From positions 1 to 64,000 of the forward strand of contig MU008185.1 of NCBI GenBank assembly GCA_010909165.1: a DNA stretch of 64,000 bases, read 5' to 3'. The notes beneath the pieces are model-generated. The model had not been told where the DNA came from. It saw only the letters and a program-made list of their open reading frames with translations, and did no database searches. Positions 1 to 64,000 of this stretch are shown here, piece by piece. Positions within the stretch are counted from its first letter, which is position 1. Every line of letters starts with the position of its first letter. The translations under genes were made by a program, and so were the position numbers. Source of the stretch: Anthoceros angustus. Taxonomy: Eukaryota > Plantae > Anthocerotophyta.

Positions 1-243
1 CGTATCCTCCGCTGCATTGGCCTGTGGCCTATGAGCTTGCCCTTCCTCCCGAATCTCGTGCATTCACCCCGCCTTCCGTAACACCGAACCATGTTTTGAT
101 CCCGCACAATGACTCATTGTCTTGCTGGCTCTGAGCTCGAGTATGCTCACATTGACCGATGCACTTCATCCTTCCACCGCTTCCGAACGACAATAGAATC
201 TACCGCCTGGGCATGTTTCAAAGCCTCGCACTCACGATCGAAA

Positions 244-273
244 CACTACTACATTTGAGGATCCAAAATAACG
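244..273 (+). repeat. Left CACTA terminal inverted repeat
   Basis: CACTACTACATTTGAGGATCCAAAATAACG, followed by AACAACG / CGTTGTT subterminal motifs to ~400. Confidence 0.95.
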
Positions 274-789
274 TGTGAAGCAACGCATGTTTGTAAAAAA
301 CAACGGAAAAGTTGGAAAAAACAACGCCACCGAACCTAAGCGAAAACAACGAAACACCGTTGTTTTCTTGCTTTTGTGTTATTTAGGAACCGTTGTTTTC
401 CTAACTCATGTTTAACCTATACCCCAACCTCTCATTTCCTGCTTCTTTCTTTCTGCTTCAGGTGCATACTTATTGACGCCCTCCGCCCACCGCCCTCGTT
501 CATCATTGTCGCCCAACGTTTCTCGCGCTCACGTTTTTGCCGCCGCTTCTTGCCCGCCTGTTTGCCTTCGCTGGAAATCCTGCCCGCTGCTCTAAATCCG
601 CCGCCGCTACCCCCGGCCCACTTGGATTCCCTGCCTCTTTACATGCTCCTCTGGCTCACGTTCCGTTCAGCCGTTCCGTCTAGCGTTCGTATTTACCGCT
701 TCCCACTCCCCGCTTCTATTATTCCCCATTTGGGTAATAAAACAATAATTACCTCGATAAAAATACTTTACTAAAAAAATGGTGGGATG

Positions 790-3700
790 ATAACAGGGAT
801 GCTCTCCACCACTTCTTCTCGCATGACTGGTAGGAGAGAGTTCCCACATTAGACCCTTCGGCGTACAAGAGGACCCACACGCAAAGGCCCACAGGATTGT
901 GAGAGACTCACCCTCCACAGCCCAACATGTGGGTCATTATTGAGTCTCAGATTCCATAGATAACCCGACCATTTTTCGTAGTACACGCCAAGTGCACGCT
1001 ATGTGCATCAAAATGAGTTCTTCCGAGTAAAAGACTGCAGGAGAGACAGGACCTCAAAGTTAAGTGTGTTCTGCACGAGGTCCACTGCATTTGCAGGATC
1101 TCCTCGCCTGGAAGTTATGAGCTCATATGCGGTTTTGCATAAAGTCGCGAATTTGGGAACCAAGCACATACTAAACAACAAACGGAAGACACATCATCAG
1201 CGTCAGCTAGGCAAGAACAATTCTGGGACTTGGAAGAAATGTAACTAGACAGCAGTGGGCTCAAATTCAAGTTCTGACCTATTGGCGTAAGCTTCAGGCT
1301 TGCTGTTGAATATCCAACTTGATACTTCAGTTGTCGACGTGTTTCAGCCACTGCTTCACTTGCTTCCTCCTCTCTACCAGGCTTTTGAGAACCTAAGCCC
1401 AACAAATCATACTTCATGTGATGAGAAATAATTGGCGGACTGCCATTAACAGGAAACTAAAACGTTGCAAGCCATGTACCTGGGGTAAAACTCCAGGAGT
1501 GTCGCATGTTGGTAATGCAGAATAGTATCCTCGTCATCGTTTACGGTTGTAAAACATATATTGTATTCTGCAGGCTCAAAACATGGTCAAGGTTGCTCTA
1601 GGGCCTGAAAGGAGAAAAGAATCAAGAACAGCTGAATGGGAAGTGCTTGTGAGTGAGGGCTCACTTGTATGATGGATGGGTAGAGGCTATTGAAATCGAG
1701 AAGGAGGATGTACTTGTCATAGACCCTTTTGGGTTCCGAACCAGTCCAGAATAAGCAGGGCCTTTTTCCGCTTTCCAAGTGGCCCAAGAGTCTCTTCATG
1801 GACATTTTCATCTCCAAAGACCAGTTCTTCTCCATCATCGACTTGAGGCTTGACAACTTCTTCCACTTGACAGCATTCGCTCTTTCTCGGAGAGTAAGTT
1901 GTCGTGACAATGAACTTGCGGCTGAAACTCATGGAGCAGCAGATACTCAACTCTCTGTGCCCTTGCTCCCTGTCACACGAGGATTGTGAGTCTGTAATTT
2001 CTAGTTGAAATCACTCAGAGATCTAGAGCATCCCTCACCATCACCAGCAAAGAGTTGGCGTTTTGCATAAAGGGAGCAAATAAAACATGAGCTGTATTCA
2101 CCTGCAGAGTCTTCCCCCAGAGATTTCCACTGATGTTGGTTAGCTGCCTAGTCAATGGCAGCACATTCAAATGAAACATCAAACTCAACGAAGCCAGGCA
2201 TCAGTTTCCCCTGATTCAACCTGCAAAGGAAATACCCAGAGCGTCGTTAGTACCAGCCGTTCCAAAATGATATCAAGGCATGTTGCTTAACTCCTTGGCA
2301 AGCGAGATCAACAAGCGATCTTGATGGCTGGAAGCAACATGGCTGCCCACCTACGCTTTTGCCCACCACATAAGGACGCTGATGTCTTGTACATGGATGG
2401 AATTTCAGAAGGTATAAGTTCCTTCCTCTCCCGACCTAGGGCTCTTGGAGAGCTGCGTTAGTGAATAGCTTACCTACATCAATGGGGTGAAGAAAATTCA
2501 GTCCCCACTGTCTTCACAAGTTGCTGGCGCTAAGCAGTTAGAAACAGCCAGTTCCTACCTCTTTAACAAGGTCACGAGCAGATAAGTGTCACATAACAGA
2601 CCAACAATGCGGGCCATAGCTCTGGACCAGCTCCTGTGACCGAAGGTATTCCCACCTCCATTGAGTTTGGGCATCACAGAGCATTTCATCGCAGAGGAAG
2701 CTTCACCCCAATTTTTACCACATACTGCTTTGAACTTTACAAGCCTATTAGATCTCAGAAACAAAGAGTCCATGAGAAATCATGAGATACTGTGGATGGA
2801 TAGTGATCATGATCGAAACCATATTGAACCATACAGGCCAACCAATGGTCGAGTAGAAAACTCCTACTGCCGGTGAAGGAGTACATCAAGGTCAAATCCA
2901 CAGCACTATCCATCCCCCCAAGCGTGAGGCCATATAGCCACTGATCCATTCCACTCCATTCCAGCCTTCAAACATTTTCATTTCTTTAACTTCCATAGCC
3001 GCAAATTGCTAAGAGCACACGATGGGCGAAAGTGTGAAGGTGGAAGCATCATCCCTCCGCTCCGGCTTAGCCCGACGTAATTAGCCACGAATTGTGGCAC
3101 CTGAAGGCGGCATGTGTATTTGTGGTGGAGGATGGCTTGCAATAAGGCCCAAACGCACCCCACCGCAACTAGAAGTCCAAATTGCAAGGACGCCATCATC
3201 CTTGTTCCCGGAGGTCAGCGTGTCAAACTTCAAAGCCGGTGGGTGAAGGAAGGACAATATCATCAATGGCCGGAGAGCACCGACCAACGCCCTTATCCAA
3301 TGGACATCTCGTGAATGCAATGTGACAAGTGGCCCAGCTTGCACTAGTACCCACTCTGTAGCATGAGAGAAGATAAGAAAATTAGCCTCAAGGCCAACGC
3401 TACCACACATTGATAGCAAGCGGAGGGTGATCCTGAGGCCGAATATGGAGCCACTTTGTTGAATGTGTGCCCACCAAGATATCCGCATCTAATGGTGCAA
3501 CTTGATCATTGTTGTTTAAGCTCGTTCACTGATAGCAAAATGAGAATTAGATGGACTTCCAAGCTTTGTATAGCAAGAGGAATTTTCATTCACTGTATTG
3601 GATAGCAGAACGATAGTTTATACCTTCCTTTGCAGTTAAGACATTTGAGCGGCAACGGTGGAAGTCAAAATGCTCCATCAAGCTTTCGCACCACGAAGTG

Positions 3701-5570
3701 ATTAAGCATCAGGTGTTCCAATGGCTTGATAACATGGCACTCCCCTTCAAAGTCCAAATGCGCCCGAGGATGGCTTGAGTTAGTCAGTGACAATTACCAA
3801 AGGCCGGAGAAAGAGAGACACACAATGCTTCACAAGCACCTGCAAACTGAGGCAACGACTAACCCATGGTGACAACAATCGAGCTTGCACTAGCTAACTG
3901 CTTTCAAACGATAGAGAGAGAAGAAAGAGAAGGATTAGATCTCAAACAGGAGTATGGAGCAATTCAACATGACTACGAGGATAAACCAGACAGATTAGAG
4001 CACATTGAGAAGGGCTCGAACGAAACCATTGATTTGCTATTGACAAAGCGATGGTCCTTTGATCTTTTCTTCAGGAGTTCCACCGCCGATAACAAATGTG
4101 AAACTGACCAAGCAAGACCACGAACTTCAACAATGACAACAACTTGTGTAAAAGTGAACACACATTATGTTTCGTGAGCTTGAACCTTTGTGTCCCAAAG
4201 AGAAAATGTCGACTTCAAATGCGAAGGATGTATCCTAAATCACGATGTAGTGACTCAACCGCCAAATGCCCTTCTTGTAACCTAATTCGAATTGTGTAAA
4301 AGCAACGTCTCACAAACCTTGAAAGGGTAGCTTAGCTTTATGAAGTAGTGCCCCCACTTGTCACATCTGGTCGCTCAAACGCTGTGACCTCCGCAATGCA
4401 AAAAGCGAAGAAAACACCTGCTCAGCAATTGCTATGACAAGTCACACACGTACACAAAAAAGGCAGATTCTACCTTCACGGAACCATGGTGAACTCGCCA
4501 CGTTAAGATCCAGCTTTTGAGCAATCTCATCTTTCACCACCGCCAGCTCCTACGATCGGACGGCCCAAGAGTCAAGTGACCAAACTACAAACTACTCCTG
4601 AAGAAGTAAAAACAGAAGAGAAGATAACTCGCAACTTGGCAATCAAAGCCACAACCTGTGATTCCGTCCGATTGTGTAGCACCTTGAGCGCTAGCCTGTG
4701 TGGGGAAGACGCTGAGCAGAATGGCATAAACGCATCCGCTGAATGTTCCGCACGACACCGTAGCAACCGACATATTTACGACCAAAGAACTCGCACACGT
4801 GACTCAGTCAACTTCATTCCAACCATCGCCGTCCAGTCGATATGACGGCAGATTTCCAAGTCGCTTGGGAGATGATCCACCTTCCCAAAGAGATAGACAA
4901 TCGGATTGGCTCCACTCTTCAAGGCCAATGAGGTAAAAGGAGGCGGCCATCGATCGAGAGGAAAATCAGCGATGTCACCGGTGCAATCTCAACCGCTCCT
5001 CCTCATCCACCACCTCTAGCTTCTCCCCAGACCACCTTCTCTCGATAGCTTGCTGCCGCGAGGTTGCGGTGCCAAGGTGCCGCGATGCCACCTTGGCATT
5101 TAGCCCAACCTTGTTACCTTCAACAGAAGTGAACCACACAGTCGAATCGATGAAAGCTCATCAACATCGTGAACTTGCTCTAACTTGGGGACGAAAGCGG
5201 AGAATCAGCAAAGACCAAGCCATCTTCAATATGCCCATGGTTTCTTGGCCTCCGATCGATCTTCCTCATCATCATCCTCGCTTCCGAATCGGCTTCCTTG
5301 CGCTATGGATGGACACAACAAGGCACTCTCACCGGCACCTTTGCCCCGCTCCTTGGTGGCCAATTGGGCCGTTGTTCCGTTCACACACTGCTACAGTATC
5401 AATGCACCGACACCCAGCAGCATACAGCCTTCCATCCATGAGCCACGGCAGAAGGCAATCCTAGAGCACAAGGGTTCTAGAGCACAAGGGTACCTAGTCT
5501 CCGCCGCTTCTCCTTCTCTTGGTCCATGTCGACGATTTCCGCAAGCACATCCTCCAAACATTCTAATCAC
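790..5570 (-). pseudogene. POLA1: DNA polymerase alpha catalytic subunit copy captured in the CACTA element; multi-exon, 3'-truncated
   Basis: Collinear minus-strand exon fragments: EDVLAEIVDMDQEKEKRRR (~5500-5560), PFYL..GANP.IVYLFGKV (~4870-4960), CVYAI (~4720), AFERPDV..KLSYPFK (~4320-4390), SAVELL..KIKGP (~4050-4090), HFVVRKLDG (~3680), DADILVGH (~3470), GFDLDVLLHR (~2870-2900), SVMPKLNGGG..LLCDTYL (~2560-2700), VSYSLTQLSK, GETDAWL..LPLTRQLTNISGNLWGKTLQ (~2100-2220), RAQRVEYLLLH, PolB motif A YILLLDFNSLYPSIIQ/EYNICFTTV (~1540-1720), motif B QQALKLTAN/GFPNSR.YAKP (~1130-1310), degenerate motif C IYG.xDSIM (~930-960), SCE.EVVESI (~800-830). Short GT-AG introns lie between them. May extend 5' to ~6100. 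Confidence 0.9.
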
Positions 5571-6171
5571 GCCTCCGAATCCGCTTCCAAACCGGGCAGA
5601 TCCGAGCTTAGGTCGTCCTGCCCCAAGCACGAACTCTAGACAATCAAAGAAAGGATCCTCGAAATATCGGATGCTTTGACACTGCTTTTGTCCGAGCGCC
5701 CAAGTGTTCCGTAAGTATGTTGCAGAGGCAAATGCAGCCCAAGATGCAATTTGTTGATGCGCAATCCGCCATGGCAAATGAAAGGTGACGCAAGCCAAGG
5801 CTGGTAATATTAGCCAAAATAGAGCTCGCGGCAACAGAATCATACTCGGGCAAGTGGGACACAACAAGTCCAAGCATGTTACATTTTCGAGAGTTCATTC
5901 TACATGTTGAGGTGATGCTACCGTCGGCACAGGCGCAAGGTATCCGTTTCACTACTTAGTGATACCTAGGGGAATGGGCACGAAGTCCTCACTGCTTCTT
6001 GTTTGCTTTTGGGACCACCTTCTTCTTCCTCCTATCGCAGCAAGAACCATAGGTCGTTGCATCGTACATGCCTGCGTGGTCTTGTAGAAGATGGCTCACA
6101 TTTTTTAATCGCTTCGCTCCGATTCCATGGCCCGATTCTATAGCTTCCACTCAGCCTTCCAAATTCACGGC

Positions 6172-6320
6172 CCCAGCCCACATCTTCGATTCCACAGCCT
6201 TGATTCATGCCTTCTCCAGCCCACATCTTCCACAAGTTCCAGATTCACAGCCTCGCCCACATCTTCCGATTCCACAGCCTGTGATTCACACCTGCCCACA
6301 TCTTCCGATTCCATGCCTTC
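6172..6320 (+). repeat. Degenerate minisatellite, ~4 copies of CCCACATCTTCCGATTCCACAGCCT plus variable spacer
   Basis: Direct repeats visible at ~6176, 6219, 6256, 6295. Confidence 0.8.
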
Positions 6321-7899
6321 CAGTTCACCTCCACGTTTCTCGCTTCTCCATTTTGTACGATATCATTAGGATTGCTACGAGCAGCTAAGAAGTCTTCCAT
6401 ATTATTCACCCTGCTTTGTTGCATAGGCCAATTGCCTGTAGGATTCCTTCCCATTTCTTCTTGAAGGAAGCTCGCAAGCGCCTCGCCACCCCAAGGATTG
6501 CTGCTTTTACTCCGAGAGGAAGTCTGCTTTTGTTGTTTCACCGCAATCGCTTCGCATTTTTCCTCTTTAGAATCGCACCGCCTCTACACTTTTGTCAAAG
6601 AGCGGCTCGCCCAAGAAGGCATCTTAGCTTTCTTATCCTTTGAACGCCTCCCTGGTTACAATCGCCATAGCTCGAAGCTCGCGGCCTTGTTTAAGGCCCC
6701 TGTATTGTCACAGACACATTGAGAGAACCTTTGCCATCAAAGACGGTTAGTGATGGTGGGAAATTCGAGGTAATGATATGTATTAACTCGGATCTCTCCA
6801 GATCGTGAGCACTCCATGCTTGGACATCCGCCGCCGCCAATCTTCGTGATCCGCACATGCTTTTTCCAAGTTTCGAATCACCAAAGGCAATATCGGGATC
6901 ATTGTTTTCTAATTCTTCCATCTCCTCCACGATGGTTTGTTCGATTCCTCCTCGATCCCCTCATAGCGTAAAGGACAGCTCACCATACGATCACCACATA
7001 GTCTAAGATCGTGTTAGGATGGATTGCGCTAATGTGTTTTGCACCTCGGCTGCATGATCGCCCGTCGACAAATACTGCTGTTGAAACTTGCCTCACTTCT
7101 TTGAAACCGCTTTCCACCTCTCCTCCATATCTCCTTTTCCCGCTCCAAATCTTGTTCGTGCACATGGAGCTCCTCCAACACAGCTTCCTCATGCTGCTCC
7201 TGGCTAGAGCTTAGCCTGCTACTTCGGCATTCGACATCATCCACAAGCCAATACCCTGAACCATCATCTATTGCCAAATTTGTTGGCGCCGGCGCCATCG
7301 CCCTTTGGAGAGTGAGCAAGCAAGCGAGTGAGTGACAAAACATGTTGACCATGCAGATCAAATTGGTGCGGAATCATGAAAATTCAAGAGCAATGCTAAA
7401 ATGATGATGACGATTTTCACTTGACAACGACGCCGATGAGACGTGATTGTGACAAAGGCAACGCGACTTGGCGCTTGCGTTTTTGTTATCATCAATCACA
7501 AAATGGCTGAGGTCTTGGCCTCCGAGGAGCAAAAATGGCTAAGATCCCGGTTTTGAACATCAAGAAGGAGCGCCATCGCAGAAGAGGAAGTTGGAGGATT
7601 CTCCGGAGGGAACAAAGTGGAGTAATCGTCCATAAGCTGCTTGCGCTAGCGAGTGAAGGATCACTATAGACACGACCACTATCTCACATTGTTGCGATCC
7701 AACAAGTGCCCGCAGAGCTTCCTATCCAACCGCTACCTTGCAATTATCGCTAGTATACCCAGACTGGCACTCCGATCGGATAGCATGAAGCGGACATTTC
7801 GGATAGCATAGCAGAGGACAAAGAAAGTCTTGAGCTCGCGGTGTGCCGACTTATGGGTAGTGCACATTATCAAGGGTGGTGAGCGCAATGGCAAGGACC

Positions 7900-10800
7900 A
7901 TGCCCAATGACGACATTACTTGGACAAGGAATGTCTGCCGCCGCGGAAGCACCATGGAGCCCGCGAGAATCGAGCCCGAGTCTGCTGCGTTTCGTAATCG
8001 AGATATCCGCAGATGCCTTGCCCTTGCCCCATCTCAAAAACCAAGGGTGGGCGAGAGGTGATCATTCCGCCCGACATTGCATGCGCTTTTAAGGGAACAT
8101 GAAGTGATGGTGAGGGAACAGGAAGTGATGGTGAGGGAAGAGGAATTGTGTCCGGTGTGTAGAAGGTGGGGAAGAGTAATTGCTGGTGTAGAAGGTGAGG
8201 AAGAGTGATCGCAGTGTAGAAGGTGGCTTTCACCACCGCTTGACGATGCACCGTGGTATGAAGGGGCAATTCGGAAAGTGACAATACATCGAAGACGAGT
8301 TCCTCACTTCTCCTCTCACATCGGATGACGGCGATGTCGGAGGATGGCGAGGATCATTTCAAGAACTAGCGAGCATATTGCCAAGCCTATCTAGAGTCCA
8401 TGAATGTTGGTGAGGATGATGAGGATCCTTGGCGCAACAAAATAAGAGTAGCAGAGACTAAGTTGTGTGAGGGTTCAAGAGAACTGTTTGACTACAACGT
8501 TGCACTTGTTGTATATGCAAATGCAATTCAAGGTATCGACGCCTTTTATGAATGCTTTATTTGGATTCTTGGCAACTAGAGCCCTTCCAAGCCCAATAAT
8601 ATGCCAAAACGCGAGGGGATGGATGGAAACTACATGTTGGCCAAGACTATGAGAAAATTGACGATGTATTGAGACTGCCCGCTTTTAGAGGACCTATGGA
8701 CGGAAGCGAAACTTGCGGAAGTGTGGTGAGTACCGATATGAGAAGGAACTGGTGCCGACACCGCACACGTAAGCGTATGTGGTACTTCCGGTGATCCCTA
8801 GGTTGCAACGATTTAGTGTGCCGATCTTGCGCTTGAGATGTCTTCACATGTTACCAGAGTACAACAGGAGAATGGCCATATTTGTCGACTCACCGCATGG
8901 CCACCGTGATGCTCGGATGGTTTTGGTGACGATCCAAGAAATATTCACTTCACACTTGCAGTAGATCACCGTTTGGAACGGACCTCTACTCGATCAACCA
9001 GCTTTTGCTCATCAACCAAAATTTTCCTCCTTGGATTGCATTCAAAAAACAATATATCATGATGATGTTGATACAGGCCTGGCCTCACAAAGTTGCAAAT
9101 GCGGATATCTTCGGAGCCTATGTATGAAGAGCTTGAGAACTTTGGACAGAGTATTTGTTGTGGATGCATCCGGGATGTATCCGACCCAAGCCGTAATTTC
9201 AAGGCTGCGTCGCAATTGTGAACACTATCATTTTATGGGGCTGGAGTTTCTTCTCGGACTACAGTGGATATAGAGCTTGTCCAACTTGTTGGTCTCGCAT
9301 TGATCATCGCAGGTCAGCGTAAAGAGTATCTATATTGGCAGCAGGAAGTTGCTACCATTGCCACATCATATCCGCATAGGTCGCATGATGTAGAGCCGTT
9401 TCATGGTCACCGAGTTGGGTGAAGTGGGAGGAGAGGCAACTCACCAAGACATCATACAAGAAGTCGCGAATTGGAAGCCCGGGGATTGAACTACGGATCG
9501 AAAATGGGGGTAAACGTAGTTTTGTTGGGTATGACATCTTACCTTACGGAGCACTTGGAGAACCCATTTGGTGGGAAGGACGGATGCATATCATCAAGAA
9601 TGTGGCGAAGACTTATGGTATACTTTGGTTGGGCAAAGAGACGACTTGGCAACAAGAGAGGATCTCGTAGAAGGAAATAAAGCGAGCATGTGGCCACAAC
9701 CAATACACGGAGACCTGGACCACTATTTGCTTCGTCATGGGTTCTCACAAAGGAGAATCTTGAACTCGTTTGGGCAGCTTGGATATTCGACCTCCGACCG
9801 GATTCCGCTCGAATATGTGCGAAGTTGGTCAAGAAGCTGTGATTCAAGTCCCATGATTGGTATGTCCTTATGCTTTATTTCTACCTATAGCCCTACGTGG
9901 CTTCATCGATGAGGAGGTGTTCTCGGTTGTTGCCCGGTTGAGCTTATTCGGTGGTTGACCCGAAAGAGGTTCTTGTATGTGAAAGACATGAAATTAGAGG
10001 TCAGAGAAGTCATGGTGGAAATGGAACGACTTTTTCCAACCGTTGTTTGATATACAAATGCACATGATTGTGCATCTTGTTGGAGAGGTGGAAACACACC
10101 CATGCAATCGTTGGATGTTCCCTATAGAGCGTTATTTGAAAGTGCTTAAAGATCTTTGTCAAAAAGGCTGACGGAGGGCAGCATTGCCTGGATACCTAGC
10201 TATGGAGGCCATGTTATATGCCAAGTCCTTTTTGAGGAAATGTACCCTAGAGCTAATCACTTGCGGTCAATTGCGATGAAGATGCATATCATGTTCAAGT
10301 TCCTATTGGGAAAGGAAGCCTATAATCTTACGGAAGATGAACAGGCGCATGCACAAGTACATGATGAATATGAAAGCCATGGCTCCATACTTGGCTATCC
10401 ATGTAGACGAGGTGGAAAATGGTTTAACTGTGAAAAGGATTTTAGACAATGGTTACGCCACCATCGACGAAGGCCGATGACATGACACCCCAATGGGATA
10501 TAGCAGCCCCCCTCGAAAACCGAGGAGTATCGTGGACTCAAGGCTTATGGCTACCACTATCGCATGAGGGCCGAGACAAGCATAGAAAAGTCACTGTGAT
10601 AGTGGTGTTACGGGGTTTGGATTGTCGGAGATGATGAGCAAGCACGGCCATTTTATGGTAACATCCAACAAATCATCAGCATGAAATGTGGGGAGGAGGA
10701 TCATTTCATATTTAGGGTGAAGGTATGAGTGTAAGCTGTGTGGGGAGGACTCCATCCCTCAAAGAGGACTTGAGTGGATTCTCTTTAGTAAACCGCAAGT

Positions 10801-10960
10801 TGCTCTACAACCGTGGAACAAGATGGGTCGGCCCTTTGCATTCCCCCGAACATGTCACGCAGTGTTTTTCCATGATTCGCCATTCTCAACGCAGAAGGTT
10901 GGAGTCTAGTTGTGGAATGCCCATCCGTATACCGAATCCCTAAGCAAATAGTAGAGTACA
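7900..10960 (+). CDS. CACTA Tnp2/TnpD-type transposase, frameshifted in this assembly
   Basis: N-terminal transposase-associated motif MPCPCP..KN..HCMRF (~8010-8090); LLYMQMQFKVSTPFMNALF..LP (~8500); WYF/PVIPRLQRF, DPRNIHF.LA.D and GP...DIF.EP..ELE (Transposase_21-like, ~8780-9140); MHIIKNV (~9585); C-terminal FPEHVTQCF (~10840-10870, DUF4216-like). Confidence 0.85.
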
Positions 10961-11324
10961 CAATGTAGAGGACTGGAAATCGTGGTTGTTAGGGCAGCAA
11001 CACGACACTGTAGAAAGCCGAGCCATCATAGTGTAGAGTCCAGACGATGCAGAATTGTCCCTTTTCCTTGAGTTGCCTATAGGCCTGGCAGGTTTAGCGG
11101 GAGGTAGATGTGTCTGATCGGCATGCGAACCGCAAGATGACACTTAATTTGTTGTTTTCAAACTGATGTATATGTAGAAACAACGCTACAGGTAAAGCAT
11201 GATGCATGTTCTAGTGGTTTGTCTTTCAGTTTCGGATCGGGGAGACCCGAGTTCAAACCCAATGGCTTCCCTCCACCCTTTTGAGGGTCCTCACCACACT
11301 CGGATATGCGAGACCCGTCAGGTC

Positions 11325-11765
11325 CGGACGGGGATGCGACTTGACGGAGCTGTTCCCAAGAAGCACGGAACCGTTAGGATCGTACGGAGCCGTCAGGGAT
11401 GAACGGAACCGTTAGGATCGGACAGAGCTGTTCCCGCTAGGGCTGAATGGAACCGTTAGGATCGGACGGAGCCGTCAGGGCTGAACGGAACGGTTAGGAT
11501 CGGACGGAGCCGTTAGGACAGGACAGGCTCCTTAGGACTGAACTTGATGGAGCTGTTACCGTTAGGGCTGAACGGAACCGTTAGGATCGGACGGAGCCGT
11601 TGGGACGGGAAAGGCTCCTTACGATCGAATGGGACGAGATGGGCTTCTCAGCTCCTAACAAGATGGGATGTGCTCATTAGGTGGGGACGAGGCCCGTTGG
11701 ATTCGGACGGTTGCTAAGTTCAACAAGTTATATCGGACGGGACCTGGTCCGAATGAAGCCGTTAA
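11325..11765 (+). repeat. CACTA subterminal tandem repeat array (GAACGGAACCGTTAGGATCGGACGGAGCCGTCAGGGCT-like, ~38 bp)
   Basis: Multiple direct copies containing the quasi-palindrome AACGGAACCGTT, 250-700 bp inside the right TIR. Confidence 0.85.
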
Positions 11766-11988
11766 GTGTACTCCATCGTTTACTAAATATCAGATTAATT
11801 ATATACTATATTTATTAAATATAAAATTAATCATTGAGAATTAAAATTATTTGTTAAGAAGTAAAATTACTCATTAAGAATTCAAATTACCGTTAAGAAT
11901 TACCTGACTAGCCGTACCTAAATCCACACCAAACGAGGTATGGCTCCGAACCTAAGAAACAACGACTTTTCCAACCGTTATTTTGGAG

Positions 11989-12018
11989 CGTTGTTTTGGA
12001 TCCTCAAATGTAGTAGTG
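11989..12018 (-). repeat. Right CACTA terminal inverted repeat
   Basis: Reverse complement of the left TIR (29/30 match). Confidence 0.95.
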
Positions 12019-12504
12019 AAAAAGTGGGCTCGGAACTCATCTTGCAGGTTGCTCTGCTCGATCGCCATATGGAAGATGATGATTTGCAAGTTGGTTTCGA
12101 AAGACATGGTAAGCGACATGGTACCACGTGATTCCAAACCGGTCGTCAGTGACGATCGATGTTTGGAATTTGAGGAGCATGGAGTGAATGCCTTTATCAT
12201 GAAAAAAAAGTGTTTCGTTCTCATTTGTCTCTGCGATGATCGGCTCACCAGCGTTAGCGTTAACGCGCTCGTTGGTGATGTTGCCTGCAAATGCGCAGTA
12301 AGGAAAGAAATGATGTTGACGCTGCTCTTTAGTGAAAGCTTAATTTAATATTTAATTGTAGCTAGCCCAAGCTACACAAGGCGATTGTCATGAGCGGTTT
12401 GAAGCATAGACCAATGTTGCGGCAGACGGAAGGATACAAGCAGTTTGAGAGGAGTCTCTCAAGCGAAAACAAGCTAATGACGGCATGTTCGTTGTTCTAA
12501 TTAT

Positions 12505-13717
12505 TTATCCTTCTTTGTTTCCACCGGTGAATCCAGCCAAGGATCCAGGCAGAAACTCGGGTGCTCTAAATCTGCGTGTACGGGTAGGAGGAAGCCACCT
12601 CAAACCGCAGCGTTGTCGCATATCGACACCCACCACCTTGCCCTCGCGTGCATGAGATATACTTCGTCTGCCCCCGCCACGACTCTCATATGAAAAGACA
12701 TATGGTCGTCCGAACGGCCCGGCGGCGTAATCGTGAAGATGGAAGCGGGCATGGTGGCCATCACCGTCGTGACATGCTCGCAAAATCTAGCTCCACACCA
12801 CACTTCAAACATGGGCGGAAGTCCGGAATCGTGCCACCCTATGGCCACGCACGGAGGCGGTCTCGCATGTTGAAGTGTCCCTTGCATTTAAGAACTTGGA
12901 ATCGCACTAGGCTTGCGCAGAATCATATAGCTCCAAGCCCGCTTGATGACGCCAGCAGATTGCGACTGCGACATCCTCATGAGGCACGAGAGCACGCTGC
13001 CCACAAACACTCCCCATATCGAAGCAGGCGTCGCGAACAAGCACGTCCATGGCATTGGTTGTCTCACTCCACCTCCAAAGCGCGGAGTCGAAGACGAAGG
13101 TCGACAGAGTTTGTCCATGTTCTCCACACGCTCCCCACTCCTGGATTCACCGCCACCAGCTTGAGGGAGCGCGCTTTGGCGTCCACCCACACGCCCGCAC
13201 ATGATGGAGCCGCAAGTCACCCGGGAGAGCCGGGTCCGTGGAGCGCACCACCGGGTTGCCCAAGTGCGGATGGCCATCCGCCTATACGCTGCCGCGGACA
13301 TGAGCAAGCCGCCGCATGCCGCTACTTGGGAGCTCCAAAACCCACGTCCGCGGGTCATTGCTGGCCGGCGACGACGGACGTCCGACCGCGGCAGGTGGCA
13401 TCCACGACGAGTCGGAGCTTGTACCAGCGGTTGGAGGCGGTCGACGACGAGGCTTTGCCAGAGGTTGTAAAGCCCCGCCAAAAAGCATCCAATCCTGCTT
13501 CTCCGCAATTCCACCCGCTCCTTCAACAACAAGGCGACAACACGGCCTTGTTCAACTCTCTGCACACCGGCGCAATCGCAGGGCTCGGCACCGCACCTTT
13601 GCGGGATCGTCATCACAATGTCGTGAGGCGTCCCATTCATCTCCACCTCTCCATCCTTGTCTCACACCTTCCACCTCGGCATCCATCCTTGTCACACCCT
13701 TCCACCTCCGCATCCAT
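12505..13717 (-). CDS. Plant F-box protein (N-terminal F-box plus FBA/kelch-like beta-propeller), copy 1; apparently intronless, frameshifted in assembly
   Basis: Consensus across copies gives DEWSDRL(P)HDIVMTILAKVPVPSLLRLRTVCRELNKAVLSP (canonical F-box), then WMLF, VAACGGLLM and GNPVVRSWTRLPALP, typical of plant F-box-associated domains. Confidence 0.8.
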
Positions 13718-13784
13718 CCCACACCGCAATTGCTACAACCTACAACGGAATACGGATGATGTCGAACCTCCGAGCTACCCACTC

Positions 13785-14150
13785 CGATATAGAGCTACCC
13801 TCCGCTAGGATCTGGGAGAGCTGCTCGGCGAGCTCAAGGGAAGAAGCAAGAGTGATTATTTTGTGTGGGATCGCACATATATAGCCTTTACAAATTTGGG
13901 CTTGCGATTCTCGGTGTTCTTCAACTCACCTCCAAACTACGTCAGGATATAGAGCTCTAGGCCTTGCAAAGCTAGCTCAAGGGACGAAGTGAGTCGATAA
14001 TAATTTTGGTGTGGGATCGCATATATAGCCTTTAAAATTTGGTCTTGGTAGATTCTGTTCTTCAACTCACCTCCAAACTACGTCACATGATATAGAGCTA
14101 AGACATGCAAAGCTAGTTCGAGGGAGAAGCTTAAGGAAGAAGAAGCAAGT
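13785..14150. repeat. ~160-bp tandem repeat upstream of the F-box gene (also ~17560-17960, 21470-22000, 22890-23270, 28410-28800)
   Basis: GATATAGAGCTCTAGGCCTTG...CACATATATAGCCTTT...CAACTCACCTCCAAACTACGTCA repeated 2-3 times per unit, with one extra copy in unit 3. Confidence 0.85.
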
Positions 14151-14689
14151 GAGTCTAGATTCTCGTAAGATTCTAGTGGACACCAGCTTTCCAATAGCAT
14201 GTTGCGGCGGAACCTACATACATATGTATATATGCGATTTTGGCATCTTCTACGTTGGATATGAGTGCAAAGTGCACATGGGAAAGCATTGTATATATAT
14301 GTGGAGGAGATGGACAAGCCTCGAGCGTAGCATACGATATCCTTCATTGGATGTGAATGCAAAGCGCACATGGGAGAAAAATAATTGGTTTTATTAAAGA
14401 AAGAGAATAGATTGGGGTCACCATCTATGAAAGGACATCAAAGGAAGATCGCAAGGATTGCTATAGATAGGAGCAATGAAAGTCAAGTGGGATGAAGAGG
14501 TGGCTTGCATGCATTGCCCTATGCTTAGTGACCTTGAAAGCCATCCGTTAGCTATTGCTAACCATGTTTCATTAACACTAATCAATACTTAATTAATGTA
14601 GCGCTTTAGATTAATTAATACTAATTACTTAAAGACAAGTCATTAGATTAATTAATGCTAATCAAACACTAAACCCAAGTGCAGAGTAG

Positions 14690-15800
14690 TGTCACGTATG
14701 ACATCCCTTAAGTTCCCCATATTTGCCGGGCTTTGATTTGAAGCCCACGATGTTCCATCTACATGTCATAAATCTTACTACTACTCTCAATCGGCTCTAT
14801 TTTTGGCCTCGCTCAATGGGGACGTCCGAGATTATGTCCTCCTTTGCAACTTATGCCAATGCAACAAAGCTTGTCACCAACGCCTTGCCGGCTGCTCCAA
14901 CCCTTGCTCGCCCTTTATCGCCTCGGGAGCAAGTCACACTTGACTTCATAACCGGATTGCAATGCCATCGGCTTTGATGCGTTGTTGGTCTTCACGAATA
15001 AGCTTACTCATCAAGTGCTCCTTGCCTCCACTCGAGACATGCTCGAACAAACCGACTTATTCGGAAAGTGGTTTATCGTGCCCATGGCCTCCTCGCCTCT
15101 TGTGAGCGATCATGATTCCAGTTTACGTCCCGCTCGGCAAGCGGTTCATTGTGGTCTTGGCACCAAGCTCAGATGTCTCGCCTTTTATCCTCGAGACGGA
15201 TGGTGCTACGAGCGAGCTAATCAAGTTTTAGAGGATATACTCCGTGCTTATGTGTGGTGTGCACCAAACTTTGGCTGGACTTTCTCCACCTCGAGTTGCC
15301 TACAACAACGCCCCTAACGCCTCAACCCGAGTTACTCCATTCTTGTTCAACAAAGGTTTTCACCCCACGCGTTTTCTCGCTTCCTTGCCTTCGCTTGTGT
15401 CCGCCGCTTCGATTTTCTCACCCAACGTGTCCAAATCGCAGAGGCTCGTTTTGCCCATGGAACCCAAAACACAAGCCCAATCGCCAATCATCGCCGCCGT
15501 CCTCAAGAATTTGCGTTGGTACCTATGTCTTGCTCGCCGAATTTATCCCTTCACAGGATTCGTAAGATTTCCGCTTTTGTTGGTCCTCACGTATCCTCCG
15601 TTGCATTGGCCTGGCCTATGAGCTTGCCCTTCCTCCCGAATCTCGCATTCACCTGCCTTCGAACACTAGAACCATGTTTTGATCCCGCACATGACCAGCC
15701 GCACTCTCGAGCTCGAGTATGCTCACATTGACCGATGCACTTCATCCTTCCACCGCTCCGAACGACAATAGAATCTACCACCGCGGCATATTTCAAAGCC
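14690..15800 (+). mobile_element. Ty3/gypsy integrase fragment (zinc-binding domain, catalytic core, GPY/F region); array unit copy
   Basis: Consensus of copies: ISEAHDVPSTGH...LYFWPQLNQDVRDYVLLCNLCQCNK...AGLLQPLP...EQVTLDFITGLP...HGLPRSLVSDHD...TDGATERANQVLEDILRAY...LHLVEFAYNN...TPF...FVGPYRIL...[14 protein letters not shown]. No RT, RNase H or LTR is attached. Confidence 0.9.
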
Positions 15801-16281
15801 CCTTGCACTCACGATCGGAAAAAGTGGGCTCGGAACTCATCTTGCGTTGCTCGCTCGATCGCCATATCGAAGATGATGATTTGCAAGTTGGTTTCAAAGA
15901 CATGGTAGCGACATGGTACCACGTGATTCCAGGCCGCGACGATCGATGTTTGGAATTTGAGGAGCATGGAGTGAATGCCTTTATCATGTAAAAAAATGTT
16001 TCGTTCTCATTTCTCACGATGATCGACACCAACGTTAACGTTAACGTGAACGCTTCGTTGGTGTGATGTTGCTGCAAATGCGCGGAAGGAAAGAAATGAT
16101 GTTCACGCCGCGCTGCTCTTTAGTGAAAGCTTAATTTAATATTTAATTGTAGCTAGCCCGCCACACAAGCGATTGCGAGTTTGAAGCATAGACCAATGTT
16201 GCAGACGGAAGGATGCAAAGCAGTTTGAGAGGAGTCTCTCAAGCGAAAACAAGCCATAGGCATGTTCGTTGTTCTAATTAT

Positions 16282-17485
16282 TTATCCTTGTGTTGCTTCC
16301 GGTGGCGAAATCCAGCCAAGGATCCAGCAGAAACTGGTGCTCACAAATGCGTGTACGGGTAGGAGGGAAGCCACCTCCAAACCGCAGCGTTGTCGCATCG
16401 ACACCCACCACCTTGCCCTCGTTATCGGGCATGAGATATACTGTCCGCCGCCACGACTCTCATATGAAAAGACATATGGTCGTCCGAACGGCTGGCGGGC
16501 GTAATCGTGAAGATGGAAGCGGGCATGGTGGCCATCACCGGTGACATGCTCGCAAAATCTAGCTCCCACACCGCACTTCAAACATGGGCGGAAGTCCGGA
16601 ATCGCCACCCTATGGCCACGCCGCAGCGGTCTCGCATGTTGAAGTGTCCCTTGCATTTAAGAACTTGGAATCTCGCACTAGGCTTGCGAATCATATAGCT
16701 CCAAGCCCGCTTGAGACGCCCAGATTGCACTGCGACATCCTCATGAGGCACGTGAGCACGCCCACAAACACTCCGTACCCCATATCGAAGCAAAGGCCGC
16801 GAACAAGCACGCCCATGGCATTGGTTGTCTCACTCCACCTCCAAAGCGGAGTCGAAGACGGTCGACAGTGTTTGTCCATGTTCTCCACACCGCTACCCCA
16901 CCGACTCGGATTCACCGCCACCAGCTTGAGGGAGCGCTTTGGCGTCCACCCACACGCCCGCACATGATGGAGCCGCAAGTCACCCGGGAGAGCCGGCACC
17001 GGGTCCAGAGCGCACCACCGGGTTGCCCAAGTGCGGATGGCCATCCGCCCGCCGACGCCGGGACATGAGCAAGCCGCCGCATGCCGCTACTTGGGAGCTC
17101 CAAAACCCACGTCCGTGGCCGCTCCGGTGGCGACGCCGACGGACTGGTCCGACCGCTTTGGCATCCACGACGAGTCGGAGCTTGTACCGGTTGGAGGCGT
17201 GGTCAGACGCACGAGGCTTTACAGCGAGGTTGTAAAGCGCCACGAAAAGCATCCAATCCGTTCTCCCGCTGCAATTCCACCCGCTCCTTCAACAACAAGG
17301 CGACAACACGGCCTTGTTCAACTCTCTGCCGCGCAATGACGAGGCTCGCACGGCACCTTTGCCGGGATCGTCATCACAATGTCGTGAGGCGTCACTCCAT
17401 TCATCTCCACCCTCCTCGGCATCCATCCTTGTCTCACACCCTTCCACCTCCGCATCCATCCCACACCTTCCACCTCCGCATCCAT
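16282..17485 (-). CDS. F-box protein, copy 2
   Basis: Near-identical to copy 1 apart from indels. Confidence 0.78.
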
Positions 17486-18519
17486 CCCACAGCAATTGCT
17501 ACAACCTACAACGGAATACGGATGATGTCGAACCTCCGATAGCTACCCCACTCGACCACGGGATATAGAGCTCTAGTACAGCTCAGGCCAAGAAGCTCAG
17601 GCGAAGCTCAGCAAGAAGGAAGAGCTCTAGGCCTTGGTGTGCAAGTGATTATTTTGGTGTGTGGGATCGCATATATATAGCCTTTACAAATTTGGGCTTG
17701 GCGATTCTCGGTGTTCTTCAACTCACCTCCAAACTACGTCACGGATATAGAGCTCTAGGCCTTGCAAAGCTAGCTCAAGGGACGAAGTGAGTCGATAATA
17801 ATTTTGGTGTGTGGGATCGCACATATATAGCCTTTTAAAATTTGGTCTTGGTAGATTCTCGGTGTTCTTCAACTCACCTCCAAACTACGTCACAGGATAT
17901 AGAGCTAAGACATGCAAAGCTAGTTCGAGGGAGAAGCTTAAGGGAAGAAGAAGCAAGTGAGTCTAGATTCTCGTAAGATTCTAGTGGACACCAGCAGCTT
18001 TCCAATAGCATGTTGCGGCCGGAACCTACATACATATGTATATATGCGATTTTGGCATCTTCTCTACGTTGGATATGAGTGCAAAGTGCACATGGGAAAG
18101 CAGGCATTGTATATATATGTGGAGGAGATGGACAAGCCTCGAGAGCGCATACAGCATACGATATCCTTCATTGGATGTGAATGCAAAGCGCACATGGGAG
18201 AAAAATAATTGGTTTTATTAAAGAAAGAGAATAGATTGGGGTCACCATCTATGAAAGGACATCAAAGGAAGATCGCAAGGATTGCTATAGATAGGAGCAA
18301 TCCACAAGCAAGTGGGATGAAGAGGTGGCTTGCATGCATTGCCCTATGCTTAGTGACCTTGAAAGCCATCCCGTTAGCTATTGCTAACCATGTTTCATTA
18401 ACACTAATCAATACTTAATTAATGTAAGTGCTTTAGATTAATTAATACTAATTACTTAAAGACAAGTCATTAGATTAATTAATGCTAATCAAACACTAAA
18501 CCCAAGTGCAGAGAGTAGT

Positions 18520-19665
18520 GTCACACGGTATGACATCCCTTAAGTTCCCCATATTTGCCGGGCTTTGATTTCTGAAGCCCACGATGTTCCATCTACAGGT
18601 CATAAATCTTACTACTACCACTCTCAATCGGCTCTATTTTTGGCCTCAGCTCAATCAGGACGTCCGAGATTATGTCCTCCTTTGCAACTTATGCCAATGC
18701 AACAAAGCTTGTCACCAACGCCTTGCCGGCCTGCTCCAACCCTTGCCTCGCCCTTCTCGCCACAGGAGCAAGTCACACTTGACTTCATAACCGGATTGCC
18801 TCGCACCGCATGGCTTTGATGCGTTGCTGGTCTTCACGAATAAGCTTACTCATCAAGTGCTCCTTGCCTCCACTCTTGAGACATGCTCTCGAACAAATCG
18901 ACTTATGCGGAAAGTGGTTTATCGTGCCCATGGCCTCCCTCGCTCTCTTGTGAGCGATCATGATTCAGTTTACGTCCCGCTCGGCAAGCGGTTCATTGTG
19001 GTCTTGGCACCAAGCTCAGTATGTTCACGCCTTTTATCCTCGACGGATGGTGCTACGGGCGAGCTAATCAAGTTTTAGAGGATATACTCCGTGCTTATGC
19101 AGTGTGCACCAAACTCGGTGGCTGGACTTTCTCCACCTCGTTGAGTTTGCCTACAACAATGCCCCTAACGCCTCAACCCGAGTTACTCCATTCTTGTTCA
19201 ACAAAGGTTTTCACCCCGCACGTTGCTTTTTGCTTCCGCCGCTTGTGTCCCTCGCTTCGATTTTCTTTTCAAATGTCCAGATGGCTCAATTTGCCCATGG
19301 AACCCAAACAAGCCCAATCGCCAATCATCGTCGTCCTCAAGAATTTGCGTTGGTACCTATGTCTTTCAGTCTGCTAATTTATCCTTCACGGGATTCGTAA
19401 GATTTCCCCTCGTTTTGTTGGTCCTTACCGTATCCTCCGTTGCATTGGCCCTGTGGCCTATGAGCTTGCCCTTCCTCCCGAATCTCGCATTCACCCTGTC
19501 TTCCAGAACACCAGAACCATGTTTTGATCCTGCACAGCGACCAGTGCTGCACCAGCGCTCTGAGCTCGAGTATGCTCACATTGACCTGATGCACTTCATC
19601 CTTCCACTGCTTCCGAACGACAATAGAATCTACCAGCCTGCCCAGGCATATTTCAAAGCCCCTTG
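18520..19665 (+). mobile_element. Ty3/gypsy integrase fragment; array unit copy
   Basis: As above (ORFs 18565, 18584, 19104). Confidence 0.9.
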
Positions 19666-20148
19666 CACTCACGATCGGAAAAAGTGGGCTCGGAACTCAT
19701 CTTGCGGTTGCTCGCTCGATCGCCATATGGAAGATGATGATTTGCAAGTTGGTTTCAAAGACATGGTAGCGACATGGTACCACGTGATTCCAGGTCGCAG
19801 ACGATCGATGTTTGGAATTTGAGGAGCATGGAGTGAATGCCTTTTATCATGTAAAAAAATGTTCGTTCTCATTTCTCTCTGCGATGATCACCACCAGCGT
19901 TAACGTTAACGTGAGCGTTCGTTGGTGTGATGTTGCCGTGCAAATGCGGAAGGAAAGAAATGATGTTCTATCAAGGTCGCTCTTTAGTGAAAGCTTAATT
20001 TAATATTTAATTGTAGCTAGCCCCGCTACACAAGCGGTGTTGCTTTGAAGCATAGACCAATGTTGCGACGGAAGGATGCAAAGCTTTGAGAGGAGTCTCT
20101 CAAAGCGAAAACAAGCTAACGACTAGGCATGTTCGTTGTTCTAATTAT

Positions 20149-21395
20149 TTATCCTTCTGTTGCTTCCGGCGAAATCCACCAAGGATCGAGGCGAAAACAA
20201 CTGGTGCTCACAAAGCTGCGTGTCTGGGTAGGAGGAAGCCACCTCCAAACCGCAGCGCTTGTCGACATCGACACCCACCACCTTGCCCTCGTTATCGGGC
20301 ATGAGATATACTGCCGTCCCGCCACGACTCTCATATGAAAAGACATATGGTCGTCCGAACGGCTGGCGGGCGAATGAAGATGGAAGCGGGCATGGTGGCC
20401 ATCACCGTCCAGGACATGCTCGCAAAATCTAGCTCCCACACCTGCACTTCAAACATGGGCGGGAAGTCCTGGAATCGCTGCCACCCTATGGCCACGCACA
20501 GGAGGCGGTCTCGCATGTTGAAGTGTCCCTTGCATTTAAGAACTTGGAATCCTGCACTAGGCTTGCGCAGAATCATATAGCTCCAACTGGCCGCTTGAGA
20601 CGACGCCGGTTGCTGCGACATCCTCATGAGGCACGTAGAGCACGCCCACAAACACTCCGACCCCATATCGAAGCAGGCGCCGTGACAAGCACGCCCATGG
20701 TGGTTGTCTCACTCCACCTCCAAAGCGGAGTCGAAGACGAAGGTCGACAGTGTTTGTCCATGTTCTCACACCGCTACCCCACCGACTCCTGGATTCACCG
20801 CCACCAGCTTGAGGGAGCGCTTTGGCGTCCACCCACACGCCCGCATGATGGAGCCGCAAGTCACCCGGGAGAGCCGGCAGCCGGGTCCAGGAGCGCACCA
20901 CCGGGTTGCCCAAGTGCGGGATGGCCATCTGCCCCGCCTTCTGCTCGACGCTGTCGCTGGCGGACATGAGCAAGCCGCCGCATGCCGCTACTTGGGGGAG
21001 CTCCAAAACCCACGTCCGTGGTCACTGCTCCGGCCGGCGACGCCGACGGACTGGTCCGACCGCGGCTTGGTGGCATCCACGACGAGAGCTTGTACCAGGG
21101 TTGGAGGCGGTCGTCGCGAGGCTTTGCCCGGTAGGTTGTAAAGCCCGCCACGAAAAGCATCCAATCCTCCCGCTCGCAATTCCACCCGCTCCTTCAACAA
21201 CAAGGCGACAACACGGCCTTGTTCAACTCTCGCACACCGTGCGCAATCGCCAGGCTCGCAATCGGCACCTTTGCCGGGATCGTCATCACAATGTCGTGAG
21301 GCGGTCACTCCATTCATCTCCACCCTCTCCATCCTTGTCTCACCCTTCCACCTCGCATCCATCCTTGTCTCACACCCTTCCACCTCCGCATCCAT
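20149..21395 (-). CDS. F-box protein, copy 3
   Basis: Near-identical to copy 1; MAIPHLGNPVVRSWTRLPALPGDLRLHH is read directly in ORF 20557..21006. Confidence 0.78.
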
Positions 21396-22339
21396 CCCAC
21401 ACCGCAATTGCTACAACCTACAACGGAATACGGATGATGTCGAACCTCCGATAGCTACCCCACTCAGTGATATAGAGCTCTAGGCCTTGAAAAGCTAGCT
21501 CGAGGCAGCTTGGGAAGAAGCAAGTGAGTCGATGATTATTTTGGTGTGTGGATCGCACATATATAGCCTTTACAAATTTGGGCTTGGCGATTCTCGGTGT
21601 TCTTCAACTCACCTCCAAACTACGTCACGGGATATAGAGCTCTAGGCCTTGAAAAGCTAGCTCAAGGGACGAAGCAAGTGAGTCGATAATAATTTTGGTG
21701 TGTGGGATCGCACATATATAGCCTTTACAAATTTGGGCTTGGCGATTCTCGGTGTTCTTCAACTCACCTCCAAACTACGTCACGGGATATAGAGCTCTAG
21801 GCCTTGCAAAGCTAGCTCAAGGGACGAAGCAAGTGAGTCGATGATTATTTTGGTGTGTGGGATCGCACATATATAGCCTTTAAAATTTGGTCTTGGTAGA
21901 TTCTGTTCTTCAACTCACCTCCAAACTACGCCACATGATATAGAGCTAAGACATGCAAAGCTAGTTCGAGGAGAAGCTTAAGGAAGAAGAAGCAAGTGAG
22001 TCTAGATTCTCGTAAGATTCTAGTGGACACCAGCTTTCCAATAGCATGTTTTGGGAACCTACATACATATGTATATATGCGATTTTGGCATCTTCTCTCG
22101 TTGGATATGAGTGCAAAGTGCACATGGGAAAGCATACATTGTATATATATGTGGAGGAGATGGACAAGCCTCGAGGCGCATAGCATACGATATCCTTCAT
22201 TGGATGTGAATGCAAAGCGCACATGGGAGAAAAATAATTGGTTTTATTAAAGAAAGAGAATAGATTGGGGTTGACCATCTATGAAAGGACATCAAAGGAA
22301 GATCGCAAGGATTGCTATAGATAGGAGCAATCCGAAACT

Positions 22340-22802
22340 GCCCAAGTGCGGGATGGCCATCCGCCCGCCCGCCGACGCGCGGGACATGAGCAAGCCGCCG
22401 CATGCCGCTACTTGGGAGCTCCAAAACCCACGTCCGTGGCCTGCTCCGGCCGGGACGCCGACGGACTGGTCCGACCGCTTTGGGTGGCATCCACGACGAG
22501 AGCTTGTACCAAGGTTGGAGGCGGTCGTAACGAGGCTTTGCGTAGGTTGTAAGCGCCACGAAAAGCATCCAATCCGTTCTCCGCAATTCCACCCGCTCCT
22601 TCAACAACAAGGGCGACAACACGGCCTTGTTCAACTCTCGCACACCGCGCAATCGCAGCAGCTCGGCACCGCACCTTTGCCAGATCGTCATCACAATGTC
22701 GAGGCGGTCACTCCATTCATCTCCACCTCGCATCCATCCTTGTCTCACACCCTTCCACCTCGCATCCATCCTTGTCTCACACCCTTCCACCTCCGCATCC
22801 AT
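22340..22802 (-). pseudogene. F-box protein, 5' half only (internal duplication in unit 3)
   Basis: Starts at a junction at TGCCCAAGTG; ORF 22197..22814 shows EWSDRLDIVMTI...RELNKAVLSPLLLKERVELR. Confidence 0.7.
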
Positions 22803-23804
22803 CCCACACCGCAATTGCTACAACCTACAACGGAATACGGATGATGTCGAACCTCCGATAGCTACCACTCGATAGCTACCACTCCGACCACGGGATATAG
22901 AGCTCTAGGCCTTGAAAAGCTAGCTCTAGGCAAGCTCAAGGGAGAAGCAAGTGAGTCGATTATTTTGGTGTGTGGGATCGCATATATAGCCTTTACAAAT
23001 TTGGGCTTGGCGATTCTCGGTGTTCTTCAACTCACCTCCAAACTACGTCACGGGATATAGAGCTCTAGGCCTTGCAAAGCTAGCTCAAGGGACGAAGCAA
23101 GTGAGTCGATAATAATTTTGGTGTGTGGATCGCACATATATAGCCTTTAAAATTTGGTCTTGGTAGATTCTGTTCTTCAACTCACCTCCAAACTACGCCA
23201 CATGATATAGAGCTAAGACATGCAAAGCTAGTTCGAGGAGAAGCTTAAGGAAGAAGAAGCAAGTGAGTCTAGATTCTCGTAAGATTCTAGTGGACACCAG
23301 CTTTCCAATAGCATGTTGTTGCGAACCTACATACATATGTATATATGCGATTTTGGCATCTTCTACGTTGGATATGAGTGCAAAGTGCACATGGGAAAGG
23401 GCATTGTATATATATGTGGAGGAGATGGACAAGCCTCGAGCGATCATAGCATACGATATCCTTCATTGGATGTGAATGCAAAGCGCACATGGGAGAAAAA
23501 TAATTGGTTTTATTAAAGAAAGAGAATAGATTGGGGTCACCATCTATGAAAGGACATCAAAGGAAGATCGCAAGGATTGCTATAGATAGGAGCAATAAGC
23601 CCAAGTGGGATGAAGAGGTGGCTTGCATGCATTGCCCTATGCTTAGTGACCTTGAAAGCCATCCGTTAGCTATTGCTAACCATGTTTCATTAACACTAAT
23701 CAATACTTAATTAATAAGCTTTAGATTAATTAATACTAATTACTTAAAGACAAGTCATTAGATTAATTAATGCTAATCAAACACTAAACCCAAGTGCAGA
23801 GTAG

Positions 23805-24940
23805 TGTCACATGGTATGACATCCCTTAAGTTCCCCATATTTGCCGGGCTTTGATTTGAAGCCCACGATGTTCCATCTACATGTCATAAATCTTACTACT
23901 ACCACTCTCAATCGGCTCTATTTTTGGCCTCACCAATCAGACGTCCGAGATTATGTCCTCCTTTGCAACTTATGCCAATGCAACAAAGCTTGTCACCAAC
24001 GCCTTGCCGGCTGCTCCAACCCTCTGTCCTTTATCGCCTGGAGCAAGTCACACTTGACTTCATAACCGGATTGCCTCGCAATGCATCGGCTTTGATGCGT
24101 TCTGGTCTTCACGAATAAGCTTACTCATCAAGTGCTCCTTGCCTCCACTCGAGACATGCTCTCGAACAAACCGACTTATTCGGAAAGTGGTTTATCGTGC
24201 CCATGGCCTCCCTCGCTCTCTTGTGAGCGATCATGATTCAGTTTACGTCCCGCTCGGCAAGCGGTTCATTGTGTGGTCTTGGCACCAAGCTGTATGTTCT
24301 CGCCTTTTATCCTCGACGGATGGTGCTACGGAGCGAGCTAATCAAGTTTTAGAGGATATACTCCGTGCTTATGCGTGTGCACCAAACTCGGTGGCTGGAC
24401 TTTCTCCACCTCGTTGAGTTTGCCTACAACAATGCCCCTAACGCCTCAACCCGAGTTACTCCATTCTTGTTCAACAAAGGTTTTCACCCCGCACGTTGCC
24501 GCTTTGCCTTCGCTGCTTGTGTCCCCGCCGCTTGTCGATTTTCTCACCAACGTGTCCAAATTCTGCAGAGGCTCTTCGGTTTGCCCATGGAACCCAAACC
24601 GCCAAGCCCAATCGCCAATCATCGCCGTCCTCAAGAATTTGCTTGGTACCTATGTCTCATTGCCCGAATTTATCCTTCACGGGATTCGTAAGATTTCCCT
24701 CGTTTTGTTGGTCCTTACCGTATCCTCCGCTGCATTGGCCCCTGTGGCCTATGAGCTTGCCCTTCCTCCCGAATCTCGCATTCACTGCCTTCGAACAGAA
24801 CCATGTTTTGATCCCCGCAGACAACAGTCTTGCCGCACGGCTCGAGCTCGAGTATGCTCACATTGACCGATGCACTTCATCCTTCCACCGCTCGAACGAC
24901 AATAGAATCTACCACCGCCTTGCATATTTCAAAGCCCTTG
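23805..24940 (+). mobile_element. Ty3/gypsy integrase fragment; array unit copy
   Basis: As above (ORFs 24139, 24365). Confidence 0.9.
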
Positions 24941-25428
24941 CACTCACGATCGGAAAAAGTGGGCTCGGAACTCATCTTGCGGTTGCTTTCGCTCGATCGC
25001 CATATCGAAGATGATGATTTGCAAGTTGGTTTCAAAGACATGGTGCGACATGGTACCACGTGATTCCAAACCGGCCGTGGACGATCGATGTTTGGAATTT
25101 GAGGAGCATGGAGTGAATGCCTTTTATCATGTAAAAAAATGTTTCGTTCTCATTTCTCTCTGCGATGATCGGCTCACCAACGTTAACGCGTTAACGTGAA
25201 CGCTCATGGTGTGATGTTCTGTGTACAAATGCGAGAAGGAAAGAAATGATGTTCGACTGTGCTCTTTAGTGAAAGCTTAATTTAATATTTAATTGTAGCT
25301 AGGGCTACACAAGGCGATTGCGGATTTGAAGCATAGACCAATGTTGCGCAGACGGAAGGATGCAAACAGCTTGAGAGGAGTCTCTCAAAGCGAAAACAAG
25401 CTAACGCTAGGCATGTTCGTTGTTCTAA

Positions 25429-25975
25429 TTATTTATCCTTCTTGTTTTCCATTTGGCGAAATCCAGCCAAGGATCCGTGTGAAAACATGGTGCTCACAAA
25501 TGCGTGTACGGGTAGGAGGAAGCCACCTCCAAACCGCAGCGCTTTGTGCATCGACACCCACCACCTTGCCCTCGTTATCGTGCATGAGATATACTGCCCC
25601 GCCCGCACGACTCTCATATGAAAAGACATATGGTCGTCCAACGGGCCCAGCGGGCGAATGAAGATGGAAGCGGGCATGGTGGCCATCACCGTCAGGACAT
25701 GCTCGCAAAATCTAGCTCCCACACCGCACTTCAAACATGGGCGGGTCCCGGAATCACGCCACCCTATGGCCACGCATGTGAGGCGGTCTCGCATGTTGAA
25801 GTGTCCCTTGCATTTAAGAACTTGGAATCTCGCACTAGGCTTGCGAATCATATAGCTCCAACCGCCCGCTTGACAAGACGAGATTGCAACTGCGACATCC
25901 TCATGAGGCACGAGAGCACGCTGCCCACAAACACTGCACTCATATCGAACAGGCCGCGAACAAGCACGTCCATGG
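25429..25975 (-). pseudogene. F-box protein, 3' part only (unit 4 internally deleted)
   Basis: Sequence jumps at CCATGGC (~25970) from F-box into integrase sequence. Confidence 0.7.
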
Positions 25976-26690
25976 CCTCCTCGCTCTCTTGTGAGCGATC
26001 ATGATTCCAGTTTACGTCCCGCTCGCAAGCGGTTCATTGTGGTCTTGGCACCAAGCTCATTCATCGCCTTTTATCCTCGACGGATGGTGCTACGGAGCGA
26101 GCTAATCAAGTTTTAGAGGATATACTCCGTGCTTATGCAGTGCACCAAACTCGGTGGACTTTCTCCACCTCGTTGAGTTTGCCTACAACAACGCCCCTAA
26201 CGCCTCAACCCGAGTTACTCCATTCTTGTTCAACAAAGGTTTTCACCCCGCACGTTGCTTTCGCTTCCTTGCCTTCCGCTTGTGTCCCCGCTTGTCGATT
26301 TTCTCACCAACGTGTCCAAATTCTGCAGAGGCTCAGTTTGCCCATGGAACCCAAAACCAAGCCCAATCGCCAATCATCGCCGTCCTCAAGAATTTGCTTG
26401 GTACCTATGTCTTCTCTCGCCGAATTTATCCCTTCACGGGATTCGTAAGATTTCCTGCTTTTGTTGGTCCTTACCGTATCCTCCGCTGCATTGGCCTGTG
26501 GCCTATGAGCTTGCCCTTCCTCCCGAATCTCGCATTCACCCCGCCTTCCGAACACGAACCATGTTTTGATCGCACGACACTTGCCGCGCGCCCGAGCTCG
26601 AGTATGCTCACATTGACCGATGCACTTCATCCTTCCACCGCTCGAACGACAATAGAATCTACCACTGCATATTTCAAAGCCCTTGCACTC
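25975..26690 (+). mobile_element. Ty3/gypsy integrase fragment, 3' part
   Basis: ORF 26154 DFLHLVEFAYNNAPNASTRVTPF...FVGPYRIL. Confidence 0.88.
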
Positions 26691-27149
26691 ACGATCGGAA
26701 AAAGTGGGCTCGGAACTCATCTTGCGGGTTGCTCGCTCGATCGCCATATCGAAGATGATGATTTGCAAGTTGGTTTCAAAGACATGGTAAGCGACATGGT
26801 ACCACGTGATTCCAGCCGTCGACGATCGATGTTTGGAATTTGAGGAGCATGGAGTGAATGCCTTTTATCATGTAAAAAAATGTTTCGTTCTCATTTCTCA
26901 TCATGATGATCTCACCAACGTTAACGTGAACGTCGGTGTGATGCTTGCAAATGCGCGAAGGAAAGAAATGATGTTCGATATGCTGCTCTTTAGTGAAAGC
27001 TTAATTTAATATTTAATTGTAGCTAGCCCGGCCACACAAGGGCGATTGTCAGCTTTGAAGCATAGACCAATGTTGCAGAAGGATGCAAACAGCTTGAGAG
27101 GAGTCTCTCAAAGCGAAAACAAGCTAAACTAGGCATGTTCGTTGTTCTA

Positions 27150-28336
27150 ATTATTTATCCTTGTTGCTTCCAAATAAATCCAGCCAAGGATCCAGGAAAC
27201 TGGTGCTCACAAATCATGGTAATGGGTAGGAGGAAGCCACCTCCAAACCGCAGCGTTGTCGACATCGACACCCACCACCTTGCCCTCGTTATCGGGCATG
27301 AGATATATGCGGCCCGCCACGACTCTCATATGAAAAGACATATGGTCGTCAACGGCCGGCGATGCTGAAGATGGAAGCGGGCATGGTGGCCATCACCCAG
27401 ACATGCTCGCAAAATCTACACCGCACTTCAAACATGGGCGATCCGAATCGCCGCCACCCTATGGCCACGCACACAGAGCGGTCTCGCATGTTGAAGTGTC
27501 CCTTGCATTTAAGAACTTGGAATCTCGCACTAGGCTTGCGAATCATATAGCTCCAACCGCCCGCTGCATAAGACGCGATGTGCAACTGCGACATCCTCAT
27601 GAGGCACGAGAGCACGCTGCCCACAAACACTGCACATATCGAACAAAGCGAACAAGCACGTCCATGGCAGGTTGTCTCACTCCACCTCCAAAGCGGAGTC
27701 GAAGACGGTCGACACAGTTTGTCCATGTTCTCCACACCCCACCGACTCCTGGATTCACCGCCACCAGCTTGAGGGAGCGCTGGCGTCCACCCACACGCCC
27801 GCACATGATGGAGCCGCAAGTCACCCGGGAGAGCCGCGTGGCCCAGAGCGCACCACGGTTGCCTGGCGCGGATGGCCATCCGCCCGCCGCTTGCCGCCGG
27901 CGGACATGAGCAAGCCGCATGCCGCTACTTGGGAGCTCCAAAACCCCCGTCATGTTTCCTGGGCGACGCCGACGGACTGTCCGACCGCGGCTTGGCATCC
28001 ACGACGGAGCTATACCGCCGTTGGAGGCGGTCGTGAGACGCACGAGGCTTTGCCAGCGTAGGTTGTAAAGCCTGCCACGAAAAGCATCCAATCCCGTTCT
28101 CCCGCTCGCAATTCCACCCGCTCCTTCAACAACAAGGGCGACAACACGGCCTTGTTCAACTCTCTGCACACCGTGCGCAATCGCAGCAGGCTCGGCACCG
28201 GCACCTTTGCTAGGATCGTCATCACAATGTCGTGAGGCGGTCACTCCATTCATCTCCACCCTCCTCGGCATCCATCCTTGTCTCACACCCTTCCACCTCG
28301 CATCCATCCTTGTCTCACACCTTCCACCTCATCCAT
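27150..28336 (-). CDS. F-box protein, copy 5
   Basis: ORF 28010..28225 reads MTILAKVPVPSLLRLRTVCRELNKAVLSPLLLKERVELR, the cleanest F-box copy. Confidence 0.82.
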
Positions 28337-29344
28337 CCCACCACCGCATTGCTACAACCTACAACGGAATACGGATGATGTCGAACCTCCGATAGCTACC
28401 CACTCCGACCATGTATATAGAGCTCTAGGCCTTGAAAAGCTAGCTCGAAGCGAGAGCTCAAAGAAGAAGCAAGTGAGTCGATGATTATTTTGGTGTGTGG
28501 GATCGCACATATATAGCCTTTACAAATTTGGGCTTGGCGATTCTGTTCTTCAACTCACCTCCAAACTACGCCACAGGATATAGAGCTCTAGGCCTTGCAA
28601 AGCTAGCTCAAGGGACGAAGCAAGTGAGTCCGATAATAATTTTGGTGTGTGGGATCGCATATATAGCCTTTAAAATTTGGTCTTGGTAGATTCTCGGTGT
28701 TCTTCAACTCACCTCCAAACTACGTCACGGATATAGAGCTAAGACATGCAAAGCTAGTTCGAGGGAGAAGCTTAAGGGAAGAAGATGCAAGTGAGTCTAG
28801 ATTCTCATAAGATTCTAGTGGACACCGACTTTCCAATAGCATGTTGCGAACCTACATACATATGTATATATGCGATTTTGGCATCTTCTCTACGTTGGAT
28901 ATGAGTGCAAAGTGCACATGGGAAAGCAGGCATTGTATATATATGTGGAGGAGATGGACAAGCCTCGAGCGCATACAGCATACGATATCCTTCATTGGAT
29001 GTGAATGCAAAGCGCACATGGGAGAAAAATAATTGGTTTTATTAAAGAAAGAGAATAGATTGGGGTCACCATCTATGAAAGGACATCAAAGGAAGATCGC
29101 AAGGATTGCTATAGATAGGAGCAATCCGAAACTGCCCAAGTGGGATGAAGAGGTGGCTTGCATGCATTGCCCTATGCTTAGTGACCTTGAAAGCCATCCG
29201 TTAGCTATTGCTAACCATGTTTCATTAACACTAATCAATACTTAATTAATATAAGCGCTTTAGATTAATTAATACTAATTACTTAAAGACAAGTCATTAG
29301 ATTAATTAATGCTAATCAAACACTAAACCCAAGTGCAGAGTAGT

Positions 29345-29766
29345 GTCACACGCAGATGACATCCCTTAAGTTCCCCATATTTGCGGGCTTTGATTTCAAG
29401 CCCACGATGTTCCATCTACGGTCATAAATCTTACTACTACCACTCTCAATCGGCTCTATTTTTGGCCTCACTCAATCGACGTCCGAGATTATGTCCTCCT
29501 TTGCAACTTATGCCAATGCAACAAAGCTTGTCACCAACGCCTTGCCGGCTGCTCCAACCCTTGCCTCCCCGCCTCGAGCAAGTCACACTTGACTTCATAA
29601 CCGGATTGCCTCAATGCCATCGGCTTTGATGCGTTCTTTGGTCTTCACGAATAAGCTTACTCATCAAGTGCTCCTTGCCTCCACCATCGAGACATGCTCT
29701 CTTGAACAAACGACTTATTCGGAAAGTGGTTTATCGTGCCCATGGCCTCCCTCGCTCTCTTGTGAG
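29345..29766 (+). mobile_element. Ty3/gypsy integrase fragment, 5' part, cut off at 29766
   Basis: Matches other copies up to HGLPRSLV(S), then switches abruptly to unrelated sequence. Confidence 0.85.
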
Positions 29767-29777
29767 GGATCGTGTAT

Positions 29778-29840
29778 TAGGGAACGGACGCGCGGAGGGG
29801 CGTCACGGCCGAGAACGGTCGAGGCCGTGAGGCCGAGATC
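29778..29840 (-). repeat. GC-rich terminal hairpin motif, cassette A
   Basis: Minus strand TCTCGGCCTCACGGCCTCGACCG...CCGCGCGTCCGTTCCCTA; homologous to 56800-56852 and 61690-61750. Confidence 0.8.
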
Positions 29841-29899
29841 TACAAAGAATTTGCCCCGCCTTTAACCATCAGATTATTTTCGTTTTTCAATCCTTTTAC

Positions 29900-32800
29900 A
29901 CAATAAAGGATTATCTTCGTCACTGTCGTAATTAGGCTCTAATCAAAATAGTTTTGGTTAAATCACACATATTCTATTGGAGTAGATGGAGTGTAAAATG
30001 GTTCTGGTCGTCCCGTCTCTTCAGAATAGTACTTTTTGAGCTGCTGATTGTATGGTCCAGATAAATGTATAATCATTTCGAATATTTCGTCCAAGCGAGA
30101 ATATTTCTGCAATTTAAACCATTGTCAGAATTCATATATAAAATTGATCTATTTTTTAACTTTAGTACTCACCTCAAAGAGTGAAAACAACTCGTTTTGA
30201 TTCTTCGATAACTACAAACAAAAAGTAAAAGTAATTAGTCATTTACCTCCATTTCAATTCGGAGAAGATCTTTCTTTGCATATACCTTTTCGACAAGCGT
30301 TAAACACGTCTTTGTGAAGATTCCCCACACCGGAAATGTGATCGTATGTTCAAGAAACATAAACATTAGAATTTTTTGGAATGCAAGCGGATATTACCTT
30401 TCAAACGATGTACCTTTTGAATATTTTTAGTTGTCTCGGTTCTTCCATGAGAGACAACAAGTCATCGTTTTCAACTCCTTATTTTCAATTGCTGCCCTAT
30501 CTCGCATTCAATGCATGTAATTACATTACATAGAATTATATGTAATGAAAATAATAGAGAGAAAGAGAAGTTATCGCGCTTACTTGCTTGGATGTCTGCA
30601 TCGCTCGAATGTTGGGTTGGACCCATCTTCATTCAAGATGTGTACTTGCTCTTTTAGACTATGCTCCCAAATTGAATACTTAGTTTTAAAGTCTTGAAAA
30701 GTGGTGGATATTGAAAATTGCTCATCCACTTTCCAAACTCGGTGAACTCAAGTGACGGCCCGTAAGTTGGTCCATCCTCCTTGAAGTCATCAATTTTTCT
30801 CTTTTTGCACGATCAAAACCAAAATCATTACTTTCTTAAACCAAAATCATATTAATCCAAATTATATACATTATACATTTTGTATACCTGATTGGAGATG
30901 GCTGCGTTGTCAATGTTGTTGTCAATCTTATCGACTTTGTCCTTTATATTTTTTGCGGCAACAGCTTGTTTTCCAGCATTCCGTAATGCCAAGTTATAAG
31001 CAAAGAAGCATGTGAAGACAAAAAAAGGTATGAATGTAATTTCAGATTACCTCCAGTACTGCCTGGATTGAACTTTGATATCCCTCCAACATTGTTTGCA
31101 TTGAAATCCCATTAAACCTTTCCACAAGTGTACGCTTCACTCCAATTGAGTCGTTGTTCAAGGTTCTTTTGATATCCTGCAGAGATAAATTTAGGGTTAA
31201 GATTTTGGATTTGAGCATACTTAGATCAAGTTTATGAATTAAGAGCTTACCTTCTTTATCTTATTCAATCAAGGTGCATCTCGCAAAGATGCTTAAGGTC
31301 TTGTTTGTCCATGAGAGAACATTGTGTGCTGTGCAGGATGCAACCCACGGGTTTTGTTAGACTCGACCAGCGAGAACATACAGGACTAACAATCATTTTT
31401 CACGAATACCTTTTCTACGATCTTTCTTATCTCCGGTGGTGGTTCAAACTCTGCGTTAGCGGCATATCCTGGATCCCCATGGGTGGGAAGTAATATGTCA
31501 GAGTGGCGCTCACAGGGTGGCGTCCTGTAGTTGCTGTCTGCAGGGGGTTGACACAACAAATATTAGTAAAAGTAAAAGCAAAGTAAGAAACATATAACAA
31601 TTAAGTACCTTCTTGGATTTGAAAATCGTTATTGCTTCCGTTCTCAGATTCCATCCTGATTCAAAAAAGCCATCAGAACACTTATCATAGTGGACAGCTA
31701 CCGTCAAATCAGACTGAACAAGACGCATCGCGCGCAAAACAGAAACGGGTTGAGCTAGGGCAAATTACTTACGTCCACGATACGTCGCTCCGGGTGCTTC
31801 ACGCGAAACCAATTGTTCGTTCCTGCATCAAAATAATGTTAAAACTGTTCGTCAGCACCAATCCAGTTGAACCTAAAGAACTGATACAAAAAGCAGGCTC
31901 CTGAAAACAAGCACAAGCTCAGGCGCATGCAATAAAGCATGCCGGACTTCTGATTACATGCAAGGTTCGCGGCTAGGGGTAACAAGGCAAAAGTGAAACA
32001 ACTTACGGTCAAGCAAGCACTGGGGCGACGGGCGATGTTTGGCGTGTAGTAGTCCCTGCGATCGACGATGTTGAAGTGAAAGCCAGAGTTATTATGTGTT
32101 CCTCAGAGTGGCTACGAGACAAAGACTGCTACAGAACGGAACGGACTACATCAAATGAAAGAAAAAGACGCTGACAGATATGATAAACGCAGTCAAATAA
32201 AGCACAAGGTCTGTTATTAACCTGAAAACTTGATGTTTGCTTGTGAGGAACCCCTGCGACGAAGAATTGAACACAAGATGAGCGACGGGACAAATAAAGA
32301 TGAAAACGGTCATACAATGAAAGTCAGAGCTACCGCAAACTTACAGGCAGCGAAGTTCTCTGACCTTTCTTGCGTGTCGCAGAAACGTCTTCTGCAAACG
32401 TGCTCTGGAAAACTGAGGTGGGTAGTAGCCACAGCGACGTTGATGCATGTACTTCAAAAAGTCGTCGAAGGGTCAAGGGGCCGGAGGAAGGCGAGAAGAG
32501 AGGAAACACACCTCACTAGAGAAAAGACAACAGCCTGGCAATGGTGAGGGTGCAGGTAGGTGAAGAAATAGGAACCTGGCGGCGAGTTGGGCAGTGGACT
32601 AGGAAGATCGACAGTTGGCGGGCGTGGTGGGCGGTGGTAGAAGAACCGGCGACTGGCGTGGTAGGTGCGTGAAAGGAAACACGAGCTTGGCAGCGTGGTG
32701 GGCGGTAGGCCTAGGAGAGAACCAGCAGTGGACACCAACCTGAGAGTGTGCAATGGGTGTGTGAGGGCGTCCTGCGGTCAAGAAGTAGTCAGGACAAGGT

Positions 32801-33000
32801 CAGTGAGGGAAAATCAAGGGCAAGAAAAGGCAGTGATGTTTAAAGTGATGACAAACAATTGCAAACCCAACCTGACCTTTCTGCTGGTCGCACGAGGCTC
32901 CTCTGCAACGTTCTCCTCCTGTCACGAGGTGGTGGGTGTGATGTGAGCATGGAGCTCTCGCGGGCCAGGCGTTAGAGGGCGGCGGCGAGACCATGGTGAA
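29900..33000 (-). CDS. Multi-exon gene of unknown function (cargo of cassette A); boundaries approximate
   Basis: Short open minus-strand segments bounded by AG/GT splice sites, e.g. DIKRTLNNDSIGVKRTLVERFNGISMQTMLEGYQSSIQAVLE (~31050-31180) and YNLALRNAGKQAVAAKNIKDKVDKIDNNIDNAAISNQ (~30890-31000); lies downstream of the TATA box at ~33370. Confidence 0.45.
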
Positions 33001-33079
33001 CCTTCACGCTCCAGACCCGAGGCAGCGGAGAGCAGCTGGCGGCGTTGTGGGCGTGATAGTTAGCGGGAGGCTGGTAGTC

Positions 33080-33380
33080 CCATTTTAGGGTTCCAGAAGG
33101 TTCGAGGGTCTGTCTGCGTGGCAGTTTGTGGCCAGCCTGCGTTTTACGCCCTGCTGTTTAGAGCTTCGGATTTTAGGTTTGGATCTGCATGGCTAGGTTT
33201 GGAATAGAATGACTAGGTTTGGTTGAGGGGTGGCGGCGGCGGTCGAATGGCGAACCGAGGTTGGTTCGGTGTCCGGCTCGGAAGCTTAGGTTCGGCATTT
33301 TCAAATTAGGTCTGGTAGAGAGAGAGTGGCGGCGCCGACAGAGCGAGAACGGGTAGGGTTTGGTGGCCTATATAAGGCGC
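33080..33380 (-). promoter_or_regulatory. Core promoter/5'UTR of cassette A: TATA box, (CT)n Y-patch, clustered AAACC(C)TA telo-box-like motifs
   Basis: Minus strand CTTATATAGGCCACCAAAACCCTA..TTCTCGCTCTGTCGGCGCCGCCACTCTCTCTCTACCAGACC; homologous to 53060-53400 and 58010-58310. Confidence 0.65.
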
Positions 33381-33479
33381 TCCGTTGGGAGTTCAAAGTC
33401 TTTTCGTGCTGTCTGTGGGGATGGAGTGCGAGGTTGCGTAGCTGCGGTGTGTTAGGGTTTGTAGCTGCTGTTGTGTTTT

Positions 33480-34135
33480 AGGCTTAGCGCTCAATGTGTA
33501 GGGGAAGGCCAAATTGTGTGTGTTCTTTGAAGTTGTATTTCAAGGGCCAAGGCTCTTTCACTATTGTTACGTTTCCGAAGTCCAAGGTCTTTTAGGTAGC
33601 GCTTTTTGGCGCTCTCATAGTGTAGACCTGCCTGTGGTGTCGTTTGTTCCTGTGTCGCGCCTTATTTGCTTCGCGGTACGCTCGCTTCAAGGTGCTTCCA
33701 GGGTCTGCTCCAAAGGCTTAGGACCTGTCGAGTTCTAGTTTCGCAGGCCAATGTTCTTTCAGGCTCTGTTCCCAAGGCTAAGGCCTTCTGTGTGCTGTCC
33801 TTCGAAGGCCTAGGTGTTCCAGGCTATGCTCCGAAGGCTAAGTTTTTGTTCAAGTTTTCCAGGCTCTGCCCCGAAGCTTAAGGCCTTTGTTCAAGGTTCT
33901 TTCAGGCTCTGCTCCGAAGGCTCGTGCCTTTTGCCAGTGTTTGTTCGAAGGCCAAGGTCTCTCGAAAGTTTGTTTCGAAGGCCAAGGTCGTTTTGCTGCC
34001 CTGTTTTGGTTCTTTTCGAAAGGCAGGGGGTTTCCCAGGTCCGAAGGTCAAGGTGTCCACATAGGTCCAGTTGTTCTTGCGTCCAAGGCCAAGGTGTTTT
34101 TAACCGGCCGCTTCGCTTTAGGGTGAAGGCCTTTC
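33480..34135 (-). repeat. Array of ACCTTGGCCTTCG-like motifs (cassette A)
   Basis: CGAAGGCCAAGGT / CGAAGGCTAAG recurs every ~25-35 bp. Confidence 0.8.
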
Positions 34136-34329
34136 GCTCCCATGTGAAGTTTGTCTTTTCGCGTTTTACGTTGTTGTCTGTTGCCTCGTTCTTTCCATTG
34201 TTGTTTTGGCTTCTGTTTTGTGCGGTTTTTGTCTTTGATTGTCGCTATGGCCGTAGTGTATTCGGCTCTCAGTTACTGGTCTCTGTTTGCACTGCGGCTT
34301 GTTTTCGTATGTCGTCCTCTGTGCTAAAG

Positions 34330-37300
34330 TGTGGTGGGCAGATCCCGGGGCTTCCGAGATTCACCCTCTAGTGGCCACACTTATCCCACTCGCTAAGTAC
34401 AATAGGTTTCGTCCCATGAGACTCTTGTTTGTCGGTCACCAGCATCCAAGGCACAAACCACCGCCTCTTCACACCCCAAGCTCCCTCACACAGTGGAGCA
34501 ACTTCAACTCACTCCACGAGTGAGCCCATGCCTCACCATGCGCTCGTCAATCACCGCTTCTAGACCTACAACGACACCCCTCGACTATAGGTCCACCCCG
34601 GCGAGGGTACGCCGTAGGGACCCCCTACGTTGCAGCGACTTCACCACCCGTGATCGTCCACTATTCCTTTCCCATCGCCTTCCCACAATTGGCACACCTC
34701 AACCACCAACTCTAACGGCACGCCACTCCCGCCTCTCCGAATCACCACCCCTGGACCTACAACGACATCCTACAGTCGTAGGTCCCACCCTATGGCGGGT
34801 CCACCGTCTTGCGTAGGGACCCCCGGCAGCGCGACTTCTCCACCCGTGATTTTGAGACCTTAGCCCGGCTTCCGGTCTCGGTTTGGTGCGATTTGGGACC
34901 CTCCCTTAGGCTCGACTTGGGCCTTCTTCTTACTCCTAATCTCTACCTACTCCTCTACTCAACATTCAGCTCCACATTCTCCTCAACATACACTCACCTC
35001 AACTCAACTCCTCATCCTCCTAATCTAACCTTACTTCAAGCTCACTGGCCCTAGCTCGCCTTACGGCTGCCTGGGTCCGCCTACAAGCCAACAAGTTCTT
35101 CCTTGGGCGGTTGCTATGAGTTTGCACCAGACCGAGAACCTCCGAGTCTTTCCTGTAGTCTACCCTCAAGCCGAGAGTTCCTTGGGCATCGCCACACACC
35201 CAAAGCAAAGCAATTTCACAAGAACCATTCACAGGGGAGCAACTGCGGGCGCCCGCAAGGAGCGAGCTCCGCCAAGCACTCCGACCACCGCAAACTCCTC
35301 TACCAGACTGCGTTAGCTTGCACGGCACGAAATTCCTTCACAAGGAGCAAAGGACTCATGAGTTTGGGAGCGCAAGAAGACGATAATTTTACTTCACAAG
35401 CTCCCTCCTTTGTAGGGAGGTCCTCACACAGCCTCCCCTCGGCGCCCCTCCGCACGCCTCACTCCTTATTTTAGTGTATCCCACCGCCGATTTTAAGTTC
35501 GACATCCAAGCATCTTGGGTGAAATTCTATTCTAGCAAATTCTACCTATGTGAGCCTTAATGGCTCATCAACATTCCTATCCAGCTAGTCAACACACCCT
35601 CTTGGGTTGACAAGCATTAATCTGTCCTCCCTAAAGAAAAGTCTCCCCAAGCAATGAGCCCACGCTCCAAGCTACCACCACCCTCTTCAATTACCTCTAG
35701 ATGCCGCCGCATCTGGGTGATCCTACGGATGTAGGGCCACCCTCTACACCTCCTACGGACGTAGGGTCACTTCTTATGGCCCTACCGCCCACGCCTCCAC
35801 GCAAGAAGGTCTCCCGTGGCGGATCTTGCTCCATGCCTTCCTCTTCCTCCTCCGAGTCATCCTCTCGGCCTTCCATACACTCGGATGTGTTTGTCCGGAA
35901 ACTGGAATGCCACCAGTGCCTAGCCTCCACTGCATCTCCTTCAAGTTCCTCTCTTCTCCCCCTAGCAACCAACTTGCCCTTCTTAGGTGCAGCCACCATC
36001 TTGTACCTTCAAAATAAGCGCACAAACAAGACAAGCTTGGGCACGCCCACATGCTCGTTTCCACCTAGTTGTCACCTCGGTGTCTACACACAATTCGAGA
36101 TTTCTTCACTCGCCACATAAAATCCACCAAGAGAGCAACTTCAGCCCTTTTCCACTTACTTCCTCTTCACTCCACGGTCCCACCTAGCTCAAACTTGATG
36201 TCCTCACATACAACTCCTTATCCAAATCCCTCACTTGCAAGGTCCTAGGCACAAAATTCAGCTCCGCCCCTCTTCACAGTTTCAAATCCCTTCACACACA
36301 ACTCCTTATGCACGCACACCTCCTTCTCCTTGCACACACACGGCTCAGCGTTCCCACCAAGTCCTTGCTCTAGCTTTCCTGCATGCACAAGCTCTTCCTG
36401 CACCGCAGCTTCCTAGGTGCCACTCCCTACACACCGCTTGCATGGCCCTTTGGTAGCACAAAAAACTCTTGATATAGGCCTTGATTCCTTGCCATGTGGC
36501 ACTATTTCCACCGTCCTCGATTTAGTAGCCCTACTTGTTATAAACACCCTACACTACCCCTTACATATTTATGGATTATTATTCCTAATATACCCTATTT
36601 ATCCTCAACCTTGCATATAGCTCTTTAACAACTTCCTAGGTTGAAACCCCGCCTCACTTTTGCTTCCAAGTATCCAAGTAGGGTGTCGCGCCCCACTTCC
36701 GCTGCCCACGAGGGACCCCACTCTTCCCACCAAGACACCTCACCCTACCTATCTACCTACCTACCTACCTACCTACCTATCTACCTACCTACCTACCTAC
36801 ATCCTACCCATGTAGGGCCACCTCACCCACATACCACCCTATCTCGTCCCCCACTTGTTCCCTACCGCCTACCCCATCAAGGGACACGCCATCCTACCCA
36901 CATACACAACCTACTGCCACCCTACATCCTACCCACATACATACATGTAGGGCCACCCTCTACACCTCCCTCGTGGGGTGCACCTCCTTCTCCCTACGAG
37001 GGGAGTGCCATGCTCCTCACCCCACCGCCACCCTACACCTCCCTCGTGGGGTGCACCACCCAAGCACCTCAATTAGCTCCTCATCCTCCTAATCTAACCT
37101 TACTTCAAGCTCACTGGCCCTAGCTCGCCCTTACAGCTGGCACAGGTGCGCCTACAAGCCAACAAGTTCTTCCTTGGGCGGTTGCTATGAGTTTGCACAG
37201 ACGGCGAGAACCTCCGAGTCTTTCCTGTAGTCTACCCTCAAGCCGAGTTCCTTGGGCATCGCCACACACCCAAAGCAAAGCAATTTCACAACCATTCACA

Positions 37301-40300
37301 AGGAGCAACTGCGGGCGCCCGCAAGGAGCGAGCCCTCCGCCAAGCACTCCGACCACCGCAAACTCCCTCTCTACCGCCTGCGTTAGCTTGCGGCCACGAA
37401 ATTCCTTCACAAGGAGCAAAGGACTCGGAGTTTGGGAGCGCAAGACGATAATTTTACTTCACAAGCTCCCTCCTTTGTAGGGAGGTCCTCTGACCTCCCA
37501 CAGCGCGCCCTCCGCCGCCTCACTCCTTATTTTAGTGTATCCTCAGTGACTTTAAGTTCGACATCCAAGCATCTTGGGTGTTCTAGCAAATTCTACCTAT
37601 GTGAGCCTTAATGGCTCACTGTCAACATTCCTATCTAGCTAGTCAACACCCTCTTGGGTTGACAAGCATTAATCTGTCCTCCCTAAAGAAAAGTCTCCCC
37701 AAGCAATGAGCCCACGCTCCAAGCTACCACCACCTCTTCAATTACCTCTAGATGCTGCAGGTGATCCTACGGATGTAGGGCCACCCTCTACACCTCGGAC
37801 GTAGGGTCACTTCTTATGGCCCTACTCCACGCTCTCCAAGAAGGTCTCCCGTGGCGGATCTTGCTCCATGCCTTCCTCTTCCTCCTCCGAGTCATCCTCT
37901 CGGCCTTCCATACAGCCGGATGTGTTGGGCTCCTGAATGCCACCAGTGCCTAGCCTCCACTGCTTCAAGCATCTGCCTCTTCCCTAGCAACCAACTTGCC
38001 CTTCTTAGGTGCAGGCGCTTTCACCATCTTGTACCTTCAAAATAAGCGCACAAACAAGACAAGCTTGGCACGCCCACATGCTCGTTTCCACCTAGTTGTC
38101 ACCTCGGTGTCTACACACAATTGAGATTTCTTCACTCGCCACATAAAATCCACCAAGAGCAACTTGCCCTTTTCCACTTACTTCCTCTTCACTCCACGGT
38201 CCCACCTAGCTCAAACTTGATGTCCTCACATACAACTCCTTATGTAAATCCCTCACTTGCAAGGTCCTAGGCACAAAATTCAGCTCCCCCTCTTCACGTG
38301 CTTCAAATCCCTTCACACACAACTCCTTATGCACCTCCTTCTCCTTGCACACACACGGCTCAGCGTTCCCACCAAGTCCTTGCTCTAGCTTTCCTGCATG
38401 CACAAGCTCTTGTGCAATTCCTCATGACTTCCTAGGTGCCACTCCCTACACACCCATGGCCCTTTGGTAGTGGCACTCTTGATATAGTTGATTCCTTGCC
38501 ATGTGGCACTATTTCCACCGTCCTCGATTTAGTAGCCCTACTTGTTATAAACACCCTACACTACCTTACATATTTATGGATTATTATTCCTAATATACCC
38601 TATTTATCCTCAACCTTGCATATAGCTCTTTAACAACTTCCTAGGTTGAAACCCCGCCTCACTTTTGCTTCCAAGTATCCAAGTAGGGTGTCGCGCCCCA
38701 CTTCCGCTGCCCACGAGGGACCCCACTCTTCCCACCAAGACACCTCACCCCACCCATCCACCTACCACTAGTTACCGCCTGTGTCCTGCCACCCACATCC
38801 CACCCTTAGCCACCGCCACCCACATACCACCCCTATCTCGTCCCCCACTTGTTCCCTACCTTGTTCCCTACCCATGTAGGGCCACCACAGTCACCCTACC
38901 TACCTACCTACCTACCTACCTACCTACCTACCTACATCCTACCCACATACATACATGTAGGGCCACCTCACCCTACACCTCCCTCGTGGGGTGCACCTCC
39001 TCCCTACGAGGGGAGTGCCATGCTCCTCACCCCACCGCCACCCACACCTCTCCCAGAGGGGCACCACCCAACACTCTCCCAATTAGCTCCTCATCCATAA
39101 CACCTCACACCTAGGTTGAAACCCCGCCATACAAAAGCTTGCTTCCCAAGTATCCAAGTAGGGTGTCGCGCCCCACTCCGCCACGAGACCTCACTCTCCC
39201 TACAGAGACACTCTCACCCTACCTATCTACCTACCTACCTACACCTCACACACATCCTACCCAGGGCCACCTCACCCACATACTACCCGCATCTCATCCC
39301 CTACTTGTTCCCTACCTTGTTCCCTACCCATGTAGGGCCACCTCACCCTACCCACATACATACATGGGACCTGCCTACCCATGTAGGGTCACCTTGTTAC
39401 CCACATACTACCTTAACTCGTCTCGGACCCTCCGCCTACACCTCCCTCGAGGGTGCACCTCCCTCCCATGTGGGAGTGCCATGCCCTACGTCCACTGCCA
39501 CCCCTACACCTACTCCGTAGGGTGCACCACCCAACACTCTCCCAATTAGCTCTCATGCGATAAGAATATAACACCTCACACAAAAGGTGCCCATCCAGAG
39601 ATCCACCCCTAGGACGCTTAACTCGGGTTCTTACATTCCATTGTCCAACACACCCAATTGGCTTGTGCATAACACTCATCAAGAATAAAATGAACTTATC
39701 CTCGGTGAACTTCTCACGCCTCACAACATCTCGTACCAACCCTCCTTGCTATCCATTTCTCCTCGCCATCACACGGCCTCCTTCACTTTGACTTGCCCCC
39801 CACCGCAAATTCCGCCGCCATGATGCACACCTGTGATCCTTCACCATGTTGCCCCCCACCGCAACACGCCTTCCTATGGTTTGGCCACACCTCCATCTTG
39901 CAGCCCTACAAATTCAGCCGTGAGTGCTCTACCATGGCCTTTCCTAGTTCAACACACGGCCCTATCATGCCATCCTCCATCGTGACTCCATTAGAGCACT
40001 TCCATGTGCCTGACCGCCATGGCCTCCTCTTGCAACCCTTGTGGCTGCTCACCTCAACATGAGCTCCTCGCTCCCATCCTTGCACCGATTGCTGCTCCTC
40101 TCGCATGCCGAGCTCCCAACCTAGAGCCCGCAGCAGATCCCCGCATTCCACCATTACGCACTTGGCCCATCTTCCGCAGAACCCTTGCCACACATCTCTA
40201 CCTAGCAGTCCTCCTCGCAAAATCTCAGCAATATGAGCACCGCCCATGTCTCACTTCTTCCACACATGTGGCAAATTACTTTGCCTTCCTCAAACTTGGT

Positions 40301-40546
40301 GGTGGTCCCCAATAATCGGGCCTTTGCCTCTGCAAGCCTATCAACATGCTTGTGCAGCAACCTCAAGCTACTTCCTTGGCTTAATTGCCTTCACCCTCTA
40401 CTCCTCATTCTCCAACAAATTGCCTCAAGATCTTGACAATTCTCTTCCACTTCACTTCAATTCTCTCGCTTCGCTCTGCTCTAGTTTTGCTCTAGTTTGA
40501 TCCTTTTGATCCAAAAGTAGGAGTGCCCAAACTTTCATATTCCACA
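34330..40546 (-). repeat. 3' LTR (~6.2 kb, including a ~2-kb internal tandem duplication)
   Basis: Collinear with 41878-47615; ~35010-36730 is repeated at ~37080-38750; contains (CTAC)n tracts. Confidence 0.88.
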
Positions 40547-41825
40547 TACTCCCCACCTCACTTGTTTGCGTCCCGCAAACAACCTACCATTGTAGATACT
40601 CCATCGCCTTCCACCATTCATCGTAGTGACAAGTGGGTCATGTTAGATTCCTAGCTACGTACACTTTCCGTGAAAATACAAAACATCACTTCCTTGCAAA
40701 CACACAACCTCTCCATCTCATTGTCTGCATGTTGTGGAAGGACATCTTCCAAATTCCAAGACCTCGAGCTCCTAAATGTGCCATGAATGCTCCCAAGCCT
40801 CCCACCAAATTTCCACATAATCCTTCAGAACTTCAAAAGCTTGCAATTCCTCTCTTCAAGGCTTTGGTCATCACTCCTTCCTCAAGATGTCCACTTCAAT
40901 CCGCAATTCCTCCTCAAATTCTTCCAACTTCCTTCAAGTGACTCTCTCCCCACCTCGTTCCTTGTCTTCCATCTCCAATCTGCTCATATCAAGACAAAGC
41001 AAAGCCTCAAGATGCAACTTGAAGCAACCTCCTTGAGATAGCTCCTCCACTTGACTCCTCCTTGCAACATAGGCAACCCCATCTTGAGCACGGTACCAAC
41101 CCGTCTGCATACAACAAGAACACTCCTGGCGACAATAAATTGGAAGCACTCGCCCGCTTCAATGGCCTTAGACATCTCCCGGTGAATAGCTACACAACGC
41201 TCAACGTCAATTACTTCCTCCTTGATGCCAAAAGAAGCATCCAAGCCCTCCAAGCTCGAATTCAAGTTCCTCCTCTCAACCACCCAAGGCAAGCACCTTG
41301 AGCATGTCCCCTGGTGGGCCCTCTTCCTCAAAGTAAAGCCCCCTATCACCTAGCCTCCATAAACTATCCATTGGTCAAGAGCACCTCCACTTCCTCCTAG
41401 ACATCATCCTCATGAAATCTTGGGCGAAGCAACAACATATGCCCACTCTCAAGCTCTTTCTTCTAACCAACGCCCCACAATAGCCTCTCATGCTCGCATT
41501 CTTAGCTCGGCCTCCAAATCCCTCGGAAATTACTAACCGCTGGCTCAATTCTTGACCCTCACCCCACAACTCCTCAGCAACCTCCTTCCTCTTGTTGTCC
41601 GTGAGCACATCCTTCTCCGCTCTTAGAAACTACCTCTTCTTCCTCAAGTAACCCTTGAAGATGTTAGCACATGTAGCTTCCTCCGCAAGAGCTCTCTCCT
41701 CGCCTTCTTCCTCTACCGTCATGCAACTCTCACACCACTTGCAAAAATCAGCGGGCGATCTCCTCTCTATGCGCAATAAAACTTCTTCTTCTCATCCCCG
41801 ATTAGAGATTCTCAACAATGTTCAT
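39700..41825 (-). CDS. Gag-like ORF (coiled-coil, Cys/His knuckle-like motif), frameshifted; extends into the LTR
   Basis: ATG ~35 bp after the PBS; E/K/R-rich coding-like sequence continues across the PPT; ICHMCGRS..H...C knuckle-like motif at ~40230-40280 (needs one frameshift). The Gag call rests mainly on position and this motif. Confidence 0.55.
40547..40564 (-). promoter_or_regulatory. Polypurine tract
   Basis: Minus strand CAAGTGAGGTGGGGAGTA directly before the TGTGG start of the 3' LTR. Confidence 0.85.
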
Positions 41826-41858
41826 GCCTCTTCCACTACCGACTTGCCAAAGCAAAGA

Positions 41859-41873
41859 GTCCCGACAGCGCCA
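41859..41873 (-). promoter_or_regulatory. Primer binding site
   Basis: Minus strand (TTTT)TGGCGCTGTCGGGAC immediately after the ...CCACA end of the 5' LTR; TGGCGC.. class PBS, exact tRNA not assigned. Confidence 0.8.
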
Positions 41874-41877
41874 AAAA

Positions 41878-44800
41878 TGTGGGAGGAAAACCGGGCTTCG
41901 AGATTCACCCTCTAGTGGCCACACTTATCCCAATCGTCGCTAAGTACAATAGGTTTCGTCCCATGAGACTCTTGTTTGTCAGGTCACCAGCATCCAAGGC
42001 ACAAACCACACACCTCTTCACACCCGCAAGCTCCCTCACACAGCTGGAGCAACTTCAACTCACTCCACACACAGCAGCCACGCCTCACCATGCTGCTCCG
42101 TCAATCACCGCTTCCAGACCTACAATGATACCCTACGACTATAGGTCCACACCCCACGGCAGTAGGTCAGCGGGCTACGCACGTAGGGACCCCCTACGTT
42201 GCAACGCGACTTCACCACCCTGTGATCGTCCACTATTCCTTTCCCATCGCCTTCCCACAATTGGCACACCTCAACCACCAACACGCCCGCGCCACTCCCG
42301 CGCTCGGTGAATCACCACTCCTGGACCTACAACGACATCCTACAGTCGTAGGTCCCACCCTACGGCGGTAGGTCCACCGCCTACGCACATAGGGACCCCC
42401 TACAGCGCAGCGCGACTTCTCCACCCCGTGATTTTGAGACCTTAGCCCAGCTTCCAGTCTCGGTTTGGTGCAGATTTGGGACCCCTCCCTTAGGCTCTGA
42501 CTTGGGCCTTCTTCTTACTCCTAATCTCTACCTACTCCTCTACTCAACATTCAGCTCCACATTCTCCTCAACATACACTCACCTCAACTCAACTCCTCAT
42601 CCTCCTAATCTAACCTTACTTCAAGCTCACGGCCCTAGCTCGCCTTACGCAGCTGCCTGGGTCCGCCTACAAGCCAACAAGTTCTTCCTTGGGCGGTTGC
42701 TATGAGTTTGCACTGCAGAGAACCTCCGAGTCTTTCCTGTAGTCTACCCTCAAGCCGAGAGTTCCTTGGGCATCGCCACACACCCAAAGCAAAGCAATTT
42801 CACAAAGAACCATTCACAAGGAGCAACCCAGAGGCGCCGCAAGGAGCGAGCCTCCGCCAAGCACTCCGACCACCGCAAACTCCCTACCAGACCTGCTTGC
42901 TGACGAAATTCCTTCACAAGGAGCAAAGGACTCATGAGTTTGGGAGCGCAAGACGATAATTTTACTTCACAAGCTCCCTCCTTTATAGGGAGGTCCTCAC
43001 ATACAGCCTCCCGGCGCCCTCCTGCACCGCCTCACTCCTTATTTTAGTGTATCCTACCGGATTTTAAGTTCGACATCCAAGCATCTTGGGTAAAATTCTA
43101 TTCTAGCAACTTCACCTATGTGAGCCTTAATGGCTCTGTCAACATTCCTATCTAGCTAGTCAACACACCCTCAACCACCAACTCTAACGGCGGCACTCCG
43201 CCTTTGCTCGGTGATCACTCACGGACCTACAACGACATCCTGATCGTAGGTCCCACCCATGTAGGTCCACCGTCTACGCGTAGGGACCCCCTACGGTAGC
43301 GCGACTTCTCCACCCGTGATTTTGAGACCTTAGCCCAGCTTCCAGTCTCGGTTTGGTGCATTTGGGACCCCTCCCTTAGGCTCTGACTTGGGCCTTCTTC
43401 TTACTCCTAATCTCTACCTACTCCTCTACTCAACATTCAGCTCCACATTCTCCTCAACATACACTCACCTCAACTCAACTCCTCATCCTCCTAATCTAAC
43501 CTTACTTCAAGCTCACGGCCCTAGCTCGCCCTTACAGCTGGCTGCACAGGTGCCTACAAGCCAACAAGTTCTTCCTTGGGCGGTTGCTATGAGTTTGCAC
43601 AGACGTGAGAACCTCCGAGTCTTTCCTGTAGTCTACCCTCAAGCCGAGTTCCTTGGGCATCGCCACACACCCAAAGCAATTTCACACCATTCACAAGGAG
43701 CAACTGCGGGCGCCGCAAGGAGCCTCCGCCAAGCACTCCGACCATGACTCCCTCTCTACCGGCCTTCGTTAGCTTGCGGCGGCACGAACTTCCTTCACAA
43801 GGAGCAAAGGACTCGCGGTTTGGGAGCGCAAGACGATAATTTTACTTCACAAGCTCCCTCCTTTTGTAGGGAGGTCCTCACATCTGACCTCCCACAGCGC
43901 GCCCTCCAGCCTGCCTCACTCCTTATTTTAGTGTATCCTACCGTCGACTTTAAGTTCGACATCCAAGCATCTTGGGTAAAATTCTATTCTAGCAACTTCA
44001 CCTATGTGAGCCTTAATGGCTCTGTCAACATTCCTATCTAGCTAGTCAACACACCCTCGGGTTGACAAGCATTAATGCCTGTCCTCCTCTAAAGAAAAGT
44101 CTCCCCAAGCAATGAGCCCACGCTCCAAGCTACCACCAACCCTTCAATTACCTCTAGATGCCGCCGCATCACGGGTGATCCTACGGATGTAGGGCCACCC
44201 TCTACACCTCCTACGGACGTGGGTCAACTTTATGGCCCTACCGCCTCCACGCTCTCCACTGCAAGAAGGTCTCCCGTGAGCGGATCTTGCTCCATGCCTT
44301 CCTCTTCCTCCTCCGAGTCATCCTCTCGGCCTTCCATACACGCCGGATGTGCTCGAAACCATATGAATGCCACCAAGTCCTTGCTCTAGCTTTCCTGCAT
44401 GCACAAGCTCTTCCTGGCTCCCTAGCAACCAACTTGCCCTTCTTAGGTGCGGGCGCCCGCAGGCGAGCCTCTAAGCACTCCGACCATGCAAACTCCCTCT
44501 CTACCGGCCTTCGTTAGCTTGCGTAGGCACGAACTTCCTTCACAAGGAGCAAAGGACTCGCGGTTTGGGAGCGCAAGACGATAATTTTACTTCACAAGCT
44601 CCCTCCTTTTATAGGGAGGTCCTCACATCTGACCTCCCACAGCGCGCCCTCCAGCCTGCCTCACTCCTTATTTTAGTGTATCCTCGCCGGACTTTAAGTT
44701 CGACATCCAAGCATCTTGGGTAAAATTCTATTCTAGCAACTTCACCTATGTGAGCCTTAATGGCTCTGTCAACATTCCTATCTAGCTAGTCAACACACCC

Positions 44801-47615
44801 TCTGGGTTGACAAGCATTAATACTGTCCTCCTCTAAAGAAAAGTCTCCCCAAGCAATGAGCTCCAAGCTACCACCACCCTCTTCAATTACCTCTAGATCG
44901 TCGCCTGGTGATCCCTACGGATGTAGGGCCACCCTCTACACCTCCTACGGACGTGGGGTCAACTTCTTATGGCCCTACCGCCTCCACGCTCTCCACTGCA
45001 AGAAGGTCTCCCGTGGCGGATCTTGCTCCATGCCTTCCTCTTCCTCCTCCGAGTCATCCTCTCGGCCTTCCATATATGTGTTCATCCTTAAGTGCCTAGC
45101 CTCTCCAATTCAAGCATCCTCTTCCCAGCAACCAACTTGCCCTTCTTAGGTGCGCTTTCACCATCTTGTACCTTCAAAATAAGCGCACAAACAAGACAAG
45201 CTTGGGCGCCCACATGCTCGTTTCCACCTAGTTGTCACCTCGGTGTCTACACACAATTGCGAGATTTCTTCACTCGCCACATAAAATCCACCAAGAGAGC
45301 AACTTCTTTTCCACTTACTTCCTCTTCACTCCACGGTCCCACCTAGCTCAAACTTGATGTCCTCACACAACTCCTTATGCTTCAAATCCCTCACTTGCAA
45401 GGTCCTAGGCACAAAATTCAGCGCCTTGCCCTCTTCACAGTTGTGCTTCAAATCCCTTCACACACAACTCCTTATGCACGCACACCTCCTTCTCCTTGCA
45501 CACACACGCGCTTCCCACCAAGTCCTTGCTCTAGCTTTCCTGCATGCACAAGCTCTCGCATTCCAGGCTTCCTAGGTGCCACTCCCTACACACCGCTTGC
45601 ATGGCCCCCATAGTGACTCCACATAGGCTGATTCCTTGCCATGTGCTTCCCGTCCTCGATTTAGTAGCCCTACTTGTTATAAACACCCTACACTACCCCC
45701 CACATATTTATGGATTATTATTCCTAATATATCCTATTTATCCTCAACCCCATAGCTTTTTAAGCAACTCCTAGGTGAAACCGCCTTCCAAAAGCTTTCC
45801 TCATCCAAGTAGGGTGTCGCGCCCACCTCCGCCTCACCTATCTACCTACCTACCTAGTTACCGCCTAGGAGCCCTGCTACCCTACATCCTACCCATGTAG
45901 GGCCACCCCGGGTCACCCCACATACCACTATCTCCGTCCCCTACTTGTTCCCACCAAGTCCTTGCTCTAGCTTTCCTGCATGCACAAGCTCTTCCTGCAA
46001 TTCCTCTCTTCCTAGGTGCCACTCCCTACACACCGCTTGGTGGTGCCAAAAACTCTTGATATGCTATTGATTCCTTGCCATGTGTCCACCGTCCTCGATT
46101 TAGTAGCCCTACTTGTTATAAACACCCTACACTACACCACATATTTATGGATTATTATTCCTAATATATCCTATTTATCCTCAACCTTGCATATACTCTA
46201 ACAACTTCCTAGGTTGACACCCTATCCCACCCCTATCCTAGGGGACTCCACCTCACCTATCTACCTACCTAATTAACCGTAGAGTCCCCTACCCTACATC
46301 CTACCCATGTAGCCACCGTCACCCTACATACTACCCGCATCTCTCCCCTACTTGTTCCCTACTTGTTCCCTACCCCAGAGGGGTACAGTGGGGACCGCCC
46401 CTACCATATACATGTAGGGACCCCGCCTACCTATGTAGGGTCCCCTACCCTACATACTACACCTTAACCTGTCCGGGACCCTCCGCCTACACCTCCGTGA
46501 GGGTGCACCTCCCTCCCTGGAGGGAGTGCCATGCCCCACGCCCACCGCCACCCCTACACCTACTCCGCTGTAGGGTGCACCACCCAACACCTCCCACCAG
46601 CTCTCATGTGACTCAAATAACACCTCACACAAAGGCCCCATCTTCGATCCACCCCTAGGACGCTTAACTCGAGTTCTTACATTCCATTGTCCAACACACC
46701 CAATTGGCTTGTGCATAACACTCATCAAGAATAAAATGAACTTATCCCGGTGAACTTCTCACGCCTCACAACATCTCGTATCAACCCTCCTTGCTATCCA
46801 TTTCTCCTCGCGGCCACCACAACGGCCTCCCTTCACTTTGACTTGCCCCACCGCAAATTCCGCCGTCATGATGCACACCGTTGTGATCCCTTCACCATGT
46901 TGCGGCCCACCGCAACACGCCTTCCTATGGTTTGGCCACACCTCCATCTTGCAGCCCATCTACAAATTCAGCTGCCGTGAGTGCTCTACCATGGCCTTTC
47001 CTAGTTCAACACACGGCCCTATCATGCCATCCTCCCATCGTGACTCCATTAAGAGCACTTCCATGTGCCTCGACCGCCATGGCCTCCTCTTGCAACCCTT
47101 GTGGCTGCTCACCACGAACATGAGCTCCTCGCTCCCATCCTTGCACCAATTGCTCCTCTCTCGCATGCCGAGCTCCCAACCTAGAGCCCTGCAGCAGATC
47201 CTGCACAATTCCACCATTACGGGCACTTGGCCCATCTTCCGCAGCAACCCTTGCCACACATCTCTACCTAGCAGTCCTCCTTCGCAAAATCTCAGCAATA
47301 TGATCACTGCCCATGTCTCACTTCTTCCACACATGTGGCAAATTACTTTGCCTTCCCTCAAACTTGGTGGTGGTCCCCAATAATCGGGCCTTTGCCTCTG
47401 CAAGCCTATCAACAGCTGCTTGCAGCAACCTCAAGCTACTTCCTTGGCTTAATTGCCTTCACCCTCTACTCCTCATTCTCCAACAAATTGCCTCAAGATC
47501 TTGACAATTCTCTTCCACTTCACTTCAATTCTCTCGTTCGCTCTGCTCTAGTTTTGCTCTAGTTTGATCCTTTTTGATCCAAAAAGTAGGAGTGCCCAAA
47601 CTTTCATATTCCACA
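41878..47615 (-). repeat. 5' LTR (~5.7 kb, with several internal partial duplications)
   Basis: Starts TGTGGGAGG...GAGATTCACCCTCTAGTGGCCACAC like 34330; ends ACTTTCATATTCCACA like 40546. Confidence 0.88.
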
Positions 47616-48109
47616 TAAAGGTGTTGCGTGTGCGCGTCTTGTCATTTCTTAGGGAATGACTCTTTGCATGCATAGATGTTTTCTGATTCTTGTCTGTTAC
47701 GCCCTTCGTTGCTAGTTATTCTTGTTGCGTTGTTTTCTAGTTCGAGTGTTCGTGTTTTGCCGTGACGCCTTGACCTTTGGTGTCTCGCGTGACGCCTTGA
47801 CCTTTGGTGTCTCGCCAAGGAAAACGACAAGATTAACTATTTTTGACTTAGAGCTTTCGAACTTGTTTTGTTGCAGCTAGGCTTAGTTTGTAAGGTCAGC
47901 TGCATGCTGTGGTGATTGTGCTCTTGTAGCCAGACTCAAAGGCTCGATTCTAGTTCCCGAGTGTTCTTGTTTCGTGTTTTGCCGACCTTTGGTGTCCGGT
48001 TCGCTTATGAAAATCCAAAGTAACCTCTTCGACTTAGAGCTTTCGAGGTTTTGTGGTTGCGCCTGGCTTAGTTTGTGGGCACACCGCAAGGTGTGATGAT
48101 TGTACTCTC

Positions 48110-48405
48110 CCGCTTTTGTTCATTGTCTTCTTACCATCTTGCTTTTTTTGATGCAGTCAAGTTTTCCCGTAAAAGTTGGACTCTCAGTTCGGCACCCAGC
48201 TTGGTACGTAATCGACAGAGCAGTATTGTTCATATGTCTCTCAGTTCGGCACCCAGCTTTGTACGCAATCGACAGTGTAGTCTTGTTCATTGTCTTCTTA
48301 CTATCTGCTCGCTTTTTTTGATGCAGTCAAGTTTTCCCGTCAAAGTTGGACTCTCAGTTCGGCACCCAACTTGGTACGTTATTGACAGTGTAGTCTTGTT
48401 CAGTC
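48110..48405. repeat. Local tandem duplications (CTCTCAGTTCGGCACCCA..GTACG..TGACAG x3)
   Basis: Direct repeats at ~48181, 48238, 48351; also a 27-bp doublet at 47761-47813. Confidence 0.75.
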
Positions 48406-49246
48406 TTCGTGTGAGTTGCTTTATTATTCAGTACAGTAATTCAGTACTTACTAATCTTGTTCTCCTGTTACAACTCTTTTGGTTTTCCTGTCTTACCAGG
48501 TCCTGGTTTCCCGAGTCGTTGGTTCTTTTAAAAGGTGTGGTTGATATTGATGTCTTTAATTTGGTCAAGAAAGTACCTTCTAATGTTTTGGCCACTTTGT
48601 GAATAGTTTGCTGACACGCGTGTTCTGGATGCAGAAAAGCTTGAATCAAGCTACCGGACGTCTTGCAGGATTTCGTCCTGGCGCGACTTCTTAGTGTGGT
48701 ATGCAATTCTGTGTCATACATTTTGATAGTCGATTGGGTTGTTTTTTGGCGTAAAGTTATTTTGTAGCGCATGTGCTTTTTCAGCGCTTTCGTACGATCA
48801 AAGCGCATTTCGATGCATGTCAAGCTCAGTAGTTTGATGGCTTTTTCACTATAATTTTTGTCACTTGAGTTAGTAGTCACTTGTTCACTATAATTGTTGG
48901 CATCTGACTATATCCGTAGTATCTCACTGTGTTTCTGTATGCAGGTTTCAGCCGAGGTTTCTGTCGTGAGATGCCCCGCAGGTATGCAGTGACTCGTAGT
49001 TGAGTATCGTTGTCTGTTTTGTCTGTATTCGATCGTCTGTATTTCCATGTCATGCATAAAAGTTAGTTACTTTCGTGTTCACAGGCGTGACATAATGGTT
49101 ATTCCGTGACTTGTTGTTTATCGCTGGCGCTGCTGCCGATCCGGTTTTGGTTATTATTATCGGTGTATTGTCAGACTTCAATCCGTTTCTGTCTCATTCT
49201 TATTCTAAGGTTCTTGCCTTGATGCGCATAATCCTTGTCCCGATTT

Positions 49247-50720
49247 AAAGTCGCGCCTGCCTGGGCCTCACGCGCTAGCTCGATTTTTTCGGGGCTAGAG
49301 GGTAGATTTCTAGAGAAAATTGACCATTTGGTCATTTTTACTCAATATAGTAAAATCTATTACAATAGAGTAGAAAACATGGCATGTCGGGTGAAATGCA
49401 TCCACCATAAATGTTGAAATCGTAAGGTGGTAGAAAAAATTGACTCTAAGTGAATACTGTACATCTAGATGAAAGCTCATTCTAGAAATCCCACCAAATC
49501 GCTAAATAAAACATATTCAGTAAATACCATTCATGTATCTGTGATATACAAAAACCAACAAAGAAACCTTTTCTTTGCGAGTTTCTGCATATCCGTAATG
49601 GCATGAAATACAAATTAAAATAATGTAGAGTAAAATCAGATAAGATTGATCCTCGCCTCTAAAACCCGCATAGAAAACATAAATTAAGCACACTGAAAAT
49701 ATTAAGAAATAGACATGACAATGTATATCGAGACAAGTCAAAGACATGGATGACAAAGGAACTGTACCAATAACAGTAAAGGTCAAACAAAGGTAATAAA
49801 CAAGTTGTAATAACATAATAACAAAGGCATGATGTGTAATGATGCATGCATGTATGAGAACGGAATAGCACACAACTTGACACAGATGAAAACATACCAC
49901 GGTTGCTTCATCATGTAATTTTCAGGTTTCGTGATCTTGTTCAAGCCCCCACACTCTCACTCGCCGCCAAGACATACAAGTAAGCAACCTAAAAGCACCA
50001 AACAAAGCTACGCAACAAAGAAAACACCACAAAAACAAAGAAACTATATATAATGAAGTCCTGAAATGACACACAGTCAAACAAACAGTTGGAAACAAAG
50101 AATGAAATCGCACCAGAATTACTTCCTGCAGTATTATCCAGTTACGACCGGATATTCTTCAAGCCGCTCAAACTCTTCTGCGTGACAAAACATACTGGAA
50201 ATAATTAACTGAAGGGAAGCTACAACGCTGACAAAACTTTATTGCTAATCTACAAGACAATGAATGCCGGAGATAAGCAAACTTATGAGCGAGAAGAAAA
50301 TGTAACCAACAAAGGTAAGAGTAACGACACAACCAAAAGATCGCAGCTATACAATGGACACACAACACGGAAATCAATGGTGAGGCTTGAAAGCCCTAAA
50401 CGGAAGACACAACCAAACAAAAACGATCGTACGCTTATTACTTTCCGTAGGTACATTTTAAGTCCGATCTTTTTCAAGCTTAAGCAAACCGTGATCGAAA
50501 GTCGCCCCTCGCCTGGGGCCTCACGCCAGCTCGATTTTTTTTCGGGGGCTAGAGGGTAGATTTCTAGAGAGAGAATTGACCATTTGGTCATTATTTTTAC
50601 TCAATATAGTAAAATCTATTACAATAGAGTAGAAAACATGGCATGTCGGGTGAAATGTATCCACCATAAAAGTTTAAACCAGGGCAGCGAGGTAGAAAAA
50701 AATAGACACCAAGTGAATAC
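49247..50720 (+). repeat. ~200-bp direct repeat pair (49247-49455 and 50498-50720)
   Basis: AAAGTCGC..GGGCCTCACG..CTCGATTTTTTCGGGGCTAGAGGGTAGATTTCTAGAG...CATGGCATGTCGGGTGAAATG is shared. Confidence 0.85.
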
Positions 50721-52669
50721 CAGGTACCAGCTTACAACCTGAGACACAACCAGCTACGCAGTAGTGCACACGTGTCGCTGATCAAAATGTATCCAAGTTA
50801 CATCCGGACTGTTCCACCTACACACTTAAAAGCGGACAAAGGCGCCTGATGAAGCGGACCCAACTACCAAAGATTGTTTACTCGGAGAATTAAGACCAAC
50901 ACAACCTCGTAAAAGAAACCGAGGTTAGCCAAACCTCATTGTAAGAGCAAAAGACAATACATGCAAAATAGCATACTGCAATTGCTATCTATACTTCAAT
51001 ACGAATCAGCCATACAATCCTACATACACGACGATGAGACGAGACATATTACTTTCCAGTATTTAGCCAGTGGCGGAGGTACAAAACTACGAGGCAAGTG
51101 TATTCTAACTCTACTCATATTTAAAAGAAACAGTGGAAAGAAACAAAACTGACAATTTATGAAAGAGAGCACTAAACAACATGCAAAACATGCTACAAGA
51201 AAAGGACACAACATAGGAACAAAATTCATGCAACCGACGTTACTGGAAGACACAGCAGAAAACAAAACAAGACGAGCGCGTACGAACCAACCTCCGAACA
51301 TAGACATTGAAGAATCCAAACATATACACTGAAAGAAACAAACACTTGAAGAGACTCAAAGACCTGGATACTCGATTTGGATAATTTGCTTGGGAGACTG
51401 ATATACTATGTGTTCTTACTTACGTCAATCAAAGACTTCTTCAAACAAAAGCAAACACGATGAAAACATAAGTTCGCAACTACAAGATTTTTAGTGCAAG
51501 CAGCAAAGAGACAAAAGTGACATTAAAGAACACAACATGCGAACTCTAAGCACAAAACTCCTAACCGATAACACGGCAAGTTCATAACGAAACTTGACCT
51601 GACGTAAGAAGGAAAAAAGGCATAACAATCAAGTACCCACAGGTCCGGTTGAAAGCTGTTAATTAGGCTGATTACACATAAAAAGGGTGACTAAAGTCGA
51701 CTAAAGTGACGGACTAACCATACCTTCTAAAGCTAGCCTTAACCAAAGCCCCGACGAAAAATGAGGTTAGATAGTCAAAGTACAAACAAAACAAGGAAGC
51801 AACCAACAAACAAAACAAGGAAGCAACCAACAAACAACAAGATAGAAAGTAATCCACAATGAAAAACGATGACGGCCATGTATCGCAGATAACACACTTG
51901 CACCCGAACATGCGGATGTTATCCACCAAAGATGCAACTACCCTTGTCTTGAGGAAGACTAGAACGTTGATTCGTCGATGTCCAATGCGACATCACTGAG
52001 TCAACGTGATCATCGCTTGAGTCAACGATCTATGCTTGTCGTATGCTTTGAAAGCATGCAAGCATTAGATCAAAGCGAAAACAATTATCACTAACTGTCG
52101 ATGACTAACCATACCTCATAAAGGGGCCAGCCTTAAGCAAAGGCTGAAAGACAGAAAATGGACATAAGATAGCTATTATATAAGAAGAAATAAAAAACCA
52201 GCTAACATAAAAAACGGCCAGATAACCTGGACACAACAAGACAAAAAATAAACCACCATAAGACAAAATGACAATCAAACGACAACAAGGTATCGAAGAT
52301 AACTCACAGTTGCAACCAAACATGGAGATGTAACGTCCAATACTTCCACCGATTACTCCGCATAGATCGCAACAACATCGTGAGACAAGAACGTAACAAG
52401 CGTGATTGATAACAACAGACCAAAGTGGTCTAGCAATATAACTTGCATAAAACAAGATGAAGGAACCGCAATGGTCGAACAAAAGAAGTCCAAGTACAAA
52501 CAAAACAAAACAAGGAAGCAACCAACAAACAAAGACCATCAAAGAACATGATACCATCTTTCCTACAAACAAAACAAAGGACACAAAGACGCTTCTGTTA
52601 CAGTTACGTGTTAAGAAACACGAGCATGCAACCACCCTTACTCCTGGTCATTTCTTAAACGACCAGGCA

Positions 52670-53030
52670 CCATGGCCTTTAGAACAGAGCATTCAAAACG
52701 GGGCAACAAAACAACAGTGGCCTTCGAAACAGAGCATAGAATAGACCTTGGCCTTCAAACAAAAGCTGGAGAAAGGCCTTAGCCTGTATGACGCTAAAAG
52801 AACCTTGGCCTTCAAAAGAGTGGACAAGGCCATAGCCTCGAACACGGATAAAAGAACCTTGGCGTAAACAAAGACCTATGCCTTTAGAGCATAGCAACAC
52901 CTTGGCCTACGAAAAGACAGAGAAGAACTTTGCCTTGAGCGAGCGCAACACCATAGCCTCGAAAAGCCAAAGATGCATAAAAGACCTATGCCTTCGGAGC
53001 AAGAGCGCAGCACCTAAGCCTACGAAAAGA
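52670..53030 (+). repeat. Array of ACCTTGGCCTTCG-like motifs (cassette B)
   Basis: ACCTTGGCCTTC / CCTATGCCTT repeats, reverse complement of the 33480-34135 array. Confidence 0.78.
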
Positions 53031-53059
53031 CAGATGAGGAAAGAAATCTATCTCCGACA

Positions 53060-53400
53060 AGCCTCTTATATAGGCCAGCAAACCTAGCCGTTCTCACTCT
53101 GTTGGCGCCTCCATTCTCTCTCTACCAAACCACATTTGAATTTCCCGGACCTAAAATACCGAGGGGTCCAAACATATCTAGGTTCGCATCTGCTGCCGCC
53201 TCCTCACCCAAACCTAGTTTCCAAGTTCTAAACCTAGCTTACCTTCACCAAACCTAGCCTACCTCCACCAAACCTAATCTCCGAACCCCAAAGCGGCGGG
53301 GCGTAACACAAACCTGCCGTCGAATCACAGCCTGCCACGTTGACACCAGCCGTGAACCATCTAGAACCCTAAAACTTCAGTACATAAACAACTGCCACCC
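53060..53400 (+). promoter_or_regulatory. Core promoter/5'UTR of cassette B
   Basis: CTTATATAGGCC at 53065, then TTCTCACTCTGTTGGCGCCTCCATTCTCTCTCTACC and repeated AAACCTA. Confidence 0.65.
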
Positions 53401-53819
53401 TAATTCTGTCGCGCGCCACCGCCCATCACGCCATCAAGCTCACCGTGTTTTTGGTGCTATTGATCGCAAAAGGTTCTGGCATCTGGGTTTAGGGTCGCTC
53501 GCTACGCTCAGCAAGTTACAGCCCATTAGCCGCCAGCACCTTACACCGGCATCGTCATCCCTAGCGTTCTCTGGGACGTTCTTGCATCCTCAACGGCGCT
53601 CTCTTTATGATCGAGATCCTCCCGCCCACCACGCCTTGAGTGCTCATGTGTTTCACCCAAGAAACTACGGCAGTGGAAGAGTTCTTGCTGCGATGGCGAA
53701 AAGGTTTGAGAGTGCATGTTCGAGTAGATTGCATAGGTGACAACCAAGTTTTGTACCCGTCATGCCCACTAACAGTCCTATCTTCTTATGTTTTTCTTTT
53801 TATGTCTTTGGCTTGTTGA

Positions 53820-55580
53820 CTGCAGGTCTCCATCATCAAGGTCTTGACATGCTCTTCCAGGTTGGTTTCAGCATCACATTACCTGTTTCCTTGCGATATG
53901 TTGGTCTGTTGCTATCTGTATGCGTGTACGGCATGTGCGGTGATTCCTTTGCCATGTGTTTGTGCATGTTTTAAAGCTTCTTCAGCTCTGGTCGAAAGCC
54001 ACTCAAAGAGTAACGTCCTCACGAGTCTCAGGAGCCGGAGAGGACGGACATCTGGCAGCACCAGATGCTGGTCCACACCGGCTTCCACTAGGCGTTCCAA
54101 GGCGTCATCCCCGAACCCAACCCTCACGAGAACCACACCATCGAGTACATCGCAGAAGTCATCCAGAGGTACTTAGTGAACCATGGGAGCGGCAAGCAAG
54201 CGTTTGCAAGACCCGGACGTGAAGGATGGCTTCCAACCCGAGGTGATGGTGCTAGCCCCTCGGAACGCCTTTGCCGGTTTCTTCAGTTTTGATCATCCGC
54301 GATTTGCCGGCCGATTGTGCATTTGTGATGTCATCCTTGCCGGTCTTTCTTGGGCCGATGCTAATCTCCTGTTGTATCTCGGAAGCCTTCGAGGTGTTGG
54401 CTGAAGACGACCAGCCGGCTCAGGCCCAGCGCATCCTGGCTCCATCGCATAGCTGGGCGGCGCCGGCCACCGGTGCCGGTGCAGACAACGCTGCAACGAC
54501 AAGCTTTCCGCTGACGCCCCTGCGCGGCATCACGCCGGAGTCCCAGAGTTGGGAATCGATCGTCGCCATGGCCTCGATCGGTCGAGATTGAGAAACGGAT
54601 GAACAAGGCGGGGAGGGAAAGTCATACCGGATCGTGAAGGTACCGGATCGGCTCGTGCCGCTCTCCTTGAAGTTCCAGAGTTTGAATGCGCTGGCCACTC
54701 GCACGGAAGGTGAAGCTGGGACGTGAAGGTTTGGCGTGCGTGCGCGCAGGCGCCCAAGCTCAACACGAGCTCCCCGATCGACCATGTGCGAGGCACTACA
54801 CGTCCGCCATGGTGGTGGCGGGCGGCAAGCAAGCGTTTGCCAAGACCCGGACGTGAAGGATGGCTTCCAACCCGAGGTGATGGTGCTAGCCCCTGGGCGC
54901 TCGGTTACGGTTTCTTCGCTTTGATCATCTGGATTTGCGGCCGGTTGTGCATTTGTGATGTCATCCTTGCTGGTCTTTCTTGGGCCGATGCTAATCTCCT
55001 GTTGTATCTCGGAAGCCTTCGAGCAAGTTGTTGGCCTGATTCGAGCCAGCGGCCAGCGCATCATCCGCCGGGCATAGCGGCGCGCCTGGCCACCTACGGT
55101 GCGCTGGTGCAGACAACGCCTGTGACAAGCTTTCATGTTGCCGTGCTGTGCATCACGCCGGAGTCCCAGAGTTGGGAATCGATCGTTCGCCATGGCACGG
55201 GATCGGCGAGATTGAGAAACGGGATGAACAAGGCGGGGAGGGAAAGTCATACCGGATCGTGAAGGTACGGGCCCCGGCTCGGCGTGCCGCTCTCCTTGAA
55301 GTTCGAGTTTGAATGCTGGCTACCCGCCGGAAGGTGAAGCGGGGCGTGAAGGTTTGGCGTGCGTGCGCGAGGCGCCCAAGCTCAACACGAGCTCCCCGAT
55401 CGACCATGTGCGAGGCACTACACGTCCGCCATGGTGGTGGCGGGCGATGGCGTTCGCCACCGAGAGAGAGGACATCATCCGCCACCCGACAATCTCGTGG
55501 TTCGTGGCTGGCCGCCGTGCTTCTGTGGAAGTGCCGGAGCGCACCTGGCAGGCCGGATCTCTTTGCAGCAGAAGAAATAG
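53820..55580 (+). CDS. Cassette B cargo gene, possibly a degenerate Ulp1-like (C48) peptidase; contains a ~640-bp tandem duplication
   Basis: GC-rich coding-like sequence; EVMVLAP...FFALII.DL...LCICDVIL resembles the Ulp1 strand pattern P...HW.L..ID....I...DSL. ~54185-54820 is repeated at ~54820-55445. Confidence 0.35.
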
Positions 55581-56639
55581 CCCATGTATGATATCGATTC
55601 TACTGTATGAAATGACTGACGATATTCTCTTTGTGCAGCACCCTTGGTCGTTAAGAATTATGCGTTGACTCGCGACGGCACTTCAACGAAAAGCAAGGTA
55701 ATCAAGCACAAGTTCAGCAATATTGTCGTCAATCCTCCTCACGTAAACCGATCCGCCAGGTTGTAGGCAACAAGTTGCTTGGTTTCCACCAAGGTGTTCC
55801 TTTGCTCTTCGAGTTAGTTTCGGACTCGAATACTGTTTTCTTGCAATATGCAATTTGTTTCAAGAAGGTTTTAGCGTGGCTCTACTTTTCGATGCGATGT
55901 TGTAGAAACGTGATACGCTATTCACGTTATCTCATGATCGTGTACAAGATGTGCGGTGTGTTCCGTCGCTGTGTGTGCATTTATCACTGTAAAGCGTCTT
56001 TCAGTTCTGATTAAAAGCCACTAATCAAGAAACGTCTGATAACCTTGATGTCTTTGCAGCAAAAGAAATAAACCATGAATGAGTTTGATGTTTGTTCTAC
56101 TGTATGAAATGACTGACGCTAGTCCCTTTGTGCAGCACTAGTGGTCGTAAAGCCCTCAACGTTGACTCGCGATGGTACTTTCAGCGAAAAGCAAGGTAAT
56201 CAACCAGGCAATATTCATCAGTCCTCCTGACGGAAACTAATCCATACTCCGTGTATAGACAGCAGGTCGATTGGCTTTCACTAAGGCGGTGTCAAGCACA
56301 ACGCGAGGGCCGATCGCATCAAAGATCGTAACACACTAGGCGCGGCTTAACAATTTCCATTTCTTGTGTAGGAAAACTAAACGCTTATACCAAGAAGTTG
56401 GTAAGTATCAACCGGTTTTGAGCAGCTTTGTAACTTAAGAACCGCAGTAGCTTAAAGTATACGGCATGCACAGAGCATGCTGCAGCATGGATTCTGGTGT
56501 ATACCCTTTCAACCTGGGTAGAAGATACGTAGAAAAAAAGCAGAACCCTAAAACTGTGAAAGTACTAAGGTAAAATGATGGAGAAAAGCTCGAACACCAT
56601 AAAGTGCGCAAGTAAAACTTTTGCTAGTAATTTTTGCTT

Positions 56640-56852
56640 GAAAGAGAGAGAAAAGAGAGCTATAAGCTGGATGCATTGGGCAACAGATCTTAAGATGCGC
56701 CTGGACCTCGGTACATCGTCGATCTCTGGTCGGCCAGGCGCGTCTCGTGCCCGCCTGCCGCTCCCCTCACGGAACGACGGCGCGGGCGCCACGGCCTAAA
56801 CGGTCTCGCCTAACGGCCTCGACCGTTTCGCCGACGCCCCGTCCGTTCCCCA
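56640..56852 (+). repeat. GC-rich terminal hairpin motif, cassette B
   Basis: TATAAGCTGG...GACCTCGG...CGGTCTCGCCTAACGGCCTCGACCG...GTCCGTTCCC; homologous to 61540-61750. Confidence 0.8.
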
Positions 56853-57654
56853 TACGAAACATACGGACGTGAGAAACTGAAAGAAAGATAAGGAAACTCA
56901 CAGGAAGATGCATAACATCTTCCGAGGACAATCAAGCCAAATGCTAAACGAAACAAATAACAGAAACCTTCACAAACTGGACAAAGAACATACATAAAAC
57001 TCTATGTTCTACGATGGACGAACACAAGGCGACAACTGAAACAAAAATAGGAGATAAAGATGGAAACTTCTTCATGTATCCAGAAACACGGTAGCAACAA
57101 AATAAGAAGACTTACGGCGACTGAAGATGAACATCGTGAACACGGCGACGGCAAACTCCAACAAACAGTAAAAGATAAAAGACCAATTATCCATCTAAAC
57201 AACTGCAAGTCGCAAACGTGAGCGTAAATGAAACACAGAAGCGCTCATACTTCAATGTCCAACCAGTAACTTCAAAACTCCTACTAGCCTCCGATTACAG
57301 GCCTTACGGCCTTTACATTGGTTTCGAGGAAGTAATAAGAAGACAAAGACACGGCCATATAGAAAGATAAACGATAGGAAAGCGACTTCACACACGGAAG
57401 AGCTTAACACACCTCATTGGCAGACAATAGACCTGAACACACATAACAAACCGGCTCGAAGTAAGGTCATCAACAGCCTGGAGCGGAAAAAGAGGCATGC
57501 ACAAAACAAACACGAACACCAACTCAACAACCGCCATGAAGCGAACAGCAGAACAAACTACGGCACAAAACGACAAAGAGAAGAGCGCATACAGTATAGC
57601 GAAAAGAGCGGAGAAAAGCGCCGCACAAAAAGACCAAGACACTCAGAAAACAAA

Positions 57655-57850
57655 AGCATCGGCCTTTAAGCTGAGCAAACCTTGGCCTTCGGAAGCGAAC
57701 AACCTTGGCCTTCGGAAGCGAACAACCTTGGCCTTCGAAGGCGAACAACCTTGGCTTTCGGAAGTAACAACTTCGCATCACAACAAACAGCAAATTTCGC
57801 CTTCAAACTACTTCAAAACTAGACAGCACCTTGGACTTCGACTAACAGGG
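57655..57850 (+). repeat. Array of ACCTTGGCCTTCG motifs (cassette C), including near-perfect 23-bp tandem repeats
   Basis: AACCTTGGCCTTCGGAAGCGAAC x3-4 at 57678-57765. Confidence 0.85.
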
Positions 57851-58009
57851 CTCTTATAAATCGGGATTCCAAAAGGAATCCAGGTACCCCTAACTCCGTG
57901 GAGGAGCTTCGGACATGCGGAAACCTTGGACTACAAAACAAAGGCGACTAGAGGAAGGACCTCGGCCCTTGAAGCTACCCCAGGAAAAGACAAGACCATC
58001 CGAAGAAAG

Positions 58010-58310
58010 GGTTTAAATAGCATACAAAACCCTAACTCTTCTCCCTCTGTCGGCGCCGCCATTCTCTCTCTACTAGACCTTGTTTGAATTTACCGAACCT
58101 AGAATTCCAAACCAACTTCCAAACCTACCTAAATCTGCGATTGGTTCGCCGCCGCCGCCCTAGCTGCCAAACCTAAATTGCACTTACCAAACCTAGCCTG
58201 ACCACACCAAACCTAACCCGAACCTCGGAACGACGGGCGTAAGCCAAGCTTCGACCAATCAAGCGGTGCCACGAGGTCATCGGCAAGAAACTTCCGAACC
58301 CTAACCCATT
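58010..58310 (+). promoter_or_regulatory. Core promoter/5'UTR of cassette C
   Basis: TTTAAATAG..AAAACCCTA..CTCTGTCGGCGCCGCCATTCTCTCTCTACTAGACC, with repeated AAACCTA. Confidence 0.62.
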
Positions 58311-58499
58311 GTTATTCAAAGCATATCGTCCTCATTGCGACTCCTTGCGCGTCCTCGCCCAACCTGCTTGACTCACGCCCGACTTTTGGCTCCACCGGCG
58401 GCACACCGTCACGCTCCATCGGCTCCAACGGTGACGGCACCCCGTCACGCTCCAGCTTCCTCTCTCGCCCAACTTCCTCTATTGCCCATCTCTTGGCTC

Positions 58500-61010
58500 C
58501 AACCATGACTGCACCGCCGGCACGCTCCATCGACTCCATCCGCTCCGTCGCACCCGCCGACACTACCCTTCTTGATGCGATTGGCACAGTTTCAGGTTCT
58601 CTCCGAAGGCGGTGGTTTCCTCCGAGGACGGTTCAGCTAGGTGAGCGTTCCTTACACAATTTGTGAGTGCAGCTATGTGCCCTTTTGCATCTTCCAGCTC
58701 ACCATATTTCATAGGCGGTTCGCGGCTCGCCATATTGTGACAATGAAGCTTCCGTCACTCCATCATAGTAGGACGCCCTTGCGGCACATCGGTGGGCACT
58801 TCTTGGTATGGTGTCTCGACATTGCCGGCCATGAACATGTGTTTATGCCCTCATCCTCATCCATATAGCTGCGGTGGCGGTCGGCAGGTGTGGTGTCGAG
58901 ATCCGGCCCTTCCAAGCAGTGGCTGCTGCTGGAGGTCACGGTCCGGGATGGGGAGGCGAGTCGAGCTACTTCGGCTCGGCGCTACGTCCGGAGGCCGCCT
59001 TAGGCTGCAGTGGCGAGAGGCGGAGGTTCGGGGATGAGGTGACCACTGGCGGATGTGGTGCGATCTCGCAAGTTTACAATGCGATTGCAAGAGGTGGACA
59101 TGGAGAAGTTCCCCACCTGCGGAGGGTCTCGGATGCCTTGTTGTTCCCTCCGGAGGTGCAGGCCACCGCGCGACAAGCATCCGGAGACCCTTCATGTCTT
59201 GGCCCAACCGGGGCCCGGTCACTAGAAAGTGAGTTCGGCCGTGACACGGAACGACTACCTCCGTCATGGTGGATGCGAGATGCGGTAGATATGCCCGCAT
59301 CCCTTGAGATGGGTGTTTGCATCGGCCGGCCATCTCGGTGACCGACTCTGGCGATGACTTGTGTCTGCTGTGCTGCTACGAGCCGTTTGAAGGCAGTGTC
59401 TGCTACGAGCGGCTGTAAGCTTTTGACAAACAAGTCACGAATCTTGCAGACAAGGACCACAAGTAGTGAAAAACTATTACTGAGGGGCTCGGTGACACCG
59501 AGTCAACTCTATGGTAACTAGGTCAACATGTCGCTTGTCGCAAACTTTGCCCTTCTTGGCGATTGTGACAACTAAAAGCGTTTTAATGGCGGAGGCATCG
59601 ATAGTGATGAAATGTTCTTGGCAAGGACACAAGCATTCCATGCGGAGTTTCTTCCAAACTTCTTCCAGTGTATGGTAAATTGGTTCTAGCAGTAATGCTA
59701 ACGCGAAGCTCGAAACTGTATATTTTCCTTTCATTCACGGAGGATCCTTGAACCACGGATCTCATGCTTGGTTCATTATTCTTATACATATATGTGATGT
59801 TCAAGGGCCTCAACCGGTACTATGGAGTGAGAAGAGTCGGGTTGTACTCTCGAAACTTGCCGTCTGGGGCTGTGGGAGGCGAGAAAGTTGGTGAAAATAT
59901 GGATCGAGTTGTGTCTTACTATCTACATCGGTAGCGGAAACCCATTGATCCGTGAGGTCCGCTGTGTTGATGTCCGATGATGGCTCTCATCTATTTTCAA
60001 TGACGTAGAACACAACGCCTTGAACTGCAAGGCAACTTGTTATTGTGTCTCGAGCTTGTTGCTAAGCTTGATCACCGGTATTGCAGTCCATTTGTTGCTT
60101 TGCGTATGTTGCAATGGTGCCTATCACCATTGTTTCCTTTCCTCCTGCATGAATCTATGTAATTTGCGGGTCCTCGGTCCTTATGTGCAACCCTCCTCAC
60201 GGACTTAATATCCTCTTAGGATCCAAGTGAAGTACATGCGTGATCTGCTTGCTTGAGGAGGTGCGTTGAAGAAGCGCGGATGCAGTGGCGTCGAGGATGC
60301 TCGCGGGGTGATTGGTGGGAGACCCGGTGGTCCACACGGAGATCAAGCATGGCGGGCGGATCACGGCCCATCGATGCGCACTGGCATTGGTGGGAATCTA
60401 CCGAGTCATGGGGCTTATTCGGGCGCACCAAAGAAACTCCTGCGCCACTCGGTCTTCATCCTCCCTCGGTGTTGTCTCATTGCAGAATCGGGCTTTGAAA
60501 TGGACTGCATTTGCCGGAGGATGCATCTAGGCGACTTACATGAAGGAATTCATCCAAGGTGCGGTGGCGGTCGGTGTCGAGATCGCTTTCTATTATTTAG
60601 GAGGCCCTTTCTTCGTGGCCCAAGTATTTCCTCGAGCCGCTTTTGGGAGATTGAGGAAGGAAGATCACGGAAGTTGGGCTGCCTTTGGTGGGGTAAGAAT
60701 GCAGCCGGATTACGACTCCAGTGGAGACTATTCTTCAGATGGGAGTGGAGATGTGCAGGACCCGAATCTGTTCGCTCAACCTCTACCTCCGAATGTGGAA
60801 GATCCGAACCAGTCTCCTCCGCAGTCACCTCCAAATGAGGTGCCTCAACTAGATGAGGGGGACCCGAATCAGATCCCTCCACAATCACCAGATGCAGAAG
60901 ACCCGAATCTAACCAGGGTCCCCCTGCAGAAGGTCCTAACCCCCAGACGGGAGATTCGGGAGCCCCTCCTCCACCTGAAGACCACGACGACAGCAACGTT
61001 GAAGTGATTA
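58500..61010 (+). CDS. Cassette C cargo gene of uncertain function (possible Ulp1-like motifs; C-terminal DPNQSPPQSP repeats)
   Basis: Coding-like GC-rich exons: HIGGHFLVWCLDI (~58790), TGGCGAISQVYNAIARG (~59045), a second similar block with PIDAHW / GAVAVGVEI (~60370-60590), and Pro-rich repeats in ORF 60540..61007. Confidence 0.3.
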
Positions 61011-61539
61011 GACGAGCTCAACAAGCATCACTTTGTCACACCACTTGTCAAAACGTATCGATGTCCTTTTTTCATTCGAGCTTGGAACTGGGCATCTAAT
61101 CCAAGACTGACAGTAGTCGCGGAGAAACGATTGAAGGTAAGGTTGTAAGTCATTGGACCATGAAATCGGTACAATGTTGTTCCTCTGCCATGTGGGTTGA
61201 CCCTATTCGCAGATGTGGCCGGTGCGTGTTATTGATCAACGCGATTCTGTTTCTGACACCAGTCGTGTTGCAGTATTGGGCAGGCTTGGAAGCAATAAAT
61301 GGTCACCACGACACGAGCACGAGCTGAAAGCCATACAATTAAGGTTTGTATCCTGCATCTATCGAGTGCAAACCAAGTTTGGAAATCTCTTACCATATTC
61401 CCGTCACGCAGTGTCGCCTGCCATCCCAGAAATAGTGGCTTTGGATGTTGTGTCTCGATACAATCTCCGAGATAGAACTCTTGACTAAGAAGGTGAAAAT
61501 CCGGAAGTAAAAACATCGGACATATTTTTCATCCTAGCA

Positions 61540-61750
61540 AGAGAAAAAAGAATTATAAGCTGGGTACCCTGAGCAACAACTCTTTAATGACGAACAGACC
61601 TCGGCTCCGCCTCGATGCGGTTAAAATTTAGGCTCGGCCTCCCACTCGGCCGCCCCCACGCTGTGGAACGGAGCGCGCCGACGGCCTGAACGGTCTCGGC
61701 CCTAACGGCCTCGACTGCTTTCACGCGACGCCTCCGCGCGTCCGCTCCTA
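61540..61750 (+). repeat. GC-rich terminal hairpin motif, cassette C
   Basis: GACCTCGGCTCCGCCTCG (61597) ... CGGTCTCGGCCCTAACGGCCTCGAC ... CCGCGCGTCCGCTCCTA. Confidence 0.8.
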
Positions 61751-62403
61751 TAAGGTGTTTTGTTTGGGTGTAACCCTGCATATGGTATGTGAACTGTATA
61801 TTTAAACCCGATGATTTCTCCTCATTGATAATTACCTCGCCATGTGTCTTTTTACGTAGATAGAAATCGTCTTTGTGAGTACCGCTCATGAATAATCTAA
61901 TTCTTTACTTGTGTGTGTAGGCTTTATTGTTCATCGTGTGAAGGGTTGGCCTGCCAACATTCTGATTCTGGTCTGTCTGTGAATCAGGATAACCATTTTT
62001 GCCTGAATTTGAAGTCATGATTGAATCTCGTAGTTTGCGTTGTCATTGCTACTGTTTGTGTCGCGGATAACCTTATTTTGTTTGTTTTTCCTCTTAAATC
62101 TAACTTGCCGACAAAGTCTTCTATTACGAAGTATGTGGGTGTTGTTTGAAAAGGAGTTATCTGTTCTCACTAACCAAAAGTGGAGGGGATTTCAATATTT
62201 AACAATGTGTATATTCAATGAATGTGTCGTGCCATATCCCCCCCATCCCTATCCTCGTCTCGATTGTTTTATAATCAATTGTTAGACCCTTGAGTTCCTA
62301 TCGGAAGTTCAACACCATGTGCTTTTTTATTTTGTCTTTTTGTCAACTTCTGCGGGATGTTGTGTTGTCAAGTTCCTTGACCACTCAATTCTCGCTTTTG
62401 CGG

Positions 62404-63768
62404 ATGGCTCCTAAAAGAAAACCCTTTGGGCTCTGGGCGGAAGAAAACAAGGATCTCTGGCTGAAGTTATGGCTAAGCCATATACAAGACAAATGTCAAC
62501 CGTTATTCGCAACTCATCCGCTGCAGGATGATGGTAAAGTTGATGGTGTCTTGGTGCACAGCGAAGGAACGTACTTAGTTCCCAAAAAAGACTTGCCCAA
62601 ACCGTCAAGGCGATTTTCATCCAAGAAGGATGCTCGACGTGCAGCTGAGTTTGTTCAGAAGAGGAGAAGGGTGGACACTCGACCTGTGGCTTTGGTTGAA
62701 GGTCCTCTTGCAGAGATTACTAACTATGTCCCGGTCCGAGAGAGGGGTCCGGTTTGTGGGGAGAATGATTTCTTGATAAGCGATCCCATGGTTGTGAGTC
62801 GCCAAAACTGGAGTCTAGAGATTTGTGTCTGCCGTTGAGCAGAATGCTTTACAGGCCGGGCGCTTCCATGCCTTGTGGTTCGACCACAGGTCATCCACGA
62901 TCAAGAAGTGCTTGATATGTTTTGAGAGGCTAAAGTGTGATGATCCAAGATGACTTTGCCATGGGTATGGAGGAAATTGATGATGAAGCAATTTTGAGGT
63001 GATTTTGACCCAATAGTCCCGAGGGAGCCGTGAATGATGCTTTGAGTGGTGGGAGGATAGGTCCAAAGCGGAATAAGCGGTGTCAAGTCGTCTCGGGCCT
63101 TTATGAAAGTGAGTATGAGGATATTCCTCACAAGGATCTAAATCTTATTCGATATCCTTTTTCCATCAAGTTCGAATCAAGGACAGGAGATTTTCTCCAG
63201 AAACGTAAGTAGTGATGTTTTTTGACTTGTTGATTTTGATAGTTCTGACTTTCATTCACATGATTGATTCTCTCTTGTGCAGGTTGATGTCTTTCTTTCG
63301 TGGTTTTAACCGAATTTTAACAAGGAAGTGCATCTTGAACCAAAGCCGGCTTGGTTCTGATGTTCGATGATCAACATGTTTCATGGAATTTTCCATGGGT
63401 CCTGTGCCTTGGTTGCCCATGAAAATCGGCAAGGACCTTGGGATTGTGTCATGTCGAAAAGAGGTGAAGTTGATTTCGATGATGAGCGATTCTTTCACAC
63501 GAGATCATCAATGCTCATTTGGGCGGGGGCTCAAAAAGGTAATATTGTTGGTTTAGGGGTGCACTTTGATTGTTCATTTATGGTTTTAAACACGGAGGCC
63601 TTATGCCTCTATTGTTTGCGGTGTGCATATTTTTGCATGACCAGTTTGGAGTTCGAGGTGGTGAAGAGTTACATAACGCTCATCGTGGACTTCTCGTTCT
63701 CGGATTCGAGGACCTTTTGTTCGAGATGTTTTGGTTGTTTTGTTCATTGTATCTTTGACGCGTTTTGA
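62404..63768 (+). CDS. Hypothetical protein (basic NLS-like N-terminus, Cys-containing segments); probably two exons
   Basis: MAPKRKPFGLW...KKDARRAAEFVQKRRRV is open for ~145 codons; intron-like GTAAGT...TGCAG at ~63204-63282; further open frame 63367-63768. Confidence 0.4.
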
Positions 63769-64000
63769 TGTTTTTGTATTAAGCTCGCTTTTATTTGCGG
63801 TGTATCAAGAACGGCTTTCAAAAAATTATAAAGTGGACATGAAGAATTACCGAGTGAGCATTTAGTCAAAGGTCAAGATTTAGAAGGATGTTATCGAAAC
63901 TTTTAGAGTCATTATTGAACACTCTCCCAAGTGGTCAAGCGACAAAAATCATCAATTCGGGGTTTTGTTCAATTCAACAATTGATAACCCAAGATCAAAT

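Follow-up and report, generated by a model that had tools for sequence, protein, structure and literature searches.

Three units of shared architecture (A, B and C), all within 32 kb of the window (the whole 64-kb stretch of DNA that was analysed), appear to belong to an unclassified repeat family without TIRs and without detectable TSDs. Our preferred, still tentative interpretation is that all three derive from one family of TIR-less, probably non-autonomous DNA elements, of which they are old and decayed copies. In all three units, four modules follow each other in identical order: a CCTTGGCCTTCG array, a promoter-like block of ~300 nt, a middle of ~3.3 kb and a GC-rich end of ~75 nt that finishes in GTCCGYTCC. 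B and C lie on the plus strand and A, on the minus strand, is inverted relative to them; identity among the three is 68–83% in the best-kept parts. Profile HMMs of the array, block and end were run on the whole 64-kb window, and their matches were confined to A, B and C, with no solitary copy of any of these modules. The preliminary description of this DNA had recognised one architecture occurring three times, and the promoter and terminal motif HMMs that it proposed bear this out for the window: the shared modules lie at the places it described, are collinear and co-occur only in the three units. The one-family interpretation is supported by modules that exceed chance expectation by far and keep strict collinearity in 3/3 units.

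The preliminary description had also considered that the motifs might occur independently as MITEs; the profile HMMs revealed no such solitary motifs within 64 kb. A related explanation is that two or three independent small MITE-like repeats, promoter-bearing or with a GC-rich hairpin, flank different DNA by chance. We regard this as improbable: although the likeness is limited to short blocks and the interiors and leaders are unlike, the three occurrences of all three modules agree in order, orientation and spacing (3.6–3.8 kb), and no module stands alone in 64 kb.

Table 1 Coordinates of the modules of units A, B and C and of the inserted retroelement (window positions).
Feature	Positions	Strand	Remarks
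Unit A 3′ module	29775–29855	−	GC-rich, hairpin-forming; ends GTCCGTTCCCTAATA; joined directly to truncated integrase gene
Unit A middle	29856–33082	−	
Unit A promoter-like block	33083–33384	−	TATA box, CTCTGTCGGCGCCGCCA, (CT)n, three CCAAACCTA at 20-nt spacing
Unit A proximal leader and CCTTGGCCTTCG array	33505–34329	−	14 motif copies
LTR retroelement inserted in A leader	34330–47615	−	Outside the unit family; TGTGG...CCACA LTRs
Unit A distal leader	47616–49246	−	A-rich on sense strand; A 39%, T 18%
Unit B leader	49247–52669	+	A 40%
Unit B CCTTGGCCTTCG array	52670–53056	+	7 copies
Unit B promoter-like block	53057–53374	+	Four CCAAACCTA-type repeats at 20-nt spacing
Unit B middle	53375–56599	+	Largely internal duplication; no credible ORF
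Unit B 3′ region	56600–56852	+	GC-rich module 56776–56852; ends GTCCGTTCCCCATA
Unit C leader	56853–57660	+	A 43%, T 14%; begins directly after B's end
Unit C CCTTGGCCTTCG array	57661–58003	+	Four near-perfect 23-nt repeats and degenerate copies
Unit C promoter-like block	58004–58303	+	
Unit C middle	58304–61479	+	First part GC-rich
Unit C 3′ region	61480–61753	+	GC-rich module 61667–61753; ends GTCCGCTCCTATA

The 5′ side of each unit is marked by repeated motifs. With up to two mismatches allowed, ACCTTGGCCTTCG gave 20 matches against 1.6 expected, and 18 of the 20 fell in three clusters (33576–34095, minus; 52714–52996, plus; 57679–57840, plus), with 7–14 motif copies per unit. CTCTGTCGGCGCCGCCA was located at 33327 (minus), 53097 and 58045. 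The three-way alignment of the promoter-like block (~300 nt) had a mean column identity of 74%, and the block contains a TATA box (CTTATATAGGCC), a (CT)n tract and three or four CCAAACCTA repeats at a spacing of exactly 20 nt. Directly after the block, an additional CCGCCCACCACGC motif and a layout of very short exons were observed in A and B. Signs of conserved RNA structure in the shared leader were weak, and real covariation was absent there. The 29-nt promoter core had no match in a metagenome scan, and the viral contigs scanned yielded none either. Three CCAAACCTA at 20-nt spacing returned 51 loci from a second metagenome scan, all of which were 10-nt simple tandem repeats otherwise unlike the units and were thus rejected. 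As we read this layout, each copy would resemble a Pol II transcription unit, in which an array of 12-nt motifs, a TATA box, a CT-rich start and a leader with telobox-like CCAAACCTA at its 20-nt spacing would precede an interior of ~3.3 kb, a putative poly(A)-signal region and a GC-rich, hairpin-capable terminal module.

At the 3′ side, ACGGCCTCGACCG was found at 29816 (minus), 56813 and 61705, and GTCCGYTCC ends the aligned block at 29781 in A, 56849 in B and 61748 in C. Similarity stops at GTCCGYTCC plus 3–6 nt in all three units, with three unrelated sequences beyond; upstream of the GC-rich module, a further ~175–200 nt are common to B and C only. The module contains an imperfect inverted repeat of 11–12 bp with a 4–6-nt spacer, best in B (fold z = −2.5) and poorly kept in A and C, where the arms match at 7–8 of 12 positions by eye. 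A comparable layout is typical of tyrosine recombinase sites (PMC3212892). The 3′ tail behaves like a true element terminus, since the tail of A stops no more than ~5 nt from the point at which a retrotransposon integrase gene is broken. The A end reads ...TTCCCTAA|T (CTAA then T), where the integrase sequence has an A|T step, and the ends of B (...CCCCATA|CG) and C (...CTCCTATA|AG) are not of the CTRR type. The 3′ ends have no inverted counterpart in any upstream part, and direct-repeat searches anchored at the 3′ flank returned chance-level 6–8-mers only, with no anchored repeat exceeding 8 nt. Both searches agree with the earlier statement that TIR pair, TSD and LTR are lacking. Its companion statement, that no canonical Helitron CTAG end is present, holds for B and C, which lack CTRR; A has CTAA then T.

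In a tandem array of retrotransposons, the last copy is truncated by the boundary of A. The preliminary description correctly placed this cut in an integrase, and its position is corrected here from 29766 to 29774–29779. The interrupted sequence is a Ty3-type integrase (Integrase_H2C2 in the equivalent copy), which the sister copies read through. Copies of the array are 90–92% alike, compared with 68–83% for units A, B and C, indicating that the junction is younger than the split of the three units, as expected for insertion of an already diverged copy. No continuation of the integrase sequence is present in the remaining 34 kb of the window, and A alone is therefore not a simple insertion. 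It is from one sharp boundary, that of A, that we infer mobility.

Unit A is itself interrupted by an LTR element, as previously described. This retroelement has LTRs of ~6 kb and is flanked by a 5-bp TSD, TAAAG, at 34325–34329 and 47616–47620. A retroelement with such long LTRs in the same region, together with arrays upstream of a TATA box, which are typical of a plant LTR U3, could suggest that the units are pieces of very long LTRs or LARD-like derivatives, the array and TATA box being U3 and the remainder R/U5. We consider this highly unlikely. Neither TG...CA ends, paired copies or a TSD nor a PBS or PPT was found beside the modules, the units are not similar to the neighbouring LTRs, and their middles contain GT-AG intron-like gaps. 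The features of LTRs, solo LTRs and LARDs that the units lack are all displayed by the inserted element.

The sequences upstream of the arrays are A-rich and T-poor (A 39–45%, C 21–25%, G 18–21%, T 9–21%), and are thus not strictly A/C-rich as characterised earlier. The distal leader of A is contiguous with 34096–34329 across the LTR insertion. If leaders are counted, the units abut without spacer (A|B at 49246/49247, where the two leaders meet head to head; B|C at 56852/56853; C and the next sequence at ~61753), and the conserved 5′ block then lies 1–4 kb inside the supposed unit. The leader was previously regarded as part of a defined element, which our data do not support: the candidate starts AAATCG (A), AAAGTC (B) and CGAAAC (C) have nothing in common, and the B leader carries two copies of an unrelated ~220-nt repeat (49247–49457 and 50498–50720). 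Array words showed no enrichment in the leaders, which gives no indication that they are decayed motif arrays. The dissimilar leader starts count against the element reading, as does the finding that no DDE, Rep/Hel or tyrosine recombinase, for which the preliminary description had proposed a search, is present inside A, B or C.

The middles are unrelated between units, in line with the preliminary description, as neither blastn nor tblastx detected similarity among them and k-mer chains remained at the null level; B and C middles align slightly above permuted controls (z = 2.3–2.9; 0/60 permutations reach the score). The claim that they are different cargo genes is not borne out. Pfam assigned no family to 83 ORFs of the region (ORFs of at least 75 aa, 29700–34400 and 47500–64000) or to chosen pieces. 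Rfam gave no match at the gathering threshold or at E = 0.1, leaving a snoRNA-host or known ncRNA reading unsupported, and no tRNAs were found. The spliced models of A and C were queried one exon at a time. Protein searches with the 155-aa ORF of C and the exon-4 ORF of A recovered no relatives; exact-protein look-ups of two window ORFs found them absent from the record, and one exon-like ORF of C had no usable match in the ESM Atlas.

Only A has a convincing multi-exon frame. Its first ~0.7 kb (5′) is GC-rich with very short exon-like pieces and is followed by an AT-rich frame of ~10 exons, from MESENGSNN... to ...PSTPIEYV*, which carries stops and frameshifts. In the B middle, 54189–54824 and 54822–55446 match at 86%; additionally, 55556–55754 matches 56047–56243 and 53923–54017 matches 55939–56036. 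The C middle contains an acidic, proline-rich ORF (60540–61004), then two or three short exon-like pieces. Interchangeable cargo genes are not supported by the evidence here.

Instead of an element, the units could represent a local host or domesticated gene family, or an lncRNA family, derived from one transcription unit by two in-place duplications (B and C in tandem, A in inverse orientation), with selection keeping the promoter, 5′ leader and 3′ processing/termination region while the transcribed middles diverged past recognition. This is unlikely in our judgement, albeit a serious possibility. Much of the architecture is compatible with it: the Pol II look (TATA box, CT-rich start, telobox-like leader, GT-AG introns and a 5′-to-3′ fall in GC), the near-constant TATA-to-end length (3602, 3788 and 3738 nt), the CCGCCCACCACGC motif and very-short-exon layout common to A and B, the extra ~200 nt at the 3′ ends of B and C with their middles slightly above permuted controls, and the location of three units inside 32 kb. 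Moreover, a TATA promoter is unneeded for DNA transposition, so that its conservation fits a functional gene family equally well. However, selected promoters would imply that the products matter, yet the middles show no protein-level similarity or relatives. B is mostly internal duplication, which undercuts the equal-length argument, and the leaders are not homologous. An end at most ~5 nt away from the point where a younger retrotransposon is broken, as in A, is unlikely for a plain duplication boundary. Paralogous bodies, a feature of tandem host gene families, were not detected by blastn, tblastx or k-mer chains; as regards the diverged tandem paralogues named in the preliminary description, only the middles of B and C are marginally above permuted controls. 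If the units did arise by local duplication, they would amount to a decayed gene cluster of an ordinary kind amid abundant transposons.

Downstream of C, a candidate recombinase-like gene extends from 62290 on, with an FGVRGGEE-type motif readable at ~63650. Its in-window part received no support from Pfam, word searches or full HMMER, and the catalytic domain would be off-window; the profile HMM showed that the shared promoter block is absent before this gene. The earlier suggestion of stacking or of a link to a tyrosine recombinase thus gains no backing from the neighbour or from the interiors of the units. It would correspond to a eukaryotic cassette-type system, in which self-contained expression units with unrelated contents were captured and stacked without TIRs or TSDs at a GC-rich inverted-repeat site by a tyrosine recombinase, with the neighbouring Crypton-like gene in the role of an integron integrase; or else the units would be modules of one giant element. 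Like bacterial integron cassette arrays, the units have unrelated contents, end in an imperfect inverted-repeat site and lie beside a candidate recombinase-like gene, and they abut without spacer when leaders are counted. Unlike integron cassettes, the units each come with a promoter and introns, the junctions have no common core, and the setting is a eukaryotic genome. Given also that leader starts are unalike, that A and C have poorly preserved palindromes, that the recombinase reading is unsupported, that no middle is recognisable as a gene and that A is inverted rather than part of an ordered array, we assign this explanation a low probability. If true, a land plant would possess an arrangement that functions like an integron or a Starship.

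Non-autonomous DNA transposons typically keep their ends while their interiors can no longer be aligned. One non-autonomous Crypton family, for example, retains only 438 bp of the 5′ end and 260 bp of the 3′ end (PMC3212892), and the ends are what defines a Helitron family (PMC11417382). Under our preferred interpretation of one old element family, copies would have been moved in trans by an enzyme recognising the 3′ GC-rich module and perhaps also the repeated 5′ motifs; the cis-acting head and tail alone would have stayed alike, with interiors that may have drifted, duplicated internally or been replaced. From the layout and ends of the units we infer promoter function and mobilisation in trans, and the candidate enzyme would be a Crypton-like tyrosine recombinase in the first place and a Helitron-like Rep in the second. 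If genome-wide copies confirm mobility, the units would represent a new family of TIR-less DNA elements from a non-seed plant, notable for an exceptionally well preserved promoter module and for a defined hairpin at the end. Such a family would aid classification of the Crypton-like or Helitron-like elements of such genomes, a fraction that is still poorly known, and could supply a compact, naturally modular promoter/terminator pair.

Similar to non-autonomous Cryptons (CryptonI-1N1_RPro; Kojima and Jurka 2011, PMC3212892), the units have no TIRs or TSDs and keep a few hundred bases at each end around an unrelated interior. They differ in having no known autonomous partner with the same ends, in a 5′ block that is not demonstrably terminal and in a neighbouring recombinase-like gene that lacks the shared promoter. 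Nor is the tyrosine recombinase that Cryptons encode found inside the units, and comparison of the 3′ flank with upstream sequence, the 5′ end being undefined, gave no convincing terminal direct repeats of the 4–6-bp kind that some Cryptons have.

Several features recall non-autonomous Helitrons (HLE1 and HLE2 as defined in PMC11417382), including head-to-tail arrays: a sharp 3′ end after GC-rich hairpin(s), a variable 5′ side, no TSD, heterogeneous interiors, C directly after B, and the CTAA then T of A. Unlike HLE1 elements, only one of the three units (A) has a CTRR 3′ end and none starts with TC, the true 5′ limit being undefined. In the units, the hairpin lies ~25–33 nt from the end, whereas that of Helitrons typically lies ~10–12 nt from it. 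No Rep/helicase ORF of HLE1 or HLE2 was detected by Pfam among ORFs of at least 75 aa at 29700–34400 and 47500–64000, although non-autonomous copies would also be without transposase. The 12–16-nt TIRs and T/T insertion of HLE2 (Helentron) were not observed either, as there are no inverted matches at the 3′ ends. Replitrons combine short direct terminal repeats with a palindrome at the right end and a gene for a Y1 Rep (PMC10288648); in the units, a palindrome lies near the right end, direct terminal repeats were not found, and no Rep-like ORF was recognised by Pfam, which may not cover that Rep. The 9–11-bp TSD of MULE, Pack-MULE and non-TIR VANDAL elements was not found, and the units contain no transposase domain such as the MULE DDE of autonomous copies.

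The 5′ control region of En/Spm (CACTA) elements has arrays of short motifs upstream of the start, and the transcript has several exons after an untranslated, GC-rich leader. The units would resemble it in these respects, and are dissimilar in having no CACTA TIRs and no 3-bp TSD. A relationship with the CACTA element in the window (245–12018) was rejected, as its TIRs and ends are different; its subterminal repeats show a weak word-level likeness to the 3′-end profile (E = 0.21).

The architecture of the three units, A, B and C, is real. Each comprises an A-rich leader, a motif array, a promoter-like block of ~300 nt, a middle of ~3.3 kb and a GC-rich 3' module, in a window of TE-rich, plant-like DNA (~50% GC). 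Searching these 64 kb for ACCTTGGCCTTCG with ≤2 mismatches yielded 20 matches against 1.6 expected, 18 of them in three clusters, one per unit. A CCTTGGCCTTCG-type 12-mer occurs 7–14 times per cluster, within the 350–700 nt upstream of a TATA box. The ~300-nt block showed 74% mean column identity in a three-way alignment and contained CTTATATAGGCC, the 17-mer CTCTGTCGGCGCCGCCA, TCTCTCTCT and telobox-like AAACCCTA words, as well as CCAAACCTA repeated three or four times at an exact spacing of 20 nt. A GC-rich 3' block of ~75 nt, terminating in GTCCGYTCC, is common to all units, and roughly 200 nt upstream of it are additionally common to B and C. The threefold architecture claimed in a preliminary description was thus borne out: array, block and 3' end are collinear, and in the 64-kb window their profile HMMs matched only units A, B and C, with no solitary copy of any module.

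Positions of the units and of features within them
Feature	Position	Strand	Basis
Unit A	~49246 to 29775	minus	
Unit B	49247-56852	plus	
Unit C	56853-61753	plus	
ACCTTGGCCTTCG cluster, unit A	33576-34095	minus	motif search, ≤2 mismatches
ACCTTGGCCTTCG cluster, unit B	52714-52996	plus	motif search, ≤2 mismatches
ACCTTGGCCTTCG cluster, unit C	57679-57840	plus	motif search, ≤2 mismatches
Core 17-mer CTCTGTCGGCGCCGCCA	33327 (A), 53097 (B), 58045 (C)	minus in A	
LTR element interrupting unit A	34330-47615		TGTGG...CCACA LTRs and 5-bp target duplication TAAAG

Just beyond the block, A and B also have a CCGCCCACCACGC motif and a layout of very short exons in common, indicating that the units are related beyond the two modules. 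Such relatedness is more in keeping with a common ancestor than with freely exchanged contents. We consider the stacked, cargo-swapping cassettes proposed earlier very improbable. Our tentative reading, the likeliest of those considered, is that A, B and C are old and decayed, three members of a single TIR-less DNA element family that is probably non-autonomous; its cis-acting head and tail may have survived longer than the interior. The TATA-to-end lengths are strikingly similar (3602, 3788 and 3738 nt) but are given little weight, because internal duplication accounts for at least 1.1 kb of B.

The different cargo genes suggested previously found no support, as no middle was recognizable as a gene. 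Between the middles, blastn and tblastx detected no similarity, collinear k-mer chains stayed at the null level, and in global alignments only B versus C slightly exceeded block-permuted controls (z = 2.3–2.9). Pfam assigned no family to 83 ORFs of ≥75 aa or to chosen exon-size pieces; the exons of spliced models were searched one by one. Rfam gave no match at the gathering threshold or at E = 0.1, no protein relatives were found for the 155-aa ORF of C or the exon-4 ORF of A, the ESM Atlas gave no usable match, and exact-protein look-ups of two window ORFs found none on record. For motifs of the promoter-like block, one metagenome scan was blank and the other returned only simple 10-nt repeats; a viral scan had no matches. 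The middle of B is largely internal duplication, and the long ORFs that it carries on either strand resemble artefacts of GC composition. It includes a 635-nt tandem duplication (86% identity, within 54189-55446) and a second, exon-plus-intron-like duplicated segment (55556-56243); the copies differ by many 1-nt indels, which suggests age or a noisy assembly. In A, an AT-rich frame of ~10 exons with GT-AG gaps bears stops and frameshifts that may reflect decay or assembly noise. The main rival, local duplication of a host gene or lncRNA, we regard as rather unlikely.

On the sense strand, the leaders are rich in A and poor in T (A 39–45%, T 9–21%), a bias that flips sharply at the head-to-head junction of units A and B (49246/49247). 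The strongly biased stretches upstream of the units (47616-49246, 49247-52669 and 56853-57660) span 0.8–3.4 kb and are orientation-linked. The three leaders show no homology to one another, their starts have no sequence in common, and in that of B an unrelated ~220-nt repeat occurs twice (86% identity, 49247-49457 and 50498-50720); the 5' limit of the units is therefore undefined. Consequently, the leaders could not be upheld as a defined part of an element, and stacking depends solely on including them. That they are decayed motif arrays was ruled out. The first ~220-nt copy begins exactly at the A/B junction, and the repeat has several short palindromes, such as TGACCATTTGGTCA.

The 3' limit is better marked. 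Similarity among A, B and C ends at the same point, 3–6 nt after GTCCGYTCC, followed by three unrelated sequences. At 29774-29779, the 3' module of A meets the last copy of a tandem array with a period of 3.8–5.3 kb, whose sister copies continue past the break point as Ty3-type integrase (in one, Integrase_H2C2 at 23820-24062, E = 7e-6, with core-like ...HGLPRSLVSDHDS... readable directly after). The break, described earlier as cutting an integrase fragment like an insertion boundary, was confirmed, but the cut lies ~8 nt from the position first assigned. Array copies are 90–92% alike over the junction stretch versus 68–83% for the best parts of the units, which dates the junction after the split of A, B and C. 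For unit A, chance would hardly place the common end at a break in younger DNA, and mainly for this reason we regard the 3' module as a genuine element terminus. In the 34 kb after the break, the integrase sequence did not resume; thus A alone is not a simple insertion. The LTRs and target duplication of the element interrupting A show that the upstream DNA of A is contiguous across the insertion. These LTRs are full of internal tandem duplications, and the TAAAG duplication is clean; a purine tract borders the left LTR and a PBS-like TGGCGCTGTCGGG the right, both suggesting a minus orientation. The tandem array (12000-29774) repeats a Ty3-type retrotransposon piece, with copies about 90% alike, that holds integrase and 155–160-nt subrepeats, with one TATATAGCC box per subrepeat.

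As described previously, no TIR was seen in the units, nor any anchored TSD >8 nt. Helitrons are defined by a 5' TC, a 3' hairpin with CTRR and insertion at A|T (PMC11417382); unit A resembles them at its 3' end only, ending CTAA|T at an A|T step, whereas B and C do not, and 5' TC is absent from all three starts. The TIRs of Helentrons and the hallmarks of LTR elements and MULEs are likewise absent. Among Replitron hallmarks, a palindrome was seen near the right end; no direct terminal repeats were detected, nor any Rep-like ORF by Pfam, which may not cover that Rep. Non-autonomous Cryptons keep a few hundred bases per end and lack terminal repeats (PMC3212892), and, by conserved ends and absent terminal repeats, would be the closest formal match. 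A CACTA element with CACTACTACATTTGAGGATCC TIRs occupies 245-12018. Its right subterminal repeats (11343-11632, ...GTCCGATCCTAACGGTTCCGTTC...) contain the words CCTAACGG and CGTCCG, also present in the 3' module; against the 3'-module profile they were not significant (E = 0.21).

Immediately downstream of unit C, a candidate recombinase-like gene lies at 62290 and onward. An FGVRGGEE-type motif is readable near 63650; the catalytic domain would fall beyond the window, and only the in-window portion was examined. Region 62290-64000 has an open N-terminal ORF (MAPKRKPFG..., 62404-62835) and otherwise short frames, one with FGVRGGEELHNAHRG. This 144-aa ORF had no match in Pfam, a word search or a full HMMER search, with no relative among 1.8 billion representative proteins. 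Profile HMMs detected no shared modules in the 650 nt upstream, so the gene is not a sister unit under the same promoter. The 3' module itself contains an imperfect inverted repeat of 11–12 bp with a 4–6-nt spacer. It is best formed in B (fold z = -2.5), whereas the versions of A and C are poorer. Tyrosine-recombinase sites generally have an inverted repeat around a spacer (PMC3212892), and this match in layout may be taken as only a lead.

What the first reader, a model, noticed from the sequence alone, without database searches (positions are those of the whole stretch)
34330..47615. Retroelement that is ~90% LTR: two ~6-kb LTRs around a 1.33-kb interior
Seen: intact TSD, TG..CA ends, PBS and PPT, so this structure integrated as a unit without pol. 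Even after removing internal duplications the LTR is ~4 kb. Known: TRIMs have short LTRs, LARDs have long LTRs with long non-coding interiors, and TR-GAGs keep gag. This combination of giant LTRs with a tiny gag-like interior is atypical.
Basis: partly seen in the sequence, partly recalled or inferred. Interest (0 to 1): 0.7.

Follow-up and report, generated by a model that had tools for sequence, protein, structure and literature searches.

The report
Long-LTR plant retroelement lacking pol
This is a real plant jumping gene made mostly of its two end repeats, with no enzyme gene detected inside, so it likely borrows enzymes from a partner; about 2 kb of each '6-kb' end is likely an assembly error, and the same layout is already described in sugar beet.

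Summary
The element is real: TAAAG target-site duplication, TG..CA ends, minus-strand PBS and PPT, LTRs of 6,217 and 5,738 bp around 1,331 bp (90% LTR). The two LTRs carry different internal tandem duplications; without them they are 4,148 and 3,660 bp (85% LTR). The duplicates differ mostly by indels clustered at CG/CHG sites, like noisy long-read sequence; their variant sharing is inconsistent with a simple history; the same back-jumps occur in two unrelated repeats of the window. They are likely assembly artefacts (about 75%), not tested directly on reads. Short-read contigs of run X1 tile the interior except a 217-bp hole, with no long branch into other sequence and with variants, which fits a small family rather than a one-off deletion. 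'Gag-like' is unconfirmed: no search found a homologue. The TSD alone does not show insertion without pol. The architecture is known: sugar beet TRIM-116 to -127 have 3.4-5.5-kb LTRs and are 90-95% LTR (TRIM-127: 5,533/12,284 bp). The scan noted a similar layout in another genome (e1-9190551), and no look-alike sequence. Verdict: new member of a known kind, low interest.

The parts
34325..34329 (.). target-site duplication, left copy (TAAAG)
34330..40546 (-). 3' LTR of the element (left LTR), 6,217 bp as assembled, 4,148 bp without the 2.07-kb duplication
35008..39096 (.). 2.07-kb tandem duplication in the left LTR (35008-37086 / 37077-39096), 10-bp exact microhomology at 37077-37086; likely assembly artefact
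38640..39581 (.). more diverged ~470-bp direct repeat with CCTA microsatellite (75% alike); the right LTR has about one and a half units; possibly real
40547..40561 (-). polypurine tract GTGAGGTGGGGAGTA abutting the 3' LTR
   Evidence: X1 contig of 295 nt spans LTR end, PPT and interior (record 3)
40650..41830 (-). likely coding interior, broken by frameshifts and stops in this assembly; gag identity not shown
   Evidence: stop depletion on minus strand only; no Pfam or homologue; X1 contigs differ from it mostly by gaps
41860..41873 (-). PBS-like TGGCGCTGTCGGGA, 4-nt spacer from the 5' LTR; 9 of 12 letters match the Asp-type PBS of Athila-linked beet families
41878..47615 (-). 5' LTR of the element (right LTR), 5,738 bp as assembled, 3,660 bp without three duplications
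42269..46359 (.). three staggered tandem duplications in the right LTR (42269-43172/43169-44058; 43705-44451/44448-45154; 45512-45952/45948-46359), exact microhomology 4, 4 and 5-6 bp, plus a 47-bp patch at 44370-44416 matching another part of the LTR; likely assembly artefacts
42926..43170 (-). LTR module with a TATA-like motif (42980-42989) about 1.1 kb upstream of the PBS, candidate core promoter (inferred); also present in X2 and X3 contigs that continue into different sequence
47616..47620 (.). target-site duplication, right copy (TAAAG)

Best explanation
This is a real, likely young LTR retroelement with no pol domain detected, LTRs of 3.7-4.1 kb once internal duplications are removed and a 1.33-kb likely coding interior; it likely moves with enzymes borrowed from an autonomous Ty3/gypsy partner, and the extra ~2 kb in each LTR is likely an assembly artefact. 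Shown: TSD, TG..CA ends, PBS and PPT on the minus strand, an interior too short for pol. Inferred, from the standard LTR-retrotransposon cycle: transcription from the right LTR starting near the TATA-like module (U3 about 2.6-3 kb, R+U5 about 1.1 kb), packaging with a partner's reverse transcriptase and integrase, tRNA priming at the PBS, plus-strand priming at the PPT, integration giving the 5-bp TSD. The PBS and PPT point weakly to a non-chromovirus (Athila/Tat, OTA) parent, a group with LTRs up to about 5 kb, so the long LTRs are most simply inherited and the interior shortened by loss of pol. The interior most likely encodes a diverged gag remnant (position right after the PBS; not shown).
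For: Boundaries and motifs. X1 contigs (82 laid on 40520-41910) cover 40520-41105 and 41323-41910, the share running on into unlike sequence is 0.01, no joints, and variant letters and several indel types are seen, which means more than one copy if the sample is haploid. An X3 contig shares only the 34 nt of LTR end plus PPT and then differs, and X2/X3 contigs share the TATA module and then differ: sister families with the same cis signals. Artefact reading: indel openings outnumber substitutions in 11 of 13 copy pairs, with duplicate-duplicate and LTR-LTR pairs alike; differences are enriched near CG/CHG in 14 of 14 pairs (p 0.04 to 8e-19) between identical runs whose longest reach 50-169 nt; the 8 longest X1 pieces differ from the window by 5 substitutions and 33 gap letters; first copies L1+R1 share 10 substitutions against later copies while L1+L2 share 6 against the right LTR in 1,001 columns, which no simple duplication history gives; similar back-jumps lie at 21630, 22339, 25970 and 54822 in unrelated repeats; the host DNA-polymerase-B exon near 1.7-1.8 kb also appears spread over three frames. 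Precedent: PMC13570524 supplement; PMC6317226 passage on non-chromovirus LTRs up to about 5 kb.
Against: No genome was held, so no second full copy with its own TSD was seen. X1 may be the sample behind the assembly and single-copy depth is unknown, so copy number is open. No duplication junction was tested directly on reads. All four junctions have exact microhomology (10, 4, 4, 5-6 bp; chance 2e-4 to 3e-2 each), as real template-switch duplications do. The strand-polarity test for read switching gave no clear signal. No gag homologue was found, the PBS match is only 9 of 12, and no autonomous partner was identified.
Confidence: 0.6

Rival explanations
1. Same element, but the duplications are real: four microhomology-mediated tandem duplications after (or during) insertion enlarged this copy's LTRs to about 6 kb and multiplied the TATA module three times in the 5' LTR and twice in the 3' LTR.
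For: Exact microhomology at 4 of 4 junctions; duplicates within one LTR share LTR-specific variants, including an 8-bp indel, so they come from this locus.
Against: Needs four 0.4-2-kb events while the LTRs gained about 0.6-1.5% substitutions; conflicting variant sharing; same pattern in two unrelated repeats of the same 64 kb.
Confidence: 0.2
2. One-off internal deletion (or assembly collapse) of an autonomous element after insertion; the TSD dates from when pol was present.
For: A TSD survives later deletion; X1 depth is higher on an LTR contig (461.8) and on the PPT-junction contig (124.6) than in mid-interior (64.5), so most LTR copies do not carry this interior or are solo (depth is no copy number); no second full copy seen.
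Against: No long loose end or joint in the covered interior (0.01 of 82 contigs run on unlike); interior variants suggest several copies; no pol remnant in Pfam.
Confidence: 0.15
3. The whole structure is an assembly chimera of repeat fragments, not one element.
For: The region is error-rich and tangled.
Against: Exact 5-bp TSD at both TG..CA ends, correctly placed PBS and PPT; an X1 contig spans the LTR-PPT-interior junction.
Confidence: 0.05

Closest known systems
Long-LTR non-autonomous families of sugar beet, TRIM-116 to TRIM-127 (Maiwald et al. 2026, PMC13570524; read: abstract, passages, section 25, supplement 1 parts 3-4 of 43)
   Same: LTRs 3,352-5,533 bp, elements 7.1-12.3 kb, length/(2 x LTR) 1.05-1.11; TRIM-127 has 5,533-bp LTRs in 12,284 bp (interior about 1.2 kb, 90% LTR, 2 copies with TSD). 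This element: 1.11 as assembled, 1.17 de-duplicated.
   Different: Those 12 families have Met-type PBS and no protein domain; this one has an Asp-like PBS, a likely coding interior and lies in a non-flowering plant (host from earlier notes, not tested).
Beet TRIM-113 and other GAG/PROT-retaining families (same supplement)
   Same: 3,247-bp LTRs, 8,174 bp total (interior about 1.7 kb), GAG in all 4 copies, no pol.
   Different: Tekay chromovirus origin and a recognised GAG domain; here gag is not recognised.
TR-GAG (Chaparro et al. 2015, PMC4350172; read: abstract and passages)
   Same: LTRs, PBS, PPT, 5-bp TSD, one likely ORF, no pol.
   Different: Defined as under 4 kb with GAG similarity; this is about 9 kb de-duplicated and GAG similarity was not found.
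LARD (Kalendar et al. 2004; paper not held; definition taken from passages of PMC13570524 and PMC4350172)
   Same: Non-autonomous and over 4 kb.
   Different: LARDs have lost internal coding regions and (recalled) have long interiors; here the interior is short and likely coding.
Non-chromovirus OTA (Athila/Tat) Ty3/gypsy elements (Neumann et al. 2019, PMC6317226; read: passages)
   Same: LTRs up to about 5 kb, 5-bp TSD; PBS 9 of 12 like the Asp-type motif and PPT like that of Athila-linked beet families.
   Different: Membership rests on RT/RH/INT phylogeny, which cannot be done without pol.

Membership tests
non-autonomous LTR retrotransposon (broad sense, PMC13570524) | two direct LTRs with TG..CA ends and a TSD | tested here: met
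non-autonomous LTR retrotransposon (broad sense, PMC13570524) | PBS and PPT next to the LTRs | tested here: met
   the priming tRNA was not identified (no tRNA gene in window; no genome)
non-autonomous LTR retrotransposon (broad sense, PMC13570524) | no complete coding capacity (no pol) | tested here: met
   1,331-bp interior; 0 Pfam families in 9 of 9 interior frames sent
non-autonomous LTR retrotransposon (broad sense, PMC13570524) | several copies with distinct TSDs (mobile as such) | tested here: inconclusive
   interior variants in X1 contigs; no second full copy could be seen
TRIM (strict) | element under 1 kb | tested here: not met
   13,286 bp assembled, 9,139 bp de-duplicated
LARD | element over 4 kb | tested here: met
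LARD | non-coding interior | tested here: inconclusive
   minus-strand stop depletion p about 0.02 but no homologue
TR-GAG | element under 4 kb | tested here: not met
   against PMC4350172
TR-GAG | single ORF similar to GAG capsid | tested here: inconclusive
   frame-broken interior; no hit; the 5' part, where gag would start, was scanned against Pfam only, in short pieces
Athila/Tat (OTA) Ty3/gypsy | RT-RH-INT phylogeny and domain order | not testable with these tools
   no pol in the element, no partner found
Athila/Tat (OTA) Ty3/gypsy | lineage-typical PBS | tested here: inconclusive
   9 of 12 letters match the Asp-type motif printed

The most novel reading that the evidence does not exclude
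The 6-kb LTRs are real: a young pol-less family in a non-flowering plant whose LTRs are growing by repeated microhomology-mediated duplication of the promoter module, differently in each LTR, and whose 1.3-kb interior encodes a protein unrelated to known gags.
Probability: 0.12. Interest if true: 0.5.

Novelty: new member of a known kind. Interest (0 to 1): 0.2.

Why it matters
Modest. It likely extends long-LTR, short-interior non-autonomous retroelements from sugar beet to a non-flowering plant; two paper searches on hornwort elements showed no listing that describes such a family, which is weak evidence of absence. Its practical value is a caution: LTR sizes, LTR-based ages and broken frames in this assembly's methylated repeats are unreliable. 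If the duplications were real, the locus would show LTR growth in progress.

Tried and rejected
Own genome: not held, so no copy search. No RNA holder listed for the interior; not evidence either way. Parts without X1 cover (38580-39315; 41106-41322) prove nothing, and because of such holes the absence of the duplication joints's joint table is not used as evidence. The joint 43168->37683 in X1 and X3 is only the normal LTR continuation, which the window also has. Protein searches: interior frame 40987-41349 gave nothing or two repeat-driven spurious hits, P0001 and P0002; frame 40937-41158 nothing. An ORF inside the LTR (Cys-rich looking frames at 46963-47430) was considered and rejected: no Pfam, atlas or homologue hit, no stop depletion. 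Strand-polarity of C>T versus G>A between duplicates: counts too small, no signal. No Rfam family at gathering score in 33000-49000, no tRNA gene. No empty pre-insertion site in the window. No look-alike windows in the scan's index for interior or LTR. Paper searches gave no source for plant methylation-linked nanopore errors or false tandem duplications that I read; that link rests on my own knowledge. The original LARD paper was not held.

Full report
Observation. The window holds the structure at the stated place. TAAAG flanks it on both sides (34325-34329, 47616-47620); given the TG..CA boundaries, the chance of that match from flank composition is about 4e-4. The left LTR is 34330-40546 (6,217 bp), the right 41878-47615 (5,738 bp), the interior 1,331 bp, so 90.0% is LTR. 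On the minus strand a PBS-like TGGCGCTGTCGGGA follows the right LTR after 4 nt and a purine tract precedes the left LTR: the element reads right to left. A TATA-like motif lies about 1.1 kb upstream of the PBS; taking it as the promoter is inference.

The 6-kb size. The two LTRs are enlarged by different tandem duplications: one of 2.07 kb on the left, three staggered ones of 0.9, 0.74 and 0.44 kb and a 47-bp patch on the right. Without them the LTRs are 4,148 and 3,660 bp, the element 9,139 bp, 85% LTR; the remaining difference is a more diverged 470-bp repeat on the left. LTRs are near-identical at insertion (established), so these duplications either arose at or after insertion or were made by the assembly.

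Evidence for artefact. Indel openings outnumber substitutions in 11 of 13 pairs aligned, and duplicates are as far apart as the two LTRs. Differences fall near CG/CHG motifs more often than background in 14 of 14 pairs (for example 26 of 43 events against 0.29 for the left duplication) and are separated by long identical runs. That fits long-read miscalls in methylated repeats (my own knowledge; hornwort TEs carry CG and CHG methylation according to passages of PMC10952607); deamination would cluster there too but would give transitions, not indels. The 8 longest of 82 X1 contig pieces on the interior differ from the window by 5 substitutions and 33 gap letters, so the window carries indel errors and its broken frames need not mean decay; a host DNA polymerase B exon (Pfam PF00136) also appears spread over three frames (motif recalled). 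In 1,001 ungapped columns of the four- and five-copy segments, the first copies of both LTRs share 10 substitutions against the later copies, while the two left copies share 6 against the right ones; no simple duplication history gives both. Similar back-jumps occur in the 12-30-kb array and at 54.8 kb. Evidence against: all four junctions have exact microhomology (10, 4, 4, 5-6 bp; chance 1.6e-4 to 2.6e-2 each), duplicates come from their own LTR, the strand-polarity test was blank, and no junction was tested on reads. I put artefact at about 75%. True LTR divergence is at most about 1.5% substitutions (least noisy pair) and perhaps 0.6%, so the insertion is likely young.

Family or one-off deletion. 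No genome was held. Run X1 holds 0.39 of the sampled words and may be the sample behind the assembly, so it is not independent. Its contigs cover 40520-41105 and 41323-41910, one spans LTR end, PPT and interior, the share running on into unlike sequence is 0.01 and no joint is listed. Variant letters at three places and several indel types suggest more than one copy if the sample is haploid. The 217-bp uncovered stretch leaves room for a deletion junction, and depth is not copy number. An X3 contig shares only 34 nt of LTR end and PPT, and X2 and X3 contigs share the TATA module and then differ: related families with the same cis signals, among which a partner may lie. The TSD by itself does not show that pol was missing at insertion.

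The interior. Stop triplets are depleted on its minus strand (56 against 67 +/- 5; p about 0.02; the only one of 12 tests). Pfam found nothing in 9 of 9 interior frames. Two of these frames were searched further without a credible hit. The part nearest the PBS, where gag would start, was scanned against Pfam only. A diverged gag remains the likeliest reading by position; it is not shown. An ORF within the LTR was considered and not supported.

Mechanism. Most likely a pol-less derivative of a long-LTR Ty3/gypsy element, mobilised in trans: RNA from the right LTR, packaging with a partner's RT and integrase, tRNA priming at the PBS, PPT priming, integration with a 5-bp TSD. Ends, PBS, PPT and TSD are shown; the rest is inferred from the known cycle. 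The PBS matches the Asp-type motif of Athila-linked beet families at 9 of 12 letters, and non-chromoviruses have LTRs up to about 5 kb (PMC6317226 passage), a weak pointer to an Athila/Tat parent. The host is likely a hornwort according to an earlier unchecked note; I did not test this.

Known kinds. It fails the strict TRIM and TR-GAG size limits and fits LARD only by size. But PMC13570524 shows a continuum, and its supplement (parts 3-4 of 43 read, rows TRIM-70 to -127) lists 12 families, TRIM-116 to -127, with 3,352-5,533-bp LTRs that make 90-95% of the element; TRIM-127 (5,533-bp LTRs, 12,284 bp) nearly equals the layout reported here, and TRIM-113 joins 3,247-bp LTRs to a 1.7-kb interior with GAG. 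The scan also noted giant LTRs with a tiny interior in another genome (e1-9190551).

Verdict. Real element, known architecture, headline size probably inflated by assembly, gag unproven. New member of a known kind; interest 0.2.

Noticed in passing
window 12018-29774: Tandem array of a 3.86-kb unit (about four and a half units, 86-94% alike) whose frames read like integrase C-terminus/chromodomain remnants by eye (no Pfam hit in 5 frames sent); it has back-jumps near 21630, 22339 and 25970 like those in the LTRs. Its end also matches window 1-243.
   Followed up: partly
window 54189-55446: 630-bp tandem duplication, 86% alike, indel-dominated, 3-bp microhomology; same signature as the LTR duplications.
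   Followed up: partly
window about 1400-2500, minus strand: Exons of a family-B DNA polymerase (PF00136, E 7e-7); the conserved motif region appears spread over three frames, a sign of indel errors in host genes too.
   Followed up: partly
window 33083-34024: The left flank is itself a repeat, 65-68% alike to 52675-53374 and 57981-58304 in inverted orientation: the element sits in or beside an older repeat.
   Followed up: partly
window 42926-43170 with 37660-37703: LTR module with the TATA-like motif has the highest summed X1 depth (4,000-9,000 in neighbouring bins) and is embedded in different sequence in X2 and X3 contigs (one of 4,405 nt): a promoter module possibly shared between families.
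   Followed up: no
window 40540-40573: An X3 contig of 567 nt shares only the LTR terminus and PPT: a sister family, candidate partner. A small inverted repeat (GTTTGCG..CGCAAAC) lies just inside the PPT.
   Followed up: no
window 41878-42434: Run X2 (organism B by its code) holds LTR pieces 90-99% alike but no interior cover: the LTR family may be shared with a second organism.
   Followed up: no
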